The position numbers were made by a program, and so were the translations under genes. The notes under the pieces were generated by a model. It did not search any database, had not been told where the DNA came from, and worked only from the letters and a program-made list of their open reading frames with translations. From positions 1 through 58,894 of IMG/VR virus record IMGVR_UViG_3300044799_000109: a DNA stretch of 58,894 bases; one strand, given 5' to 3'. Origin of the DNA: a virus (lineage: Duplodnaviria; Caudoviricetes). Below, in pieces: positions 1 through 58,894 of this stretch; positions within the stretch are counted from its first letter, which is position 1, and each line of letters opens with the position of its first letter.

Positions 1-152
1 CTCCCCTATGTGGCCCAGTAACTATTATAGCACAGGAGGGGCATGAAATGAAGGGCTACGCGGCAAGCAAGGATACATCGTCGGACTGGACAGCGAAGAT
101 GCGAGACTGGCTGACCGAGATGCACAAGATTCTGAAGCCTGGCGGGCGTCTG
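1..152. repeat. Terminal direct repeat, left copy (circular assembly overlap)
   Basis: 1-152 equals 58743-58894 except A/G at 127/58869 and 129/58871. Confidence 0.95.
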
Positions 153-677
153 GCTCTAAACATCCCCTTGGATACGACGAAGGGGGGGTTCCGCCCCACA
201 TATGCCCAGGCCGTGCAGATCGCCGTCGGAGTGGGGTTTACCTACCGAGCCACCATCGTCTGGAACGAGGGCAATGTCAACAAGTCCACGGCTCGCGGGT
301 CAGTTGACTCCGCGGGCTGTCCCCACATCATCGCGCCTGTCGAGATGGTTGCCCTGTTCAGCAAGGGCGACTGGCGGCGCGATCCGCCCAACGGCGGCGA
401 CCTGGATCACCAGGACTGGCTCGACTGGACAAACGGTCTGTGGACGTTCGGGGGTGAAAGCCAGTCGTGGGAGGGCCACCCGGCCGCCTTCCCGGAGGAA
501 CTGCCGCGCAGGCTCGTCAAGCTCCTAAGTTTCCCCGGCGACACGGTGCTCGACCCATTTAACGGTTCCGGGACCACAACCCTAGTGGCATACCGACTCA
601 GCAGGAAGGCGGTCGGGTTCGATGCTTCCGCTGAGTACGTGGAGTCGGCCCGGCGTCGGATGATACTGTCGGAGTAG
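48..677 (+). CDS. N6A/N4C DNA methyltransferase, C-terminal part of a split gene
   Basis: HPAAFPEELPRRL and motif I VLDPFNGSGTT; SPPY motif absent here and present in 57488-58084; RBS AGGAGG upstream. Confidence 0.9.
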   Translation: MKGYAASKDTSSDWTAKMRDWLTEMHKILKPGGRLALNIPLDTTKGGFRPTYAQAVQIAVGVGFTYRATIVWNEGNVNKSTARGSVDSAGCPHIIAPVEMVALFSKGDWRRDPPNGGDLDHQDWLDWTNGLWTFGGESQSWEGHPAAFPEELPRRLVKLLSFPGDTVLDPFNGSGTTTLVAYRLSRKAVGFDASAEYVESARRRMILSE

Positions 678-682
678 ACACC

Positions 683-1678
683 TTGCCCTGGGCGCGATTT
701 GATGATGACCTGCTCACCAACGACAAGTACGTCGGTGTGAGCGCCGAGGCAAAGCTGCTCTGGCATACGAGCATCATCTACTGCGCTAAGAACCTGACGG
801 ATGGGCTTGTCAGATCGCCGGTCGTACTCGCTCTGGGCCGGATGGCAGGCATAGCCGATGTGCCTACCATCAAGGCGGAACTGGTCGAGGCGCGACTTTG
901 GGAAGATGCGGAGGGGGGCATCACCGTTCACGACTACCTGGAGTACAACCCGACTCGTGAGCAGGTCCTCAAGGACCGACGGGCCAACGCCGAGGATCAG
1001 GCCCTCTGGCGCGAGCGGCACCAGCGCAGCAAGTCAGGCACCTTCGCACCGCTGGATAAGGCACCTAGTAAGGCGCTTACTAGCGACGGGGTAAGCCCGT
1101 ACCCGGTCCCGGTCCCGGTCCCGGATCCCGTACCCGGATCCCGGATCCCGGATCCCGAAATAGAGACGGCGGGCGCTGACGCGCCCGGCGCTGACGCGCC
1201 GCTCAAGCGAGGCAAACAGCCGGTTGGAATCGTCAAGAAGAAGCGAGCGGCGCCTGCGAACGCACTCCACTTTGAGGCCATCTGCGAGGCGAGCCATCTC
1301 GAGCTGTCCAACTTGACGGACGCGATGCGCGGTCCTGCCAACAAGGCGACCGCTGACACGTTCAACCACGGATATACCCTAGAAGATATCCGCGTCTGTG
1401 CGCTCGAGCTCGAGAAGCGTGACATCCTGGTTACGCCGCCTAGCATCGCCAAGTGGATCAGCAGGTACAACGCCCGGTCGTCGGGCAACGGTCGAGCTCC
1501 GCCAGCGGAACCCACGGCTGAGGAGATAGCCGAGGAGCGCCGCCGCGTGGCCGACGACGAGGACTGGCGCAGGCTAGAGCGCCAACAGCGAGTTGAGCTT
1601 GGCCTGCCAGGCAATCCCGCCGAGTGGACCGCCTACCACGAGGCCAAGAGGAGGGGCGAGGCATGGCACCGCGCCTAA
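683..1678 (+). CDS. Phage replication initiator / replisome organiser-like protein
   Basis: MPWARFDD N-terminus, ITVHDYLEYNP motif, PVP/PDP linker typical of phage replication proteins. Confidence 0.75.
   Translation: MPWARFDDDLLTNDKYVGVSAEAKLLWHTSIIYCAKNLTDGLVRSPVVLALGRMAGIADVPTIKAELVEARLWEDAEGGITVHDYLEYNPTREQVLKDRRANAEDQALWRERHQRSKSGTFAPLDKAPSKALTSDGVSPYPVPVPVPDPVPGSRIPDPEIETAGADAPGADAPLKRGKQPVGIVKKKRAAPANALHFEAICEASHLELSNLTDAMRGPANKATADTFNHGYTLEDIRVCALELEKRDILVTPPSIAKWISRYNARSSGNGRAPPAEPTAEEIAEERRRVADDEDWRRLERQQRVELGLPGNPAEWTAYHEAKRRGEAWHRA
1102..1200. repeat. Intragenic short repeats (CCCGGT/CCCGGAT run and 2x GGCGCTGACGCGCC), possible origin iterons
   Basis: Repeats read directly inside the linker of the replication gene. 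Confidence 0.5.
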
Positions 1679-1905
1679 GAACACCAATGCGATCGGACGC
1701 TTTCGGTTGGCCGGTCTCGGAGGATGATGGACTCAGCCACGACTGGGCAGCCATCACGGCTGCCGAGGAGGTCATCGTCGCTGAGTTGCGAGCCGCTGGA
1801 TGGAGTGACAGACGCGCCATCTACCAGGAGGCCGCCCGGCGGGTGAAACTCGGAGACTACGTGGTGCAAGCCAGCAAAGCGCAGCAACTTCAGGTGGCGC
1901 GATGA
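1663..1905 (+). CDS. Hypothetical protein
   Basis: Overlaps both neighbours; start set at ATG after GAGG. Confidence 0.55.
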   Translation: MAPRLRTPMRSDAFGWPVSEDDGLSHDWAAITAAEEVIVAELRAAGWSDRRAIYQEAARRVKLGDYVVQASKAQQLQVAR

Positions 1906-2099
1906 CCGGCCGCGTGTGGCACTTCGGGGAGCACTCGGCGTGGGTCGTCGACGTGGGCGGCACGCCCTGGCTCGTGCGATTCCCGAAGAAGGGCGAGCAG
2001 GACCGCCGGATCGTGCGCCACATCCTGCACGTCACGCCATCGTGGGATCCCGAGCCCGAGGGGGTGGCCCGTCTCGTGCGGCACCTAGCGGGCTGCTAG
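1902..2099 (+). CDS. Hypothetical protein
   Basis: ATGA overlap with upstream ORF. Confidence 0.55.
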   Translation: MTGRVWHFGEHSAWVVDVGGTPWLVRFPKKGEQDRRIVRHILHVTPSWDPEPEGVARLVRHLAGC

Positions 2100-2514
2100 G
2101 GAGCTGGAAGGCCGACGGCGACGGAGCTGCGGAACCTGTGCGGCGACGTCGTGGCGATGGCTCAGCGACTTCGGACAGGTGAGCAGGCATACGCGACGGA
2201 CCCGTACTTCGGAGGGATGAAGCCGCTTGGCTGGTGGCGGGAGTCGTGCGAGTTGGAGCGCATCGCGGCGGGCGAGAGGTGACTGGTGTCATGCTCGATG
2301 AGCACGAGGCTCTGACTGACCCGATCTGCGCCGATTGCGAGCACCTCCTATTTTCCTCGGACGGCCTCTGCGAGGACTGTCGGAGGGAATGGCCGCGCAT
2401 CTGCCGGCGGGGCTACCTGATCGGCTATGAGGACGTTGTCCCCGTGCGGGAGGCGGCCCTGGCGGGCGAGAGTGGTCCTGGGCTTCGCCCGCGGACCACA
2501 GGAGGAGCGGCGGG

Positions 2515-2751
2515 GTGATAGTCACCTGTACGAAATGCGGTCAGGTCCGGCACCTGAAGAAGCGTCTCCAGGTAGTCAAGCACCCATCGCCTTGCTGTGC
2601 TGCGCTATCACGCAGGGCCACGATGGCCGAGAAGATGCTCTGGCGAGCCGCGTTCATCGCCGAGTGTGAACGGCTCGCGGTGTCTGACTCGGAGCCGGTC
2701 AGCAACGCTTTTCGCGTCCTGGCGGGCGGGAGAGGAGCGGCGGGTGGGTGA
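2515..2751 (+). CDS. Small Cys-rich hypothetical protein
   Basis: GTGA overlap, GGAG upstream, CxxC motif. Confidence 0.5.
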   Translation: MIVTCTKCGQVRHLKKRLQVVKHPSPCCAALSRRATMAEKMLWRAAFIAECERLAVSDSEPVSNAFRVLAGGRGAAGG

Positions 2752-2960
2752 CAGGACGCGGCTACGCTGGGTGCGTGTGGTGGACCGGGTCTGCCACTGG
2801 CTACTGCGGCCGTGGCTCTGGTATGGCCGCTGGCAGTCGGAGCGGGTCATCGACTGGTATCTCGGGCACGTCGTCGCCGAATGTCTGTATTGGGAGGAGA
2901 TGGCCAGCCGGGAGGCGCCGGCGTGAGAACCGTCGCCGAGCTGGAGTGCGAGGTGGTGTG

Positions 2961-3266
2961 ATGGCGACTGAAATCAAGAGTTTGGAGGCGGTGCTCGGGG
3001 AGATGCCCGGAGTGCTGGGCAGGGCTGCCTGCCAGATGATGATGTTCTTCAACCTGAGTGGGCGCCGTCACCTGACGGCGGCGGACGTGGACGCAGTGGA
3101 CCTGATCTACTGCGATGTCGAGGCAGCCTGCGACGCGATGCGGCGAGCACTCGTGGCCCGGCAGACGGCCAGGACAGCACGGTATCACCGCCTACATGAT
3201 GGTGTAGTGCGACAACGTGACTCTCTTGGTCGCTTTGCACCGAAGGAGGTGATGCCCAATGTCTGA
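2961..3266 (+). CDS. Hypothetical protein
   Basis: GAGGTG RBS before ATG 2961; overlaps the dcm start. Confidence 0.55.
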   Translation: MATEIKSLEAVLGEMPGVLGRAACQMMMFFNLSGRRHLTAADVDAVDLIYCDVEAACDAMRRALVARQTARTARYHRLHDGVVRQRDSLGRFAPKEVMPNV

Positions 3267-4574
3267 GAAGCGACTATCTGCTGGATCGCTCTTCTCGGGC
3301 ATTTGACCGGGGGCATTGATCTGGCACTTGAGCGGGCTGGCTTCGAGGTCCGCTGGCAGGTCGAGAACGATCCGGACTGCAACCGAGTGCTGGCGCACCA
3401 CTGGCCGAGCGTGCGGCGGTACGGCGACGTGCGGGAGGTAGATGTTGGAGAACTCGAGCCAGTTGACCTTATCGTTGCCGGGTGGCCATGTCAAGGCAAC
3501 TCCCTGGCTGGACAGCGTGGTGGAATGGCTGACCCACGCAGCGGACTCTTCTCCGAGATCGTCAGAATCGCTCGTGCTCTCACTCCCCATTGGCTTCTCC
3601 TGGAGAATGTTCCTGGCCTCCGGTCGGTCCACAAGGGGCGGGACATGGGCACCGTCCTCCGGGCGCTGGGAGAACTCGGGTTTTGGTGGGCCTACCGTAG
3701 CCTGGACGCTCAATACTTCCACCTGGCCCAGAGACGGGAGCGCGTGTTCTTTGTCTGTGATTCTCGAGACCCAGGTGGTCCCGTCAAGGTACTTTTTGAG
3801 CCCGAGAGCTGCGCGGGGAATCCTCCGCCGAGCCGAGAGGCGGGGGAAAGAGCTGCCTACGCCCTTGCGGCAAGCGCTAGAGGCACTGGCGACGGCCACG
3901 GCAACGCCTGGAACAGCAACTATGTCCCCTTGATGGCGGCTGGTTGCGTCGGGAGCAACGGGGCAGGTATTGGGCAGCCTGGCGACCCTGCGATGGCGCT
4001 GGACACTACCGGTGCGCAAGTTGTCGCCTACCAGTGCCAGGGCACGAACGTCGGGGAGATGGGCACCTTGCGAGCGGGTAACGGGCACGTCACCGGCGGG
4101 GTGCCGTTCGTCTTCGACGAGCGCAACGTGACGAGCAAGGCGAACCGCTCCATCGTCCGTCTGGACGGTCCTTCGCCGACGCTGCACGAGGCGGGGTCAA
4201 TGACCCTCGCCCACACGCTTCGCGCCGAGGGTGCCGACGCTTCGGAGGATGGCACGGGGCGAGGGGTGCCGATAGTCGCCTTCGACTGGCAGACTGGTGC
4301 GCCGAAAGAGGGCAAGGGGCGGGTCTACGGCGTCAGGAAAGGTGAGTACGCCGGGGCGTTGGGAACTAGCAAGCAGGATGCCATCAGCCAGGGCATGGCG
4401 ATCAGGCGGCTCATGCCCGTCGAGTGTCTGAGACTCCAGGGACTACCGGATGACTGGCTGGACCTCGACCCGCCACTGAGCGACAGTGTGAAATACCGAC
4501 TCATAGGGAACAGCGTGGCCCGGCGGGTTGTCGAGTGGATTGCCAGGCGATTGCTGGCGATGGAGGCCGAGTGA
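3259..4574 (+). pseudogene. dcm: C5-cytosine DNA methyltransferase interrupted in motif I by a 5-nt insertion (pseudogene or split gene)
   Basis: 3259-3306 encodes ...SLFSGI-stop; 3303-4574 continues GGIDLALERAG, with GWPCQ (motif IV), ENV (VI), QRRER (VIII), RRLMPVECLRLQG and GNSV. Confidence 0.8.
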
Positions 4575-4783
4575 TGACGACCGTGATCGCTCGTGGCTGG
4601 ATGCGATCGCCAAGCGGTCTCTGGCACTACGGGCAGTTGCGTGAGAGCGTCAAGGGGTTGCACACGCTCTGCGGGATCAGAGCCGAGCCGGTGGACTGGT
4701 GGACTGAAATCTTCGACCCCCGGGAAGAACCGCCAGCGAGCAACCGGGTCTGCCTACGGTGCCGGCTGGCGAGGGAGGGCTAG
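4574..4783 (+). CDS. Small Zn-binding hypothetical protein
   Basis: WH..TLCG..CLRC; coupled to the dcm stop. Confidence 0.55.
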   Translation: MTTVIARGWMRSPSGLWHYGQLRESVKGLHTLCGIRAEPVDWWTEIFDPREEPPASNRVCLRCRLAREG

Positions 4784-5068
4784 GTGAAGCGTGGTGCTCA
4801 CTTCTCTGTGGACGCCAATCATGAGGCTATCGTGCGTGCCCTGCGGCAGGTGGGGTGCAGCGTGACTAGCCTGGCTGCCGTGGGGCATGGGCTTCCCGAT
4901 TTGCTCGTCGGCTATAGGCAGGGTAACTATCTGCTCGAGGTGAAGTCGTCCGGCGGGACGTTGACCGATGACGAGCGGTGCTGGCAACAGTTCTGGCGTG
5001 GGCATGTAGCCGTAGTGCGGTCCATCGTAGAGGCGCTCGCCGCTGTCGGCGTGGAGATGATGCCGTGA
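4784..5068 (+). CDS. VRR-NUC-like PD-(D/E)xK nuclease / putative junction resolvase
   Basis: DANHEAIV...GLPDLLVG...LLEVK. Confidence 0.8.
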   Translation: MKRGAHFSVDANHEAIVRALRQVGCSVTSLAAVGHGLPDLLVGYRQGNYLLEVKSSGGTLTDDERCWQQFWRGHVAVVRSIVEALAAVGVEMMP

Positions 5069-5538
5069 TCCAGACGTCCTACTTCCGCAGGCCGGGGTTG
5101 CCCATTGATCGCTGCGTGGCCATCTCGCTCGGCGTGCCGCGTGGTTGGAAGGGGCGGCGGTACCGGGCCCTGGCACCGACGAGAGAACTGCTGACAGAGT
5201 GGAAGAAGGGCTACTTGACGTGGGACCTGTACATCCGGTTTTACCGTGAGCAGGTGCTCGACGAACTGGACCCGATGGAGGTTGCGACCGACCTCAACAG
5301 GCTAATCATGTGCTGCTGGGAAAAACACTGGCAGGAATGCCATCGCTCGCTCGTTGCGTTCTGGCTCCAGGAGGCGACTGGCGAGAAGGTGCCGGAGTGG
5401 GAACCGGGGCCCTCTTACAGGTTGGTGCAGCCCTACGGTGATGCTCGTCCTCTCCCGCCCGGTGAGTTGGAGGACAGGCTGGATCGGCTCCGGCCGCATA
5501 CTACGGTGGAGGAGGGCGGCAGTGAGGTGAGAGGATGA
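5065..5538 (+). CDS. DUF488-like protein
   Basis: IQTSYF N-terminus, LAPT, CCWE...CHRSLVA motif. Confidence 0.75.
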   Translation: MIQTSYFRRPGLPIDRCVAISLGVPRGWKGRRYRALAPTRELLTEWKKGYLTWDLYIRFYREQVLDELDPMEVATDLNRLIMCCWEKHWQECHRSLVAFWLQEATGEKVPEWEPGPSYRLVQPYGDARPLPPGELEDRLDRLRPHTTVEEGGSEVRG

Positions 5539-5926
5539 GGCGCTTCTTGTGGCCGCTGCCCTGGCTGATTGCTGGATTCGTCCTCGCGGAAGTCTTGCGC
5601 CAGCTACTCGCGGCGGCGGGTCTGAGGTGAGATGATGCGCTCGGATGTGGCCCTAGATCGCGTGCTGGATCGGACAGAAGGCGGCTGGCCTGTCTTCGAG
5701 TGTGTGAAGTGTAGCAAGCCACTCAGGCGGGCGACGGTGGTAGTTACCAAGCGGATCGCCTTCGATTAGGCGGCGGCGGCCTACCGGGAGACTGCCGAGT
5801 CGGGGCACATCCGGGTCTACTGTGGCCTGTGCGCGGCCTACCAGAACGAGGCCCTTGACCGACGAGTCGCCAGGGAACTGCTGGCGTACAAGGGCCTGGC
5901 GTGAGCCTAGCGGCGCTGGGGGTGGA

Positions 5927-6238
5927 ATGATGCGGGATCTCGACGCGATCAGGAAGGGGTTCCGGGTGCCTGACGACGCGGACGCGCTGATCGGAGAGGT
6001 CGAGAGGTTGCGGGCGGCACTGGAGATTGCCCGCCACAACCTGGTCACGCTGAATGGACTCGAAATCGTGGACATGGCTGCGTATGGTCGGGCTCGAGAG
6101 ATGGGTGCCGACGCAAACGGCGCCTGGGATGTGTTGTGCGACTCTGGCTGGACGATTGATGAATCAGAAACCATCGCCGCGATTGATGTGGTTCTACCGG
6201 CGGCGAGGGAGAAGGCGCTAGGAGGCGACAATGGTTGA
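5927..6238 (+). CDS. Hypothetical protein
   Basis: Coupled to the 6231 ORF; LIGEVERLR motif common in phage early genes. Confidence 0.55.
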   Translation: MMRDLDAIRKGFRVPDDADALIGEVERLRAALEIARHNLVTLNGLEIVDMAAYGRAREMGADANGAWDVLCDSGWTIDESETIAAIDVVLPAAREKALGGDNG

Positions 6239-6710
6239 GAGGGAGTGGCGGCGGGACTGGCGGGATCTGAAACATGGTCTAGACGATGATCTGGACTTGG
6301 TCGAGCGTGTGCCTGCTTTCGTGTTGGTGAGAATGCTGGTTGCTGCCGATGTCGCACTGAAAGCGGCCGAGGTCGAGCGGGGCCAACTTCGCCTCGATCT
6401 GGCGGAGGCGCTGCTGCACCTCGACGAGTGCCACCAGCGGCGGAAGGCCGAGGGCGAGCAACTGCGCCAGGAACTCCACAACACGCAGGCAAGGATGAAG
6501 GAAGCCCAGGAGGAGGTCGAGCAACTTCGCCTCAAGTTGTCCGACGCCGAGCAGCAGGCCAGCAACGCGATCACCTGGCAGCAGGCGATGGTGCGGGCGG
6601 AGGGCGAGAACAGGCTGCTACGGGCGGCACTGGGCGACGACGATGGATGTGGTGGCGATTGGCTGAAGGGACGGGCCGAGAAGGTGTTGGGCAAGGAGGT
6701 CCCATCGTGA
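6231..6710 (+). CDS. Coiled-coil hypothetical protein
   Basis: AGGAGG RBS; heptad-rich sequence. Confidence 0.65.
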   Translation: MVEREWRRDWRDLKHGLDDDLDLVERVPAFVLVRMLVAADVALKAAEVERGQLRLDLAEALLHLDECHQRRKAEGEQLRQELHNTQARMKEAQEEVEQLRLKLSDAEQQASNAITWQQAMVRAEGENRLLRAALGDDDGCGGDWLKGRAEKVLGKEVPS

Positions 6711-6772
6711 GCAGCGATCGCCTAGCGTTCCTCGACCGGGAGGCGGCTTTCTGGGCGAGGTGCCCTAGGTGA
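6707..6772 (+). pseudogene. Truncated original N-terminus of gene 7616-7831
   Basis: MSSDRLAFLDREAAFW versus ADRLAFLDREAQFW at 7616. Confidence 0.8.
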
Positions 6773-7490
6773 CCCACCGCCAAGAATGGAATCTCACCAG
6801 CCTCTCGATTGCGGTTGGCCCTACATGATACTGCCTCGCAAGCGCAGCTTTGTTTGTGCTTCCGTTCTTGAATCTGGCTCTGATTTCTCGCACCAGGTCG
6901 GGGGTCAGATGGGCGTTATAAGTATTCATGCGCCTGGCTCCAGTGATCTTGTGTCGCCCTTTGGCCCAGCAATCCCGGTTGTTATCAGGGACCGTTCCGG
7001 CGAAGAGGTGGTCAGGCCGCACGCACGGTGGGTTGTCGCAGTGATGGCAGGAGAGCATTCCAGGTCCGAGCGGACCATAGGTAAGTTCATAACTCACCCG
7101 ATGAGCAGGGGTTGTCGGGCCTCTAGGGTCTATTCGGACATCACCGTAGCCTTGGATGCTACGGCCGCCTTTCCAGAGCCAACAGTCTCCTGTCTTGTCA
7201 ACCTGACTCCAGAACCAGTCTGCGAAAGGTATATCAGGGCGGCGGCCGTTGTGTCTGGCCATGAATCTCTGTACCGGGTACTTTCGCCGGACAGCAAACG
7301 ACTCTCCACAGCCGCAGGCACAGATGCGTATTTCTCCAGTCAATGGTCGACCACGGCCCTTATTGGCGGGTACGCCACCCCGCATGTTGTGGCCGGAGAT
7401 GAAGCGTCGTCTCTTCCGGGCACAGGCTGTGATGGGGAGTGGGTGGCCGCAACCGCAGGCGCAGAGGGGCATGGTAGAATCGGGGAGCAT
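6765..7490 (-). CDS. HNH homing endonuclease with N-terminal CACGCG repeats and C-terminal HTH (cassette 1)
   Basis: FWSQVDKTGDCWLWKG, AHRVSY, CHHCDNPPCVRPDHL; GGAGG RBS. Confidence 0.92.
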   Translation of the reverse strand: MLPDSTMPLCACGCGHPLPITACARKRRRFISGHNMRGGVPANKGRGRPLTGEIRICACGCGESFAVRRKYPVQRFMARHNGRRPDIPFADWFWSQVDKTGDCWLWKGGRSIQGYGDVRIDPRGPTTPAHRVSYELTYGPLGPGMLSCHHCDNPPCVRPDHLFAGTVPDNNRDCWAKGRHKITGARRMNTYNAHLTPDLVREIRARFKNGSTNKAALARQYHVGPTAIERLVRFHSWRWVT

Positions 7491-7559
7491 GGCGAACCTC
7501 CATTCGCTGTGCCACGCCCCCGGCTGTTACTAGCAGCGCGGGGGTTTCGTGCTGCCCGG

Positions 7560-7569
7560 ATTATAGCAC
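7560..7569 (-). promoter_or_regulatory. Extended -10 promoter (TGcTATAAT) of the cassette 1 HNH gene
   Basis: Reverse complement GTGCTATAAT; same motif upstream of all four antisense endonucleases. Confidence 0.75.
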
Positions 7570-7615
7570 AAAGGTTCTGGCAGCATCAAACTCTAATTCG
7601 AGCGGAGGTAAAGGC

Positions 7616-7831
7616 ATGAACGGGGGCAATGCGGCAGATCGTTTGGCCTTTTTGGACCGTGAGGCACAGTTTTGGGTGGCTGCCCTTGCGCTCGACGAGC
7701 AGGGCGCCCTCGCCTGTCGGGCCAAGTTGGACCAACTCGACGCCGAGAGGGTCGAGATCGTCCGGCACCAGGACGCCGTCCGCCACATCCTGCCGCAGAG
7801 GGCAAGGCTGGCAGAGCGGCTGGGAGTGTGA
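7616..7831 (+). CDS. Hypothetical protein with cassette-supplied recoded N-terminus
   Basis: GGAGG RBS; first ~20 codons are AT3-rich relative to the rest. Confidence 0.7.
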   Translation: MNGGNAADRLAFLDREAQFWVAALALDEQGALACRAKLDQLDAERVEIVRHQDAVRHILPQRARLAERLGV

Positions 7832-8032
7832 CGTGGTATCCCTGACGGTCTGGTCGCGGGAAGGCCGCTCCTGGGTGATCGAGGCCCCCACCTACGGTCA
7901 GGCTTTCGACCTGGCGACCGAGGCCGGCGCTGTCCGTGCGGTCGACGGGACCGGCTGGATAGAGCGCTGGCTGTGGGGCGAGTGGGTCGGCGTCTGCCGG
8001 CAGTCTAGGTCGACAGAGCGGCGGGGAGTGAG

Positions 8033-8362
8033 ATGATCTTCGAGGCACTCTGGGCATCGGCGCAACGTGGTGAACTGATTTTGGTGGAGGGGGGCTACTG
8101 TAGATATAGGGTCAGGCGAGACGGGCAGTTGACCATCTGCGAGATCATCGTACTGCCAGCCTACCAGCATCGGGGAGTTGGGCGGACTATCATTGCCGGA
8201 TTGGGCGAGGTGGCTCGAAAGCGGAACTGCACAAGTATCTTGGCGAAGTGTCCGGCTGATCTGGCCGCCAACGGATTCTATGAGCATCTCGGATTCAGCC
8301 AGGAAGCAATTGAGCACACCCGGACTGGTCGCGCGATCAATGTCTGGAGGCTGGCGTGCTGA
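8033..8362 (+). CDS. GNAT-family acetyltransferase
   Basis: VLPAYQHRGVGR motif A; ANGFYEHLGF. Confidence 0.85.
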   Translation: MIFEALWASAQRGELILVEGGYCRYRVRRDGQLTICEIIVLPAYQHRGVGRTIIAGLGEVARKRNCTSILAKCPADLAANGFYEHLGFSQEAIEHTRTGRAINVWRLAC

Positions 8363-9057
8363 CACTGGTCTACTGCGCCGGGGGGAACAAGCGGTTCACA
8401 GAGATAGCGATGGCCGCTGGTTTCCGTTCGGGCGTGCGCCTGCCTGATACGGTCTACTTTCCGCCCTGGTTCTGTGACCAGGACTGGCACGCGCCAAATC
8501 GAGCGGTCTACATGGCAGGACTGGCGAAGCATCGCCCGAGGATGGCCACGGTGCTTGACTGGGAGCTCGAGGAGCAATTGCCCGAGGTGCTGGACTGGGC
8601 CGAGGAAGCGGCGTCCTACTGCGAGCGGGTCGTGCTGATTCCCAAGGTCATGGGCGAGATCAGTCACCTGCCTCGGCGCATCGGTGGCGCAGACGTGGTG
8701 CTCGGGTACTCGGTACCGACCCGCTATGGCGGCACGTCTCTGCCGATCTGGGAGTGGGCTGGTTGGCCGATCCACCTGCTCGGCGGCTCGCCGCAGAGAC
8801 AGCAACAGACCTACCTTCACCTGCGACCCATCACGGAGGTCGTGTCCGCTGACGGCAACATGGCGCAGAAGTTGGCGGTAGGCCACTGTCAGTTCTGGGT
8901 GGACGGCACCGCCCACGGGGCTAACAACCGCTGGTGGCCGACGTTGGCGGAGGCAGACGGCGAACGGTGGCCGAGTGATGGACCATACGAAGCCTTCCGC
9001 CGCAGTTGCGTCAACATCAAGGCGGCCTGGGAGCGGCTGGGAGCGGCCACGCACTGA
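8356..9057 (+). CDS. DUF6610-like protein (possibly TGT-like barrel)
   Basis: ATVLDW, LGYSVPTRYGG, IHLLGGSP, SADGN motifs; family assignment from memory. Confidence 0.55.
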   Translation: MLTLVYCAGGNKRFTEIAMAAGFRSGVRLPDTVYFPPWFCDQDWHAPNRAVYMAGLAKHRPRMATVLDWELEEQLPEVLDWAEEAASYCERVVLIPKVMGEISHLPRRIGGADVVLGYSVPTRYGGTSLPIWEWAGWPIHLLGGSPQRQQQTYLHLRPITEVVSADGNMAQKLAVGHCQFWVDGTAHGANNRWWPTLAEADGERWPSDGPYEAFRRSCVNIKAAWERLGAATH

Positions 9058-9070
9058 GGAGGCGACTGGG

Positions 9071-9325
9071 ATGCAATCGGCGACGCAATCCTGCCTATCC
9101 GACCCACTCTTTCTCAGCCGTCGCGAGTGTGAGGTGTTGCGTCTCGTCGCCCAGGGCTATAGCAACAAGATGATCGGGCGCGAACTCCACATCACTAACC
9201 AGACGGTCAAGAACCATCTGTGGTCAGCCTTCCGGAAGCTCCGAGTAGATGACCGCACGGGCGCAGTCATCGTCGCCATCCGGTGCGGGGAGATCGAGAT
9301 TCCGGGTATCGAGCGCGTTAGGTAG
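9071..9325 (+). CDS. LuxR-type HTH regulator (candidate late-gene activator)
   Basis: LSRRECEVLRLVAQGYSNKMIGRELHITNQTVKNH; lies just before the packaging genes. Confidence 0.9.
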   Translation: MQSATQSCLSDPLFLSRRECEVLRLVAQGYSNKMIGRELHITNQTVKNHLWSAFRKLRVDDRTGAVIVAIRCGEIEIPGIERVR

Positions 9326-9393
9326 AACTGATGGCCCATATCATCGCCGGCCTGCTTGCCCGATACTGAGGGCGTAAGGGCCAGCGCGTCTGG

Positions 9394-9426
9394 TCTATCG
9401 CCGTTTGCTCTATCGCCGTTTGCTCT
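9394..9426. repeat. 15-bp tandem repeat (TCTATCGCCGTTTGC x2)
   Basis: Read directly. Confidence 0.8.
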
Positions 9427-9738
9427 GCGTTGGCTACGTGGCCAGCGTTGGCTCATTTCGGGAGGCAGAGTGCGGACGATCTTCGCCAGTGCACCGCCGC
9501 CCTTGCATCCCGGCGAGAGCATCCTCGGCTCTGCCAATATCGAAGACCTGATGACGCAGTGGGTGATCGAGGAGGGTGGGGATGTGCCAGCGTTGCCGGA
9601 CGGAGTTGTGCAGGTAGCCGAGGGGCCTATGCAGGTAGCGACTGCCCGCCGCCACGCTCCCCGAGCCCGCACCCGACGCCGGCACGACGGGCGCCTGCGC
9701 AAAGCCTGCCCTGAGCGAAGCCGAAGGGTGAGGTGCTG

Positions 9739-10146
9739 ATGGCGAGGGGTCACCCACACGATGACCAGACGAAGGCCGAAGTCATGGCGGCCCTTCTCGC
9801 CGGTCAGTCTGTCAGCGAAGTGGCCCGCCAATTCCGCCTCAGCCGTAATACCGTCAAGTCCTGGCGGGCTGCGTTGGGCATCGGTTCACCCAAGGTTGAC
9901 CAGCAAAAAGCGGAAGAGTTTGGAGACTTGATTGGTCGCTACCTCCGGGAAAACCTCACTACGCTGGCGGTTCAAGCCGAGCAGTTCCGCGACACGGCCT
10001 GGCTCAAGGCACAAGCAGCCAGTGAAGTCGCTGTGCTGCACGGCGTCCTTACAGACAAAGCCATTCGGCTTCTCGAAGCTCTCCAGTCCGGCAACGAAGA
10101 CGCGCCAACCGGCGACGCCGGCGGCACTGGCGATCCTACTCAGTGA
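9739..10146 (+). CDS. terS: Terminase small subunit (HTH type)
   Basis: N-terminal HTH (SVSEVARQFRLSRNTVKSW); directly upstream of terL. Confidence 0.7.
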   Translation: MARGHPHDDQTKAEVMAALLAGQSVSEVARQFRLSRNTVKSWRAALGIGSPKVDQQKAEEFGDLIGRYLRENLTTLAVQAEQFRDTAWLKAQAASEVAVLHGVLTDKAIRLLEALQSGNEDAPTGDAGGTGDPTQ

Positions 10147-10156
10147 GGGGCGCTGG

Positions 10157-11434
10157 ATGATGGCCCAGCATCTGGACGCATTGTCCGACGCTCTGTTGGG
10201 CACCGTGCGCCAGGGCGGACGGCTGATGGTCGAGATGCCACCGCGCCACGGCAAGAGCGAGCTCGTCTCCCACTGGCTGCCGGTCTGGTTCCTCGAACGC
10301 TGGCCGAGAAAGCGTGTCATCCTGTCTTCCTACGAGGCCGACTTCGCCGCGTCCTGGGGACGCAAGGTCCGCAATTCAATCACCGAGAACGCCGAGCGCC
10401 TGTCTGTTCGGGTTTCAGATGACAGTGCAGCGGCCTTCCGGTGGGATACTACGGTCGGGGGCGGGATGGTGACTGCTGGGGTGGGCGGTCCGATCACCGG
10501 CCGCGGTGCCGATCTGCTCATTGTGGATGACCCGGTCAAGAATGCCGAGGAGGCTGACTCGCCTACTTTCCGTGAGCGTGTGTGGGAATGGTGGCGCACC
10601 ACGGCGTACACCCGGCTCGAGCCCGGCGGCGCAGCGGTCCTGGTCATGACGCGCTGGCATCAGGACGATCTTGCCGGCCGCCTGCTGGCAGAGATGCGAC
10701 AGGGGGGCGAGCGGTGGGAGGTACTGAGCCTGCCGGCCCTTGCTGAGGGGGCCGATCCACTTGGCCGAGGTCTGGATGAACCTCTCTGGCGCGAGAGGTA
10801 CGACGCAGCGGCCTTGGCTCGCATTCGGCAGGTGATAGGTTCGCGGGCCTGGGCAAGTCTGTATCAGCAGCAGCCGCTACCCGCCGAGGGCAACCTGTTC
10901 AAGCGCCAGTGGTTCCCGATCGTGGACGCCGCACCCGCCGACTGCAAACGTGTGCGCTACTGGGACTTCGCCGCTACTGAGGCGAGGCCCGGTTCTGATC
11001 CCGACTGGACGGCAGGCGTGCTACTCGGCGTCAAGGACGGCATCTACTATGTCCAGGACGTGCGCCACCTCCGGGCATCGCCCCTCGGCGTCGAGTCGCT
11101 GGTCAAGCAGACGGCGGACCTGGATACCCGAGCCGTGCCCATCTGGATCGAGCAGGAGCCGGGCAGTTCCGGCGTCAACACCATCGACCACTACACTAGG
11201 CAGGTGCTCACCGGCTGGAACGTCCGGGGCGATCGCGTGACCGGCAACAAGCTAGAGCGGATGGGGCCACTTGCCGCGCAGGCCGAGGCGGGCAACGTCC
11301 GGCTACTCCGCGCCGCCTGGAACGGGGCGTTTCTGGACGAGGCCGAGTCTATCCCGCAGGGCCACGACGACATGCTCGACGCTACGGCGGGGGCGCTTCA
11401 GAAACTCTCGCGCCAGGGGGTGGGGTTTGGCTAG
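10157..11434 (+). CDS. terL: Terminase large subunit (start uncertain; frame open from 9932)
   Basis: MPPRHGKS Walker A, LLIVDDP Walker B, MTRWHQDD, WDFA and HDDMLDA nuclease motifs. Confidence 0.95.
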   Translation: MMAQHLDALSDALLGTVRQGGRLMVEMPPRHGKSELVSHWLPVWFLERWPRKRVILSSYEADFAASWGRKVRNSITENAERLSVRVSDDSAAAFRWDTTVGGGMVTAGVGGPITGRGADLLIVDDPVKNAEEADSPTFRERVWEWWRTTAYTRLEPGGAAVLVMTRWHQDDLAGRLLAEMRQGGERWEVLSLPALAEGADPLGRGLDEPLWRERYDAAALARIRQVIGSRAWASLYQQQPLPAEGNLFKRQWFPIVDAAPADCKRVRYWDFAATEARPGSDPDWTAGVLLGVKDGIYYVQDVRHLRASPLGVESLVKQTADLDTRAVPIWIEQEPGSSGVNTIDHYTRQVLTGWNVRGDRVTGNKLERMGPLAAQAEAGNVRLLRAAWNGAFLDEAESIPQGHDDMLDATAGALQKLSRQGVGFG

Positions 11435-12950
11435 ATCGCTAGACATCTACCGTCCGTCCCGCTGGCAGCGCCTCAAGCGGGCACTCCAGTTCTACCGTGC
11501 CGGTGATCCCCGCTGGGACACCAAGCGATCGCCGTTCATCTGGCCCGACTTCCGCACCGGACAGCCGCTCTGGCAGGTCTGCGACTACCAGAGTTACGTC
11601 GAGGAGGGGTACAACCTCAACGCCGTCATCTACTCGGCCATTCAGTACAAGGCCCGGGCAGTGCTCGGCGCTCCCCTCCGCGCCTATGCCGGCGACCCCG
11701 ATCAGCCCGAGGTGCTGCCGCCCGATCACGAACTCACCAAACTACTCACCCGCCCAAATACCTACCAGACGGGCGGCGAGTTCATGATGGTCAATACGAT
11801 TTACTTCAACATCGCCGGCGAGACGTTCGTCCACATGGACCGCCCGGCGAGGGGTGGCCTGCCCACGGCGATGCGCCCGCTCCGGCCCGATCGCGTCAAG
11901 ATCATCCCGGATGGCAATGGCGGACTTAGGGGCTATCTCTACCTGCCTGAGAATCGCTCCTGGCTGGACGGCGTGCCGCTACTCCCCCAGGACGTGATGC
12001 ACGTAAAACTGCCGAACCCGCTGGACCCGCTGGAAGGGATGGGCCACGGGCTCAGCCCGATCTCGCCCCTCGCCCAGTCGGCCGACGTCGACAATCAGGT
12101 GACCCGCTACCTCAAGACGTTCTTCGAGCGTGGCACCATGACCAACATCATCCTCAAGTTCAACGTGCCAATGGACGATGTCGAGATCGCCCGTGTGCGG
12201 GAGCGGTGGGGGAAGCAGTATGGCGGGGTCGAGTCCTGGACGAAGCCGGGCGTGCTCGACGACTCGGGCGACGTGAAGCAGCTCGGCCTGACCTTCGACC
12301 AGATGGGATTCGGCCCGATTGACGAGCGGAATGAATCCCGCCAGTTGGCACCGTTCGGCGTGCCGCCGATCCTGGTAGGGACGCGCTATGGGTTGGCTAG
12401 GTCTACCGACACCAACTACAAGAACGCCCGGGCACACTTCTGGGAAGACACCTTCCTGCCGGAGCTCCAACTCTACGAGCCGAACTTCGACTACTACCTG
12501 ACCGGCGAGGATGTCAGTCTGATCGTGCGTTTCGACACGTCCCAGGTGCCGGCCCTCCAGAAGGACATCGCCCAGCAGATCGACGGCGCCTACAAACTCT
12601 GGCAGATGGGCACGCCCGCGAACACGGCGGTCAAGGTGGTCGGCCTCCAGGTGCCAGCGATCCCCGGCGGTGACACCGGCTACCTCCCGCTTAACCTCGT
12701 GCCGGTGGGTTCGGCACCTGCCTTGCCGGCCGCTCAGACTACCACGCCGGCGACTCAGGCCGAGGAGCCAGCGCAGGACGAGGGCACAGAGGGCGAGGTC
12801 GGGGCCGAGGGCGACACGCGCAAGAGCATCATCCGTCCCTTTCGGACCCGCCCGCAAGTCGGGCCTGTCAGAGGAGGCCAAGCAACGTCTCTGGCAGGGC
12901 GTGGACAAGACGGCGACGAGCTGGGAGGCGAAGTTCAGACAGGCGGCTGA
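11427..12950 (+). CDS. Portal protein (HK97-like)
   Basis: LLTRPN, PLRPDRV, GLSPI, FGVPPILVG, GGDT motifs; position after terL. Confidence 0.93.
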   Translation: MARSLDIYRPSRWQRLKRALQFYRAGDPRWDTKRSPFIWPDFRTGQPLWQVCDYQSYVEEGYNLNAVIYSAIQYKARAVLGAPLRAYAGDPDQPEVLPPDHELTKLLTRPNTYQTGGEFMMVNTIYFNIAGETFVHMDRPARGGLPTAMRPLRPDRVKIIPDGNGGLRGYLYLPENRSWLDGVPLLPQDVMHVKLPNPLDPLEGMGHGLSPISPLAQSADVDNQVTRYLKTFFERGTMTNIILKFNVPMDDVEIARVRERWGKQYGGVESWTKPGVLDDSGDVKQLGLTFDQMGFGPIDERNESRQLAPFGVPPILVGTRYGLARSTDTNYKNARAHFWEDTFLPELQLYEPNFDYYLTGEDVSLIVRFDTSQVPALQKDIAQQIDGAYKLWQMGTPANTAVKVVGLQVPAIPGGDTGYLPLNLVPVGSAPALPAAQTTTPATQAEEPAQDEGTEGEVGAEGDTRKSIIRPFRTRPQVGPVRGGQATSLAGRGQDGDELGGEVQTGG

Positions 12951-13701
12951 GACTGCCTTCGAGGCTGACAGGCGGGCGGTGCTCGCTCTCGTCTCGGAGG
13001 CCCGGGGCAAGGCGCTGGAGCGCAAGGCGTCGATAAACTGGTTGACGGTGGTACAGGACGTGACGGCCTACCTACAGGGGCAGAGCAAGGAGACCTGGCG
13101 GCAGACCTTCGTGCCGCTAATCCAAGGCGTCATCACGGACCAAGCCGTCCAGTGGGGCACGAACCTGGGGCTAGCCTTCGACGTCGAGAACTTGCTCGCC
13201 TCTCAGTGGTTCGAGGACTATACCCTCAAGTTCGCGGACCCGATCAGCCAGACGACCTCGGATGGCGTGTCCGAGGTGCTACAGCAGGGAATGCGCGAGG
13301 GCTGGTCGCACGACAGGATGAGCCAGCGGCTGGGCCAGATGTTCCAGCAGTGGGCGACGGGGAATCTCTCGGCTGAGGACTTCTCCTGGCTGGAGGCGAG
13401 GGCACCGCAGAACAGGCGGGACATCATCGCGCGCAGCGAGAGTATGCACGCGAGCAACGCGGGGTCATTTGAGCTGTTCCGAGACTACGGCGCTCAGAAG
13501 AAGGAATGGCTCGCTACTCAAGATTCGAGGGTACGGGAGGCGCACCTGTCGGCTAACGGCCAAGTGGTCCCAATGGATCAGCCGTTCCAGGTCGGAGGTT
13601 TTCATCTTATGTATCCTGGCGACAGCAGTCTGGGCGCACCACTCAGTCAGACTATCCAATGCCGTTGCGTAGTTCTCCCGGTTCTGGAGGAACAACCGTG
13701 A
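12670..13701 (+). CDS. Minor head protein (MuF / SPP1 gp7-like); true start unclear
   Basis: IARSE, KKEWLATQDSRVREAH, YPGD, IQCRC. Confidence 0.9.
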   Translation: MTPATSRLTSCRWVRHLPCRPLRLPRRRLRPRSQRRTRAQRARSGPRATRARASSVPFGPARKSGLSEEAKQRLWQGVDKTATSWEAKFRQAAETAFEADRRAVLALVSEARGKALERKASINWLTVVQDVTAYLQGQSKETWRQTFVPLIQGVITDQAVQWGTNLGLAFDVENLLASQWFEDYTLKFADPISQTTSDGVSEVLQQGMREGWSHDRMSQRLGQMFQQWATGNLSAEDFSWLEARAPQNRRDIIARSESMHASNAGSFELFRDYGAQKKEWLATQDSRVREAHLSANGQVVPMDQPFQVGGFHLMYPGDSSLGAPLSQTIQCRCVVLPVLEEQP

Positions 13702-14406
13702 CAGACTCTACCCCTCGCCTGCCCTTTGGCCGGGTGGTCTACCAGAATCTGCTGCTGCGCGTGGTCGAGGCTGACGACGGCTTCCACCTCTACGCCAGCG
13801 GGCATGTCCGGCTGTCTCGTGAAGAGGCGGGCAAGTTGGCGGAGCGTCTTGTGGGCAAGCGGGGGAAGAGGCCGGGGCCGAGCGAGGTCAAGGAGTGAGC
13901 GACCTAGGCGAGTCCATCCGAAGCATGATGTCGAACCTGCCGTCGAGCGAGGGCGGTGGGTTCCTCACGTCGCAGTGGATGGGCGATTACCTGATAGCCC
14001 TGGATCGATACGAGCAGGGCCTCGCTCCGAAGCCGGAACTGCCACAGGAGATGCGGCGGACGCGCTGAAAGCGCATCAGGATGCGTGTCGCCGGTTGGCT
14101 GTATGGGTTGGGCCACGGACTCTCTGACTGGTTGGACGATGCACTGGCCGACCGGGGTCCGAGTTGGTTGGCAGAGACCGACTGGCATGCCTATGTCGCC
14201 GGCTGGGTCAGCAGACCGCTATTCTGGCTGGGCTGGTGGATCGATGTTCAGTACTGACCTGGTGCTGAAGTGTGAGTGCTGTGGTCTGCCGTTCGCCAGG
14301 CTGGTCAACGGGTGTATAGTGGTCGAGAGCCGGCACCACGGCGAGAAGCATCAGAACGCGATCGCGGTGGACGAGTTGGTGAAGTTGCGCCAAGGAGGTG
14401 CGCCCG

Positions 14407-14613
14407 ATGGCTGTGGTGTTCAGGCGGAAGCGGCTCTCAACAAGTCAGGCTGACTGGGAGTTGACCTTGCTGCGCCAGATCATCGCCGACATGCAGGAGT
14501 GGCGACTCGCACGGGACGTCGGATATGAGGCGGCCGAACGGGATAGGTATGACCGGATGATGGCGGGTTTGGCCGAATATCGGGCGATCCTAGCCCACAT
14601 GTACAACCGATGA
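14407..14613 (+). CDS. Hypothetical protein
   Basis: AGGAGG RBS upstream of ATG. Confidence 0.5.
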   Translation: MAVVFRRKRLSTSQADWELTLLRQIIADMQEWRLARDVGYEAAERDRYDRMMAGLAEYRAILAHMYNR

Positions 14614-14965
14614 TGTGCCAGGAGGTGCGCCCGAATGAGCAAGCGACCGTTCGTGCTCCCTGAGTTGACGCCTGAGCAGATCGCCGAGTTGAAGCAGCGG
14701 TGGGAGGCCATGTACAGGGGACTTCCTGAGACTGAGGTCCGACTGATCGCCACTATCAGGACTGCGAATGTGCCGAGTGCCAGGCTGCTAGAATCAAAGA
14801 GGCCGAAGTAGAACGGCTCGTCAGGAGAGCGGAGACGAACCTGAAGTGACCTAGCGCCCTAGCTGCGTCAAGTACGCCCGGTTTGTGGGCCTGAGTGCCC
14901 CCGAGCCGGGCTTTCGTTTGTCTCGGAGGTCGGGGGATGCCCTGGACGGTGGACGGAAGGAGCGC

Positions 14966-16489
14966 ATGAGCATGGAGCACAAGAGCTTCCCGGCGATAGT
15001 CACCAAAGTGGAGGCCGACCAGGGCATCGTCGAGCAGATCGTCGCGGTCTTCGGCAATCTCGACGAGGGCAAGGACATCATCCATGCTGGCGCGTTCACC
15101 AAGAGCCTGGCCGAGCGCGGTCAGAAAATCCGTGTGCTGGACCAGCACAACACCGACTCTATCATGCGCGTCATCGGCAAGCCCCTCGGCGTCAAGGAAA
15201 TCGGTCGGTCAGACCTTCCGGCTGAGTTGGTTCGGAAGTTTCCCGATGCGACTGGCGGACTCTGGACGCGGACGCAGTATCTGATGGACACCCCGGAGGG
15301 CAAGGGTGCCTTCCTCCGCATTAAGGCCGGTGCCGTGGACGAGGCGAGCATCGGCTATGACGCCCTCGACATGGACTACTCCAAGGTGATGAAGAACGGC
15401 CAGCAGGTGACAGCCAGGAATCTTCGCACCTGCCGGCTCTGGGAGTACAGCCCCGTCATCTGGGGCCTGAACCAGGCGACCACGACGATCAGCGTCAAGG
15501 CCAACGGCGATGCCCTCGCCGTCAAGGGCGTGATCCCCTTCAAGGCCACCGAGAAAGCACCTGAGGGCGAGCCGTGGTCGCGGCCAGCCCTTCAGGACTT
15601 CGCTGATAAGGGATGGGGCGATCTCACCGACGCCGAGAAGCGGGCGATCGCGGCGCACTACGCCTGGTCCGACAACATGCCGCCTGAGACGTTCGGCGAT
15701 CTGAAACTCCCGCACCACCGGCCCTCGGATGGCGCCGTCGTCTGGATGGGCGTCGCCAACTGCATGGCCCGGATGAACCAGACGCAGGGCATCGACATGC
15801 CAGCCGTCCGCAACCATCTCCTCGGACACTACGACCAGTTCGACAAGCCGCACCCGGGCGAGTCGAGCGCCCAACCCGTCCAGGCATTCAAGGCCGCCGA
15901 CTTCGGCACGACACTGGCTCAACAACTCACCCGGCAGGGGCTCTGGGAAGCCCGCTGGAAAATCGAATCGGCTTTTGACGAGTGCGTCGAGTCCATCTTG
16001 TCTGACGACATTCTCGATGGCGCGGGCAAGCTCACCATGCTGGGCGAGTCCTGCGCCCAATACGCCCAGGCCCTCGGCGACTGGGCGGCCCGGGTCATTG
16101 CCGTGTCCGGCAAGGCTGCCGGAGAGCCCTCGGAGGTCAAGGCGGGACGGCGGCTGTCCGCCGCCTCGACCGCGAAGATCCGGGCAGCCCTCGCTGCCCT
16201 GAGCGATCTACTTGGCGAGCCAGCGTCATACGACTCTGAGCCACCCGCCAAGGATGAAGAGAAGTCCACCGTAGAGACTGAGACTGCCGCACCTGGGCCG
16301 GATGACACCCAGGTCGCGGACGACCCCCCCTCGGCGAAGGCCGGGCCGGGCACGGAACCACCCACCGCTGGCCAGGCGGTCGGGACGGACGTCGCGCCAC
16401 CTACCTCCAACGAGCAAGAGCCTCTGGACCCCATCATCCGCCTCGACCGCGACATGGCCGAGGTCAAGACATTACTCGGTTGGAGGTAA
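14966..16489 (+). CDS. HK97-type prohead protease with long C-terminal extension
   Basis: AVFGNLD..DIIHAGAFTKSL, LDQH, SIGY, LWEYSPVIWG; extra LKLPHH domain. Confidence 0.9.
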   Translation: MSMEHKSFPAIVTKVEADQGIVEQIVAVFGNLDEGKDIIHAGAFTKSLAERGQKIRVLDQHNTDSIMRVIGKPLGVKEIGRSDLPAELVRKFPDATGGLWTRTQYLMDTPEGKGAFLRIKAGAVDEASIGYDALDMDYSKVMKNGQQVTARNLRTCRLWEYSPVIWGLNQATTTISVKANGDALAVKGVIPFKATEKAPEGEPWSRPALQDFADKGWGDLTDAEKRAIAAHYAWSDNMPPETFGDLKLPHHRPSDGAVVWMGVANCMARMNQTQGIDMPAVRNHLLGHYDQFDKPHPGESSAQPVQAFKAADFGTTLAQQLTRQGLWEARWKIESAFDECVESILSDDILDGAGKLTMLGESCAQYAQALGDWAARVIAVSGKAAGEPSEVKAGRRLSAASTAKIRAALAALSDLLGEPASYDSEPPAKDEEKSTVETETAAPGPDDTQVADDPPSAKAGPGTEPPTAGQAVGTDVAPPTSNEQEPLDPIIRLDRDMAEVKTLLGWR

Positions 16490-16494
16490 TCACC

Positions 16495-17817
16495 ATGCCG
16501 GCAACGGCAGTCACCCCGCAGACGTGGCGGGACTATCTCGGTCAGAGCCAGAACATCTTCGAGGAGATGAAGCGGATCCTGACCGACCCGGAGTCCAGCA
16601 TCGAGGATCGAGCCCGCGTGCCTGCCATGCTCCACGATGCCCAGGACTACAAGGCCCGCGGCATTCAGCTCAAGGAGATCTTCGACGCGGCACTCGGTCC
16701 GGACGCCATCAAAGAGATCGAGCGGAAGCAGGGCGCCCCCCTGACCCCGTCCAACTTCAAGCGGTGGGGGGAGTTCCTGTTCGAAGCGTGGAGGGCCGGG
16801 AGCCCGAACTACAAGGGAGCCCCCGATTCGCGCCTCGTCTACTTCAAGGAAAACGAGGAGCGGGTCGGGGCGGCTGAGACCAAGGACATGTCCGGGGCCT
16901 CGGGCGGGGCTGGTGGCTTCCTGATTCCCGCTGAGTTCCAGGCCCAACTCCAGGCAGCGGTTGCCGACCGGAGCATCGTCCGCCAGCGGGCGACTGTCAT
17001 CCCGATGCGCCGGCGCCAGATCGACATTCCTGTGGTCGACCAGACCGGCACGACTGCCGGGCAGCCTCACTGGTTCGGCGGGATGCGCTTCTACTGGGCC
17101 GAGGAGGCGGGGGCCAAGACTGAGAGCGACGCGGCCTTCAAGCAGGCTAGCCTGGTGGCACACAAGCTCATCGGTTATACCCGCGTGTCCGACGAGCTCG
17201 TGGACGACTCGGCCATCAGCCTTGAGGCGTTCTTCTCCGGACCCTTCGGCTTCGCCGGGGGGGTTGCCTGGATGGAAGACTACGCCTTCATGAGAGGCAC
17301 CGGCGCGGGCCAGCCCCTCGGCGTGATCGACGCTGGCTGCACGATCGCCGTCCCCCGGGCCGTGGTCAATGCGGTTGACTTCACCGACCTGGCCCACATG
17401 CTGGAGCACGCGCTCCCCGGCGGGCGGTTCGTCTGGGTGATCTCGCAGAGCCTGCTCTCCGAGTTCATCCAGATGTCTGGACCTGCCGGCAACGCTTCCT
17501 ACGTCTGGATTCCAAACGCTCGGGATGGCGTGCCGGGCACGCTGTTCGGATACCCGGTCATCTGGTCTGAGAAGCCACCGGTGATCGGCTCGCGGGGCGA
17601 CGTCGGCCTGTACGACTTCTCCTACTACGTCATCGGCGACCGGCAGGCGACGACCGTCGAGTCCACCAAGTACGACCGCTGGTCCTACGATCAGACGAGT
17701 TGGCGCGTCGTCCATCGGGTGGACGGCCAGCCGTGGCTCTCGGCTTGGCTGACCCTCCAGGACGGCACGACCACCGTCTCGCCGTTCGTAGTTCTCGGCG
17801 CGGGCTCGGGCAGCTAG
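16495..17817 (+). CDS. Major capsid protein (HK97 fold)
   Basis: GGFLIPAEF, WAEEAG, VSDELVDDS, GTGAGQPLG, TLFGYPV. Confidence 0.95.
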   Translation: MPATAVTPQTWRDYLGQSQNIFEEMKRILTDPESSIEDRARVPAMLHDAQDYKARGIQLKEIFDAALGPDAIKEIERKQGAPLTPSNFKRWGEFLFEAWRAGSPNYKGAPDSRLVYFKENEERVGAAETKDMSGASGGAGGFLIPAEFQAQLQAAVADRSIVRQRATVIPMRRRQIDIPVVDQTGTTAGQPHWFGGMRFYWAEEAGAKTESDAAFKQASLVAHKLIGYTRVSDELVDDSAISLEAFFSGPFGFAGGVAWMEDYAFMRGTGAGQPLGVIDAGCTIAVPRAVVNAVDFTDLAHMLEHALPGGRFVWVISQSLLSEFIQMSGPAGNASYVWIPNARDGVPGTLFGYPVIWSEKPPVIGSRGDVGLYDFSYYVIGDRQATTVESTKYDRWSYDQTSWRVVHRVDGQPWLSAWLTLQDGTTTVSPFVVLGAGSGS

Positions 17818-17871
17818 GCGTTCGGCTCGGAGAAAGTAAGGGCGGGGCGACCCGCCCAGGAGGCAAGCAAC

Positions 17872-18315
17872 GTGACCCAGACTGTCGCGGAGTACTTCTA
17901 CGAGGGGAATCGGCTGGACTTCATCCCGCCGGCGTCTCGCACGTCGGCGGTGGCGAACACCGGGTGGCTGTCCATGCGAGACGTCCACAAGGCCGTGGCC
18001 ATCTACAACGGCGGAGCGCTCGCGGCCAACTCAGTGGTTGACATGCAGATTCTCCAGGCCACCGACGGCCTCGGCGCGGGCAACAAGGTCATCACGGGCA
18101 AGCAGATCGCCAGCCTCGGGAATGCTGACGACAACGTGGCCTGCGTGATCGAGTTGGACGCGTCGGAACTCGACGTCGACGGCGGGTTCGACTGGATCAA
18201 CCTGGAACTCAGTTGCGGCGGCGCGGCTGCCTGCCTGACTTCGGCGGTGCTCATTCGCTACCAGCCGAGGTTCAAGCCGGTCGATTCGTCCAACCTCGAG
18301 GAGGCGGTCACCTAG
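17872..18315 (+). CDS. Putative head decoration / virion protein
   Basis: AGGAGG RBS; follows the capsid gene; beta-rich. Confidence 0.65.
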   Translation: MTQTVAEYFYEGNRLDFIPPASRTSAVANTGWLSMRDVHKAVAIYNGGALAANSVVDMQILQATDGLGAGNKVITGKQIASLGNADDNVACVIELDASELDVDGGFDWINLELSCGGAAACLTSAVLIRYQPRFKPVDSSNLEEAVT

Positions 18316-18363
18316 CGCTAGCGCAAGTCGGGCGGGGGCGACTCCGCCCGACAACGAGAGGAG

Positions 18364-18996
18364 GTGCGAGCCATCTACGTCCAACTTCTCCAACCGAAAC
18401 AGTTGGACACTCGGGTCTACCGCCCGGGCGACTGGGTAGAGGTCGGCAAGCAGAGCGCTCTCAAGTGGATAGCCGAGGGCTCAGCTCGGGCGGTCGGCCC
18501 GATGAAGGTCGAGCTGGATCCGAAGAGTGGCATTCTCGTCCGTGGTGCCGTGAGCGATGCCAGGGTGAAACTGGACCACATTTCCTATCGAGGGAGTCTG
18601 GAGTCGATCCTCATGGGAGGTCTGATCTGGCTGCCGTGGGCGCGGACGTTGATCTGGCAGTCGGACATCAGACTCAGGATAGAGTTCATCGCCGCTGGGT
18701 TCGGATTGTTGGAACGCTGGGAGATCGCCGTGCCGCTGTTATCGGCACAAGGGCTGGCGTCGGAGATCGGGAGTGAGTCTGAGCGGGCGATCACGGCCGA
18801 CGTGGTACACGATCTGCGGGTGCCGGTCTACCAGCCTGGCGTGCTGTTCGTGCGGAAGAGTGAGGCCACGCAGGAACTCCTGACCGTCTGGCAGGCGGAG
18901 CAGATGAAGGGCAAGGATGACCGGCTGTCGTTCCTGCGAGCGGTCTATCAGGTCAAACCGCTGATCCTGGCGCTGCCGGCAACGTGGATCGAGTGA
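18364..18996 (+). CDS. Hypothetical protein with glycosyltransferase-like C-terminus
   Basis: GVLFVRK...W...DDRLSFLRAVY resembles the C-termini of the 19886 and 21727 products. Confidence 0.6.
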   Translation: MRAIYVQLLQPKQLDTRVYRPGDWVEVGKQSALKWIAEGSARAVGPMKVELDPKSGILVRGAVSDARVKLDHISYRGSLESILMGGLIWLPWARTLIWQSDIRLRIEFIAAGFGLLERWEIAVPLLSAQGLASEIGSESERAITADVVHDLRVPVYQPGVLFVRKSEATQELLTVWQAEQMKGKDDRLSFLRAVYQVKPLILALPATWIE

Positions 18997-19012
18997 GGGG
19001 CCAACAGGAGGG

Positions 19013-19507
19013 ATGATGGCACTTTGGGTGTCGGAGCGGGAGACGGGGATGGAGCATCTACAGGTGCCAAGTCCCTACAGTGACCCGCCTTGGGTACCGA
19101 TCAGAACCTTGGTCTACCACTATGACCGTCCTCAGCGGGGTCATGGCTGGCTCGCTCTCTACCAGATAGACGGTGAGATAGAGTCTGAGGTCCGGCGGGC
19201 GATGTTGCCTCTCTGGCGCGTCCGCCGGGAGGAAGCCTACGACTACTGCTGGTATGCCCGCTCGACGCCGGCGCTGCCGTTCATCTGCCTCCGATTCTGG
19301 CTCGAAGATCGGGCCGTCTGGTGGGTAGTCGTGGAGATCCTCTGCCGCCGACTGCACTGGATCAGGCGACCGCCGATGGGCCTCGTCTTCGAGTGGCGCC
19401 GGGATTTCCGGCCGCTGGCGTGGATTCTGAGAGCACTTGGAAGGACTGCCGAGGGCACGGCAGGATGGGTGAGACAGGAGGGTGATGGTGACCTGCTCAG
19501 CGGTTGA
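19013..19507 (+). CDS. Hypothetical protein
   Basis: AGGAGG RBS. Confidence 0.55.
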   Translation: MMALWVSERETGMEHLQVPSPYSDPPWVPIRTLVYHYDRPQRGHGWLALYQIDGEIESEVRRAMLPLWRVRREEAYDYCWYARSTPALPFICLRFWLEDRAVWWVVVEILCRRLHWIRRPPMGLVFEWRRDFRPLAWILRALGRTAEGTAGWVRQEGDGDLLSG

Positions 19508-19886
19508 GTATGGATCGGCAGAGTACAACAAGTTCGAGAGGGAGCGTAAGAGACAGGAAGTAGCGTACCTAAACCGAATGAGGAAACTCATCAAGAGTCT
19601 GCCACAAATGCACTGGGATGGATCGGACATGGGCGGTTTCTCTGTTGACCAACCGGGCGCACCAACTGATTTCACGGTCCTTCTTGGTGAATGGGTCGGG
19701 AGTGACCGCACCAGTTTCAACGCCCAGACTCTTGGAATGTTCGTACAACGTGAGGATTGTACCCCACCGAACGGAGCCTTGGATGGATTGATCCTCACCA
19801 TCGCACAACATCGCATGCGTCTCATCGGTTGTCACGGAACGGACCCTTGGAGAGTCTGGTTCATCGCGGAGCGTATCAAGGACTGA
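19482..19886 (+). CDS. Hypothetical protein
   Basis: AGGAGG RBS; coupled to the next gene. Confidence 0.6.
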   Translation: MMVTCSAVEYGSAEYNKFERERKRQEVAYLNRMRKLIKSLPQMHWDGSDMGGFSVDQPGAPTDFTVLLGEWVGSDRTSFNAQTLGMFVQREDCTPPNGALDGLILTIAQHRMRLIGCHGTDPWRVWFIAERIKD

Positions 19887-20512
19887 TGGAAAGGGGTGCC
19901 GTCGTGGTGGCCTACGGGGACAGGGCAAGGCGCGAGGCCGAGGGCTGCCTTCGCTCGCTCGGGAAGAGCAACCCCGGACTGGCGCTGGCCGTCGTCTCCG
20001 ACCGCCCGCTCAAGGGTCACATGCTGATCCAGGCTCCTGACCTCGACGTCGGCGCGCGGCTGGCGAAGCTGAGCCTCGCCACGCTCTCGCCATTCGAGGC
20101 GACCTGCTACCTGGACGCCGATACCAGGGTGCACGGCAGCCTGGAGGCGGGGTTCGCTATCCTGGAGGATGGCTGGGATCTGGTTATCACGCCAAGCAAG
20201 AATCAGGGCAACGACCTGCTGGGCAACTGTCAACTAGAGGATCGAGAGGCGACCTACAGGGCGCTGCACTGTCATTATCCCCTCGGGCTCCAGGCGGGCG
20301 TGATGTGGTTTCGGCGGTGCGACGCCACGGCTCGCCTGTTCGCCCTCTGGCGTGAGGAGTGGCTCAAGTTCCGATCTCAGGACCAGGGGGCGCTGTTACG
20401 GGCGCTCGCGCGTGCGCCTGTGCGCGTGTGGCTGTTGGGGCGGACGTTCAACGGCGGCAAGGGTGACATCGTCGAACACAGGTTCGGCGCAGCGAGGAGG
20501 GCGGCAGCGTGA
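19886..20512 (+). CDS. GT-A fold glycosyltransferase
   Basis: YLDADT DxD motif, QAGVMWF, QDQGALLRAL. Confidence 0.8.
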   Translation: MERGAVVVAYGDRARREAEGCLRSLGKSNPGLALAVVSDRPLKGHMLIQAPDLDVGARLAKLSLATLSPFEATCYLDADTRVHGSLEAGFAILEDGWDLVITPSKNQGNDLLGNCQLEDREATYRALHCHYPLGLQAGVMWFRRCDATARLFALWREEWLKFRSQDQGALLRALARAPVRVWLLGRTFNGGKGDIVEHRFGAARRAAA

Positions 20513-21132
20513 ATCCACAGTGGCGCTCCCTGCTTGGCACGCCGTTCGAGGTGCGTGACTACCCTGATCGCGCTGCCTACCTCCGCCATCAGGCGTCCGA
20601 GGCCGACTGGGAGCGGGACGCCGCAACTCTTGCCGAGCGGGGAGCCATCTACCAGGCGGAACTGAAAGACGAACTCGCCGGCCTGATCCCGCCTCGCAGC
20701 TCTGTGCTCTGCCTGGGCGCTCGAGAGGGAGCTGAGGTCCGGGCCTTTCTGGAGCACGGATGTTTCGCGATCGGGATAGACCTGGCGCCGCCGCCGGGGA
20801 GCGATCTGGTGCTCACGGGCGACTTCCACGCCCTGGCTTGGCCTGGCGCGACCGTCGACGTCATCTTCACCAACGCCTTCGACCACACCATCGATCCGGA
20901 GCGGTTGCTGCACGAGATCTGCCGACTGCTCAAGCCGCGAGGGCGCTTCATCGCGCACGTCGTCGCCGGCACCGACGAGGGTTTCGAGTTCGGGCAAATG
21001 GAGTGCCTGCGCTGGCGACGAGTGCGGGACGTCGTAGCCTACGTCGCGCGTTTCCCCCTCGAGTTGGACGGACGCCGACGGATGCCTAAGCCCTGGCCCG
21101 GCGAGTTCATTCGCTGGCGGAGGGCAGCGTGA
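20509..21132 (+). CDS. Class I SAM-dependent methyltransferase
   Basis: VLCLGAREG, GDFH, DVIFTNAFDH, RLLKPRG. Confidence 0.85.
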   Translation: MNPQWRSLLGTPFEVRDYPDRAAYLRHQASEADWERDAATLAERGAIYQAELKDELAGLIPPRSSVLCLGAREGAEVRAFLEHGCFAIGIDLAPPPGSDLVLTGDFHALAWPGATVDVIFTNAFDHTIDPERLLHEICRLLKPRGRFIAHVVAGTDEGFEFGQMECLRWRRVRDVVAYVARFPLELDGRRRMPKPWPGEFIRWRRAA

Positions 21133-21725
21133 ACCCACACATCGCCAAGCGAGCTCGCGACCTGACAGCCCTCGCCGCAAGAGTGAGCGGAGTCGAGGGT
21201 GCCTTCGTCGAGTGCGGCGTACAAAACGGATTCTCCGCGGCCATCATCGCCAAGGCCCTCGGATCACGCTATGGTTGCCGGCACGTCTGGCTGTTCGATA
21301 GCTTTGAGGGGTTGCCCAGGCCCTTTCCAGTGGACGGCGAGAGAGCGCTGATCTCATATTTGAAGAACGGGCCCCGGTGGTGTAAGGGTTCGGCGGACAC
21401 CGTGCATGAGACCTTCCAGCAACTTTGTTGGTCTGAGGATTGCCTGCACATCGTCCCTGGGTGGTTCCACGAGACGGTGGAGACTGTCGATCCAGGGCCA
21501 ATCGCCTTCCTCCACCTCGATGCGGACTTCTACGAGGCGACGCTGCTCTGCCTGCGGCACTTCTGGGACCAGGTGGTGCCCGGCGGGATCGTGAGGATCG
21601 ACGACTACTACTACTGGCCCGGCTGTAGGAAGGCGACGGACGAGTTCCTGGCGAGTCGGGGGCTGGACCCGGCGGCCCTCGCCCCGGCGGGACTGGACTA
21701 CTGGTACACGGTGAAGGCGGCATAG
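21129..21725 (+). CDS. TylF/MycF-family sugar O-methyltransferase
   Basis: FVECGV, LFDSFEGLP, GWFHET, LHLDADFYE, DDY. Confidence 0.9.
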   Translation: MNPHIAKRARDLTALAARVSGVEGAFVECGVQNGFSAAIIAKALGSRYGCRHVWLFDSFEGLPRPFPVDGERALISYLKNGPRWCKGSADTVHETFQQLCWSEDCLHIVPGWFHETVETVDPGPIAFLHLDADFYEATLLCLRHFWDQVVPGGIVRIDDYYYWPGCRKATDEFLASRGLDPAALAPAGLDYWYTVKAA

Positions 21726-21726
21726 G

Positions 21727-24399
21727 ATGACGCGCGTTCACATCGTCGCGGCGGGGACCGAGCCCACTCAGAACCGCATCATCACGCGCTTGGCGCGGCT
21801 GCTCGCCGATGGTGCTGGCTGGACTATCGCCGCTCGGGTCGATACAGGAGCACGAGTCAACGTGTTCCTGCCGTACCTCAACAGGTTGAACGCCAGATGT
21901 GAGACGCGCTGTGTTGCCTGGTTCACTCACCGCGACGAGAGCCTGCCTGAGAAGGTGAAGGTGTGGAACAGGGTGGCTGCGGGCGTCACCCTGCGCGCGA
22001 CCAGCGCCCGGATCTACCTCGATGAGCTCTCACAACATGGCCCGACCACACTGATCACACCGCCACTCGACCGCGAGAAGTTCCGGCCGGGAGAGCGGGT
22101 TCGACGGGGCCGGCCTGTCGTCGGCACATCTGGCTTCGTGTATCCCTGGGGGCGCAAGGGCGAGAAACTGCTCGGGCAACTGGCTGAAAACGGGTTCGGT
22201 GATCGACTGGACTGGCGGGCGGCTGGCGAGGGTTGGCCTGTCCCGACGCAGTTGTATCACTGGCACCGGCTCGAGGAGTTCTACCAGTCGCTCGATCTCT
22301 ACGTCTGCACCAGCCTGATCGAGGGCGTCGGGTATGGTCCGCTCGAGGCCCTGGCGTGTGGCATCCCCATCGTCGTGCCCTCGCGGGTCGGCGTGTTCGA
22401 CGACCTCCAGGAGCAGCCGGGTGTGAGACACTACCGGGCAGGCAATCTGATTGATCTGGAACGCGCCCTCGCCCTCTGCCTGGAGGACCGGGCGGACCCA
22501 GAGGGGTTACGCGATCTGACCGCCGGCTACACAACGGACGCATGGGTCGGCGGCTGGCAGCAGGCTATTGACGAGATGATGGGCAGGGAGGCTGCGCCAA
22601 CTGCCCTGGAGCGTCCGGCCATTTCGGCGGTGGTCGGGACGTCCTCGGTGCCCGACCCGGGCCCGTTTCCTTCCTGGCGGGCCCGGGCGGGCCAATTGGT
22701 CGTTACCAGACCACAGGCCCGCATTCACATCGTCCTGCCTGAGTTCGAGCACGCAACCGCGATTCTGCCCCGGAAAGCCAGGGCACTACAGGCGGCGACG
22801 GGCTGGTCACTCTCGCAGGAGCCAGACGAGCACGCCCTGGTCAACTACTTCCTGCCCTACATGGCGCACCAGCCTTGCGGGACGCTGACGGCCGCCTACT
22901 TCACCCACCGCGAGGACGCGATGGGCTGGCCTGAGAAAGCTGAACGCTGGGATTACGTTGCCAGCCGGCTCGAGTTGCGGCTCACCAGCTCGCAGCACAA
23001 CCTGCCATACCTGGACCAGTTTGGCCCGACCCGGATCGTCCGCCCTCCGCTGGATCGGCAGAAGTTCTGTCTGCCGAAGATGAGGGCGAGCCACGCCCGA
23101 CCAGTGGTCGGTACCAGCGGGTTCGTCAGTCCCTGGGGGCGCAAGGGCGACGCTCTGTTGGGGCAACTCGTGGAGACGCCAACGGGCGAGACCTGCGAGT
23201 GGCGTGCATCGGGCATCGGTTGGCCGATGCCGACGGTAGATTACCCGTGGCACGAGATGGAGAAGTTCTATCAGGGACTCGACCTCTACGTCGCCACGTC
23301 GCTGATCGAGGGCACGGGTTATGGGCCGCTCGAAGCCCTCGCCTGCGGGCTGCCGGTGGTCGTCCCGCACGGAGTAGGCGTGTGGGATGACCTGGGAGAT
23401 ATGCCGGGCATCACCCGCTACGAGAAGGGCGACCTGGTAAGTCTGGAGGCGGCCCTCGCCGCGGCGCTGGACACTCGGAGCGAGGCTGAGCAGTTGCGGG
23501 CGCTGACGGAGCCCTACTCAGTGGAAGCCTGGGCGGAGGGACACAAGATGGCGATGGACGAGTTGCTGGAGGGGATGCACGCGCCCGCCCAGGATGACCT
23601 CCCCGATTGGCGCGGCCACTCCGGCCTCTACGTCGTGGCCTTCGGGGAGAGCGCCCGCAAGGTTGCGAAGCGGTGCATCGGCTCATTCAAGAAGCAGATG
23701 CCCGGCGTGCCCGTGCTACTCTGCTCGGACCGCCCACTCGGGCCGGAGGATACTCTGGTCGTCGAGAAGGATTCGGACATCGGGGCGCGCTCGCCGAAGG
23801 TCAGGATCTATGATCTCACCCCGCCGGAGTGGCGCTACGTCCTCTACCTCGACGCCGATACAGACGTGCTACAGCCTCTCGCCTCGCTCTTCCAGTGGCT
23901 GCAGGACGGTTGGGAACTGTGTATCTGCTCGAACCCCGGCCGCTTCGCCGTGGCCCAGCAGATGGGGCGGGCTGACAACACCGGGGAGTGCGAGCAGACG
24001 TTCGCACTCTGGGGCACCGACCAGATGCTGCAACTCGGCGGCGGTGTCTTCGCGTTCCGGCGCACGCCCGCCACTGAGCGACTCTTCCACGACTGGGCAA
24101 CCGAGTGGGACAGGTACGGCAAGCGCGACCAGGGAGCGCTGCTCAGGGCCATCTGGCACCAGCCGGTCAAGATGCTGCTGCTCTTGCCGAGGACGTGGAA
24201 CTGCGTCTGCCAGGCCGACGAGAAGAGGCCGGGCCAGTGGAAGTATCCCTACGACGACCCGTCGGGCGCGGCCATCATGCACTACCCGATGACGGCACGC
24301 AGGTGGAGCGGCATCATCCCGCAACGGTCGGACAGCCCAGAGGCATGGGTCAAGGTGCGCGAGTGGGAGCGGGCGCACGGACAGGGGGTGCGAGCGTGA
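21727..24399 (+). CDS. Three-module glycosyltransferase (two GT-B/GT4-like repeats plus a GT-A domain)
   Basis: Two copies of FYQxLDLYVxTSLIEGxGYGPLEALACG; C-terminal YLDADT and RDQGALLRA. Confidence 0.88.
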   Translation: MTRVHIVAAGTEPTQNRIITRLARLLADGAGWTIAARVDTGARVNVFLPYLNRLNARCETRCVAWFTHRDESLPEKVKVWNRVAAGVTLRATSARIYLDELSQHGPTTLITPPLDREKFRPGERVRRGRPVVGTSGFVYPWGRKGEKLLGQLAENGFGDRLDWRAAGEGWPVPTQLYHWHRLEEFYQSLDLYVCTSLIEGVGYGPLEALACGIPIVVPSRVGVFDDLQEQPGVRHYRAGNLIDLERALALCLEDRADPEGLRDLTAGYTTDAWVGGWQQAIDEMMGREAAPTALERPAISAVVGTSSVPDPGPFPSWRARAGQLVVTRPQARIHIVLPEFEHATAILPRKARALQAATGWSLSQEPDEHALVNYFLPYMAHQPCGTLTAAYFTHREDAMGWPEKAERWDYVASRLELRLTSSQHNLPYLDQFGPTRIVRPPLDRQKFCLPKMRASHARPVVGTSGFVSPWGRKGDALLGQLVETPTGETCEWRASGIGWPMPTVDYPWHEMEKFYQGLDLYVATSLIEGTGYGPLEALACGLPVVVPHGVGVWDDLGDMPGITRYEKGDLVSLEAALAAALDTRSEAEQLRALTEPYSVEAWAEGHKMAMDELLEGMHAPAQDDLPDWRGHSGLYVVAFGESARKVAKRCIGSFKKQMPGVPVLLCSDRPLGPEDTLVVEKDSDIGARSPKVRIYDLTPPEWRYVLYLDADTDVLQPLASLFQWLQDGWELCICSNPGRFAVAQQMGRADNTGECEQTFALWGTDQMLQLGGGVFAFRRTPATERLFHDWATEWDRYGKRDQGALLRAIWHQPVKMLLLLPRTWNCVCQADEKRPGQWKYPYDDPSGAAIMHYPMTARRWSGIIPQRSDSPEAWVKVREWERAHGQGVRA

Positions 24400-24582
24400 G
24401 GCAGATCTGGTGTCCTGGTTGTGGCTCGTTCGAGTCGCTGATTGAGGAGCCGATGCACAAGGATGACCTGAACCCTTACCCGTGGGGCGACCTGCTTTGT
24501 GCAACCTGTCGGCTCGTCATCGCCTCGGTCCGCGAGATTCCCGATGTCCGCAGTGAGCGGAAGGCAGACGAGGTGAGCGCCA

Positions 24583-24792
24583 ATGCCTAGCAAGATCACG
24601 CTGACAGTTCGGGCGCGGCGCACGCTGGTGAGCAGGCTGATCTGGCCGCTGATCCAGTTCTATCTCTTGGTGATGGTTCGGTTGGGGCGACTCACACCCG
24701 ACCAGGCACTCAAGACCGGCAAGCAACGCCTGATTGCGGGTATGCGCGCCAGGGTGGGGCACGGGGACTGGCGGAAGGTTGAGTCGGACTGA
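24583..24792 (+). CDS. Small hypothetical protein
   Basis: GAGG RBS; coupled to the next gene. Confidence 0.5.
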   Translation: MPSKITLTVRARRTLVSRLIWPLIQFYLLVMVRLGRLTPDQALKTGKQRLIAGMRARVGHGDWRKVESD

Positions 24793-25265
24793 TGGCCAAG
24801 CTTCTTCTCAATCTGGGCGCGGGAAGGCGCATCCTCGGGCCTCCGGGCAAGGAGTGGTGCGTCGTCAACCACGACCTGTTCGCTCATAACGAGATGATCA
24901 ACTGCCTCTGGGACTTGGACATGCTGCCCTGGCCCTGGGGGGATGACTCTATCGACTCGATCTGCTCGTGGTCGGTCTTCGAGCACCTCAAGATCACGCC
25001 CCTACAGGCGTTCAACGAGTGCTGGCGGATTCTGAAACCGGGCGGCAGGCTGGAAGTCAAGATGCCGCTCTGGGACTCCGACGAGGGACACAACGACCTG
25101 ACGCACCGCTGGTGGATCGGCCACCACGGCTGGAACGGCCTGGATCCCGACACGGAGCGAGGGCGCGACTACGCCTTCTACGGCACGAAACCCTGGCGGA
25201 TCATCTCGCAGAACGAAGTGCCCGGCGGGTCGAGTCTCTACGGCAAGTTGGAGCCGCAGAAGTGA
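24792..25265 (+). CDS. SAM-dependent methyltransferase (type 11-like)
   Basis: LNLGAG, LPWPW, SVFEHL, WRILKPGG. Confidence 0.85.
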   Translation: MAKLLLNLGAGRRILGPPGKEWCVVNHDLFAHNEMINCLWDLDMLPWPWGDDSIDSICSWSVFEHLKITPLQAFNECWRILKPGGRLEVKMPLWDSDEGHNDLTHRWWIGHHGWNGLDPDTERGRDYAFYGTKPWRIISQNEVPGGSSLYGKLEPQK

Positions 25266-25270
25266 GTGAG

Positions 25271-25888
25271 ATGCTGGCGATGGTGATGGCTGGCGGTAGC
25301 GGCACGCGCTGGGCGGGCATTCACCCGAAGTGCGTCGCGCCGATCCTGGGCGAGCCGGTCATCGCGAGGACACTCAGGCAACTCCACGAGCGAGACATTC
25401 CCGCCATCGTCGTCAGCCACAAGCCAGAAGTGCGGAGTCTTATCGACGGGACTGAGGTCTACGCCGACCGGCACCCATACATCATGGACTGCGCCTGGGC
25501 GCTCCGCGATCGCTGGCTCTGGCGCAACGTAGTTCTGTTCGGCGACGTCGCCTATACGGACGCCGCCCTCGACAAACTACTCAGAGCACCTGGACCGATG
25601 TGGTGGGTCGGTCGCCGGCCCGAGATGTTCGGGATGGCCTGGGAGGATCGGGCGGACACCCGACAGGCGATCTACGCCGTAGTCGAGGAGTCACCGCACT
25701 TCCCGGCGAAACTCAGAGGGCGAACTCTGAACGTCTACAGGCACTGGGTCTACCAGGGACTACGCGAGCCGTCTTGGACTCTGGTGAGTGAGCGGTTCAC
25801 TCGGATTGCGGATGAGACGAGCGACATGGACACAGTCGAGGTCTGGCGGGGCGTCTCTCGCGCCTTCGAGCGGCGAGGGCGAGGATGA
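25271..25888 (+). CDS. Nucleotidyltransferase (NTP-transferase / MobA-like)
   Basis: MAGGSGTRW, PK, LFGD. Confidence 0.8.
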   Translation: MLAMVMAGGSGTRWAGIHPKCVAPILGEPVIARTLRQLHERDIPAIVVSHKPEVRSLIDGTEVYADRHPYIMDCAWALRDRWLWRNVVLFGDVAYTDAALDKLLRAPGPMWWVGRRPEMFGMAWEDRADTRQAIYAVVEESPHFPAKLRGRTLNVYRHWVYQGLREPSWTLVSERFTRIADETSDMDTVEVWRGVSRAFERRGRG

Positions 25889-26361
25889 CGAAACTTCTGG
25901 TCAACCTGGGCGCCGGCAACAAGCTGGTGCAGCCACCCGGCCCCGGCTGGGTCGCGATCCAGCACGACCGCTTCCAGCATCGGCCCGAGATCAATGCGGT
26001 CTGGGACTTGAACGTCCTGCCGTGGCCGTGGCCGCAGGGCAGCGTTAGCGCACTCATCGCGCACTCTGTCTTCGAGCATCTGGAACTGCCGCTGATCGAG
26101 GCGATGAATGAGTCCTGGCGGATCCTCAAGCCGTTCGGTCGACTCGACGTAAAACTGCCTCTTTGGAACCGGGCCAGGAGCTATGACGACCCGACGCATC
26201 AGTATGTGGTCGGGCCACACATCTTCGACAACTTCGATCCGACAACCGAGCGGGGGACAGCCTACGGGGTGCTGTACGGCATCCTGCCCTGGCGCATCGT
26301 CGAGGTGTCATCAGAGGCCGGACCAGCCTGCCTGCGCGGCATCTTGGAGGCGCTGAAGTGA
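25885..26361 (+). CDS. SAM-dependent methyltransferase, paralog of 24792-25265
   Basis: VNLGAG, LPWPW, SVFEHL, WRILKPFG, DPTH. Confidence 0.85.
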   Translation: MTKLLVNLGAGNKLVQPPGPGWVAIQHDRFQHRPEINAVWDLNVLPWPWPQGSVSALIAHSVFEHLELPLIEAMNESWRILKPFGRLDVKLPLWNRARSYDDPTHQYVVGPHIFDNFDPTTERGTAYGVLYGILPWRIVEVSSEAGPACLRGILEALK

Positions 26362-27239
26362 AGGCTCTCAAGGTTGCCCTCATCACGCGCCCTGGCAGCA
26401 TCCCCGGCGAGCGCAACGTCGGGGCCTGGGCGTATGCCGTGCCGGAGTTCACCTGGCGGCACTACGAGGTGCCGAAGGGCCATCACCTCAACCGGGTGCG
26501 GTTCACCGGCTTCGACCTGATCGTGTGGGAGGACGGGAAGTCGAGCATCACCTGGGAGGGCAAGGGGCCGCCCATCGCCTACGTTGTGGCCGACAGTACG
26601 TTGTCCGAGGAGCACTACCAGCAGCGCCTTCGGTTGGGCACTCAGGCCGACATCATCTTGGTGGACTGGGACCGGCTGGAGCGGTTCGAGCAGTTGGGCA
26701 AGCCGGTGCGGCGATTCTCTTACGCGGTAAATGATCGCCGCTTCAAGGACTGGGGAGAGGCGAAGACTATCGATGTCGCCTACCACCTTCATGAGAACAC
26801 GCCTGAGCGTAAGGAGCTAGGTGACTGGCTCGCCGGATTCTGCCAGGAACGTAGTTATGCCTTCGCCCGGGGAACGCGGCTCGGGGACGAGTACGCGAGG
26901 GCGTTCAGCCGAGCGAGGGTGACGGTGGACCTGCCCCGCAACCCGTTCAACCGCGACCACCGGCTCTTCGACGCGATGGGCTGCCGGACGTGGGTGCTGA
27001 CCCGCCCGGTGCCGGACGTGAGTGGAGAGCAGCGAGTCGTCGGCTACGACTATCAGGAGTGGGACAGTCTCGAAGTCCTGGCGACGAGGCTGGATAAGGT
27101 ACTGAGTCTCGACCCTGACTGGGAGAGGGGCTTACGCGACTCCTGGGATGCAGCTCTGGAGTGCGTTCAGACTTACCATACCTGGAAAGTGCGTGCCCGC
27201 GAGTTGCGGGCGACGCTGGCGGAGTTGGGCATTGGCTGA
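26358..27239 (+). CDS. GT-B glycosyltransferase (CgeB-like)
   Basis: RLFDAMGC and HTWKVRAREL C-terminal motifs. Confidence 0.75.
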   Translation: MKALKVALITRPGSIPGERNVGAWAYAVPEFTWRHYEVPKGHHLNRVRFTGFDLIVWEDGKSSITWEGKGPPIAYVVADSTLSEEHYQQRLRLGTQADIILVDWDRLERFEQLGKPVRRFSYAVNDRRFKDWGEAKTIDVAYHLHENTPERKELGDWLAGFCQERSYAFARGTRLGDEYARAFSRARVTVDLPRNPFNRDHRLFDAMGCRTWVLTRPVPDVSGEQRVVGYDYQEWDSLEVLATRLDKVLSLDPDWERGLRDSWDAALECVQTYHTWKVRARELRATLAELGIG

Positions 27240-28224
27240 GCGACTGATCGACCCCGCGAACAAGATACTGCGCTTCCCGGATGTGCTAGCGGCCATTCGG
27301 CGAGGTAAGCGCGTTTGGCCGCTCAACGTCGAGATGGACCTGACGAATCGCTGCAACGCCCGATGCCAGCACTGTGCCTTCGCCTACATGCGCGGCCAGG
27401 AAGTCCTGCCGACTACGCTCGCCGAGGACGTGCTGACTGAGATGAGGAACGGCGGCCTCCGGGCGGTCACGTTCACCGGGGGCGGCGAGCCAACCCTGCA
27501 TCCCGATTTCGCTAGACTGGCCTTCCACGCCGCCGGGCTGGGCCTCAAGGTCGGGGTGTACACGAACGGCCTCCGACCCGACCCGCTGACCGAGACCCTG
27601 TATGCCCTCACCTGGGTCTACCTGAGCCTGGATGCAGCCGACCCTGACTCTTACCGCGAGGTCAAGCGGGTGGACAGCTTCTGGCAGGTGCTGGACACCG
27701 CCCGCTGGCTACTCACCTATCGCGAAGGTGACACGCCCAAGGTCGGCCTGGGCTTCCTGCTCAGCGGCACGAACTGGCGAGAGGCGACGGTGGGCGCCGA
27801 TCTGGCAGGCAGCCTCGGTGTGGACTACTGCCAGTTCCGACCGATCGTCTCCGCTGACCCGGCGGCTGACTACTCGTGGATCCGGGAGGCGCTGCCGCTA
27901 CTCGACGCGCTGGTGAGTCCGCGAGTCTACGTCAGTCGAGCCAGATTCGTGGAACTGCTGGAGGGCCAGGCGCGGGGCTACTCCCTCTGCCGGGCATCGG
28001 AGTTGGTGCCCTGCGTCGGGGCAGATGGCACGCTCTGGGTCTGCCCGAACATGAGAGGCAAGCGGAGTCTTGGCAGCCTCGCCGAGGAGTCCTTCGCCAC
28101 CCTCTGGGCCAGGCGCGAGGCGCAGATGGTCGGGCGGGACTGCCGGGTGGCCTGTCGGGATCACGCGCTGAATGAGACTCTCGAGTACGTCTGTCAGGAG
28201 GGGCCACACGATGCTTTCGTCTGA
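27232..28224 (+). CDS. Radical SAM protein with SPASM-like domain
   Basis: CNARCQHC, FTGGGEPTLHP, C-terminal Cys cluster. Confidence 0.93.
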   Translation: MAERLIDPANKILRFPDVLAAIRRGKRVWPLNVEMDLTNRCNARCQHCAFAYMRGQEVLPTTLAEDVLTEMRNGGLRAVTFTGGGEPTLHPDFARLAFHAAGLGLKVGVYTNGLRPDPLTETLYALTWVYLSLDAADPDSYREVKRVDSFWQVLDTARWLLTYREGDTPKVGLGFLLSGTNWREATVGADLAGSLGVDYCQFRPIVSADPAADYSWIREALPLLDALVSPRVYVSRARFVELLEGQARGYSLCRASELVPCVGADGTLWVCPNMRGKRSLGSLAEESFATLWARREAQMVGRDCRVACRDHALNETLEYVCQEGPHDAFV

Positions 28225-28416
28225 GCACTGTCGGGACTGTAAATGGTGGGTCGGCAACGCCGAACCCATTGACCCGGATGATCGCAACCGCCGGCACGTC
28301 TGCGTCAGGTTTAGGTGGCGCTATGGGAGACCACTGATCGCTGGCGCCCGTGCACATGTAAGTGGTGCCATCGGGACGGAACCTGACTTCGGCTGCGTCC
28401 AGTGGGAGGCCAAGGG

Positions 28417-29283
28417 ATGACTGAGCCACGCCCGCACCCTGAGGTGGTGAACGGCCAGCCCTCTGTGCTGATCGTGGGGTACGGCCACGTCGGGCGGCTG
28501 GTGGGCCGCTACTTCACGCAGGGCGACTACGTCGAGGCGGACAGGCGGCGGATGCGTGTGGGGGATGATTGCCTGTCAGAAGTCTCTATCTCGCACCACT
28601 GGCACGTTGACCACTATATGGCGGATGGTCAGGAGTATGATCTCGGCTTCATCTGCGTGCCGACGCCGGAGGGGGAGGATGGGCGCTGCGACACCAGCAT
28701 CGTCCGCGAGGCCTTCGCTACCTGGGGCGGCGCTGCCCGCTACTGGTGCGTCCGTTCCACCGTCGAGCCCGGCACAACCGAGAGCCTGGGGCCAAACGTC
28801 TGCTTCAGTCCTGAGTTTTACGGTGAAACTATCGGCCATCCTTTCGCCAGCAACCAAGCCGAGATCTTCGCCGTGATCGGCGGCCCGCCAGAGGTCAGGC
28901 GAGCGTTCGTGGAAGCCTGGTCGCTCGTGACCAACAGCTACAGCAAGTTCTACCAGACGGACGCCAGGACGGCCGAGTTGACGAAGTTGATGGAGAACTG
29001 CTGGATAGCGACCAAGGTGTCCTTCGTCAACGAGTTCTACTCGCTGGCCGAGGCTGCCGGCGTGGACTGGCACGAACTCCGAGAGCTCTGGCTGGCCGAC
29101 ACCCGGGTCAGTCGCAGCCATACCTACGTCTACCCACGCAACCGCGGCTGGGCTGGCAAGTGCATCCCGAAGGACACGGCGAGCCTCGCGGCGTGGGCCA
29201 GGAGCATCGGCGAGCCGGCCTACCTGATCGAGGCGGTCCGCGAGGTCAACGCCCGGCTCAGAGGGCAGGGGGGCAAGGTCTGA
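28417..29283 (+). CDS. UDP-glucose/GDP-mannose dehydrogenase-family protein (short form)
   Basis: GYGHVG, ICVPTP, RSTVEPGTT, PEF, AELTKLMEN, GKCIPKD. Confidence 0.88.
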   Translation: MTEPRPHPEVVNGQPSVLIVGYGHVGRLVGRYFTQGDYVEADRRRMRVGDDCLSEVSISHHWHVDHYMADGQEYDLGFICVPTPEGEDGRCDTSIVREAFATWGGAARYWCVRSTVEPGTTESLGPNVCFSPEFYGETIGHPFASNQAEIFAVIGGPPEVRRAFVEAWSLVTNSYSKFYQTDARTAELTKLMENCWIATKVSFVNEFYSLAEAAGVDWHELRELWLADTRVSRSHTYVYPRNRGWAGKCIPKDTASLAAWARSIGEPAYLIEAVREVNARLRGQGGKV

Positions 29284-29948
29284 TGCTGGCAGTCGAGTGC
29301 GGGCTGACGCTCCGGGGCCTGCCCGGCGAATATATCGTTGCCTGGGTGGCGGCTCACTGCCCCTCAGTCTACATCGCGCTGGACGTTGCCCGTGAGCGAG
29401 TGCCGTCCAGCAGCCGCGAGGTCTATCAGCATGAGGCTGCGGTGCTCTACTACTTGACCTTCCGGCACGTCGGGCCGAGAGGCACGGGCAAGGAGATGTT
29501 GGAGATCGGGACCGCCCTCGGGTACAGCACGGTTCTGCTGGCGATCGGTGCCCCGAAGGCGCATCTCGTCACGCTCAACCCGAAGGGCAAGGAATACCCG
29601 TGGGCGAAGCGCAACCTCGCGGGCTTCCCGAATGTCGAGTTGCGGCTGGCATCGTCGGCTGAGTTCCTGGCGAAGTATGAAGGGCCGATGCTCGACCTGA
29701 TCTTCGTGGACGGCTCCCACTTGCTAGAGGACGTGCGAGTGGACTGTGGCTGGTGGCGCTGGCTCAGGCCAGGCGGGTTGATGTTGTTCCACGACTGGAG
29801 CCCGGAGAGCAGCGCCCGACCGACACCGGGGACGTACCGGGCGATCAACGAGATGGCCGAGCAGTTGGGCCGGCCCTTCGACGTGTGCGTGGTAGATGAC
29901 CAGCGGGTCGGGCTGGTCGGCTGGGTAAAGGAGGCAAGCGATGGCTGA
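29283..29948 (+). CDS. Class I SAM-dependent methyltransferase
   Basis: LEIGTALGYS, DLIFVDGSH, LRPGGLMLFHD. Confidence 0.88.
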   Translation: MLAVECGLTLRGLPGEYIVAWVAAHCPSVYIALDVARERVPSSSREVYQHEAAVLYYLTFRHVGPRGTGKEMLEIGTALGYSTVLLAIGAPKAHLVTLNPKGKEYPWAKRNLAGFPNVELRLASSAEFLAKYEGPMLDLIFVDGSHLLEDVRVDCGWWRWLRPGGLMLFHDWSPESSARPTPGTYRAINEMAEQLGRPFDVCVVDDQRVGLVGWVKEASDG

Positions 29949-30387
29949 TCGGGTTGTAGGCTCGACTCACGGTTTACCGCAGGACATCAAGACGCGCCTG
30001 AAAGATATGGGCGACGGAACCCATGCCCAGGTGGTGGCTGCCACCAGACCTGCCGTTCCGAGCATCGCAGGCGACAACCACGCCCCTGCCGACAACACCT
30101 CCGCCGTAGTCACCTATGCATCAGGCGGTGGGCAGACGAAGCACTACCTGTACGACATCTTCTGGGGCTACGACTCCGACTTGACTGTTGTGGGCACGCT
30201 CAAGGTCGAGGATGTGTCCGGCACCACGGTCTTCGGCCCTCTCCCGATCACCAAGAGCGGGCCGGGCTTCTTGCACTTCGACCCGCCGATCGTGTCGAGC
30301 GCGGTCGCCACGGCCATGATCGTCACGCTCACCACGGGCGGGGCCGCGGTCCAGGGCGTGCTTTCGTGTAGACATGAAACGAAATAG
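29941..30387 (+). CDS. Putative virion protein; C-terminus supplied by cassette 3
   Basis: GGAGG RBS; ends CRHETK-stop, duplicated as CRHEVK-stop at 31106-31126. Confidence 0.7.
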   Translation: MADRVVGSTHGLPQDIKTRLKDMGDGTHAQVVAATRPAVPSIAGDNHAPADNTSAVVTYASGGGQTKHYLYDIFWGYDSDLTVVGTLKVEDVSGTTVFGPLPITKSGPGFLHFDPPIVSSAVATAMIVTLTTGGAAVQGVLSCRHETK

Positions 30388-31105
30388 GTTAGGTCACATG
30401 TTTCCAGGTCTGGCCGGACAGGATATCGCTGATCGCCCCTTGGGTGACAGGGAACAGGTCCGCTATCCGCATCTGGTTGAGCCCTTGCTCGTGCAGAAGA
30501 CGGATGGCCCGAACGTCGCTCTCGGTGAGTTTCGCCATGCTGTGACCCTCGCCTCGTGGCACTCGCTCAGGGTGGCGATGATTGCCGTTTCTGTCTCCAC
30601 TGGCAGGGTTGTTGCGACCCTTCTGAACGCAGTCAAGGCGATTGTCGAGGTCGGTGCCAAGGAACAGATGCTCAGGGCGGACGCAACGGCGATAGGAGAT
30701 GTCCCAAACGGGATAGCTGGCATCGCACTTGTGGCAGACATTCATACCTGGAGGCACAGGGCCATAAGTGAGTTCCCAGGAGAGGACGTGGGCAGGCTTC
30801 CGAACACCACCCCAACGAATGCCCCCGTAGCCATTACTGCCTATCCCCCCAAGCCACATCCAGCACTCGCCAGTTCTGTCTACCTTGACCCAGAAGGATT
30901 CCGGCACCGGCACCTGTCGCTTGCTGGCGTTGTAGCAACCCCACCCGCAATAAACGACGCGGATTGCGACGCCATCATGTTTCGTCTGGTAGGGCCATCG
31001 CTGGAAAGACTGCCCGCAGATGGGGCAGGTAAAGAGCAGTTTGGACTTAGAACGGAGGCCCATATGACTCTCCAATCGACTGATCGCACCGATTATAGCA
31101 TACTC
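30365..31105 (-). mobile_element. Antisense homing-endonuclease cassette 3 (boundaries approximate)
   Basis: Recoded C-terminal duplication flanks an antisense HNH gene; TGcTATAAT at 31092-31100 on the minus strand. Confidence 0.75.
30389..31063 (-). CDS. HNH homing endonuclease (cassette 3)
   Basis: FWVKVDRTGECWMW, AHVLSW, CHKCD...CVRPEHLFLGT, AKLTE C-terminal HTH; GGAG RBS. Confidence 0.92.
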   Translation of the reverse strand: MGLRSKSKLLFTCPICGQSFQRWPYQTKHDGVAIRVVYCGWGCYNASKRQVPVPESFWVKVDRTGECWMWLGGIGSNGYGGIRWGGVRKPAHVLSWELTYGPVPPGMNVCHKCDASYPVWDISYRRCVRPEHLFLGTDLDNRLDCVQKGRNNPASGDRNGNHRHPERVPRGEGHSMAKLTESDVRAIRLLHEQGLNQMRIADLFPVTQGAISDILSGQTWKHVT

Positions 31106-31128
31106 TGTCGCCACGAGGTCAAATAGAG

Positions 31129-32679
31129 ATGGGGCTCTCGGGACTGAGCGGGCTCTCGGGACTGAGCGGGATAGCGGGCGGTGCAATCCCACCCGTCGTC
31201 TACGACACCTTCACTCGCGCCAACAGCAACACGACTCTCGGCAACGCCGAGACTGGACAGGCGTGGGTTGCATACGCTGGCGTCTGGGGCATCAGCGGCA
31301 ATCAGGCGTACACCGTGACCTCCGATGGTGACTGGCAGACGTTCGCAGGCATTGACTCAGGTCTATCGGACTGCCTGGTACAGGCTCGATTCCCGGACAT
31401 CAAGGATTCCTGTCGCTTGCGGGTACGGGCGACGGACAACGCCAATCACATCCTGCTCCAGGTCGAAGGGGACGGCACGCGGTTGTATACCCGCATCGCG
31501 GGCACGTTCGCCAACATCGGTTTCATCGAGGACAAGCCCGTCGATGGCGACACCGTAGGGTTGCTGCTCAAGGGCGGCTCTGTCACCATCCAGATCAACG
31601 GCATCAACAAGGGCACGTTCGAAAGCACGTTCAATCAGACGGCCACCATCCACGGCATCGGCGGCGGTGACAGCGGAGCTAACGCGACACTGATAGACGA
31701 TTTCAGGGTCCAGTGGCTGACTTCGCCGATGTGGGACTTCCGTGGGGTCAATCTGCACGGAATACATCGGGGCGATCTCGCGTCGGATGAGGTCTCTACG
31801 TGGTTGGACCTGATGCCGTCCTACGGGGTCAACTGGATCGCCATCAATACTCACTACTGGCAGACCAATAAGGACAGCACCACCATCTACGCCGATGCCA
31901 CGCACTCGCCGCTGGACGCCGAGATCACGGCCAGTATTGCCGATTGCAAGGCGCGTGGCTTCAAGGTCATGCTCAAGCCGCTACTTGACCTGGCGACTCC
32001 CAATCCCACGTCGGACTGGCGCGGTCTTATCGGGACGAACTTTACCGAACAGAACTGGACTGACTGGTTTGCGTCGTACAGCGCCTACATTCTGAACTAC
32101 GCGGCGCTCGCGCAGGCTGGCGGCGTGGATATGTTCTGCATCGGGACGGAACTCACCATACCGTCGTACCGAGAGGCACAGTGGCGAGTCCTGGTGGCTG
32201 CGATACGGCAGGTATACACGGGACCGCTGATCTTCGCTCATATGTTCGATTACTTCGCTGATTTCACCTGGTGGGACGCACTCGACTTCGTTGGGATAGA
32301 CGCCTACAACCCCTTGTCGGATCACGATAGCCCGACGCTTGCGGAGATATGGTCATGGTGGCCCGCGCAATACGCCACTATCAAGGCGGCGGTTATCCCT
32401 ACTGGGCGTCCATTGCTGCTGACTGAGTTCGGATACCCGAGCGCTGATCCAGCAGCGATCACGCCGTGGGTGGTTACCTTCCCGGAAGGTACGAACGTGA
32501 ACACGACGCTCCAGGCCAACCTCTATCAGGCGCTACTCGATCAATTCGCGGTGGATAGTTTTGTCTATGGCGGATTCGTTTGGAGCATCAGCAAGGAAGC
32601 GATCTTCGGGGGCGACGATTACGCGCACTGTCCGTTCGGCAAAGCGGCTGGAACGCTGTTACAGGCTCGGTGGACGTAG
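31129..32679 (+). CDS. Lectin-like N-terminal domain plus TIM-barrel glycoside hydrolase (GH113-like)
   Basis: GFKVMLKP, WRG, FCIGTEL, FVGIDAY, LLTEFGY. Confidence 0.8.
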   Translation: MGLSGLSGLSGLSGIAGGAIPPVVYDTFTRANSNTTLGNAETGQAWVAYAGVWGISGNQAYTVTSDGDWQTFAGIDSGLSDCLVQARFPDIKDSCRLRVRATDNANHILLQVEGDGTRLYTRIAGTFANIGFIEDKPVDGDTVGLLLKGGSVTIQINGINKGTFESTFNQTATIHGIGGGDSGANATLIDDFRVQWLTSPMWDFRGVNLHGIHRGDLASDEVSTWLDLMPSYGVNWIAINTHYWQTNKDSTTIYADATHSPLDAEITASIADCKARGFKVMLKPLLDLATPNPTSDWRGLIGTNFTEQNWTDWFASYSAYILNYAALAQAGGVDMFCIGTELTIPSYREAQWRVLVAAIRQVYTGPLIFAHMFDYFADFTWWDALDFVGIDAYNPLSDHDSPTLAEIWSWWPAQYATIKAAVIPTGRPLLLTEFGYPSADPAAITPWVVTFPEGTNVNTTLQANLYQALLDQFAVDSFVYGGFVWSISKEAIFGGDDYAHCPFGKAAGTLLQARWT

Positions 32680-32741
32680 ATGCCGACGCCTGACGGCGCA
32701 GTCCTGGCGCTGGCAGGGATGAGCAAGGAGGTGACTGACTG

Positions 32742-33419
32742 ATGGCGGACTACTGTACCCGGCAGGAAGTCAAAAATCAGCCTGACATTACCGGGGCGAC
32801 TCACGACACCGTGATCGACGCCATGATCACCGCTGCCAGCCGTGCTTTCGACAACTACTGTCGCCGGCCCGATGGCTTCGTCGCCCTCGCCCTCGCCGCC
32901 GCCACCTATCGACTCTACGCAGGAAGCGGGACTGCGGTCCAGCGGATCGACGAGTGCACCGCCGTGACCGAGGTCAACGTCAAGGACAGCCCGACCGATA
33001 GCACGTACACCGCCTGGGTGCCGGGCGACTACATCGCGGCCTCTGGCGACCAGGAGTCGCCCGACTTCAACCACACACCGTACACGATGCTGCTAGCGGA
33101 CCCGACCGGCGACTACTCATTCTTCACGAGCGGCCGCTTCGCCTTCCGCAAGGGGTTCCGCCCCGACCCGGACGTGCCCTATCGCGGGGTGCCGACAGTC
33201 CAGGTCAAGGGCCGCTGGGGGTACGCCGCGACCGTGCCCGATGCGATCAAGCAGGCGTGCATCATCCAGGTGTGTCGGTGGATGACTCGGGGCGGCTCGT
33301 CCTGGGCTGATAGCGTGGGGAGTGCCGAGACGGGCACGATGATGTTCCGACAGGAGCTCGATCCCGACATCAAGTTCATCCTGTCCAGCGGGCGCTACAT
33401 CCGCCCGGCGGTGGGTTAG
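32742..33419 (+). CDS. Head-tail connector (gp6/gp15-like)
   Basis: YCT..EVK, ASRAFDNYC, WGY..VPDAIKQAC. Confidence 0.85.
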   Translation: MADYCTRQEVKNQPDITGATHDTVIDAMITAASRAFDNYCRRPDGFVALALAAATYRLYAGSGTAVQRIDECTAVTEVNVKDSPTDSTYTAWVPGDYIAASGDQESPDFNHTPYTMLLADPTGDYSFFTSGRFAFRKGFRPDPDVPYRGVPTVQVKGRWGYAATVPDAIKQACIIQVCRWMTRGGSSWADSVGSAETGTMMFRQELDPDIKFILSSGRYIRPAVG

Positions 33420-33575
33420 GAGACTGCCATGCCCTGGCGAGAGCAAGAGGATTCCGAGCCCGACCAGAGGAGGGCGAAGGTCTGCGTCGTCTGCCACAAG
33501 ATCATCCTGCAGGCTGACGATCTCATTCGACGCGACGGCAAGACTTACTGCAGCAAGCACGACCCGAAAGGATAA

Positions 33576-34043
33576 GTGATGCCAGCCCCCTGGTCTGCCG
33601 AGTTGCACGGTCTGATCGAGGCCCAGCGAGAGGCGACCCGCATAGCAACGGAGCTGTCCGGAGCGCCCATCGTCCAGGCGACGAGGGATGCGACGCTACT
33701 CGTGACACGCACATCCCGCCAGTTTGCCAAGGTGGACACGGGCAGATGGCGAGCCTCAATTACGCCGGAGGTTCGGGTGATGGGTCAGCAGGTGGTCGGC
33801 GTGGTCGGCTCGAACCTGGCCTACGCGCCCTTCGCTCACGAGGACACGCGTCCACACTGGCCGCCGATCGCTGCGCTCGTCCCGTGGGCCAGGCGGCACC
33901 ACGTCTCGGCCTACGTCATCGCAAGGGCGATCAGCCGCCGCGGCACGAAGGGTGACCAGGCCATCTACCGAGGGCTACAGGAGAACCTGACGAACATCGT
34001 CGCCCTCTACGAGCGGGCGGTGGGCAAGATCGTGAGGTCGTGA
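33576..34043 (+). CDS. HK97 gp10-like tail completion protein
   Basis: VDTGRWRASI, VGSNLAYAPF, HWPP. Confidence 0.8.
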   Translation: MMPAPWSAELHGLIEAQREATRIATELSGAPIVQATRDATLLVTRTSRQFAKVDTGRWRASITPEVRVMGQQVVGVVGSNLAYAPFAHEDTRPHWPPIAALVPWARRHHVSAYVIARAISRRGTKGDQAIYRGLQENLTNIVALYERAVGKIVRS

Positions 34044-34044
34044 C

Positions 34045-34503
34045 TTGGCGAACGTGACGCTGCTGGAAATCTGCGATGCCATCGAGGACGTGCTGGAACA
34101 CGCCACCGGGCTGGTTCGCAGCCAGTCAACCGACGAGTTGCAAGACGCGCCGCAGGATCTGCCCTGCCTGCAAATCTGCCCGGCGAGCGGGAACACCGAC
34201 GCGATGACCCAGAACAGCCGCTACACGTTCAAGTCGGTCAGGCGGATGGCGGAGATGATCGTCAATGCCGACGTCCTCTGCCGCCAGCGGTCGCACTTGG
34301 ACCTCGACGTGCTCTCGGCGATCACGATGCAGGACACGGTGCAGCAACTCCTGGAGGGCCAAAAGACCAAGCCGTTCTTCGGGAACAGCAGCATTCAGGA
34401 CTTCTGGTGGTCCTGGGCGCTGACTGAGTTCGTGAGAGGCGGCGGTGGCGGCGAGGTGCGGTACTACGGCGTCAGATTCGAGATCACGGTGCGAGTAGGG
34501 TGA
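34045..34503 (+). CDS. Tail terminator-like protein
   Basis: Synteny and size. Confidence 0.6.
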   Translation: MANVTLLEICDAIEDVLEHATGLVRSQSTDELQDAPQDLPCLQICPASGNTDAMTQNSRYTFKSVRRMAEMIVNADVLCRQRSHLDLDVLSAITMQDTVQQLLEGQKTKPFFGNSSIQDFWWSWALTEFVRGGGGGEVRYYGVRFEITVRVG

Positions 34504-34838
34504 CTATCTACCGGACGCGGGTGGACCTGTCGGCGGGGCAGAGGACGATCCGGCGGGGCAGCATCATTCGGGAGTCAGACCTGTCGGGCAAGAGCAAGGC
34601 GGCCCTCATCGCCCGGGGAGTGCTCGTGCCAGTCGCGCCGCCACCGCTCACGGTCCTGCCCGGCTGGCGGCACCGGGGTAAGCGGCTCGGCGAGATCGGG
34701 ATAACCGACGCCTGCCAGGCACTCGAGGCGGACGTCGACGAGATGGCCCGGCACTGTGGGGTGTCAGCCGGGCTGATAGGGAGGTGGCAGGCCGAACTGA
34801 TCGACTGGCTCAGGCCGCCAGACGAGCGCCGCCGCTGA
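34500..34838 (+). CDS. Hypothetical protein (helix-hairpin-helix-like C-terminus)
   Basis: GTGA coupling; LPG...LGEIGIT. Confidence 0.55.
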   Translation: MTIYRTRVDLSAGQRTIRRGSIIRESDLSGKSKAALIARGVLVPVAPPPLTVLPGWRHRGKRLGEIGITDACQALEADVDEMARHCGVSAGLIGRWQAELIDWLRPPDERRR

Positions 34839-34893
34839 TGCGGCAAGAAGATGGTCCGCGGGGCGGGCCGGTTAGCGAGAGGGGGAGCCTCAG

Positions 34894-35346
34894 ATGACGC
34901 AAACCACTAGTCAAGTGAATGGCTGCGACACGACGGTTGAGTTGGACGATGAGAATGGCAACCTTCAGGACGTGACCGGATCGTCCAGCGGAGTGGATCA
35001 GGAGTTCATCCAGAACGTCGGGGACGGACTCAGGACGTTCGGGACCGACTTCAAGGTGCGTGCCGCCTGCGGACGGGATGGCACTGTGACCTGGCGAGCG
35101 GTCTACAGCCAGGCCGATAGCGAAGCCCTCTACATGCTCAACGACTGGTACTTCAACCATCCCAAGACGGTCCGCACCTTCCGGGTCAGCATCCCGGACA
35201 AACTGCCCGGCTCCGATCAGTACACCTTCGAGATGCTCCTGGCAAGTCTGCGAATCCCAGACGAGTCGGGGAACCCGGACCCGATCCTCGTCGAGGCGTC
35301 GCTGATACCGACGGGCATCTTCGGCTGGAGCGTCATCGCGTCGTAG
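34894..35346 (+). CDS. Major tail (tube) protein
   Basis: Synteny before chaperones and tape measure; acidic, beta-rich. Confidence 0.75.
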   Translation: MTQTTSQVNGCDTTVELDDENGNLQDVTGSSSGVDQEFIQNVGDGLRTFGTDFKVRAACGRDGTVTWRAVYSQADSEALYMLNDWYFNHPKTVRTFRVSIPDKLPGSDQYTFEMLLASLRIPDESGNPDPILVEASLIPTGIFGWSVIAS

Positions 35347-35410
35347 TTCCGATGGCGGGGAGGGCAGCCGCCCTCTCCGTCCGGGACACATAGCAGGAGG
35401 GGAAAGAGGT

Positions 35411-35740
35411 ATGCCAAGGAAGCCAAACCGACAAGTGGACTCGGCGAAAGTACAGGGCGAGGGGACTTACGTAGTCTTCCGCCGTCTCCTCTGGGGCGAG
35501 TTCCAGGAGTTGAGTCGCCGTCAGGAGGCCAAGGAGATCACGGGCGAGCAGTATTCGAGCGAACTGATTGCGCGCCAACTGGCGGACTGGAACTGGACCG
35601 ATGAGTCAGGTGTCACGCTCCCCGTGCCGCAGACTGACCCGAGCGTGTTGGAGCGCCTTACCGATGAGGAGGTCGGCTGGCTGATCGATCAGGTCAACGG
35701 TGAGAGGCAGGCGGCGGCGGCGGCATCTAAAAGCGGCTAG
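35411..35740 (+). CDS. Tail assembly chaperone
   Basis: Between tube and tape measure genes; LADWNWTDESG..LPVP motif. Confidence 0.75.
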   Translation: MPRKPNRQVDSAKVQGEGTYVVFRRLLWGEFQELSRRQEAKEITGEQYSSELIARQLADWNWTDESGVTLPVPQTDPSVLERLTDEEVGWLIDQVNGERQAAAAASKSG

Positions 35741-36077
35741 CGCCCAACTGACGGCGGCACTCTTCACGGGCAAGGGTGCAGTGCCATCGGAGTGGACCGA
35801 GTTGCAACTCTGCCGCGATGTCTATCACTGCCCGCCTGATGTGCTCGATCGACAGGAACTGGGGCGAGTCCAGCGGCACCTAACGCTCCTGGCGGCAGAG
35901 GCGAGGGTCAGGCGATTCGAGTCAGGCGGCAAAGGCGGGAGTCTCGGGGGCAAGGGCAAGGCCGAGAGACGCAAGGCGGCCAAGCTGAAGGCGGAGGATC
36001 CGGGTGGCAAACAAGGTCGAAGTCAAGATCACGGCGACCAACGCGGCGTCGCCGGCACTCCAGAACCTCAGCCGTGA
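35700..36077 (+). CDS. Tail assembly chaperone extension (GT-like, possibly reached by frameshift)
   Basis: Overlaps the chaperone end in the +1 frame; LCRDVYHCPP motif. Confidence 0.55.
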   Translation: MRGRRRRRHLKAASAQLTAALFTGKGAVPSEWTELQLCRDVYHCPPDVLDRQELGRVQRHLTLLAAEARVRRFESGGKGGSLGGKGKAERRKAAKLKAEDPGGKQGRSQDHGDQRGVAGTPEPQP

Positions 36078-38877
36078 TCTGGCCGCGGTAGGTACCAGGG
36101 CGAAGGTGACGAGCAACGAGTTTGCCCAGCTCGGCAACGGCGTCCAGACGGCGGCCGGACGGTTCAAGGGTGCCGTGTCCGGGCTACTTAACATCCGCAA
36201 CGCCCTCGTCGCCCTGCCCTTCGCCGGCGTGGCCGTCGCCGCCCTCAAGATGGCCTCAGACGTCGTCGAGTCCGAGAACCTCTATACGGTCAGCCTTGGC
36301 CAGATGGCCGACGCCGGGCGGGAGTGGTCGGATTCCCTCCAGAAAAGCCTGGGACTCAACGCCGTCGAACTCAGGAAGAGCCTCGGCATCTGGCAGTCGA
36401 TGTTCACGGCGATGGGCATGGGCACCAGGCAAGCCTACGCCATGAGCACCGGCCTTACCCAACTGACAAACGACCTGGCCTCCTTCTATAACTTCGCGCC
36501 GGAAGAGATGTTCCAGCGTCTCCAGTCGGCGATATCCGGAGAGATCGAGCCGATGCGGAGGCTCGGCGTCGACGTGTCCGACAACGCCGTCGATCAGTGG
36601 CGGCTCGCGGCCGGCATCAAGGACACCACCGCCGAGATGAGCAACCAGCAGAAGGTGCTCATCCGGTACGCTCTGCTGCTCGACCAGACCAAGAACGCCC
36701 AGGGCGACCTCGCCCGGACGGCAGACAGCACCGCCAACCAGTTCCGACGGATGCAGAGCGAGCTTGCCGTGCTCGGCCAGAACCTCGGGGCGCTCCTCCT
36801 GCCCATCGTCGGCAAGGCCCTCGCCTGGATCAACAATGAGGGCATCCCCGGACTGTCGAACTCCCTAGACCGTCTGAAGGCGAAGTGGGCCGAGATGTCC
36901 GAGGAGGGGCAGCGCCGGCTCGTCTACCTGGCGGCGCTGATGGTCGGGGGCGGGCCGCTTATCAAGGCGTTCGGCGTGGTGTTGGCCGGACTCGACCTAC
37001 TCCGCAAGGGGTTCGCTCTGGCCTTCTCAGTTCCTCTCGTCGCCAAGTTCGCCGGGGCGATCGTCGTGCTCGGTGCCGTCCTCACCGCTTTCGACGCGGC
37101 GATGGCGTTCACCGTCAGTAACATGGGTCGGACGTTTGAGGCGGCTGGCGACAGTCTGAATGAAACGGGCGTGGCGATGGCTAGCTCGATTATCCCGGGC
37201 ATCGCTGCATCAGGTCGGGAACTCGCCAAGTTTGGAGTAACCCTTAAGAACATCGGACAGGAGTGGCAGACGAAGGCAGCGACTACGCCGCCCTGGTGGG
37301 AGCGTCTGGCGAAGGCTGCCGACTTCTCCGGCCTGATGCCCGAAGCCGCCGACTTCGACGCCTATCAGCGAGAACTCGAAGGGCTGGCCGGTCGGGCGGT
37401 TCTTGACCCGTTGATCGACCAGGCCCGGGCCTGGTCGGGGATCGGGCAGGGAGCCGACGCCGCGGGCCGCCGGGCCGAGCGGTACGGCGAGAGCGCGGCC
37501 GCCGCCAACCAGCTCGTGGTGCCGACCGTCGAGCAATTGAAGGCGGAGTACGACGCCCTCGCCGCCTCCGCTCAGAACGCCGGGGCATCTCAGGTGCAGG
37601 CCGCTGTCGCGGCGATAGACGCCATGGTCGCCGTCCACCCGGCCACACTCAGGGCTGCCGCTGCCGTGGAGCAGTGGCAGGGTCGGATTGAGGCGACCCA
37701 GGCCGCCATCCGTGGCAACCAGGAAGCGTCGAAGGCCGCCAGCCGCACCTACCAGGACATGCAAGAGCGGCTCTCGGCGATCAACGATGAACTCAGCAAG
37801 CAACGGCAACACCTCTCCGACCTTGCGAGCCCTCGACTCACCGGGATGGGTGCGATGGACGCCCAGCAACGCAAGATCGAAGACCAGATCAAGCGGTTGC
37901 GGCTCTCGCAACTCGCACTCTACAGCGGCAGCAACGTCAACCGGCAGGGCGATCTCCGGGGTACGGCCAAGCGCAGATATGATGATCTCCAGCGACAGAT
38001 CGATGCCAAGCAACGCGAACTTGAGAAGCTCCAGATCGGCTACAGCCTCAAATACGACGAGCAGGTCAGGAAGCTCAAAGAGGCGGCGGCTGGCGGCGCC
38101 GAACCCGAGCGGACCTACCAGGACTACATGAAGGACATCAAGGCGACTCGGGACCGGATCCTCGTGTTGACCAAGAGCCAGGAGGATCAGGAGCAGTCGC
38201 TGAAGGCCCAGCAGAAGGCCATGGAGGCGATCACGGCTTCGGGCGAATCGCTGAACGAGGCCCTCCGGACTCAGCAGGACGAACTGAAGGCCGCACAGGA
38301 GACCTATCGTCTCATCACGTCGGCGCTACAGGAATACTTCACCTGGATACTCAAGGATCGAGACGCGTTGGCCAACACCGGCAAGGATGGGCAGAAGGCC
38401 GCCGACCTCCAGGACGCGGTGCTCCGGGAGATGTTTACAACGTTCGACGCCTGGTCGAAGGGGATGTTGGAAAAGTCCAGCGAGGACATGCAGAAGTACG
38501 TCACGGATCGGATCAAGGACCTGGAGAAAATCCGGGCAGCCTTCGCCAACGTAGCAAGTGCCGGCCCTGTCACTCCGGGTCCATCCGGTAGGCCACCTGC
38601 GCCACGTCAGGCTGGTGGCCCCGTCTGGCCCGGCTCCAGCTTCCTCGTCGGCGAGGGTGGTCCCGAGCTCTTCCGGCCGCAACGGGCCGGCGACATCCTG
38701 CCCCTCGGCGGGGCAATTGCGGCGTCCACCGCTGGCGGCAGGTCGATCACCCTCAACGCGCCGCTCATCGGCAGCGTGACAGTCAGAGACGAGGCCGACG
38801 AGGACCGGCTCGCCCGGAAGATCTGGGGACTCCTCACCGACGACTTCGAGGCGACCAGGCGCGGGGGGGTGCGCTGA
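36004..38877 (+). CDS. Tape measure protein
   Basis: 957 aa, Ala-rich helical; DLASFYN, SGEIEPMRRLG; C-terminal GGPV..VGEGGPELF. Confidence 0.93.
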   Translation: MANKVEVKITATNAASPALQNLSRDLAAVGTRAKVTSNEFAQLGNGVQTAAGRFKGAVSGLLNIRNALVALPFAGVAVAALKMASDVVESENLYTVSLGQMADAGREWSDSLQKSLGLNAVELRKSLGIWQSMFTAMGMGTRQAYAMSTGLTQLTNDLASFYNFAPEEMFQRLQSAISGEIEPMRRLGVDVSDNAVDQWRLAAGIKDTTAEMSNQQKVLIRYALLLDQTKNAQGDLARTADSTANQFRRMQSELAVLGQNLGALLLPIVGKALAWINNEGIPGLSNSLDRLKAKWAEMSEEGQRRLVYLAALMVGGGPLIKAFGVVLAGLDLLRKGFALAFSVPLVAKFAGAIVVLGAVLTAFDAAMAFTVSNMGRTFEAAGDSLNETGVAMASSIIPGIAASGRELAKFGVTLKNIGQEWQTKAATTPPWWERLAKAADFSGLMPEAADFDAYQRELEGLAGRAVLDPLIDQARAWSGIGQGADAAGRRAERYGESAAAANQLVVPTVEQLKAEYDALAASAQNAGASQVQAAVAAIDAMVAVHPATLRAAAAVEQWQGRIEATQAAIRGNQEASKAASRTYQDMQERLSAINDELSKQRQHLSDLASPRLTGMGAMDAQQRKIEDQIKRLRLSQLALYSGSNVNRQGDLRGTAKRRYDDLQRQIDAKQRELEKLQIGYSLKYDEQVRKLKEAAAGGAEPERTYQDYMKDIKATRDRILVLTKSQEDQEQSLKAQQKAMEAITASGESLNEALRTQQDELKAAQETYRLITSALQEYFTWILKDRDALANTGKDGQKAADLQDAVLREMFTTFDAWSKGMLEKSSEDMQKYVTDRIKDLEKIRAAFANVASAGPVTPGPSGRPPAPRQAGGPVWPGSSFLVGEGGPELFRPQRAGDILPLGGAIAASTAGGRSITLNAPLIGSVTVRDEADEDRLARKIWGLLTDDFEATRRGGVR

Positions 38878-39296
38878 TGGGCGGCACGATCCTCTACAAC
38901 GGCGTGACGGCCGACCTCGTCTCCGACGACGAGGGCTGGATCCCCGACTGGGAACGCGAGTCTTACACCAGCGTCGAGCACTACCCCGAGTCAGATTACG
39001 ATGAGGTGCAGTACGGCGGCCTAGGAGACAAACTCGTCACCTGGACGGTCAGGGTCAACACGGAGGCTGATGCTGCCGCCCTCGAATCGTCAGTAGGTGA
39101 TGAGCCTCGCACACTCACCGTGGCCTATACAGACTACGACGACTCGGCCGAGAGCGACGTCTACGCAGGGGTGCGCCTCGATCGGGCCAGGCGCCGGCGC
39201 AAGACGGTCATGGGCGCGAACAGCAGTACGCTGGCCGCAGCCCGCTGGTATGAACTCGAACTCACCTTCCGACTCGAAGGGGCGACGCTCACATGA
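38877..39296 (+). CDS. Distal tail protein-like
   Basis: Synteny; TGATG coupling. Confidence 0.6.
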   Translation: MGGTILYNGVTADLVSDDEGWIPDWERESYTSVEHYPESDYDEVQYGGLGDKLVTWTVRVNTEADAAALESSVGDEPRTLTVAYTDYDDSAESDVYAGVRLDRARRRRKTVMGANSSTLAAARWYELELTFRLEGATLT

Positions 39297-42055
39297 CCAA
39301 CGCCACGGCCTCCGAGATCGCAGCCATAGCGGCCCGCAAGCACCGGCCCTGGGCGTTCGTGACCATAAATGGGTTGCGCGTGATGGGTGTGCGCTGCCGT
39401 ATCCGTCACGGGTTCGGGCTGCCCACCGAGGGGGGCGGCAACGTCGTCGCCACCTGTGACCTGGAGTTGGTGACCCGGCCTCCCTGGCTCGCCTTCCGCC
39501 AGCGGGTCGAGGTGGACCTCGGCTGGGTCGCAGGGTCCAACATGGTCAGGCGCCGGAGGTTCACTGGCTACGTCGAGGACGATGGTGCCGCAGCCTGGCC
39601 TCAACGCCGAACGATCAAGGCGGTCGGGTTCTTGAGGTGGGCCGAGAGCAAGACGCCGATCGCCATCACCTACGCCACGGCACCCGGCGGGGCGGGCACC
39701 CGGTCGATGATCATCGCCTTACTGGCCAGCGCCGGCGTGACCGACGTCGACATTCAGGGCGACGACACGACGCTCGGTACCGTCGAGGACGTGTCCCTCG
39801 CGGCTCGACAGTCGTACCTGAGTCTCGTCCAACAGATCGACCACCCGCACCTCGACGTGACCTTCGACTGGCTGCCCTCCGGCAAGGTGCGGCGGGCGAC
39901 GATCACCGCTCTGCCTGCGGCTAGCCCGGTCTGGAGTTACGAGTACCCGGGCGAAGTCGTAGAGATCGACAACCCGACGACGATCCGGGAGGTGCGCAAC
40001 CGAGTCGAGGTGATCGGCCTGGATGAAGCCACGGCCACCCGCCGGGCAGACAGTCCGTATGTGCGTTCTGGCTACGACGAGATCCAGGAGGTCAGCAATG
40101 ACCTGATCGAGTCGGATATCGAGGCCGCTGAGGTTGCGTTGCTCTGGATGCCCTCCGTCAACCGGATAACCCGGCGGGTCCGCGGTCGGGTGCCCGGCAA
40201 TCCGCTTCTTCAGGGTGGCGACACGATCGAGTTCACCGCCCTCGGACTCAGCGTGCCAATAGACCATGAGATGCTCTGGCTGGGCGAGATCGACGAGGAG
40301 TACAGCGGCCGCGGCTACTGGATGTGGCTGACGCTCTACGGCGGCGCAGGCCAGAGTGGCTATCCGGTGTACGTGCCCTACGCCGACTTCACCTTCAAGA
40401 TCGTGGTCGAGAAGTTTGATATGGGCGGTGGCGCAGGCACGTACTACATCGTCTACTGCGATGGATCGGCATCATCGAGTCCTGACGGCTCGGCTCTGAC
40501 CTACGCCTGGAGCAACGACCAGACAGTAGCCACCAGCACGGCCATTACCTATACCTTCGTGCTGACCGAGGCCGAGTTGGACGCGCCCTGCGTCGTGACT
40601 CTCGTCGTCACGAACGCGAGTGCCGAGACGGACACGGCAACTATCTCGCTGCCAGCCCACGATTCAGGCGACATCGAGGGGCGGCTGATGTATCTCGCCA
40701 AGGAGACAGACGCCGACGCCACGCCCGACAGTGGAGTCACTTGGAACACGGTCACAGACAACGCCATCTGCACGCCGGAGATCGCTGGGGAGACCCACTC
40801 CTACTTCGGGGTCGGGTCCACGCTGGTCTACACCGGGGACTTCCTGGCGACGGCGACGGTGCTGATCCACACGTTCACCGCGGGGGTGAACTGCATCTGG
40901 ATCAACGAAGTGAACGCCGACAAGGTCGCAGTCGGATTGGCCGATGGCGCAGTCTGGACCACAAACAATGCCTCAGCCTTGGCGGCCTCCATCTGGACAA
41001 AGGCTTACCAGTTCGGGCTCGCAGTGAACTGGATCATCTGGTCCTGGGACAACGTGATCTGGGCCTGCATGGGTATGCAGATCATCGCCAGTGGTGTCGT
41101 CCAGTGGCAACTCGACGCGGGCTATACGGCGAAGCGGCTCGCACTATCGTTCTTCGCCCACTACGCGGCAGGCGACGATGGTGCGGGCAACGTCCAGGTG
41201 AAGCGCAACGATGGCTTCCCGCTCACATTCGGCGGGGGAGCCCCTGCCAGACTCGGCGGGCTGACTCACCATATTCTTGAGGACATCCTCTATGCCGCCG
41301 ACGAGGCAGGCAAGTTCTACAGGAAGGCGCCGGGTTCCACGGAGTTGACCTTCATCGCCACCATCGGCGGCGACGAGTGCTTCCACCTGCTCAGGGACGG
41401 CACTGAACCGCTGATCCTCTGGGCGAGTTGCGCGAGTGGGCTCTACAAGACCTTCGATGGCGGCTACAACTGGTACCTGGAGCGCGCCGGCAAGACGCTG
41501 ATGGCGGGGTACGGGAGTTCGCCGTGGGCGGTGACTGTCCCAGTCTCGCTGCTTTCCACGATTGGCGAGGGGACGGTGCTCGGGATTGGCGTGCAGACCC
41601 TCCCGACGACAGGTGGCGGTGAGCCGGCGAACTGGAAGGATGTCACCTTCGACGACTCCGGCTGGGCGGCGCCGGTGTGGTCGGGTTCCAACGGCAACCC
41701 GATTCCCTACGCTGGTACCGACAACGTCGACGTGAAGACCCACGACCAGGCTGGCAATGAGTCACCGAACGGGGACGTAGATCTTCACCGCCGGACCTTC
41801 GTGCTTACCGGGTCCGTCGTCACCACGGCGACTCTGAAGATCCGGGCCAACGGCTACCTGGATGCCTGGATCAATGGCGTGTTCGTGGGGCAGGCGCACA
41901 TCTATGCCACCGGCGATCTCTTCTACAACCAACTCGAGGTGAGCGTGCCCCTTACCGTCTTCCTGACCGATGGAGCCACCAACGTGCTCGCCGTCCGCAA
42001 CCAGAACGACGTGGGCTGGGGCCACGGAATCACCTACGACCTGGAGGTGAGTTGA
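39293..42055 (+). CDS. Tail tip / hub protein with PKD-like, propeller-like and carbohydrate-binding-like domains
   Basis: RNRVEV, PGNPLLQGGD, DGSASSSPDG..LTYAWS, FDDSGW. Confidence 0.8.
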   Translation: MTNATASEIAAIAARKHRPWAFVTINGLRVMGVRCRIRHGFGLPTEGGGNVVATCDLELVTRPPWLAFRQRVEVDLGWVAGSNMVRRRRFTGYVEDDGAAAWPQRRTIKAVGFLRWAESKTPIAITYATAPGGAGTRSMIIALLASAGVTDVDIQGDDTTLGTVEDVSLAARQSYLSLVQQIDHPHLDVTFDWLPSGKVRRATITALPAASPVWSYEYPGEVVEIDNPTTIREVRNRVEVIGLDEATATRRADSPYVRSGYDEIQEVSNDLIESDIEAAEVALLWMPSVNRITRRVRGRVPGNPLLQGGDTIEFTALGLSVPIDHEMLWLGEIDEEYSGRGYWMWLTLYGGAGQSGYPVYVPYADFTFKIVVEKFDMGGGAGTYYIVYCDGSASSSPDGSALTYAWSNDQTVATSTAITYTFVLTEAELDAPCVVTLVVTNASAETDTATISLPAHDSGDIEGRLMYLAKETDADATPDSGVTWNTVTDNAICTPEIAGETHSYFGVGSTLVYTGDFLATATVLIHTFTAGVNCIWINEVNADKVAVGLADGAVWTTNNASALAASIWTKAYQFGLAVNWIIWSWDNVIWACMGMQIIASGVVQWQLDAGYTAKRLALSFFAHYAAGDDGAGNVQVKRNDGFPLTFGGGAPARLGGLTHHILEDILYAADEAGKFYRKAPGSTELTFIATIGGDECFHLLRDGTEPLILWASCASGLYKTFDGGYNWYLERAGKTLMAGYGSSPWAVTVPVSLLSTIGEGTVLGIGVQTLPTTGGGEPANWKDVTFDDSGWAAPVWSGSNGNPIPYAGTDNVDVKTHDQAGNESPNGDVDLHRRTFVLTGSVVTTATLKIRANGYLDAWINGVFVGQAHIYATGDLFYNQLEVSVPLTVFLTDGATNVLAVRNQNDVGWGHGITYDLEVS

Positions 42056-42056
42056 C

Positions 42057-43052
42057 GTGAGCCAGCAGATGCCCTCCTACCTCCGGCCGGTCATCGCCTA
42101 CATCCTGTCGCTCGTCAACAAGAGTCTCATCGTCAAGCAACTCGGCGGCCACAACACGATCCCGGGGAGCGTCCTGGGCAAACACCACACATCGCATGAG
42201 GACGGCGGCAGCGATGAGATCAGCGTCGCCGGCCTCTCCGGCACCCTCGCCGACGACCAGCCGCCGAAGGCGCACGGCCACACTGCCGCTGCCCACGACG
42301 GCGGGCAGTTTCCGCTCGTCAACCTGCAGAGCACCGGGGCCGATGCTGACGATGTGCCGATCGCGGACGGAGCGGGCGGAATCGACTGGGGGCCGCAGTC
42401 AGGAGGATCGCCCGACGCCGCGGACGTCACCTACGCACCAGCCGTGGCAACGGACTGGGATGGGGATGCCGATCCTGGCAACGCGGACGACGCCCTCGAT
42501 CAACTTGCCGAGCGCATCGACGACATCGAAGGCGCGGGCTACCTCACGGCTGTAGATGCCGCCGACGTGACGTACACCCCGACGACTGCCGCCGATTGGG
42601 ACTCGGATGCGGACCCGGGCGACCTCGACGAGGCGCTGGACCAGTTGGCGGAGCGCGTTGACGACCTGGAGGCCGCGGGCGGCGGCGCGATGGCAACCGA
42701 CCCGCTCTGGGACGCCCTCGGCGACCTGGCATATGGCACCGGCGCGGACACCGCGACCAGGCTCGCCGGCAACACGACGACGACGCGCAAGTTCCTGCGG
42801 CAGACTGGCGCGGGTGGCGGCGTCAGTGCCGCTCCGGACTGGGACACGCTGGCCGCTGGGGACTACCCGGATATGGTCGGCGCCAACGGTGGGGCTGGCA
42901 CTAAGGGCGCGGTGCCAGCACCGGCGGCTGGCGACTCTGCCGCCGGGCGTTATCTCAGAGCCGATGGCACCTGGGCGATTCCATCGGGCACAGGAGCTCC
43001 CGCCGAGGGCAGTGCTGGCTCTCGCGTCTACGCCTACCGGACGTTCAAGTGA
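42057..43052 (+). CDS. Tail fibre-like protein with internal repeat
   Basis: HEDGGSDEI, duplicated ~39-aa block, GAVPAPAAG..YLRADGTW. Confidence 0.75.
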   Translation: MSQQMPSYLRPVIAYILSLVNKSLIVKQLGGHNTIPGSVLGKHHTSHEDGGSDEISVAGLSGTLADDQPPKAHGHTAAAHDGGQFPLVNLQSTGADADDVPIADGAGGIDWGPQSGGSPDAADVTYAPAVATDWDGDADPGNADDALDQLAERIDDIEGAGYLTAVDAADVTYTPTTAADWDSDADPGDLDEALDQLAERVDDLEAAGGGAMATDPLWDALGDLAYGTGADTATRLAGNTTTTRKFLRQTGAGGGVSAAPDWDTLAAGDYPDMVGANGGAGTKGAVPAPAAGDSAAGRYLRADGTWAIPSGTGAPAEGSAGSRVYAYRTFK

Positions 43053-43060
43053 GGTGACCG

Positions 43061-43456
43061 ATGCCGGCTAACACCTATCCGATCTTCGCCCTGGTGCCGC
43101 ACAATGAGGGCGTCACGTTCACTGATGCCGACACGACTGACAAGAAGACCGTCTGCACGCCCGGGGCAAACGGCAGTCGGATCGACGGGATCTTCGTCTG
43201 CACCAACGACACCGCGGCAGTCAACCTGGCCTTCTACATCAACGACGGGGCGGCCGACCTCTACATCGGCAACGTCGTGGTCCCGATCGGCTCGGGTTAC
43301 ACGTCCGTGGTCCGGGTGGAGGCTCTCAACACCCTGCGGCCACTGGGAATGGCTGCCCTCTGTATACCGGATGGCTGCCTGCTCAAGTGCAACTGCGTCG
43401 CGACGATGACAGCGGGCAAGGTCACGACGGTGGTTGCCATCGGCGGGGACTTCTGA
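43061..43456 (+). CDS. Minor tail / structural protein
   Basis: GAGGTG RBS; follows the fibre gene. Confidence 0.65.
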   Translation: MPANTYPIFALVPHNEGVTFTDADTTDKKTVCTPGANGSRIDGIFVCTNDTAAVNLAFYINDGAADLYIGNVVVPIGSGYTSVVRVEALNTLRPLGMAALCIPDGCLLKCNCVATMTAGKVTTVVAIGGDF

Positions 43457-44166
43457 TGGACGAGAGCTTCTACGGCTTCCCGCACCCCAGCCTGGAGCAA
43501 CTGACGCGCGAGTCCAACCTCGTCTTCCACATGCGTGCCGAGACTGGCGTGGTCAAGGATGGTGCTGATCTCGTCTCACAGTGGTCCGATCTCGGCCCGC
43601 GTGGCTATCACCTTACCCAACCCACCGCTACGAACCAGCCCCTCTGGGTCGCCAACATGGTCAACGGCCGGCCAGCCATCCGCTTCGACGGCGTGGACAA
43701 CTATCTGACCCGGGCCTACGCCCTGCCGTTGACCGGGGCTGGGTTCACGGTCGCACTGGTGTTCCGACCCCGGGGCGCCGAGGCCGGCGAGGGCATCTAC
43801 GCCTGGCAGGGGGCACTTGGGGATGGGCTTCCCTGCCTCATTCTCCAGCGCAACAATCCAAACATCCGCTACTTCATGACGAGTGGTTACTATTTCTCGA
43901 CGGCGCACACGACTGACGCCTGGGCGCTACACGTCCTGACCTATGCTCCAGCCTCTACGCTGTGGAGCCTCTACATCGACAATAGTGCGGTGGTGACCCA
44001 ATCCCTGGCTGCTGGCGGCAACAATAGCCGGGTGGATATCGGGAACTCCTACGGCGGCTACGCTTACATGGAGATCGCCGAACTCTGGCACTTCGACAAG
44101 GTGCTGAGCTCTGACGAGATCGGCTGGCTCCGGGCGGCGATGAACGCCGACTACGCGCTCTGGTGA
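43456..44166 (+). CDS. LamG/concanavalin-like domain virion protein
   Basis: VSQWSDL, NGRPAIRFDGVDNYL, IAELWHFDKVLS. Confidence 0.8.
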   Translation: MDESFYGFPHPSLEQLTRESNLVFHMRAETGVVKDGADLVSQWSDLGPRGYHLTQPTATNQPLWVANMVNGRPAIRFDGVDNYLTRAYALPLTGAGFTVALVFRPRGAEAGEGIYAWQGALGDGLPCLILQRNNPNIRYFMTSGYYFSTAHTTDAWALHVLTYAPASTLWSLYIDNSAVVTQSLAAGGNNSRVDIGNSYGGYAYMEIAELWHFDKVLSSDEIGWLRAAMNADYALW

Positions 44167-44172
44167 TTGGTG

Positions 44173-44697
44173 ATGAGAATCTACGCGCTGGACAGTGGAC
44201 AGATCGTCTACTTGCTGGGCGAGGCCGGAGAGGACCTGATGCCCCGGGAGAAGGTCAGCGGGCCGGTCCACAGTCTGCGATTCGACGAGGCGACGAACGT
44301 CGCGCTGGCGGCGCATCTGTCCGCCCGACCCTACGACTACACGCTGATCGCCCAGCAACTCGCCCGGTTCGGAGTGCCGGCGGTGATCGCTCTCCCTCGC
44401 CAGGCGTGGCTCGACGAGGAGGCGGCCGCGGCGGCGAAGGTCGCGTTCCGGGGCCTCCCCGACTGGGCGACCTGGACGGCAGTGCAGGCCAGCGCCTACG
44501 TCCATAGCAACGTGCTCGGCGGGTGGGATAAGGCGCAACTCGACGCCTACGTCGACGCCAACGTGACGACGATCGCTACGGCCAGGACGGCTCTCAAGCA
44601 ACTCGGCGAGGAGTTGATCGACCTCCGGGCGATCTGCGAGCGGCTGGCCGAGGCGGTGGTGTATCTCAGGGACGTGGCCGTCAGGCGGGTAGGGTAG
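44173..44697 (+). CDS. Hypothetical protein
   Basis: ORF in the tail operon. Confidence 0.65.
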   Translation: MRIYALDSGQIVYLLGEAGEDLMPREKVSGPVHSLRFDEATNVALAAHLSARPYDYTLIAQQLARFGVPAVIALPRQAWLDEEAAAAAKVAFRGLPDWATWTAVQASAYVHSNVLGGWDKAQLDAYVDANVTTIATARTALKQLGEELIDLRAICERLAEAVVYLRDVAVRRVG

Positions 44698-44768
44698 GAG
44701 GGCAGACCTTGCGGCTAGGCGAGGGGGCACGGCGGGGCTGGCGGCGGGGGTAGCCCAGGAGGTGATGC

Positions 44769-44960
44769 GTGGATATCTGGCAGAGCATTCTCAGTTCGCG
44801 GGTGCTCGAGCTACTGACGGAGCGGCTGGCGCTGCTCGCCCTCGGCGGCGGGATCGGAGCGGTCGCGGAGGTGCTGCTTCACCCAGTCGAACGTGCTTTC
44901 GTCGTACTTGAGCGTCTGGTGTTGGGGTGGCGGAGGTGGAGAAGCTCCGGGCTCGAGTAA
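44769..44960 (+). CDS. Small membrane protein
   Basis: AGGAGG RBS; hydrophobic segment. Confidence 0.5.
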   Translation: MDIWQSILSSRVLELLTERLALLALGGGIGAVAEVLLHPVERAFVVLERLVLGWRRWRSSGLE

Positions 44961-45139
44961 CGTGGTTCATCACGATCCTGACCGGCGCGCTGGTAGTTGC
45001 GGATATGTTGGACGACATGCTTTTAGGCAATCGTTGGGCGGGCTGCCCGAAGGAGTTGTTTCCATTGTTGGGCGCAATCCTTGCGGGACTCTATGCGAAC
45101 GAGGCGCTGCGACGGATTGGCGGCGCTAGGAAGGAGTGA
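44927..45139 (+). CDS. Holin-like protein, 2 TM segments
   Basis: Two hydrophobic segments; upstream of the endolysin. Confidence 0.55.
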   Translation: MAEVEKLRARVTWFITILTGALVVADMLDDMLLGNRWAGCPKELFPLLGAILAGLYANEALRRIGGARKE

Positions 45140-45146
45140 GGATAGA

Positions 45147-45437
45147 ATGGACAGCATCATCGAGTTAGCCCTGGCGGCAACCGCCGTGGCGAAGACGCTG
45201 ATTGACCTGCTCAGGCTAGCTACCGACCTGCCGCGCTGGGGTCCGCCTGTCGGGGCCATCGTGGTAGGCATTGCCACCGTGACGCTGCTGGCCCTCGCCA
45301 ATGGCCTGCCGTTCACGACGCAGGGGACGGCGCAGGTAATCCTAGCGGGCATCTTGGCAGGGGGGTCGGCTGTCGGCGTCACCGTACTCGCACGCACGGC
45401 TGACAGCACGGTGGTAACGAGGCGCGGCGGACCGTGA
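45147..45437 (+). CDS. Putative holin
   Basis: Three hydrophobic segments; directly before the endolysin start. Confidence 0.7.
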   Translation: MDSIIELALAATAVAKTLIDLLRLATDLPRWGPPVGAIVVGIATVTLLALANGLPFTTQGTAQVILAGILAGGSAVGVTVLARTADSTVVTRRGGP

Positions 45438-46185
45438 CTCGACTAGGTCTTCATTTGCCGAACCGCCGGCTACTGCCCGGCGAACTCGCACAACTCGTCG
45501 AGCTAACTGAGCCAGCGCCAACTCTCACCGCGCACGATACGAGAGATCTGAGTCTGACTCATGCCGAATCCGTCAACCAAACGGCGGTAAGATGCACCCT
45601 CCTCCCGCCGCTTGCGGATGGCTCGGACAATCTCGGGCGTCACCTTGGCATTCCACTGACTCGTGCCCAGCGGAAACCTCTGGCGCCCCTTGTCGATCAT
45701 GTCTCGCACGTTGTCAGCTTGGCGACCGACAAAGAGGTGTGCGGGATTGACGCACTCGGGGTTGTCGCAAGCATGGCAGACTACCGCCCCAGCAGGTATT
45801 GGCCCATTGTGAAGTTCATAGGAGAACCGATGTGCCCGCAGTTGCCGCCGTGGACGTGTGAGGAGGGGCAGGTAGCTGTAGCCACGCCGGTCTTTTGCGC
45901 CCTTCCAGAGCCAACAACCCGGCGTCTTCTCGACCCGCCTCCAAAACATCATGACCAATTCATCTTGGGAGTGGGGGAGGCGGTTGGGGAATCTGATAGG
46001 ATTGGAGCGCATGGCGAACCTCCAATTCGCTGTGCCATGCCCCCGGCCGTCGCAAGCGGCGCGGGGGTTTCAGGTTGCCCACATTGTAGCACCCCTGTTC
46101 GGAGGGAGCAACGATGACCCGGCTCGGGATGCATCTACCAAACCGACCGTTCCAATCCGGCGAGATGGAGAGGATCATCGCCCTG
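45434..46185 (-). mobile_element. Antisense homing-endonuclease cassette 2 with duplicated endolysin N-terminus (boundaries approximate)
   Basis: MTRLGLHLPNR..GE at 45434 versus MTRLGMHLPNR..GE at 46114; TGcTACAAT at 46083-46092 on the minus strand. Confidence 0.8.
45503..46012 (-). CDS. HNH homing endonuclease (cassette 2)
   Basis: FWRRVEKTPGCWLWKG, AHRFSY, CHACDNPECVNPAHL; GGAGG RBS. Confidence 0.92.
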   Translation of the reverse strand: MRSNPIRFPNRLPHSQDELVMMFWRRVEKTPGCWLWKGAKDRRGYSYLPLLTRPRRQLRAHRFSYELHNGPIPAGAVVCHACDNPECVNPAHLFVGRQADNVRDMIDKGRQRFPLGTSQWNAKVTPEIVRAIRKRREEGASYRRLVDGFGMSQTQISRIVRGESWRWLS

Positions 46186-47511
46186 GGCTGCTCTGACTAC
46201 GTAGACCTCGACCTCTGGCCCGATAGGTGGCAACGGATCATCGAGCGGCAACCCACCGCTAGGATTCACGTTCGCGGCTACCGCCGCGATGCGCTCGCCG
46301 ATCCCTCTGAGGAAGCCGACTGGCTGCTCGGGCTGATGAGTCGGTACGGTCGCTGGGTGGCGACCTGGCGGACGCGGAATGAACCGCAGTTGGAAAGCCC
46401 GGGAGTCACGCCCGGTCAGTGGTGCGACTGGCTCTGTGCGTTCGGGGAAGCCTGCGGGCCTGCCCACCGGGGCCAGCATCTACTATACACGCCCGCACCT
46501 TCGCCCAGCGTACAGTTCCCCACCTGGTGGGCGGCGACGGCGTCAGCAGCGGCGACTGGCCACTTCGACGGGATGGATGTTCACGCCTATGGTTCGCCGG
46601 AAGAGGTGTCCATAGTTCTGGGGGAGGCGCGGGACCAGTGGGCGAGGCCCCTACTTTGCTCGGAGACGAATTTCGGGGCGGGCCGCTCCTATGACCTCCG
46701 GGTCTACGCCGCAGCGCTCCCAGTCGTCCACCAGGTCTGCGAGGCGCACCACGTCGAGGCGCTCTGCCTGTTCATCTGGCAGTGGGCGAACCCGCCGGCG
46801 CTCCCGACCACGGTGGACGTGCGGGGCACCGTCGTCGAGGGGGCGGTCCGCGAGCTGGCGAAGTGTCTGAACGGAGGTGACCCGATGGCTAGCAGCGACT
46901 ACCCGGCGGCGGCATGGCGACCCGTGGCGAACCACGACGACGGGAGGGCCGGGCACCAGCCCGTCGCGATCTGTTACCACATCGCCGAGGGCTACCTCGT
47001 CAACCTATTCGGGCTATTCAACGACCCGGCGAAGAAGGTGAGCGCCCAGTATGGCGTCGGCAAGGGCGGCCTGATCGAGGAGTACGTCGCCGAGCGGGAT
47101 ACCGCCTGGGGTGCTAATTGGAACAAGCCGGAGTTGCGCAACCGCTTCATCGTGGACGCCTACGGCCATAAGGTGGATCCCGATCTCGTGTTCGTCCATA
47201 TCGAGTGCGAGGGCTTCCCGGGCGAGCCGATGCCAGAGCCGCAGTATCAGGCGCTGCTCGGTCTGACCCGGTCGATCTTCGCGCGGCACAGCTGGCCGGG
47301 GAGCGATGCCGATCGCTTCATCGGGCACTACCAACTCGACTCGGTCAACAGGGCGCAGGATCCGGGGATCGGCTTCCCCTGGCAGAGACTGCGCGCCGAG
47401 ATCAGTGCAAAACCTATCGTGGACCTGTCCGCCGAGGCGACTCGCCTCTATGCCCTCTCCGCCAGCCTGGCCCAGCTGGTCATGGACATCAAGGCAAAGA
47501 CAGGAGTTTGA
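46114..47511 (+). CDS. Endolysin: glycoside-hydrolase-like N-terminal domain plus Amidase_2 domain
   Basis: RNEP, DVHAY, SETN; ICYHIAEG, VSAQY, TAW, IECEG, GHYQ, DPG..FPW. Confidence 0.88.
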   Translation: MTRLGMHLPNRPFQSGEMERIIALGCSDYVDLDLWPDRWQRIIERQPTARIHVRGYRRDALADPSEEADWLLGLMSRYGRWVATWRTRNEPQLESPGVTPGQWCDWLCAFGEACGPAHRGQHLLYTPAPSPSVQFPTWWAATASAAATGHFDGMDVHAYGSPEEVSIVLGEARDQWARPLLCSETNFGAGRSYDLRVYAAALPVVHQVCEAHHVEALCLFIWQWANPPALPTTVDVRGTVVEGAVRELAKCLNGGDPMASSDYPAAAWRPVANHDDGRAGHQPVAICYHIAEGYLVNLFGLFNDPAKKVSAQYGVGKGGLIEEYVAERDTAWGANWNKPELRNRFIVDAYGHKVDPDLVFVHIECEGFPGEPMPEPQYQALLGLTRSIFARHSWPGSDADRFIGHYQLDSVNRAQDPGIGFPWQRLRAEISAKPIVDLSAEATRLYALSASLAQLVMDIKAKTGV

Positions 47512-47518
47512 CCTACCC

Positions 47519-47547
47519 TTGACAGCGACCGCTCAGCCTGCGATAAT
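47519..47547 (+). promoter_or_regulatory. Sigma70-type promoter of the RAMP moron
   Basis: TTGACA, 17 nt, then (TGc)GATAAT. Confidence 0.8.
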
Positions 47548-47551
47548 GGTG

Positions 47552-47660
47552 TTGCTGAGGGTCGTCGGTCGTTTTGTTTTGTCGCAGGTAACAGCCCGGA
47601 TGTCTGGCCGAACGGCCGCGACCCTCAGCAAGTTGCGACCGGTCAGATGTCCGGGCTTTT
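47552..47660 (+). ncRNA. Structured 5' leader / attenuator-like RNA
   Basis: 13-bp perfect inverted repeat 47552-47564/47619-47631; 18-bp stem with GU pairs 47593-47610/47640-47657 running into TTTT. Confidence 0.55.
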
Positions 47661-47691
47661 GCCTGTTCGGCAAGGCAAGGGAGGCCAGTCC

Positions 47692-48270
47692 ATGTACCAG
47701 GTCGGAGTCTCGATCAAGGGGACCGCTCCGCTCATGCAGCATCGATTCCCAATGCCGGATCTCGCCACGCAGGCGAAGGGCGGTCACAAGTCGGCGGGTG
47801 CCAAGGACTACACCCAGGAATGGCGAGACTACTTCTACGCCACGGCCGAGGGTGACATCTTCCAACCCGCTGCCCACATCGAGGGCGCGCTCATCAAGGC
47901 GGCCGTCAACTTCAAGGTCAGTGGCAAGCGCGGCAAGACGTACAAGGATCTCATCAGCGCCAACGTGTTCATCGACCCCGATCGGATTCTCCACGGTATC
48001 AAGGTGCCCGAGGAACTGGATACCGATGCCGACAAGCCGCTCTATCTCGACATGCGCCCTGTCGTGGTCCAGCGGTCCCGCGTGGTCAGGATCAGGCCGG
48101 CGTTCTGTCCGGGCTGGGTACTCGGCTTCGATATCCAGGTAATCGAGGACGAGATTAGCGCGGACATTCTCCAGGACATCCTGACGCTGGCAGGCAAGAC
48201 GGTAGGCATCGGGGACTATCGCCCACGGTTCGGACGGTTCAGCGTAGCGCGGTTCGAGGTCGCAAAGTAG
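47692..48270 (+). CDS. Standalone RAMP / Cas7-like RNA-binding protein (VIPR-like effector candidate)
   Basis: I.GTAPL N-terminal strand, P..HIEGAL helix, R.RP, G-rich loop GIGDYRPRFGRF; GGAGG RBS. Confidence 0.8.
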   Translation: MYQVGVSIKGTAPLMQHRFPMPDLATQAKGGHKSAGAKDYTQEWRDYFYATAEGDIFQPAAHIEGALIKAAVNFKVSGKRGKTYKDLISANVFIDPDRILHGIKVPEELDTDADKPLYLDMRPVVVQRSRVVRIRPAFCPGWVLGFDIQVIEDEISADILQDILTLAGKTVGIGDYRPRFGRFSVARFEVAK

Positions 48271-48605
48271 TCTTTGTGGCAGGGGTGTGGTCTGGTAGTG
48301 CGCGGTAGAGTGTGGCCTGGTGCGAAGAGGCTGGGTCAGGTGGGGCGAGGTAAGGCAAGGCCCTCTCTTTGTGGCGAGGGTGCGGCCTGGCGTGATCAGG
48401 CTTGGCGCGGCGCGGTGAGGCGTGGCAGAGTGCGGCAATGCGTGGCGGGGTGTGGCTGGGTCTGGTCTGGCAAGCCAAGGCACTCGACTTGTGGTGAGGG
48501 TGAGGTCGGATCGGATAAGTTCCGGTCGGGCGAGGCGAGGAGCGGCGGGGCTGGGCCTGGTATGGCGATGACAGGCGCGAACTGGTAGGGTAGGGCATGG
48601 TCGCC
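48271..48605 (+). ncRNA. Three-unit array of (GGY-NN)n repeats, putative guide RNAs
   Basis: Units start at 48271, 48366 and 48486 with TTGTGGY; strict 5-nt period of GGY-like triplet plus variable dinucleotide. Confidence 0.8.
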
Positions 48606-48923
48606 TTCACAGTTGACGGTCTTCCGGGGTTGCGATTCCCCTGGTACGGTCGGATACCGCTGCCCCTCTGGCTCCCGCTGAAACAGTGGGTCTACCAGAG
48701 GGACGGCGGGTTCTGCGCCTACTGCGGCAACACGACTGAGTACACGGATAGCCACTGTCATCATGCCCTTGAACTGAGTGAGGGTGGCACCAATCATGCC
48801 AGTAACCTCAAGACGCTCTGCCGGGATTGCCACAAGTCCCGGCATCCGTTCATGAGAACTGCGAGAGAAAGGTTACACTCCGGCGCTTCCGCCAACATCC
48901 TGAAGGCCAAGGTCGGGGCGTGA
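48597..48923 (+). CDS. HNH endonuclease
   Basis: RDGGFCAYCG, CHH..ELSEGGTN..SNLKTLCRDCH. Confidence 0.9.
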   Translation: MVAFTVDGLPGLRFPWYGRIPLPLWLPLKQWVYQRDGGFCAYCGNTTEYTDSHCHHALELSEGGTNHASNLKTLCRDCHKSRHPFMRTARERLHSGASANILKAKVGA

Positions 48924-49132
48924 CTACATCGAGGAAACGGTTAGGCAACCCAGACAGGGTAGACCCCGCCAGCGCCGAGCGAGCATACCAGCAGGCAACA
49001 GGGCGAACTGAACCCGCCCGGCGGCAAGCGGCGTGGACTGAGTACATCCTCTGCCACTTTGAGGCAACGGGACAGATGGCCCCCGGTTGCGACATGCGCG
49101 ACCTGATGGCCTGGTATGGGTTGACGAGGTGA
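48920..49132 (+). CDS. Hypothetical protein
   Basis: GTGA coupling to the HNH gene. Confidence 0.45.
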   Translation: MTTSRKRLGNPDRVDPASAERAYQQATGRTEPARRQAAWTEYILCHFEATGQMAPGCDMRDLMAWYGLTR

Positions 49133-49272
49133 CCTCCCCTCGCCGCGCCCTCGGCAGCCGGCTGTTCTTGCTGCTGTTCGTCGTCGGTGCCGTGGTGGGC
49201 ACGGTGCTCGTCGTCCTGGCCCGACTCCTCTAGCCCTCTCCCACAGGTAAATAAACTCTAACGCCAGAACCA

Positions 49273-49311
49273 TTGACAGGTATAGCTATACGTGCTACAG
49301 TATAGCTATAC
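49273..49311 (+). promoter_or_regulatory. Sigma70 promoter overlapped by two perfect palindromes GTATAGCTATAC
   Basis: TTGACA-17-(TGc)TACAGT; palindromes at 49280-49291 and 49300-49311. Confidence 0.8.
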
Positions 49312-49329
49312 ACGATGAGGAGAGACGAG

Positions 49330-49650
49330 ATGGCACGCGAGACCACGGTCAACTACTCGGCGAGCAGCGCCCAACAGCGCAACGCCCTGGTACAGCACGC
49401 GACCTCCGGGGAGCTCTACGTCATCCGCGAGGCGGCCGTCTGGGACGGGGACCAGTGCACTGGCACTCAGATCATCGCGTCGGCTGGCCCGATCTACCAC
49501 GGCGACCTGCCCTACCACACTGGCGAGAGCGCCACCCCGGAACTGTTCGACGCCATCGACAACTGGCACGTCGAGCAGGGGCCGGACGCCGAATGGTTGC
49601 AGGCCGAGATGGGCGCCGGGCGGCTGGCCTATCGGATCGGCGCCAGGTAG
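49330..49650 (+). CDS. Hypothetical protein
   Basis: GAGGAG RBS directly after the promoter. Confidence 0.65.
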   Translation: MARETTVNYSASSAQQRNALVQHATSGELYVIREAAVWDGDQCTGTQIIASAGPIYHGDLPYHTGESATPELFDAIDNWHVEQGPDAEWLQAEMGAGRLAYRIGAR

Positions 49651-49701
49651 AGACTCACCCGCCCCGCCGGTCGGGCCATAGGCCGGCAGAGGAGGACCAT
49701 C

Positions 49702-49920
49702 ATGCAGAAGTGGCGCGTTCGTAAGGAGGCGCTCGAATCGTGCGCCAGCCTGATCCGAACGAACGTCAGCGGCACGGACGACAGCGACCTATACGCCGGT
49801 CTATAAGACTGGACCGACCGCGACATCGGCACTTTCGGTCGGGAGTGCGAAAGAATCGCCGACCTGCTGGCTCGCAAGGCCGAGCACATCGGAACCAGTG
49901 GGAGGGTAACGACACGATGA
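49702..49920 (+). pseudogene. Small gene with internal in-frame TAA
   Basis: GGAGG RBS and ATG 49702; TAA at 49804-49806; frame continues to a TGA overlapping ATG 49917. Confidence 0.55.
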
Positions 49921-50105
49921 CCAATCAGGAGACGCAGGGCTTCACGAAGCAACTCAATGCCCGCCTCGACTCGGAGGCGTGGCGCAACCTGCGGGCAATT
50001 GCCGGGGTGACTGGAGAGGACTACTCGAAGATTCTCCGCCGGCTGCTCCGCGAGGAGTATGGCCGTGTGGTAGTTGGGAGGCCATCCGATGAAGTATCCC
50101 GGTAG
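49917..50105 (+). CDS. Ribbon-helix-helix-like regulator
   Basis: KQLNARLD..NLRAIA..YSKILRRLL; GGAGG RBS. Confidence 0.65.
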   Translation: MTNQETQGFTKQLNARLDSEAWRNLRAIAGVTGEDYSKILRRLLREEYGRVVVGRPSDEVSR

Positions 50106-50601
50106 GATAATTACTGATACTTTCCACGGCCTTCAGGATCCGCTCTTCGCGCCCATGAGCATAGCGGATCGGTGGCAGCATCTCCGTCGCCGACTCTGGG
50201 AGAGGGACGGCGGCTTGTGTGGAATCTGCGGCCAGCCGGTTGACCTCGGACCCAAGATGCACCTAGACCACATCGTACAGGTGGGCGAGGGCGGCTCGGA
50301 TGACTGGCAGAATCTCAGAATTACCCACGCCAAGTGCAATCAGAGCCGGCCGCGCACACAGTTGGGCGAGGTCAAGCGAGCCCAGAAGCCGTATGTTCCG
50401 ACCCGACCACCCAAAACCGTCAACAAACTGGTCCGCCTTCTCCCGGAGGAGGCGGAGACTCTGCATCGGGCTGCGGAGTTGGCCGGCTTGTCCGACACTC
50501 AGATGCTCCGCTTGCTGGCACGGCAGGCCATGCTTCTGACCTTCAACGTCACGCCGATCCTCGACGCGCTGGAAGCGGCGAAGAGGGAGTCAGCAACGTG
50601 A
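50089..50601 (+). CDS. HNH endonuclease with C-terminal RHH-like domain
   Basis: RDGGLCGICG, HLDHI..GGSD..NLRITHAKCN; LVRLLPEE..LHRAAELAGLS. Confidence 0.85.
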   Translation: MKYPGRIITDTFHGLQDPLFAPMSIADRWQHLRRRLWERDGGLCGICGQPVDLGPKMHLDHIVQVGEGGSDDWQNLRITHAKCNQSRPRTQLGEVKRAQKPYVPTRPPKTVNKLVRLLPEEAETLHRAAELAGLSDTQMLRLLARQAMLLTFNVTPILDALEAAKRESAT

Positions 50602-50958
50602 GGCGCGTCCATCGCTACCGCCCCGGCCTACAACGCCAAAGGCACTCCGACGACAGACCAGGCAGATCGATCTCCAGTTTGGGGCGCTCACCCGATGGCT
50701 GGAGAGTGACAGCCCGCGAATCCTGATAGAGCAGTACTACGCGGCGGTGCGGCAGATCGGCGAGGAATGGGCACGAATCATGGGCGAATACCAGCAGTTC
50801 CTCGTCCGTGTCGAGGCCGAGCGGGCCGCCGCGCGAGAGGGGGAGTGACACAGTTTCATACGCCCTCGGCGCCAAGAGGCCGTCAGCGGGCATTGTGGTG
50901 AGCCTGCTGAGTGTGAGAAGTGGCCAAGGCGGGCAGAGCGGGTGAACGCCCTACGTAG

Positions 50959-52407
50959 TCAGCCCTCGCCGAGCAGGGTCTCTACTCCCGGCCGCCAACT
51001 GATCGTGACCCGTCTCTCCGGGCCAACTGTCACCCGCTCGACGAGGCCGGCGACCGTCTCTCGCAGCGCCCCAGCGTCAAACTCGCCAGCTGCAAGCATC
51101 TCGGCCGCCCTGCGAATCCACGCGACGTGACCGGCGAGATCGGGCTCGGCGCTCTCGGCTTTGAGTGCCCGGAGGGTGGCCTGAGCGTCGGCGATCTGGC
51201 GACGGGTGGCACCAGCCCTCTCCGCGAACTGCGCTCGGGTGGTCTCGCCGTTCTCGCGCATCTCGATCTGCCGCGATTCGACCGCTCGGAGCCTGACGAC
51301 CTCAGCCTCTAACCCCACTACCTGCAGAGTTGTGTCACTATCTTCAGAGCGCTCCCGGGCTAATCGCTCCGCACTCGCGGCGATCTCGTCTGCCGAGGGC
51401 AGCCGTAGCCCGGCGAGTGCCCGGCGAAACTCCCGCTCGAGGGCCAGGTCGGAGATGCCACGAGCCTGGCAGCGGCGGTCGTAGCGCAGTCTGCAACCCC
51501 AGACGCCGTACTGGCGCACGGTCCCGCCGCGAGAGAATGTGTGGACCATCTTGGTGCCGCACTCACCGCAGACCAGGAGTCCAGCGCCCAGGAGATCGGG
51601 CCGCTCGGCTGGCGTGACGGCGTTGTGCCGACGGTCGCACAGTCTCGCCTGGACGCGGTCCCACAACTCCCGATTCACCCTCGCCGGGTGGTTGTCGCGG
51701 ATCGTGACGCCGTGAGCGACCAGGTCGCCCGCGTAGATCGGGTTGGTGAGGATGGTCCAGACCGTGTTCTTGCGCCAGGCGATGCCGGTGGGCGAGGGGC
51801 AGCCCTCGGCTCGCAGGCGCTCGGCCACGCCCAGGACAGAGAGGCGGTCAGGACCAGCGGGATCGTAGAGGGCGAAGGCGCGGTCCACACCGCGGCACCG
51901 GGGCGACGGGTCGGGCTCTGGCTTGCCGGTGGCGGAGTAGCGGTAGCCGAGCGGGATGGAGCCTGACCACTTGCCCTCGGCTGCTCGGGCGGCGAGGGCT
52001 GGGCGGACTCGCGCTGCTATCCTCTCGCTCTCCTTGCCGGCGAATCCGGCGCGGATCAGGAGCATCAACTCCTCTGCGACATCCTCGTCTGAGCACTCGA
52101 CCTTGACGCCCTGGTCCTGGAGCTCCCAGATGCGGGAGAGGATTTCGCGGGGGCGGCGGCCGAACCTATCGAGCCAGCGGACCAGGACGACGTCGGCCTC
52201 GCGGGCGCGGAGGCGGGTGAGCATGGCCTGGTAGGCGGGCCGGTCGTCGCGGCGGCCGGACTCGACATCGGAGAGGACGGCGAGCACATCGTATCCACGC
52301 TCGGCGGCGTAGGCGCGCAGCCGGCGCTCCTGCTCGGGGAGGCTGTAGCGATCGGCGGCGGCCTGCTCGTGGGAACTGACCCGAACATAGAGGAGAGCCC
52401 GAGTCAC
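50959..52407 (-). CDS. Large serine recombinase (integrase)
   Basis: YVRVSS, DVESG, DRP, LDRFGR, PLGY, ILTNPIYAG, CGECG zinc ribbon, coiled coil. Confidence 0.95.
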   Translation of the reverse strand: MTRALLYVRVSSHEQAAADRYSLPEQERRLRAYAAERGYDVLAVLSDVESGRRDDRPAYQAMLTRLRAREADVVLVRWLDRFGRRPREILSRIWELQDQGVKVECSDEDVAEELMLLIRAGFAGKESERIAARVRPALAARAAEGKWSGSIPLGYRYSATGKPEPDPSPRCRGVDRAFALYDPAGPDRLSVLGVAERLRAEGCPSPTGIAWRKNTVWTILTNPIYAGDLVAHGVTIRDNHPARVNRELWDRVQARLCDRRHNAVTPAERPDLLGAGLLVCGECGTKMVHTFSRGGTVRQYGVWGCRLRYDRRCQARGISDLALEREFRRALAGLRLPSADEIAASAERLARERSEDSDTTLQVVGLEAEVVRLRAVESRQIEMRENGETTRAQFAERAGATRRQIADAQATLRALKAESAEPDLAGHVAWIRRAAEMLAAGEFDAGALRETVAGLVERVTVGPERRVTISWRPGVETLLGEG

Positions 52408-52529
52408 CGGCCGGTGATCGTGGCGTAGAGGTACTGAGTAGCGTCTCGCACTAGCGTCGGGAAGGTGAATACGGTAACGAGGGCGAGTGTGACCGCCCAG
52501 GCGCAACCGATGGCGATCCTCTTGGCCAC
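52404..52529 (-). CDS. Small membrane peptide coupled to the integrase start
   Basis: GGAGG RBS; MAKRIAIGCAWAVTLALVTVFTF; its TGA overlaps the integrase GTG. Confidence 0.55.
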   Translation of the reverse strand: MAKRIAIGCAWAVTLALVTVFTFPTLVRDATQYLYATITGR

Positions 52530-52542
52530 AGTACACCTCCCT

Positions 52543-52977
52543 CTAGCCTAACTCCCGCTCCCGCTCCGCCAGCCAGGCCGCGACGCGGGATTCCGGCAGA
52601 TTGTATTGGTCAGCAATCTCCCAGGCAGGCATCCCCCACCAGCCAATGCCGCAGAGCAGCCAACCGGCGAACGTATCTGCCTGCCTTTCCTGCTTGACGA
52701 CTTGCGAGGCGTCAAACTCACACGTCTGGTCACCGGCGTGCAGCAGGTAGTGCCCGAGTTCGTGTGTCTTGATCCACTTCCGGAGGCAGGGGCAGAGTCC
52801 TAGGCGCACGGCGATGGTGTGGTCCACCCGAAAAGCCGGCACGGGAAGGTTCGCCGGGGCATCCTTGACGTGCAGCCCTAGGACCGCGCAGAGGTCGTCG
52901 ATCTGGTCCTCTCCGAGTGGGGGCACGACCCCGAACCGTGCGACGACTGAGCAGGCCATGTCGAATGCGGCATTCAC
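52543..52977 (-). CDS. ImmA/IrrE-family metallopeptidase
   Basis: HELGH and ERQADTFA; next to the XRE repressor. Confidence 0.88.
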   Translation of the reverse strand: MNAAFDMACSVVARFGVVPPLGEDQIDDLCAVLGLHVKDAPANLPVPAFRVDHTIAVRLGLCPCLRKWIKTHELGHYLLHAGDQTCEFDASQVVKQERQADTFAGWLLCGIGWWGMPAWEIADQYNLPESRVAAWLAERERELG

Positions 52978-52979
52978 CC

Positions 52980-53357
52980 CTACCCATCCTCCGCCTCCCA
53001 CTCGCGCACCAACATTTCAATGACGCGGCGCAGTTTGCGTCGGTCTGACTCCGGCACCCGAGCCAGATCGACGTACTGGACATCGCGTGATTCATCCCCA
53101 ACGGGCGAAGGTGGCCGCCGGCCTGCCCTGTCCCTACTAACTAGCTGGAGTAGGCGGGACTCGTCCGCGGCGAAGAATCGGGCCAGGCGTACCACGGTTT
53201 CCATTGAGGGTAGGATGCGGCCTCTCAGGTACTCCGAGATGTTGGAGCGGGATACCCCCGAGTAGGCTTCTAGTTGGCGAATCTTGAGACCCTCGCGCTG
53301 CCGCATGGCTGCCCTCAGCCAACTGGCGAAGGTCTGCGGCTCACTGTCCAGCGTCAT
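52980..53357 (-). CDS. XRE-family immunity repressor
   Basis: HTH SGVSRSNISEYLRG..PS; divergent from the Cro-like gene. Confidence 0.88.
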   Translation of the reverse strand: MTLDSEPQTFASWLRAAMRQREGLKIRQLEAYSGVSRSNISEYLRGRILPSMETVVRLARFFAADESRLLQLVSRDRAGRRPPSPVGDESRDVQYVDLARVPESDRRKLRRVIEMLVREWEAEDG

Positions 53358-53460
53358 TGTCCGTCCGTCTGTCCGAAAACTCGTCAGAATCATACCCCAA
53401 AACCCTTGACTTCTATATAGGGACGCGGTATTATGTGTCCGTCAGGAGGTCGGACAGTGG
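53358..53460. promoter_or_regulatory. Lysis-lysogeny switch region
   Basis: TTGACT-17-TATTAT (53406-53434, plus strand); TATGAT on the minus strand; repeated TGTCCG/CGGACA half-sites. Confidence 0.7.
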
Positions 53461-53678
53461 TGACTAGGACGGACGCAGGGCCACGCAGCAAACTGGAAGC
53501 GGCTCTCCACCTGCGCGGCAAGAATCCCTCCTGGCTGGCCCGGAAGGCTGGCTTTGGCTACATGCACACCTGGACCGTGGTATCTGGCCGGACCTTCGGG
53601 AGCCGGCGCTTCTACGAAGCTTGCGCCAAGGCCCTCGGCGTAGAGGTATCCGATCTGATCGACGAGGAGGTGGCCTAG
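53457..53678 (+). CDS. Cro-like HTH protein
   Basis: WLARKAG..ACAKALGVEVSDL; AGGAGG RBS. Confidence 0.8.
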   Translation: MVTRTDAGPRSKLEAALHLRGKNPSWLARKAGFGYMHTWTVVSGRTFGSRRFYEACAKALGVEVSDLIDEEVA

Positions 53679-53999
53679 ATGCTCGACACGCTGAAATGCC
53701 CACGTTGCGACCATCTGGCCCAGTTCTGCGAGTGCGGCGAGTACCACAACGGGCGCTCGCTCTCGGCGAAGCAGGTCCGCGAGATGTTCGCCGCCTGCGA
53801 CCGCGCCCACGAATCGGATCGGCAACCCGCGACCGACCTTCGCCGCTGCGACAACTGCGGCAGGATCGGCCGCGAGGGCGTCGACGTCTCGACGACCTGG
53901 CACCATCTCGGCGGCGTGGGCGATGTGCTCAGGACCTACTGCCGCGAGATGGTTCTGTGCTGGACTCGGCAGGAGCGCACGGCGGGGGAGCCCCGGTGA
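53679..53999 (+). CDS. Cys-rich hypothetical protein
   Basis: Multiple CxxC; GGAGG RBS. Confidence 0.6.
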   Translation: MLDTLKCPRCDHLAQFCECGEYHNGRSLSAKQVREMFAACDRAHESDRQPATDLRRCDNCGRIGREGVDVSTTWHHLGGVGDVLRTYCREMVLCWTRQERTAGEPR

Positions 54000-54128
54000 A
54001 CGCCGACGCCGAGCGACTCCGGGCCGATCTCCTCGACCGCCTTGGCCACGTCTGTCTGCACCTCGCGGACAGACTAGCACGAGAGTGGGCGGGTGGTGGC
54101 ATTGGAAACACGGAAGGAAGGGAGAAGG

Positions 54129-54497
54129 ATGCACCAAGTCCCAACGTCACACGCGGGGGGCTGCAAGGTGACGTTTCCCCGCGCGGTGATGGCGGCCTCG
54201 GAGGACACGCTGGCGCTCTGGCAGCAGGCCGAGAGGGCGCAGGCGATGGCCGAGGATGCCAGCCTGCCGCGAGGAGTCAGGCACGGCTGGCACCAACTCA
54301 TGGACACGTTGCAGGAGGCGGAGAAGGCGCGGCTGGTGCTGTTGCAGCGGACGGCGGAGTCGCACGACCGCGCGGTGGCAGTCGGGCCGACGGCCCGGTG
54401 TCGGGACTACTCGGCGACGGACCTGGGCTACTCGGAGCTGATGCAGTTGTGCAGGAAAGGGAAGTGCCGGGCCAGCGACCAGCCGCCGGCGGCATAG
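54129..54497 (+). CDS. Hypothetical protein
   Basis: GGAG RBS. Confidence 0.5.
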   Translation: MHQVPTSHAGGCKVTFPRAVMAASEDTLALWQQAERAQAMAEDASLPRGVRHGWHQLMDTLQEAEKARLVLLQRTAESHDRAVAVGPTARCRDYSATDLGYSELMQLCRKGKCRASDQPPAA

Positions 54498-54620
54498 GGA
54501 GGACTCGTGGCTGAGCAGAAGCAGAGAACCGCCCGCGCGAGCACGCAGACGGTTCGGGGTAGAGAGCATTGGTCGGGCCGCCTCTACCTCCCATTATGAA
54601 CGAACGGGAGGCGACTGTCA

Positions 54621-54845
54621 ATGCCTAACCGCGAGCGAGAGCGGCTGGCAAGGCTGGAATACGAAGCCTGGGACTTGCTCGCCGCGGTAGATGAGCGCGA
54701 GTGGCTCACAGTCCGCGGCGAGACACTCATTCCACGACTGCAAGAACGGTACAACCGTCGGCGTCGGAGCCTCCGGAACCTCGACGCCCTGAGCGCGCTC
54801 GAGGCCGAGACACCCGAAGACATCATGCGGGAGGCGTACCCGTGA
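54621..54845 (+). CDS. Hypothetical protein
   Basis: GGAGG RBS; coupled to the next gene. Confidence 0.6.
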   Translation: MPNRERERLARLEYEAWDLLAAVDEREWLTVRGETLIPRLQERYNRRRRSLRNLDALSALEAETPEDIMREAYP

Positions 54846-55174
54846 CTGACCAGAATCCGCTTGACTGGAAACTCCGCGTGACGATGCCCAACGGCGACAA
54901 GTACGAGGTGCCCGTTTCAGCCATCGCGCTCAATCGGGCACGCAGCTACGGCGACAAGTTCGGGGGCGACGTCGATCGGTCACTCCAAGAAGACACTTTG
55001 CCAGTCTTCCGGTCCAGTCCGTTCGAGGTCAAGGATTGGGCAGCGAACAGCATGGACTGGTCGGACGTGGACGCGATCGCAGTGAAAGTGGTCTCACGCC
55101 TCGACCTGAGTGAGAGCGAATTCCAGGAGGGGTGGGTCAACGGCGAGAAGGAGGTCATCAAGGCCAGTGGCTAG
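54842..55174 (+). CDS. Hypothetical protein
   Basis: GGAGG RBS, GTGA overlap; DWAANSMDWSDV motif. Confidence 0.65.
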   Translation: MTDQNPLDWKLRVTMPNGDKYEVPVSAIALNRARSYGDKFGGDVDRSLQEDTLPVFRSSPFEVKDWAANSMDWSDVDAIAVKVVSRLDLSESEFQEGWVNGEKEVIKASG

Positions 55175-55978
55175 CCAGGGCAGCAAGGATGCCAACATTC
55201 TCCGCGACGTCGAGGAGTTTCTGTCGGCGGCGAGGAGTGCCCGGCAGGCGGGTGAGGCCGAACCCACTCCGGCAGACCTGCAGGGCAAGCACTTCGAGCA
55301 CGTGGGAATCCAGCGGCTCCGCGAGGAGGCTGGCACGCCTGACACTCTACTTGCCAGGGCAACGCAGGTGATCTGGGCAGCTCGCGAGGCCAAGGGCTTT
55401 CTCTCAGAGGCAGAGTGCTCGATCGTGCTCTCTCTGATCGCCTACCACCGCGAATGGGAGCAGAGGGAAGCATGGAGGCCCACGCCGCTCGTCGTGTCCG
55501 GCCGCGGCCTTTTGCGCTGAGTGCGGACAGGCCATCGTCGCCGCGCAGGTCGGCACGAAACTGATCTCCGCCCAGTCCGTCGCCGGTGGCACCGAGTCCC
55601 GGTTCGGTCGGCAGCTGTGCTATTCGTGCGGGCAGAAGGCGCAGGCGAGGAAGGACCGCGAGGCGCACGAGGCCGCAGTCAGGGGTGAGGCCGTTGAGAC
55701 GGACGCCGAGGCTGGAGGTGAGGAAGCGGAGTAGACCCGCAGGGGGGTGAGAAAACGCCGCAAGGCGAAAATAGCAGCCGGCCGGGGCACCTGTGCCACA
55801 ACATCACGTCAACGCAAGGTAGTCGGGTAGGCTCGTGCCAGCTCCGGTCGGCAAATGGACGGTCAGGCGGACAGTGACGCCACGGGCTACACCCAACAGG
55901 GAAGTAGCGATCCGGTCAGAACAGTGGGGGCAGCACCCACACCGTCCACCAGCAGACCTATTCAGAGGAGGTGTGACC

Positions 55979-56638
55979 TTGGCAGTCCTCGAGATCCGCG
56001 GCGAGCCTGAGCCCACGCCTGAACCGACCCGCGCACAACGCCTCTCGGATTCCATGCGCCTTGTGATGCACGACCGCTACGAGCTCGACCCGCAGGAAGT
56101 CTACCGGCCGCCGATGGACAAGCGCTTCTCACTGCCGGGCGGCGAGGAACTGGACTACCTGCCGGCACCCGACCTCCAGCGAATCGCCGGATACCTCATC
56201 GGCGAGTGCTCGGAATTGGAGCACCTGACCAGGCAGAGCGTGATCTACCTCTGGAAGCGCAAGGGCGGTACGTACCAGGGACAGGGCGTGATGGGCAAGT
56301 GCGTCAAGATGTCCGGGCTGGGCAAGTACTTCTCCGAGGCGATTTGGGTAGTCTGGCTGGCGGCGGACCATCTCGTCGATCTGGAGATCACGCGGCGACA
56401 GGTCGAGGCACTACTCCATCACGAATTGCTGCACGCCGGCGAGAGCGAACCCGACGACGATGGGACTACAAAGCCTGTAGTCGAGGGGCATGACTTCGAC
56501 GGGTTCGGCCTGAACGTGCAACGGTTTGGGACTTGGTTCGCACCTCTCCAACTCGCAGCCAAGGCCTTCGTCGAGGGGGGCAAGCAACTCGCGCTGTTTG
56601 AGGGTGGCGGCGACGACGAGGGCGAGGAAGCCGAGTAG
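55979..56638 (+). CDS. Putative phage metallopeptidase
   Basis: ALLHHELLH..HDFDGF. Confidence 0.8.
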   Translation: MAVLEIRGEPEPTPEPTRAQRLSDSMRLVMHDRYELDPQEVYRPPMDKRFSLPGGEELDYLPAPDLQRIAGYLIGECSELEHLTRQSVIYLWKRKGGTYQGQGVMGKCVKMSGLGKYFSEAIWVVWLAADHLVDLEITRRQVEALLHHELLHAGESEPDDDGTTKPVVEGHDFDGFGLNVQRFGTWFAPLQLAAKAFVEGGKQLALFEGGGDDEGEEAE

Positions 56639-56940
56639 CCAGCAAACAGCAGGAGCAGCGATCGTGCTAGCGGGCAGCAGAGCGGGGGATGCGGAGTGAC
56701 TGTGCTAACAGCCCAGCGCCCGGCGACGAAGCACCGGCAACTGCGGGTCTATGGGGACCAACTCTATCGCTCAGACTTCGGGACGGTCTACAGTTCCGAT
56801 CCGGGTTGGGCATGGGATGCCCACATCATCTGCCTATGCGGGAAACGTCTGTGCTCGTCCATCTGTGGGACAAGACGGGCTGCCCTGCGGGATGTGAGGG
56901 CACTCTACCAGCATCATCGACGGGAGGACAGCGCCGGATG

Positions 56941-57135
56941 CTAGCGGCGCAGCGCGGCCAGCGCGGCCTCGACCTCGGCACGGGGGATGTAGGTCGGCGC
57001 TCGGCTGGGATCGCGGTACAGGGACGATTTGGGGAGCGGGTGCAGCTTGCCGTCGGCGATGGCCTGGTGAATGACCTTGCGGCTCACGCCCAGGAGCCTG
57101 GCCGTCTCGGAGATGGTGTACTTGTCCTTATCCAC
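56941..57135 (-). CDS. Excisionase-like HTH protein (probably leaderless)
   Basis: YTISETARLLGVSRKVIHQAIADGKL..YIPRAEV; TGgTATACT 6 nt upstream of GTG. Confidence 0.8.
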   Translation of the reverse strand: MDKDKYTISETARLLGVSRKVIHQAIADGKLHPLPKSSLYRDPSRAPTYIPRAEVEAALAALRR

Positions 57136-57192
57136 GGTCACAGTATACCACGTCGCGCACCACTTGACGCAATGGGAACAACGGATACAGAC

Positions 57193-57221
57193 TTGACAAG
57201 AGCAGCAGGCAGGGATACACT
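57193..57221 (+). promoter_or_regulatory. Sigma70 promoter
   Basis: TTGACA-17-TACACT. Confidence 0.75.
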
Positions 57222-57284
57222 AGGGCCAGTAGAGCCACTAGGAACAGTGTAGCAACGTAGCGATGTAGCAGGAGGAGCGAGGCG

Positions 57285-57491
57285 ATGACCAATGGACCGA
57301 ACCCAAAGGCAGAGGTTATGCCGGCGGCGACTCTGACCCTCTGGTGTGACGAGTGCCAGCACCCGATCGGCGCGTTCGACCTGCTGACTGACCACCTGGC
57401 GGCGGTGCTCTTCGCCGCCCGCAAGGAGCACGCGAAGGCAAAGCACGACTGGCACGAGCGGGAGATGATCCTGGTCGGCGAGGGCCGGTGA
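57285..57491 (+). CDS. Small Zn-finger-like protein
   Basis: AGGAGG RBS; CxxC..H..H. Confidence 0.6.
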   Translation: MTNGPNPKAEVMPAATLTLWCDECQHPIGAFDLLTDHLAAVLFAARKEHAKAKHDWHEREMILVGEGR

Positions 57492-58084
57492 TGCTGCAAT
57501 CCGTTCGGGTCATGGGGGAACTGGAAGCCCGGCAATGCCTTGACCGCATACGCGCCGGGCTAATATCCGTCGCCACTGAGGTTCGCCGGTTCCACGACGG
57601 GGAGGGCTGGCGCGCCCTCGGTTATCTGACCTTCGAGGAGTGCGTCGGCAGGGAATTGGGCATCAGCAAGCAGCATGGCTATCGACTGCTTGAGGCAAGC
57701 CACATTCGAGAGGAACTAGCCCATAGCTTGCCCGCTAGTAACATCGATGTTACTAGCTTCCAGCCTAGCGATACCCAACTGCTAGAACTGCTGCCACTGC
57801 CGGCGAATCGGCGCGTCGAGATTGCCCGGCAGGTGGACTTCTCCACCAAGACCGTCCGCGAGCTCCGTCAGATCGTCAGGGAAGCTAAGGCGACTCTGGA
57901 TATCAAGGTCCAGGAGACTAGGGCCGAGCAGCCGCCCTTGCCGCGCCCGTCCGTTCCTGCGTTGCCCCAAGATGTGCGGATCGAGGTCGCGGACGCTGGC
58001 GAGATGCCGCTCTCCGATGACTCCATTGATCTGATCGTGACCAGCCCGCCCTACGGGTTGTTTGATGCGGAGGGAGAAGAATGA
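57488..58084 (+). CDS. DNA methyltransferase N-terminal part (HTH-like region plus catalytic SPPY) of a split gene
   Basis: WRALGYLTFEEC..GISKQHGYRL; DDSIDLIVTSPPYG then early stop. Confidence 0.85.
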   Translation: MMLQSVRVMGELEARQCLDRIRAGLISVATEVRRFHDGEGWRALGYLTFEECVGRELGISKQHGYRLLEASHIREELAHSLPASNIDVTSFQPSDTQLLELLPLPANRRVEIARQVDFSTKTVRELRQIVREAKATLDIKVQETRAEQPPLPRPSVPALPQDVRIEVADAGEMPLSDDSIDLIVTSPPYGLFDAEGEE

Positions 58085-58737
58085 TTCAACTGCCACATCT
58101 GCCCGTACAGTTCCTGCCGCAGAGCGACCAATTGAGGCGGCTTGAGATGCCCACGATCTCTCTTAAGCCCCTGGCTAGCGACTCTTTCGACGAGAACCTT
58201 GGGCACGCGTACCCAACTCAGGCTACGCGACGAGCGGCGCAGAGAGACCAACGTGCCATTTCTGATTGCTTGGCTGACCATTCCACGCGACCGATAACCA
58301 AGCGCGTCCGCGACCTGCGACACGTCCATCAATTCGCCTTCCTCCCAATCTGGGAACTCGCGGACAAACCAGTAGGATGCGAGGGACATCTGCCCGTTGG
58401 CCTTCGTTCTATGGAGATCCAAGACAAGTTGTGCTTGCTCATGCTTGATGCGGAGGTAGGGCAAGAGAGCCTCACAGGCTCGTGCGGCCATTTGATTAGT
58501 GATGCTGAAACGGTAGAGCCATCGTCCGTTCGGCACGGAGGGCTTGGTCATCTGAACGATGCCGCCGAAGGTTTGCCTAAGCAACTCGGGAACCTGGGGC
58601 GTGACTTGCTTAAGCCCGAGCCGCTCATCGAAGTCAGGTGCCCAACCGTACCGTGTAGCTGTCCTCTTGATGCTGATGTAGCCGTCAGCGTCAACGGCCC
58701 CCGCGAGGTAAGAAAACAGCAGTGCATCTGTAGTCAT
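58051..58737 (-). CDS. LAGLIDADG homing endonuclease (cassette 4)
   Basis: YLAGAVDADGYI, FGG, LLPYLRIKHEQA; GGAGG RBS. Confidence 0.92.
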   Translation of the reverse strand: MTTDALLFSYLAGAVDADGYISIKRTATRYGWAPDFDERLGLKQVTPQVPELLRQTFGGIVQMTKPSVPNGRWLYRFSITNQMAARACEALLPYLRIKHEQAQLVLDLHRTKANGQMSLASYWFVREFPDWEEGELMDVSQVADALGYRSRGMVSQAIRNGTLVSLRRSSRSLSWVRVPKVLVERVASQGLKRDRGHLKPPQLVALRQELYGQMWQLNHSSPSASNNP

Positions 58738-58792
58738 ATCGCCTCCCCTATGTGGCCCAGTAACTATTATAGCACAGGAGGGGCATGAAATG
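58061..58792 (-). mobile_element. Antisense homing-endonuclease cassette 4, splitting the methyltransferase (boundaries approximate)
   Basis: Inserted between PPYGL and KGY; TGcTATAAT at 58766-58775 on the minus strand; supplies AGGAGG and ATG for the C-terminal part. Confidence 0.8.
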
Positions 58793-58894
58793 AAGGGCTA
58801 CGCGGCAAGCAAGGATACATCGTCGGACTGGACAGCGAAGATGCGAGACTGGCTGACCGAGATGCACAGGGTTCTGAAGCCTGGCGGGCGTCTG
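58743..58894. repeat. Terminal direct repeat, right copy
   Basis: Matches 1-152. Confidence 0.95.

Follow-up and report, generated by a model that had tools for sequence, protein, structure and literature searches.

The question raised by this locus is how a phage gene can stay whole when an endonuclease gene lies within its coding region. In the window, which is the whole 58,894-base stretch of DNA that was analysed, an antisense HNH gene interrupts the native reading frame of a small phage gene, and the beginning of that small gene is found on both sides of it. Standard accounts of homing elements distinguish introns, inteins and free-standing genes located between other genes. Replacement of one gene end with a resistant copy is a third solution, which has been worked out only for the WHO elements of yeasts and described for the mORFs of fungal mitochondria; the layout is hardly described in phages. 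The insertion, called cassette 1, is read here as an end-replacing homing cassette, composed of a nuclease gene and an imported, probably cleavage-resistant, gene start, and this reading is given a probability of about 0.75.

Organization of cassette 1

The elements of cassette 1 and its flanks are as follows.

6231–6710, plus strand: upstream phage gene, 159 aa, forming the putative left homology flank (from the ORF list)
6693–6699, plus strand: native RBS, AAGGAGG, of the displaced gene start, 7 bases ahead of GTG 6707 (read from the sequence)
6707–6772, plus strand: stub, taken as the displaced native 5′ end of the 71-aa gene; GTG start, VSSDRLAFLDREAAFW, then the out-of-family ARCPR and a stop
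6765–7490, minus strand: HNH_3 (His-Me finger) endonuclease gene, 241 aa (Pfam PF13392, PHROG)
7491–7559, minus strand: 5′ leader of the HNH mRNA, containing two hairpins, one G+C-rich and one small, the latter presenting GGAGG just before the ATG
7560–7589, minus strand: the HNH gene's own sigma-70-type promoter, TTGATG, 18-base spacer, TG-n-TATAAT (extended -10)
7604–7608, plus strand: new RBS, GGAGG, insert-borne, 7 bases ahead of ATG 7616 (read from the sequence)
7616–7687, plus strand: replacement 5′ end, probably imported, ATG and 23 codons (MNGGNAADRLAFLDREAQFWVAAL), with AT-richer third positions
7688–7831, plus strand: resident remainder of the 71-aa gene, with native codon usage, read through from the new start

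The upstream gene has no family in Pfam or PHROG, and its last 40 codons have a GC3 of 31/40. Its stop codon, TGA, overlaps the GTG of the stub at 6707. The stub frame (6707–6772) has 21 codons, translated as VSSDRLAFLDREAAFWARCPR and followed by a stop, with the core GAT CGC CTA GCG TTC CTC GAC CGG GAG GCG at 6716–6745. The second copy, GAT CGT TTG GCC TTT TTG GAC CGT GAG GCA, is located at 7637–7666, and the repeat with the stub spans about 7631 to 7686 of the new start, about 56 bases. The preliminary description of this DNA had reported a gene start duplicated on both sides of the antisense HNH gene, with a second copy that follows a new GGAGG RBS and joins the rest of the gene. Both observations are borne out, as the two copies read exactly as quoted there and the complete 71-aa ORF (7616–7831) opens with the new GGAGG (7604–7608) and ATG (7616).

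The insertion point lies about 16–20 codons into the native reading frame of the small phage gene, and the stop codon of the HNH_3 gene falls within the last codons of the stub. One side of the HNH ORF has 0 bases of noncoding DNA and the other has 125 (7490 to ATG 7616), and these 125 bases contain the promoter and the hairpin. The imported DNA would span about 6756/6767 to 7686, roughly 0.92 kb. A terminator scan of 6200–8200 gave 0 sites and a tRNA scan 0 genes. The earlier statement that there is no room for an intron core and no intein is upheld: Rfam, applied to all 58,894 bases of the window at gathering thresholds, has 0 matches, the nuclease frame is antisense and therefore cannot be an intein, and only the 125 + 0 noncoding bases are present. 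Judged from the anatomy, splicing of cassette 1 is excluded.

The duplicated gene start

The peptide match of the stub and the new start is far above chance. Their BLOSUM62 local score is 67, and the best unrelated score among all 3918 six-frame 60-aa windows of the window is 38. The nucleotide-level repeat alone is not significant, with a score of 36 that equals the maximum of 2954 random windows. In the 13-codon core, four codons are identical, eight carry synonymous changes and one a non-synonymous change (13 of 39 bases differ). The first residues differ, being MNGGNAA in the new start and VSS in the stub.

Codon usage distinguishes the two copies. The stub has a GC3 of 17/21 and the rest of the gene one of 42/47, compared with 14/24 for the new start (Fisher p 0.0046 for the new start versus the rest of the gene), so that the new start is AT-richer, as had been noticed before. 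Its GC3 of 0.58 is close to that of the HNH gene (0.62), while the GC3 of the stub resembles that of host genes, and the codon-usage break coincides exactly with the end of the repeat. The term ‘recoded’, which the preliminary description applied to this N-terminus, fits in that the changes are mostly synonymous, but in-place rewriting need not be involved, given the GC3 of 0.58 and the MNGGNAA that stands in place of VSS. From these features, the new start looks like an imported foreign allele.

Alignment identifies the duplicated peptide as the conserved N-terminus of a small protein family. A search of 1.84 billion representatives gave three distant homologues (65–72 aa), each of which has the motif once, at its N-terminal end; the family motif is [DE]R[LA]A[FY]LDRE..FW. 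One homologue, of 72 aa, aligns with the full 71 aa from one end to the other (59% identity, E 6.2e-15). The collection's entry for the 71-aa protein starts at TTG 7652, so that the conserved motif is lost.

A cassette-free DNA allele of the 71-aa gene was sought in several ways, and none was found. In blastn, distant mode, against 50,697 phage records, the only match was one of 70 bases, within the HNH gene of Myxococcus phage Mx9. A word-index protein search with the 71-aa protein returned only the window's own protein, a degenerate 29-base pattern had 0 matches in viral contigs, and family alignment of the protein found no relative in viral contigs or genome contigs. Four loci with the neighbouring DUF6610 gene (53–60% identity) are without the 71-aa gene, the 159-aa gene and the HNH gene. 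No joint skipping the cassette is present in the contigs of two peat metagenomes, where contigs drop rare variants and the second run covers parts only. The second sample does hold near-identical pieces at 6869–7019 and 7380–7639.

The nuclease, its leader and its promoter

By its profile match, the nuclease belongs to the HNH_3 / His-Me finger family (PF13392, 29.7 bits against a curated cut-off of 24.8, E 4.8e-7). Nine PHROG endonuclease families match as well (best E 3.1e-24), and there are 183 relatives in viral contigs. The 241-aa protein begins with a disordered Cys-rich N-terminus, followed by a catalytic core at about 83–181 and a C-terminal helix-turn-helix at 191–241. Residues C148, H149, C151, D152, C156, H161 and N170, which include the catalytic His/Asn and zinc-binding Cys residues of the family, are invariant in 41 aligned sequences, which is a statement of conservation only. 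The structure model (pLDDT 73.2) may have the beta-beta-alpha-metal fold of this family with a separate DNA-binding domain. Its best structural match is I-HmuI (Z 7.1, rmsd 3.4, 89 residues), a middling match with Z under 8, followed by I-PpoI (Z 6.9), and residues 191–241 match helix-turn-helix domains. Foldseek with the model gave no match at E <= 0.001 (E only 0.1), and a PDB sequence search with the protein gave 0 matches at E up to 1.

The promoter of cassette 1 has 10/12 matches, with the TG, in the promoter scan. The sequence TGCTAYAAT occurs five times in the window, always on the minus strand and upstream of four endonuclease genes. Two of these occurrences are one site in the terminal overlap, as the contig ends overlap by 152 bases (150 identical). 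The expectation is 0.18, and 0 of 100 shuffles reach five. The leader is common to the cassette at 45434–46185, where it occupies 46013–46082; 63 bases are 88.9% identical to 46009–46071. Between these two cassettes, 58 of 69 bases are identical in the leader and 256 of 434 in the coding core. The leader folds, at -30.3 and -30.9 kcal/mol, are not significant versus shuffles (z -1.1 and -0.7), and therefore no function is claimed for the hairpins.

Sister cassettes in the same genome

The genome contains three further endonuclease genes of relevance.

30362–31126, no strand assigned: cassette 2, at a gene end; replacement end, antisense HNH_3, promoter, displaced native end
45434–46185, no strand assigned: cassette 3, at a gene start, between holin and endolysin; stub, antisense HNH_3, promoter, new RBS and ATG
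58051–58774, minus strand: fourth endonuclease gene, LAGLIDADG-type; ORF 58051–58737, promoter TGCTATAAT at 58766–58774

In cassette 2, the replacement end, LSCRHETK and a stop (30362–30387), is followed by the antisense HNH_3 gene (30389–31066), the promoter TGCTATAAT (31092–31100) and the displaced native end, LCRHEVK and a stop (31103–31126), which stands directly before the next gene (ATG 31129). In 25 aligned homologues, chosen from 47 matches besides the window's own protein, the family ends in ...VLSCRHE[VA][KR], and the stub equals this C-terminus. In the cassette-free metagenome loci, the stop is followed by the next gene within 0–6 bases in 7/7 and an HNH gene is present in 0/7. The junction of the stub with the next gene in cassette 2 has the arrangement of all seven of these loci. 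The new end has a GC3 of 2/8, the stub one of 5/7.

Cassette 3 has its stub at 45434–45502 (MTRLGLHLPNRRLLPGELAQLVE), its antisense HNH_3 gene at 45503–46012, its promoter TGCTACAAT at 46083–46091 and, behind a new RBS, its ATG at 46114 (MTRLGMHLPNRPFQSGEMERIIAL...). The stub and the new start match with a score of 66 (next best 44), and either copy can be aligned with the N-termini of the family. This cassette has the opposite codon bias (GC3 13/23 in the stub, 19/24 in the new start), 12 of 23 codons differ non-synonymously, and the cassette is not a clean case of the rule of a native stub and a foreign start. With the endolysin as query no related viral loci were found, and a 148-aa protein used as another sister-cassette query had no relatives in viral contigs.

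The fourth endonuclease gene is of a different kind. Its ORF matches I-CvuI (E 4.1e-4, residues 4–111) and phrog_5046 (E 8.5e-16), and it splits a DNA methylase into 57488–58084, which ends in ...SPPYGLFDAEGEE and a stop, and a part that begins at 58790 and equals 48–677. This C part of the methylase covers positions 20–220 of the 221 of the PF01555 profile. At the split site, no duplication is seen in a reading of the two ORF ends. The four had been described as elements of one design, which holds for the three HNH_3 cassettes with their stub and duplicate (two starts, one end), but not for the LAGLIDADG gene that splits the methylase. The three HNH_3 genes are dispersed paralogues, each within the end of a different gene.

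The same design in other viral contigs

Loci L018/L089 carry an HNH_3 gene (42% identical) within a head-completion gene. Their five cassette-free relatives (L091–L095) are without HNH and without a duplicate. When compared with four of these five alleles (L091 and L093–L095), the L018 stub is identical at 58–61 of 66 bases and the functional copy at 37–40 of 66, and the stub matches the native end codon for codon. L018 has a GC3 of 0.83 in its gene body and 0.90 in its stub, compared with 0.48 in its new end. In cassette 2 and in L018, comparison with relatives thus shows the stub to be the native end and the functional copy the foreign one.

A third system, L020, is sense-oriented; its stub has a GC3 of 0.77 and its functional copy one of 0.47. 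The relatives of its host gene, only 34–43% identical, are too distant, and therefore the native and the foreign copy are not assignable. The replacement ends have a GC3 of 0.25–0.58, against 0.74–0.90 in body and stub, in four of the five cassettes examined. A flank-duplicate screen gives a score of 69 for cassette 1, 74 for cassette 3 and 90 for L018, and the maximum of the mismatched-flank null is 54. The screen finds no flank duplicate in 72 of 74 other HNH_3 loci, and therefore the design is not general to this nuclease family.

Proposed mechanism

Two features of end replacement are found in cassette 1: an endonuclease gene inside a host coding region near one end, and a diverged in-frame copy that gives a full-length product. 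The imported DNA would consist of the antisense, free-standing HNH_3 gene with its own extended -10 promoter and leader, and of a foreign copy of the target's translation start, namely the RBS, the ATG and 23 codons. The native RBS, the GTG and the first 16 codons would have been left upstream as a dead stub. The 71-aa gene would now be translated from the imported start, and the full-length protein would therefore be made without splicing. The preliminary description had proposed a non-splicing homing element that restores its gene and destroys its own recognition site. The anatomy, the single N-terminal motif of the homologues, the codon break and the sister systems support a non-splicing insertion whose target gene is kept whole by a replacement N-terminus; homing is retained as a probability, and destruction of the site as a conjecture.

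The cassette may still be mobile. In a mixed infection, the nuclease would cut cassette-free alleles in or beside the region that is spelled differently in the imported start. The cassette-bearing genome would then serve as the template for break repair, homology being provided on the left by the upstream gene and the stub, and on the right by the gene body beyond 7687. The 33% divergence of the imported start would give the copy resistance to cutting, block the recombination between repeats that deletes the nuclease gene, and push the crossover to the far side of the nuclease gene. If the recognition site were wholly inside the 16 native codons of the stub, the genome would still be cleavable. 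The arrangement probably originated in break repair that was one-sided and in part illegitimate. Its donor would have been more distant and AT-richer, with the nuclease gene located just upstream of the donor's own copy of the target gene. One-sided illegitimate break repair with microhomology junctions is documented in T4 intron homing (PMC2988022), and the end-replacement mechanism is documented for WHO elements (PMC7282813).

The duplicate could be a repair scar only, which is the strongest of the alternatives and still an unlikely one. The HNH gene would have entered once, through sloppy one-sided break repair or illegitimate recombination with a diverged phage; the duplicate would be a by-product, the stub would be without a role, and nothing would home, or home any longer, as a unit. 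The T4 precedent just cited supports this explanation, as do the lack of presence/absence polymorphism in the contigs of the two metagenomes, the 72 of 74 other HNH_3 loci without such a duplicate, and the cassette 3 stub, which looks decayed in its non-synonymous codons. The layout, however, is seen in three paralogous HNH genes of one 59-kb genome and in two unrelated contigs, L018 and L020, and in every one of them the restoration of the gene is exact and the nuclease stop codon lies directly against coding sequence of the host. A unit that itself spreads would be expected to give so recurrent and precise a pattern, although survivorship of non-lethal scars could look alike.

An ordinary module exchange is considerably less probable again. 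Here an HNH protein with a non-homing role (e.g. packaging or defence) would have come with the start of the neighbouring gene, and the two peptides would be diverged alleles joined at the recombination point. HNH proteins do also serve packaging (cited in PMC12724721), and the imported start and the HNH gene share their GC3, as expected of any co-transferred block. The HNH gene of cassette 1, however, sits far from the terminase gene (9932–11434), its two dispersed paralogues are likewise inside the ends of different genes, its closest structural match is a homing enzyme, and homologous exchange leaves no truncated duplicate. A spliced element (group I/II intron or intein) or a metagenome assembly error has a negligible chance, being favoured only by the general habit of HNH genes to live in introns and opposed by the empty Rfam result, the antisense nuclease frame, the in-frame stop of the stub, the RBS and ATG of the new copy and the near-identical pieces in the second sample; the repeats, moreover, are only 67% identical and therefore cannot mislead an assembler. 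A transposon-type target-site duplication was also considered and rejected, as the two copies differ by 33% over about 56 bases and no transposase is present.

Comparison with known systems

FBA1 is the homing target of the WHO elements of Torulaspora and Lachancea yeasts (Coughlan et al. 2020, PMC7282813; Osborne et al. 2026 preprint, 10.64898/2026.08.13.744650). As is proposed for cassette 1, the endonuclease gene of a WHO element travels with a diverged copy of one host-gene end, which in WHO confers resistance; integration replaces that end and the gene is functional without splicing; and the displaced native end stays beyond the nuclease gene as a fragment that acts as a homology arm, a role that the cassette 1 stub would share. 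Allele-specific cleavage has been shown for WHO6. The differences are several. WHO proteins are LAGLIDADG/intein-like with a zinc finger and are related to HO, whereas the nuclease of cassette 1 is HNH_3, which places the cassette outside the WHO family even though it works as those elements do. WHO replaces the 3′ part of a nuclear gene, while cassette 1 replaces the 5′ end and must therefore supply an RBS and a start codon as well. Cassette 1 replaces a tract of 24 codons, WHO one of hundreds of bases, and cassette 1 differs further in its phage host, antisense gene and own bacterial promoter.

The mORFs of fungal mitochondria have a comparable organization. Paquin et al. in 1994, as cited by Beaudet et al., reportedly dealt with a case of this kind in atp6 of Allomyces macrogynus. 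The ‘gene hybrids’ of Glomus involve atp6, atp9, cox2 and nad3 (Beaudet et al. 2013, PMC3630166), and they share with cassette 1, as read here, an inserted foreign gene end with an endonuclease ORF, and a displaced native end, which is located downstream in mORFs. The inserted and native copies have 64–81% DNA identity and nearly identical proteins, and the native copy matches close relatives. Unlike cassette 1, these hybrids are C-terminal only, carry LAGLIDADG or GIY-YIG nucleases, are often in frame and in the same orientation, and are mitochondrial.

Among phage systems, SegF, SegG and MobE of T-even phages are, like cassette 1, free-standing endonuclease genes with their own expression signals, and both presumably spread by break repair with co-conversion of flanking markers (PMC2988022). 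The Seg and Mob genes lie between genes and have no duplicated gene end, whereas cassette 1 is inside a coding region and the interruption is compensated by the copy that it carries. Cassette 1 is not of this intergenic type, being within the native frame and flanked by a diverged repeat. In the available text of the same review, the word stem ‘duplicat’ is absent. The genes-in-pieces of Aeh1 nrdA/mobE and T4 gene 60/mobA, described there, have a free-standing endonuclease gene in a coding region and resemble the methylase LAGLIDADG case (58051–58737). In cassette 1, unlike in these, one ORF encodes the whole protein and there is no split into two polypeptides.

Gene 60 of mycobacteriophage YungJamal (Cresawn et al. 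2015, PMC4351075) is a leftward (antisense) insert at a tail-gene junction, with imperfect 24-bp direct repeats. Of the two copies, the one at the end of the upstream gene has mostly synonymous differences, while the second agrees exactly with cassette-free relatives. It is unlike cassette 1 in that the function of gene 60 is unknown, the C-terminal end is involved and the repeat is much shorter, and its authors read it as an acquisition by recombination, not as homing. A Xanthomonas phage paper (PMC2248197) and a Skunavirus HNH paper (PMC12724721) describe no flank duplication in their available portions. In the literature searched, no phage account of end replacement as a homing strategy was found, YungJamal gene 60 being the only, uninterpreted, anecdote.

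Implications

It is conceivable, at somewhat short of even odds, that phage free-standing endonuclease genes include a widespread homing class that is neither intron nor intein. Its mobile unit would be a nuclease gene together with a diverged, cleavage-immune copy of either target end (with its own RBS and start codon in the 5′ version); the displaced native end would serve as a homology arm, and AT3-shifted ends would be the trace left by an arms race of the nuclease with its target. The novelty of the 5′ version is that the element must supply translation signals. According to the 2026 WHO preprint (10.64898/2026.08.13.744650), the third category is unique to yeasts and rare, and a widespread phage class, if true, would overturn that view. 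AT3-shifted replacement ends would, in that event, be a simple signature for finding such elements at scale.

The 59-kb phage carries three end-replacing cassettes with paralogous HNH_3 genes (two starts, one end) as well as the LAGLIDADG methylase splitter, and one genome therefore shows alternative ways of placing a nuclease gene in a coding region. The stub, the recoded copy and the junction mark the probable nuclease target, and specificity is therefore directly testable. Such elements also bear on annotation: gene callers mis-start the genes concerned, stubs are open to being mistaken for small genes, and imported ends blur the phylogenies of host genes.

Organization of cassette 1

Cassette 1 (6707..7831) is read directly from the sequence as a stub of the displaced gene start, an antisense HNH gene and a new ribosome-binding site (RBS) and start, and the preliminary description is confirmed in this arrangement and in its coordinates.

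Features of cassette 1
6231-6710, + strand: upstream ORF of 159 aa, ending ATCGTGA
6707-6772, + strand: stub frame VSSDRLAFLDREAAFWARCPR with terminal stop, opened by GTG 6707, with AAGGAGG seven bases before
6765-7490, - strand: nuclease ORF of 241 aa, Pfam HNH_3
7589-7560, - strand: nuclease promoter, TTGATG, 18-base spacer, TG-n-TATAAT (10/12 matches), followed by a leader of 69 bases
7604-7608, + strand: new RBS GGAGG, ahead of ATG 7616
7616-7831, + strand: repaired gene MNGGNAADRLAFLDREAQFWVAALALDEQ..., a 71-aa ORF starting at ATG 7616

An intron or an intein is rejected, as the preliminary description had already proposed: Rfam finds nothing across the whole window, the nuclease is encoded antisense, the stub has a terminal stop, the new copy is preceded by an RBS of its own and opens with its own ATG, and the gap of only 125 bases between the HNH start and the new ATG leaves no room for an intron core. 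A search of sequencing runs found no RNA run containing the sequence; on these anatomical grounds, cassette 1 is neither.

The stub and the new start match at the protein level with a score of 67, while the best unrelated match among all 3918 six-frame windows of the genome scores 38. At the nucleotide level alone the score of 36 equals the maximum of 2954 random windows and is not significant, because the core of the repeat is recoded; its 13 codons comprise 4 identical, 8 synonymous and 1 non-synonymous. With a one-base gap allowed, the DNA similarity extends to TGCCCT (6761-6766 and 7681-7686). It thereby reaches the HNH stop codon on one side and codon 24 of the new ORF on the other.

A word-index protein search with the 71-aa product returned only the window's own protein. 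HMMER against 1.84 billion representatives gave three homologues, 65-72 aa long (P0059, P0060 and P0061), of which P0059 is 59% identical and aligns end to end (E 6.2e-15). Since the motif [DE]R[LA]A[FY]LDRE..FW occurs once in each, four to eight residues past the start, both copies in cassette 1 are, by sequence comparison, genuine N-termini of one small family of genes, and the ORF correctly begins at ATG 7616. For 7616-7831 the public protein collection has a 59-aa product from TTG 7652, minus the conserved N-terminal motif; cassette 1 seems to have misled the gene caller.

Native and probably imported copies

The G+C content of the window is about 64%, and third-position G+C (GC3) in its long genes is 0.82-0.83. 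In cassette 1, third positions are G or C in 17/21 codons of the stub, 31/40 of the upstream gene end and 42/47 of the gene body beyond codon 24, compared with 14/24 of the new start and 149/241 (0.62) of the HNH gene. The new start differs from the rest of its gene (Fisher p 0.0046), and the break in codon usage falls at the end of the repeat. The new start is thus AT-richer than the stub, with largely synonymous codons (8/13 in the core), as had been noted at the outset. This pattern fits a native stub and gene body, with the block from the HNH stop codon to codon 24 imported. No cassette-free DNA allele of cassette 1 was found in any collection searched. Among the contigs of two peat metagenomes there is no joint across the cassette, and the second sample has near-identical pieces inside it.

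The nuclease and its promoter

The cassette 1 nuclease scores 29.7 bits against Pfam HNH_3 (curated cut-off 24.8) and matches nine PHROG endonuclease families. Residues C148, H149, C151, D152, C156, H161 and N170 are invariant in 41 sequences. With an intact ORF, its own promoter and RBS, and these residues, the gene is probably functional. In the AlphaFold model (pLDDT 73.2), the best structural match to the core, residues 83-181, is I-HmuI (Z 7.1, rmsd 3.4, 89 residues), followed by I-PpoI (Z 6.9), both Z values being middling; Foldseek gives an E of only 0.1. Residues 191-241 form a helix-turn-helix in the predicted structure. Residues 1-88 (7226-7490) contain two CxCGCG-type cysteine clusters, CACGCGH and CACGCGE, modelled with pLDDT below 50. 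The paralogue at 45503-46012 lacks this N-terminal third, which may recognize DNA through two small zinc ribbons.

The sequence TGCTAYAAT has five matches in the genome (0.18 expected), all before the four antisense nuclease genes and nowhere else; two of the five are one site, doubled by the terminal overlap of the record.

Extended -10 motifs TGCTAYAAT
24-32, - strand
7560-7568, - strand
31092-31100, - strand
46083-46091, - strand
58766-58774, - strand

One promoter type is common to all four selfish genes, which belong to two unrelated nuclease families. The leaders at 7491-7559 and 46013-46082 (minus strand) are identical at 58/69 bases, with one stretch of 63 bases at 88.9%, versus 256/434 for the coding cores. 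Both fold into a G+C-rich hairpin and a second, small one in which the Shine-Dalgarno sequence is displayed immediately ahead of the ATG, folds that are not significant against shuffles. The likeness could reflect a shared regulatory element or recent gene conversion.

Other elements in the same genome

A tblastn and Pfam scan of the genome finds two paralogues of the cassette 1 HNH gene, 37-43% identical, in cassettes 2 (30362-31126, at a gene end) and 3 (45434-46185, between holin and endolysin). A fourth antisense nuclease gene lies near the end of the record.

Features of the other elements
Cassette 2: end of the 148-aa gene, ...VLSCRHETK and stop, GC3 2/8 in the last eight codons
30389-31066, antisense: cassette 2 HNH gene
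Cassette 2: stub ...LCRHEVK and stop, two bases before the next gene's ATG 31129
45434-45502: cassette 3 stub MTRLGLHLPNRRLLPGELAQLVE, GTG start overlapping the holin stop
45503-46012, antisense: cassette 3 HNH gene
46114: ATG of the cassette 3 new start MTRLGMHLPNRPFQSGEMERIIAL..., with a new RBS ahead
58051-58737, antisense: fourth element, LAGLIDADG-type ORF of 228 aa (I-CvuI, E 4.1e-4; phrog_5046)

In cassette 2, the word-index search with the 148-aa protein gave 48 hits including the window's own, and 25 of the other 47 were aligned; the family C-terminus in these is ...VLSCRHE[VA][KR]. The HNH gene is absent from 7/7 related metagenome loci, and in 7/7 the next gene follows the stop within 0-6 bases, so the cassette 2 stub with its downstream junction is, judged from these loci, the native arrangement. 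In four of the 7 the next gene begins MG[LG]LSGLSG, as in the window.

In cassette 3, the stub and new start score 66 (next best 44), and homologous endolysins have starts like the two copies. Here the stub (45434-45502) is the AT-richer copy, with GC3 of 13/23 versus 19/24 in the new start (46114-46185), the reverse of cassettes 1 and 2, and 12/23 codons differ non-synonymously. Decay of the stub or a different co-conversion history is possible.

The fourth element interrupts an N6_N4 DNA methylase immediately behind the SPPY motif and leaves it as two ORFs (58051-58894 and 1-677). The N part has 198 aa, its last 11 codons overlapping the nuclease C-terminus on the opposite strand, and the C part has 209 aa with its own GGAGG and ATG. 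The library label of phrog_5046 is 'HNH endonuclease', and the ORF has no Pfam LAGLIDADG match. No duplication is seen on reading the two methylase ORF ends, and the element resembles the genes-in-pieces type, not an end replacement. Thus, of the four elements originally ascribed to one design, the three HNH_3 cassettes stand and the fourth does not. Three cassettes and one contrasting split gene in one small genome give the record its value.

The same design in other contigs

Viral contigs contain 183 HNH relatives, from which 80 loci were kept, 74 with both flanks present. The 100 bases beyond the HNH stop were compared at the protein level with the 700 bases before the conserved core, and 1500 mismatched pairs gave null maxima of 54 (antisense) and 52 (sense). 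Two loci exceed these, L018 (90, antisense) and L020 (88, sense), and the other 72/74 show no flank duplicate. In the window, cassettes 1, 3 and 2 score 69, 74 and 44 (empirical p 0.017 for the last).

L018 is a cassette in a head-completion gene (PF05521). Its functional end, ...AARIGARSYETVREVICREII and stop, adjoins the HNH stop, and the stub, VARVGARSYETVRECICREVV and stop, lies directly 5' of the next gene. Five relatives with 86-90% identical protein have neither the HNH gene nor a second copy. The cassette-free 3' ends of four (L091 and L093-L095) share 58-61/66 bases with the L018 stub and only 37-40/66 with its functional end, the gene bodies being 85-86% identical. The comparison with cassette-free homologues proposed for cassette 1 thus succeeds on this sister element. 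Within L018 the stub has the highest GC3 (0.90), ahead of the body (0.83) and the HNH gene (0.73), and the new end has the lowest (0.48).

In L020 (1555-2280), an HNH_3 gene lies in host-gene orientation and the gene end is duplicated. The copy attached to the gene (GC3 0.47) shares bases with the HNH start codon, and a native-looking stub (0.77; body 0.74) follows the HNH stop. The relatives are too distant for the origin of the copies to be assigned.

Proposed mechanism and known systems

The HNH enzyme would cleave alleles without the cassette, within or next to the stretch whose codons are spelled differently in the carried copy, and break repair would copy the nuclease gene together with the carried start, using the upstream gene and stub as left arm and the gene body as right arm. 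The divergence of the carried start would confer immunity and keep the two repeats from recombining and deleting the nuclease gene. Since 16 native codons persist in the stub, the enzyme would spare its own genome only if its site extends across the junction. The core of the initial interpretation, a non-splicing element that restores its gene with a recoded N-terminus, is supported; its functional details are unproven. That the duplicated start is just the by-product of one insertion event, and not part of a homing unit, appears unlikely.

Such a homing unit may first have been inserted through one-sided, in part illegitimate repair of a break, with an AT-richer donor; repair of this kind is described for T4 in the accessible text of a mobile-DNA review (PMC2988022), which does not contain 'duplicat'. 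In cassette 2, L018 and L020, GC3 is lower in the carried end than in the nuclease gene, and the shift towards AT could come from an AT-richer donor or from mutation bias acting on a rapidly evolving carried end.

The mechanism resembles that of WHO elements, proposed and partly demonstrated in yeast, whose unit is a nuclease gene with a resistance-conferring gene end and whose leftover fragment is an essential homology region (PMC7282813, in the portion available). WHO nucleases are of the LAGLIDADG type and replace the 3' end of FBA1. Because its nuclease is HNH_3, cassette 1 falls outside the WHO protein family; by analogy it works like a WHO element. According to the available part of a 2026 preprint, WHO elements make up a third category among homing elements, one that is unique and rare. 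The mORF gene hybrids of fungal mitochondria retain the native C-terminus downstream of an inserted one, and the two are 64-81% identical (PMC3630166, as excerpted). The phage literature found holds a single anecdote, gene 60 of YungJamal. This antisense gene, whose function is unknown, is flanked by imperfect 24-bp repeats, the gene-attached copy being synonymously changed; in the sections at hand its authors do not interpret it as homing (PMC4351075). The design itself is known, and what is new here is the phage setting, the HNH nuclease and the replacement of a 5' end with the element's own translation signals.

Ends of the genome record

The window, a virus record of 58,894 bases from IMG/VR, has ends (1-152 and 58743-58894) that overlap by 152 bases, 150 of them identical, with differences at positions 127 and 129. 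The record is therefore probably a complete circular or circularly permuted phage genome; the collection's own class is linear, 81% complete. No tRNA genes were found in the window. Within 9646-9728, about 49 bases are matched by other, unrelated contigs in both metagenomes, one of 4150 bases with a word depth of about 9, which then diverge from the phage. The match could mark a short sequence that they have in common, for example a repeat or the core of an attachment site.

Follow-up and report, generated by a model that had tools for sequence, protein, structure and literature searches.

Stop-free sense-strand ORFs span antisense homing endonuclease cassettes in phage operons and end at the start of the next gene

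The window analyzed here is the whole of a 58,894-nt stretch of DNA (IMG/VR record IMGVR_UViG_3300044799_000109, positions 1-58,894) assigned to Duplodnaviria; Caudoviricetes. Its forward operons contain four minus-strand homing endonuclease cassettes, three of the HNH_3 and one of the LAGLIDADG type, and across each of them the plus strand carries an ORF that we call a bridge ORF. The original prediction had these ORFs at 6786-7619, 30374-31126, 45434-46117 and 58081-58788, open across the inserts of two unrelated nuclease families; all four exist at these positions, and the two families are HNH_3 and LAGLIDADG. Cassette 1 has the following features:

6231-6710, plus strand: upstream gene, 159 aa (ORF list; GC3 0.78)
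6707-6772, plus strand: remnant ORF, 21 codons, overlapping the upstream stop by GTGA (sequence)
6765-7490, minus strand: nuclease 1, HNH_3, 241 aa, with no TTA, CTA or TCA codon (PF13392, 29.7 bits; phrog_1872, E=3e-24)
6786-7619, plus strand: bridge ORF 1, 277 codons, in the codon-aligned antisense frame, ending with ATGA on the next start (ORF list, sequence)
7491-7615, minus strand: nuclease 1 leader and promoter (promoter scan; fold)
7616-7831, plus strand: downstream gene, 71 aa, with GGAGG 8 nt before its ATG (ORF list, sequence, BLASTP)

The product of 6231-6710 matched no family in Pfam or PHROG, and the remnant ORF at 6707-6772 duplicates, in diverged form, the 5' end of the gene at 7616-7831 (BLASTP, 12/15 identical, E=3e-8). 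The promoter scan gave nuclease 1 a -35 element TTGATG, an 18-nt spacer and a TG-extended -10 at 7560-7568; its leader folds into a GC hairpin and a small hairpin whose loop holds the ribosome binding site (RBS). No Shine-Dalgarno (SD) sequence precedes bridge ORF 1. In cassette 2, we found

29941-30387, plus strand: upstream gene, 148 aa (ORF list)
30374-31126, plus strand: bridge ORF 2, 250 codons, starting 14 nt inside the upstream gene and stopping 2 nt before the ATG at 31129
30389-31063, minus strand: nuclease 2, HNH_3, 224 aa, with no TTA, CTA or TCA codon (PF13392, 36.1 bits)
31064-31128, minus strand: nuclease 2 leader and promoter (sequence reading)
31129-32679, plus strand: downstream gene, a GH113-domain tail-associated protein of 516 aa (PF22612, E=5.5e-53)

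The stop of nuclease 2 lies 1 nt beyond that of the upstream gene, and its start is most likely the ATG at 31063, which has a GGAGAG RBS, and not the GTG at 31192. Its promoter has a TG-extended -10 at 31092-31100 and a -35 element TTGACC that adjoins the start of the plus-strand gene. Cassette 3 comprises the following:

45081-45437, plus strand: upstream gene, holin-like (phrog_1299, E=2e-5)
45434-46117, plus strand: bridge ORF 3, 227 codons, with a GTGA overlap at its start and ATGA at its end
45503-46012, minus strand: nuclease 3, HNH_3, 169 aa, with no TTA, CTA or TCA codon (PF13392, 44.6 bits; phrog_1872, E=3e-32)
46013-46113, minus strand: nuclease 3 leader and promoter, with the TG-extended -10 TGCTACAAT at 46083-46091
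46114-47511, plus strand: downstream gene, endolysin (Amidase_2; PF01510, E=1.8e-12)

Bridge ORF 3 opens with 24 codons that duplicate the endolysin N-terminus in diverged form (BLASTP, 13/24 identical, E=1e-8). The nuclease 3 promoter was not called by a simple promoter scan; the leader shares the GC hairpin of cassette 1, and the two leaders are 82% identical over 98 nt, whereas the proteins of cassettes 1 and 3 are 44% identical. The last cassette reaches close to the end of the window:

57488-58084, plus strand: N-terminal half of a DNA methyltransferase, ending just past the SPPY motif
58051-58737, minus strand: nuclease 4, single-motif LAGLIDADG with a C-terminal HTH, 228 aa (I-MsoI profile match; phrog_5046)
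58081-58788, plus strand: bridge ORF 4, 235 codons, with an ATGA overlap at its start and its stop 1 nt before the ATG at 58790
58738-58789, minus strand: nuclease 4 leader and promoter, with a TG-extended -10 at 58766-58774
58790-58894, plus strand: C-terminal half of the methyltransferase, truncated by the end of the window; AGGAGG precedes its ATG (PF01555, E=8e-4)

The ATG of bridge ORF 4 is preceded by the ribosome binding site GGAGGGAG, and the sole TCA of nuclease 4 (58063) falls outside the bridge ORF. Residues 13-191 of the N-terminal half align with residues 25-200 of an intact 418-aa PF01555 homologue (E=2e-40), and residues 5-35 of the C-terminal half with residues 207-239 of the same protein (E=2e-6). 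With its two halves side by side on an uninterrupted homologue, the methyltransferase gene is split by cassette 4.

The three HNH_3 genes are predicted site-specific homing endonucleases; their PF13392 scores (curated Pfam cut-off, 24.8 bits) were confirmed on the DNA, and PHROG endonuclease families match all four minus-strand proteins. The nuclease of cassette 4 is assigned to LAGLIDADG through a profile of 22 homologues that matches I-MsoI (E=2.9e-10) and I-CvuI (3e-6), its motif lying at residues 11-19; the window protein alone scores 14.1 bits against Pfam LAGLIDADG_1, below the cut-off of 23.1. The cassettes are free-standing: Rfam at the gathering threshold gave no match in the whole window, Pfam found no intein domain or intein halves in the flanking ORFs, and the nucleases lie on the strand opposite to the host genes. 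A search for a close relative or cognate empty site of HNH_3 cassettes 1-3 found none, and no RNA run contained the sequence.

From stop to stop, the open plus-strand stretches cover 6726-7616 (891 nt), 30320-31123 (804), 45404-46114 (711) and 58066-58785 (720), and the remaining two plus frames across the same cassettes hold 7-21 stops each. In all four cassettes, the open frame is the antisense frame codon-aligned with the nuclease gene; any TTA, CTA or TCA in that gene (hereafter the critical codons) would close it. As the original prediction described, every bridge either overlaps the next gene start or stops at most 2 nt before it: bridges 1 and 3 with ATGA at 7616 and 46114, bridges 2 and 4 with TAG-AG-ATG at 31124-31131 and TGA-A-ATG at 58786-58792. 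Its claim that the bridges begin at or near the upstream stop stands for cassettes 2, 3 and 4, where they overlap the upstream ORF (by 14 nt at 30374, by GTGA at 45434 and by ATGA at 58081), but needs correction for cassette 1, where the bridge ATG at 6786 is 76 nt past the end of the genuine upstream gene (stop at 6710) and 14 nt past the stop of the remnant ORF. The geometry of coupled cistrons is thus present at the downstream junction in four of four cassettes and at the upstream junction directly in three and via a mini-ORF in one. Within the 3' end of each bridge lies an outward-facing extended -10 promoter. The codon alignment, the duplicated target 5' ends in cassettes 1 and 3 and the methyltransferase split in cassette 4 lie beyond what the original prediction had noted.

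We computed the probability that the four nuclease genes leave their aligned frame open. The product of P(open) was 4.5e-4 under the most conservative null, which takes window codon usage and covers the coding parts only, 9.8e-8 with the codon usage of sense-oriented HNH genes and 5.7e-10 when calibrated on the nucleases' own A-ending codons. Once leader shuffles and the end position are included, the most conservative product is 3.4e-7. Among window genes, an open aligned antisense frame was present in 5/25 of those of 150-300 aa and 8/47 overall; for three cassettes, 21-71% of leader shuffles left the frame open, and the leaders of cassettes 1 and 3 are free of stops in two of the three plus frames. 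The GC3 of the four nuclease genes (0.62-0.68) is below that of window genes, and 10-18% of their codons end in A compared with 8.3% in window genes; despite this, the bridges contain no critical codon. As internal controls, two sense-oriented HNH genes and the three-gene minus-strand operon at 50959-53393 had 1, 2, 7, 4 and 7 critical codons.

The original prediction called for a survey of stop depletion in antisense nucleases, and these were indeed depleted against sense-oriented controls. Three surveys together gave 191 dereplicated loci, with orientation and gene starts taken from a crude ORF and GC3 heuristic and not from a trained gene finder; across them, critical codons were absent from 14/36 strictly antisense nuclease genes and from 4/76 sense-oriented ones. 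Survey 1 covered HNH genes on viral contigs (80 loci, 78 complete, 66 dereplicated): critical codons made up 41/507 of the Leu and Ser codons in antisense and 128/584 in sense genes, with none in 8/20 and 2/26 genes, respectively (P = 7.5e-4, per-gene Mann-Whitney U test), and the share of A-ending codons in the other four-fold families was 0.204 vs. 0.212. For LAGLIDADG genes (survey 2; 76 loci, 66 kept), the counts were 63/303 in antisense (3/10 genes with zero) and 227/806 in sense genes (1/29; P = 0.036). The 59 new loci on metagenome contigs (survey 3) gave 6/125 (3/6 genes with zero) and 109/488 (1/21; P = 0.0039), and their ratios of observed to expected stops, based on the earlier fit on sense genes, were 0.18 and 0.99.

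The depletion is specific to frame as well as orientation. Aligned-frame stops numbered 1.69 per 100 codons in antisense and 3.53 in sense genes (P = 7.4e-5), the other two complementary frames showed no such difference (P = 0.71 and P = 0.30), nor did A-ending codons of other families, and 11/30 antisense genes were stop-free against 1.24 expected. Orientation is scattered over a star-like tree, and the loci are therefore close to independent. End coupling recurred as well: 10 of the 15 open strictly antisense loci ended at a gene start, where the local background predicts 18.6% (P = 5.9e-5). An exact ATGA overlap was seen at six loci, and five of the 15 were not end-coupled by the test used. 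Start-side coupling was weak (6/19 vs. a background of 10.6%). An extended -10 near the nuclease start was found at 13/42 antisense loci and 3/64 sense loci. The bridge architecture also occurs at 44-48% GC (L096 and L095), L096, a locus of the LAGLIDADG survey at 44% GC, having 0/24 critical codons in a hand check. The depletion is bimodal, with 8, 7, 6, 17, 25 and 13 critical codons in the antisense genes of L024, L027, L050, L084, L086 and L121; a bridge is thus not obligatory.

These data support selection for an open frame and, as the original prediction suggested, place openness and end coupling beyond what high-GC shadow ORFs give, in two families and three samples. At 64% GC, the aligned frame is often open, as the window genes and the permissive leaders of several cassettes illustrate, and in a tightly packed genome its ends could meet gene starts by chance. 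Such an origin is nevertheless extremely improbable for the four cassettes and largely refuted by the joint probability, small even under the null most lenient to it, the excess of end coupling, the dependence on orientation and frame, replicated out of sample in survey 3, and the recurrence of the architecture at moderate GC. If the cassettes had entered sense ORFs that already existed, or had carried flanking coding sequence with them, continuity and ATGA would be inherited; cassette 4 sits inside a gene, and cassettes 1 and 3 retain a duplicate of the target 5' end, each copy having an [A/G]TGA that derives from the ancestral start context. Inheritance, however, can neither purge TTA, CTA and TCA from nucleases about one substitution per site apart nor act in the antisense orientation only, and we regard a historical by-product as very unlikely.

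The plus-strand ORFs could also be true overlapping genes with products useful to the cassette or phage, as their coupled starts and stops, their lengths (227-277 codons) and the RBS of bridge ORF 4 might suggest. On the other hand, searches of Pfam and PHROG gave no family for any of these four products, tblastn with bridge 3 gave only seven weak matches, all antisense of HNH genes, and at several loci the bridge is a mere extension of the upstream ORF or a remnant. As the device spans two unrelated nuclease families, the four products cannot share a sequence, and we consider functional proteins quite unlikely. A service to the nuclease, with ribosome-covered sense mRNA or sense transcription regulating it through interference or reduced sense-antisense pairing, would fit the promoter inside each bridge 3' end and the leaders of cassettes 1 and 3, better conserved than their proteins; alone, it does not account for a frame that ends exactly at the next gene start, and it seems to us unlikely, though less so than the other alternatives.

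On balance, we think it more likely than not that a translatable bridge ORF is maintained by selection, allowing ribosomes to traverse the insert and arrive at the next gene. A nuclease cassette placed backwards in a forward polycistronic phage operon would come under selection purging TTA, CTA and TCA from the nuclease gene, at a low cost since all three have synonymous alternatives, and stops from its leader; with both gone, the codon-aligned frame of the operon mRNA would be open across the whole insert. The bridge begins at or next to the upstream stop, or prolongs a remnant of the interrupted gene, and finishes on the downstream gene's start, typically with ATGA. Ribosomes translating it would never leave the 700-900 nt of operon mRNA bare, avoiding Rho-type polarity and decay and perhaps also pairing with the nuclease's own antisense transcript, and would be handed to the next start; the act of translation, not the product, would matter. 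We infer bridge translation and the polarity mechanism from this anatomy, and the duplicated 5' ends may have arisen via one-sided homing. Retention of ribosomes on the mRNA, translational coupling and avoidance of polarity are plausible purposes, and the recurrence of the device in unrelated phages points to a need for ribosomes to traverse such inserts. Purine runs resembling SD sequences precede all four downstream genes, strongly in cassettes 1, 3 and 4 and in cassette 2 only as GAGG 11 nt upstream; strict termination-reinitiation would thus not be required.

Our literature search found no description of sense-strand bridge ORFs over antisense homing nucleases. An nrd gene is reportedly split by a nuclease insertion, and the methyltransferase of cassette 4, with its two ORFs in the original order, resembles this arrangement. 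It also resembles fractured genes (PMC2677866), but unlike in such genes in pieces, the nuclease here is antisense and bridged by a sense ORF. As with the free-standing nucleases of T4-type phages, the genes are lodged between or inside phage genes and must fit host transcription and translation. Overlaps with the ORF before them are seen in several seg and mob genes, such as UAAUGA in mobE, and have been read as translational coupling, and segD is antisense (PMC2988022); the available part of that account describes for T4 no sense-strand ORF running across an antisense nuclease. The coupled cistron of T4 is the nuclease ORF itself; in the cassettes, it is the frame complementary to the nuclease. 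High-GC genomes have shadow ORFs in this frame, open or closed depending on the same three codons, but these are neutral by-products, whereas the bridges depend on orientation, cross non-coding leaders, are end-coupled and also occur at 44% GC.

The closest analogue is found in the ambigrammatic narnaviruses, whose codon-aligned reverse frame stays open through avoidance of CUA, UUA and UCA; the available parts of these studies report that translation of the reverse ORF is needed for persistence and argue that its product is not a functional protein (PMC7010960, PMC8316113, PMC8155312). In the cassettes, too, the reverse aligned frame is open over the whole gene, and TTA, CTA and TCA are depleted relative to matched controls. 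Narnaviruses are, however, whole RNA-virus genomes of eukaryotes, whereas the bridges belong to 0.7-0.9 kb DNA cassettes in phages. Unlike the narnavirus reverse frame, the frame kept open here lies on the host operon mRNA, is end-coupled to its neighbors on both sides and depends on the orientation of the insert.

The 58.9-kb viral contig, which has a GC content of about 64%, makes up the whole record and is estimated to be 81% complete, carries nearly all of its genes on the plus strand, with four backward genes placed inside plus-strand runs. Each of the four is a nuclease gene that forms, with its leader and promoter, an inserted cassette (cassettes 1 to 4), and each cassette is crossed by a stop-free plus-strand ORF, here called a bridge ORF. 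The features concerned are:

6765-7490, minus strand: cassette 1 nuclease, HNH_3 (PF13392, 29.7 bits; cut-off 24.8)
6786-7619, plus strand: bridge ORF 1, frame open for 891 nt from stop to stop
30374-31126, plus strand: bridge ORF 2, frame open for 804 nt
30389-31063, minus strand: cassette 2 nuclease, HNH_3 (PF13392, 36.1 bits; cut-off 24.8)
45434-46117, plus strand: bridge ORF 3, frame open for 711 nt
45503-46012, minus strand: cassette 3 nuclease, HNH_3 (PF13392, 44.6 bits; cut-off 24.8)
48597-48923, plus strand: sense-oriented HNH gene (PF01844, 40.6 bits)
50074-50601, plus strand: sense-oriented HNH gene (PF01844, 44.1 bits)
50959-53393, minus strand: block of three genes (525, 152 and 137 aa), the sole other backward stretch in the window
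58051-58737, minus strand: cassette 4 nuclease, single-motif LAGLIDADG with a C-terminal helix-turn-helix
58081-58788, plus strand: bridge ORF 4, frame open for 720 nt

For cassette 4, a profile made from 22 homologues matched I-MsoI with E=2.9e-10. A PF13392 scan of the window DNA gave no HNH_3 beyond the three in cassettes 1-3, and because the Rfam search of the whole window returned no intron (and no other RNA family), the nuclease genes are free-standing. Every one of them has a ribosome binding site and, on the minus strand, a TG-extended -10 element, one per cassette (TGCTATAAT in three and TGCTACAAT in one).

The four plus-strand ORFs named in the original prediction were all present in the ORF list of the window, and the remaining two plus frames contain 7-21 stops each in the same stretches. 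All four use the codon-aligned antisense frame, in which stops arise only from TTA, CTA or TCA codons in the nuclease gene (hereafter critical codons). It is the frame in which GC-rich genomes classically show shadow ORFs, and chance therefore needed careful weighing. The predicted coupling to the next gene was found at every bridge end: bridges 1 and 3 terminate in ATGA overlaps on the starts at 7616 and 46114, the stop of bridge 2 lies 2 nt before the ATG at 31129, and that of bridge 4 lies 1 nt before the ATG at 58790. Each downstream gene is itself preceded by a Shine-Dalgarno-like purine run, which is strong for cassettes 1, 3 and 4 and weak for cassette 2, where it lies 11 nt upstream. 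At the other end, where a start at or near the upstream stop had been proposed, bridges 3 and 4 begin in GTGA (45434) and ATGA (58081) overlaps and bridge 2 (from 30374) overlaps the upstream gene by 14 nt; the arrangement is looser than proposed for cassette 1, whose frame starts 14 nt past the stop of a mini-ORF of 21 codons that itself starts in a GTGA overlap.

Cassette 2 is a clean intergenic insert, and cassette 4 interrupts a DNA methyltransferase just past its SPPY motif, and an intact 418-aa homologue aligns with the two pieces over its residues 25-200 and 207-239. Cassettes 1 and 3 each follow a diverged duplicate of the opening 15-24 codons of the next gene; the duplicates are significant at the protein level only (12 of 15 residues identical, E=3e-8, for cassette 1 and 13 of 24, E=1e-8, for cassette 3) and as DNA are only about 70% alike, below significance. 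The remnant at cassette 3 provides the start codon of the bridge and its overlap with the stop of a holin-like gene. We infer that the duplicated 5' ends originated by one-sided homing, in which a target break near codon 21-24 would be joined by homologous repair on the right and illegitimately on the left. The leaders of these two cassettes (window 7472-7569 and 45994-46092) share 82% identity over 98 nt, and their nuclease proteins 44%. Both leaders contain a CCCCCG...CGGGGG hairpin, with an inner stem that differs between the copies, and a GCGAA/TTCGC mini-hairpin with the nuclease Shine-Dalgarno in its loop. The larger hairpin has TTTC after it on the plus strand; as a candidate plus-strand terminator it was rejected, being uncalled by a simple scan and having modest fold z-scores (-1.3 to -2.4). 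Next to the cassettes, a DUF6610 protein (E=4e-34) is encoded at window 8356-9057, just downstream of the cassette 1 target region, and the N-terminus of the GH113 tail-associated protein (window 31129-31175), directly after cassette 2, has a GLSGLSGLSG repeat derived from a direct DNA repeat.

Critical codons make up 0.91% of codons in the 47 confidently called genes of the window and are missing from 8 of these, including 5 of the 25 that are 150-300 aa long; inside the bridges, the nuclease genes have none. The GC3 of the nuclease genes is only 0.62-0.68, and A-ending codons account for 10-18% of their codons vs. 8.3% in window genes. We computed the probability of all four being open as a product conditioned on their Leu and Ser content and obtained 4.5e-4 with the codon usage of the window, 9.8e-8 with that of sense-oriented HNH genes of other phages, and 5.7e-10 when calibrated on the nuclease genes' own A-ending four-fold codons. 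When the leaders were dinucleotide-shuffled, an open frame whose stop fell between -8 and +6 relative to the next start was retained in 21%, 14%, 71% and 4% of the shuffles, and the joint figure for coding parts, leaders and ends is, at its most lenient, 3.4e-7. The internal controls were normal, the two sense-oriented PF01844 genes carrying 1 and 2 critical codons and the three genes of the minus-strand block 7, 4 and 7; because of these aligned-frame stops, the block at 50959-53393 is an ordinary divergent operon and not a bridged insert.

Two cassette regions had no megablast match in the phage collection, and no relative turned up in viral contigs scanned with the endolysin, with the GH113 protein or with the LAGLIDADG protein alone. 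A tblastn search with the protein of bridge 3 gave seven matches only, and these were weak. Of two DNA runs whose contigs were compared with window 44500-58894, one is probably the source of the window and the other contains the same phage as short pieces, with no contig spanning cassette 3 or 4, and no RNA runs were listed as matching window 44800-47000. A cultured example was sought in annotated loci of Mx9, Ralstonia YL1, Pseudomonas Rollin, Pseudomonas BUCT566 and Mycobacterium Phayonce, in all five of which the HNH gene is sense-oriented.

As no close relative was found, we surveyed distant nuclease homologues, calling flanking genes by a simple heuristic of ORF length and GC3 and labeling a locus antisense or sense only where both nearest flanking genes agreed. 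Survey 1, of HNH genes in viral contigs, retained 66 of 80 loci after removal of 2 incomplete and 12 near-duplicate ones (20 antisense, 26 sense, 7 with one usable flank and 13 mixed). Of the Leu and Ser codons, 41 of 507 were critical in the antisense set and 128 of 584 in the sense set, and genes without any critical codon numbered 8 of 20 and 2 of 26, respectively (per-gene Mann-Whitney p=7.5e-4), while the share of A-ending codons in six other four-fold families was equal (0.204 antisense vs. 0.212 sense). In survey 2, of LAGLIDADG genes (66 kept from 76 loci), the corresponding counts were 63/303 and 227/806 (p=0.036), with 3 of 10 antisense and 1 of 29 sense genes lacking critical codons and a clearly bimodal distribution. 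One antisense case, locus L096 from a 44% GC genome, has 0/24 critical codons despite an A at the end of 40% of its four-fold codons, and its anatomy was confirmed by manual inspection.

When surveys 1 and 2 were pooled, the aligned complementary frame contained 1.69 stops per 100 codons in antisense vs. 3.53 in sense genes (p=7.4e-5), and the other two complementary frames showed no difference between orientations (p=0.71 and 0.30). Under a GC3-dependent rate fitted to sense genes, stop-free genes numbered 11 of 30 in antisense orientation vs. 1.24 expected, and 3 of 55 in sense orientation vs. 1.56 expected. Survey 3, an out-of-sample replicate on metagenome contigs (80 loci, 72 complete, 59 new after removal of overlaps with survey 1), gave 6/125 antisense and 109/488 sense critical codons (p=0.0039), 3 of 6 and 1 of 21 genes without any, and observed-to-expected stop ratios under the earlier fit of 0.18 and 0.99. 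The sense-strand stop depletion anticipated for antisense phage endonuclease genes was seen in three surveys and, in the pooled data of the first two, in the aligned frame only. The 69 HNH proteins form a star-like tree, with terminal branches of about 1 change per site and few supported branches, and orientation is unclustered on it (19 changes vs. 21.0 in shuffles), so the HNH loci are close to independent. Antisense loci L024, L027, L050, L084, L086 and L121 show no depletion, with 6-25 aligned-frame stops, and the bridge trait among antisense nuclease genes is bimodal.

A frame was scored as end-coupled if it ended -8 to +15 nt from the start codon of an ORF 60 or more codons long. Of the 15 strictly antisense loci whose aligned frame runs open through the nuclease gene, 10 were end-coupled vs. 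a local background of 18.6% (p=5.9e-5), and the figure was 12 of 21 with one-flank loci included; the overlap is an exact ATGA at 6 survey loci. Start-side coupling was weaker (6 of 19 vs. 10.6% background, p=0.011), and in many loci the frame is simply already open 84-384 nt ahead of the nuclease gene. An extended -10 close to the nuclease start was present at 13 of 42 antisense and 3 of 64 sense loci. In L096 (3949-4486), only about 7 nt separate the -10 of the antisense LAGLIDADG gene from its ATG, which suggests a leaderless or near-leaderless nuclease mRNA. Survey loci L052 and L058, which encode diverged HNH proteins, share a near-identical sense-strand ribosome-binding stretch, AGGAGGGCAAGC, before the ATGA junction, and it looks as if these cassettes carry the initiation signals of the downstream gene along.

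The observation behind the original prediction is real, recurrent and well past chance, and its interpretation is partly supported. Chance is rejected by the codon-usage products, the leader shuffles, the three surveys and the end coupling, which show that the sense frame is open and end-coupled through selection and not base composition. Inheritance of an open frame from the insertion event cannot explain the pattern either, as it leaves the orientation-specific codon loss in deeply diverged genes unaccounted for. A functional overlapping protein is unlikely, given that the bridges match no Pfam or PHROG family and that the same device lies over unrelated nucleases. Regulation of the nuclease by the bridge is possible but would leave the exact frame ends unexplained.

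The simplest mechanism is the predicted translation of the bridge: ribosomes of the operon would cover 700-900 nt of mRNA that would otherwise be bare, Rho-type polarity and decay would be avoided, and the ribosomes would be handed to the next start. The aligned frame would be used because it has only three codons to avoid, each with a synonymous replacement. This mechanism is tempered by the purine runs that the downstream genes have themselves and by the many antisense nuclease genes elsewhere that are entirely without a bridge. We find it evenly balanced whether backward mobile phage nuclease genes are under general selection to be ambigrammatic, avoiding three codons so that host-operon ribosomes read through and the insert is invisible to translation-dependent transcription and mRNA surveillance. 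If true, this would be a previously undescribed rule by which selfish DNA and polycistronic genomes coexist, with continuity of operon translation strong enough to shape the synonymous codons of inserted selfish genes. Read-through inserts would then be recognizable by an end-coupled frame combined with a loss of TTA, CTA and TCA that depends on orientation, and annotation would need a warning, with gene-like ORFs on both strands and a gene finder that retains one.

In the available text of a review on the mobile elements of T4 (PMC2988022), overlaps of nuclease ORFs with upstream genes are discussed as possible translational coupling and segD is reported as antisense; a sense-strand ORF running over such a gene is not mentioned, and the available text of two papers on phage nuclease genes (PMC2677866 and PMC10448857) does not mention antisense orientation. 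Full-text searches, covering the main text of openly accessible articles, listed no description of the phenomenon. Within this literature, the closest parallel is the ambigrammatic narnaviruses, in which the three codons critical for the bridges are likewise avoided. If the general reading is true, antisense phage nuclease genes would be a bacterial DNA counterpart to these ambigrammatic RNA viruses and would offer a simple bacterial system for testing the idea, raised for these viruses, that ribosome traffic matters and not the product.
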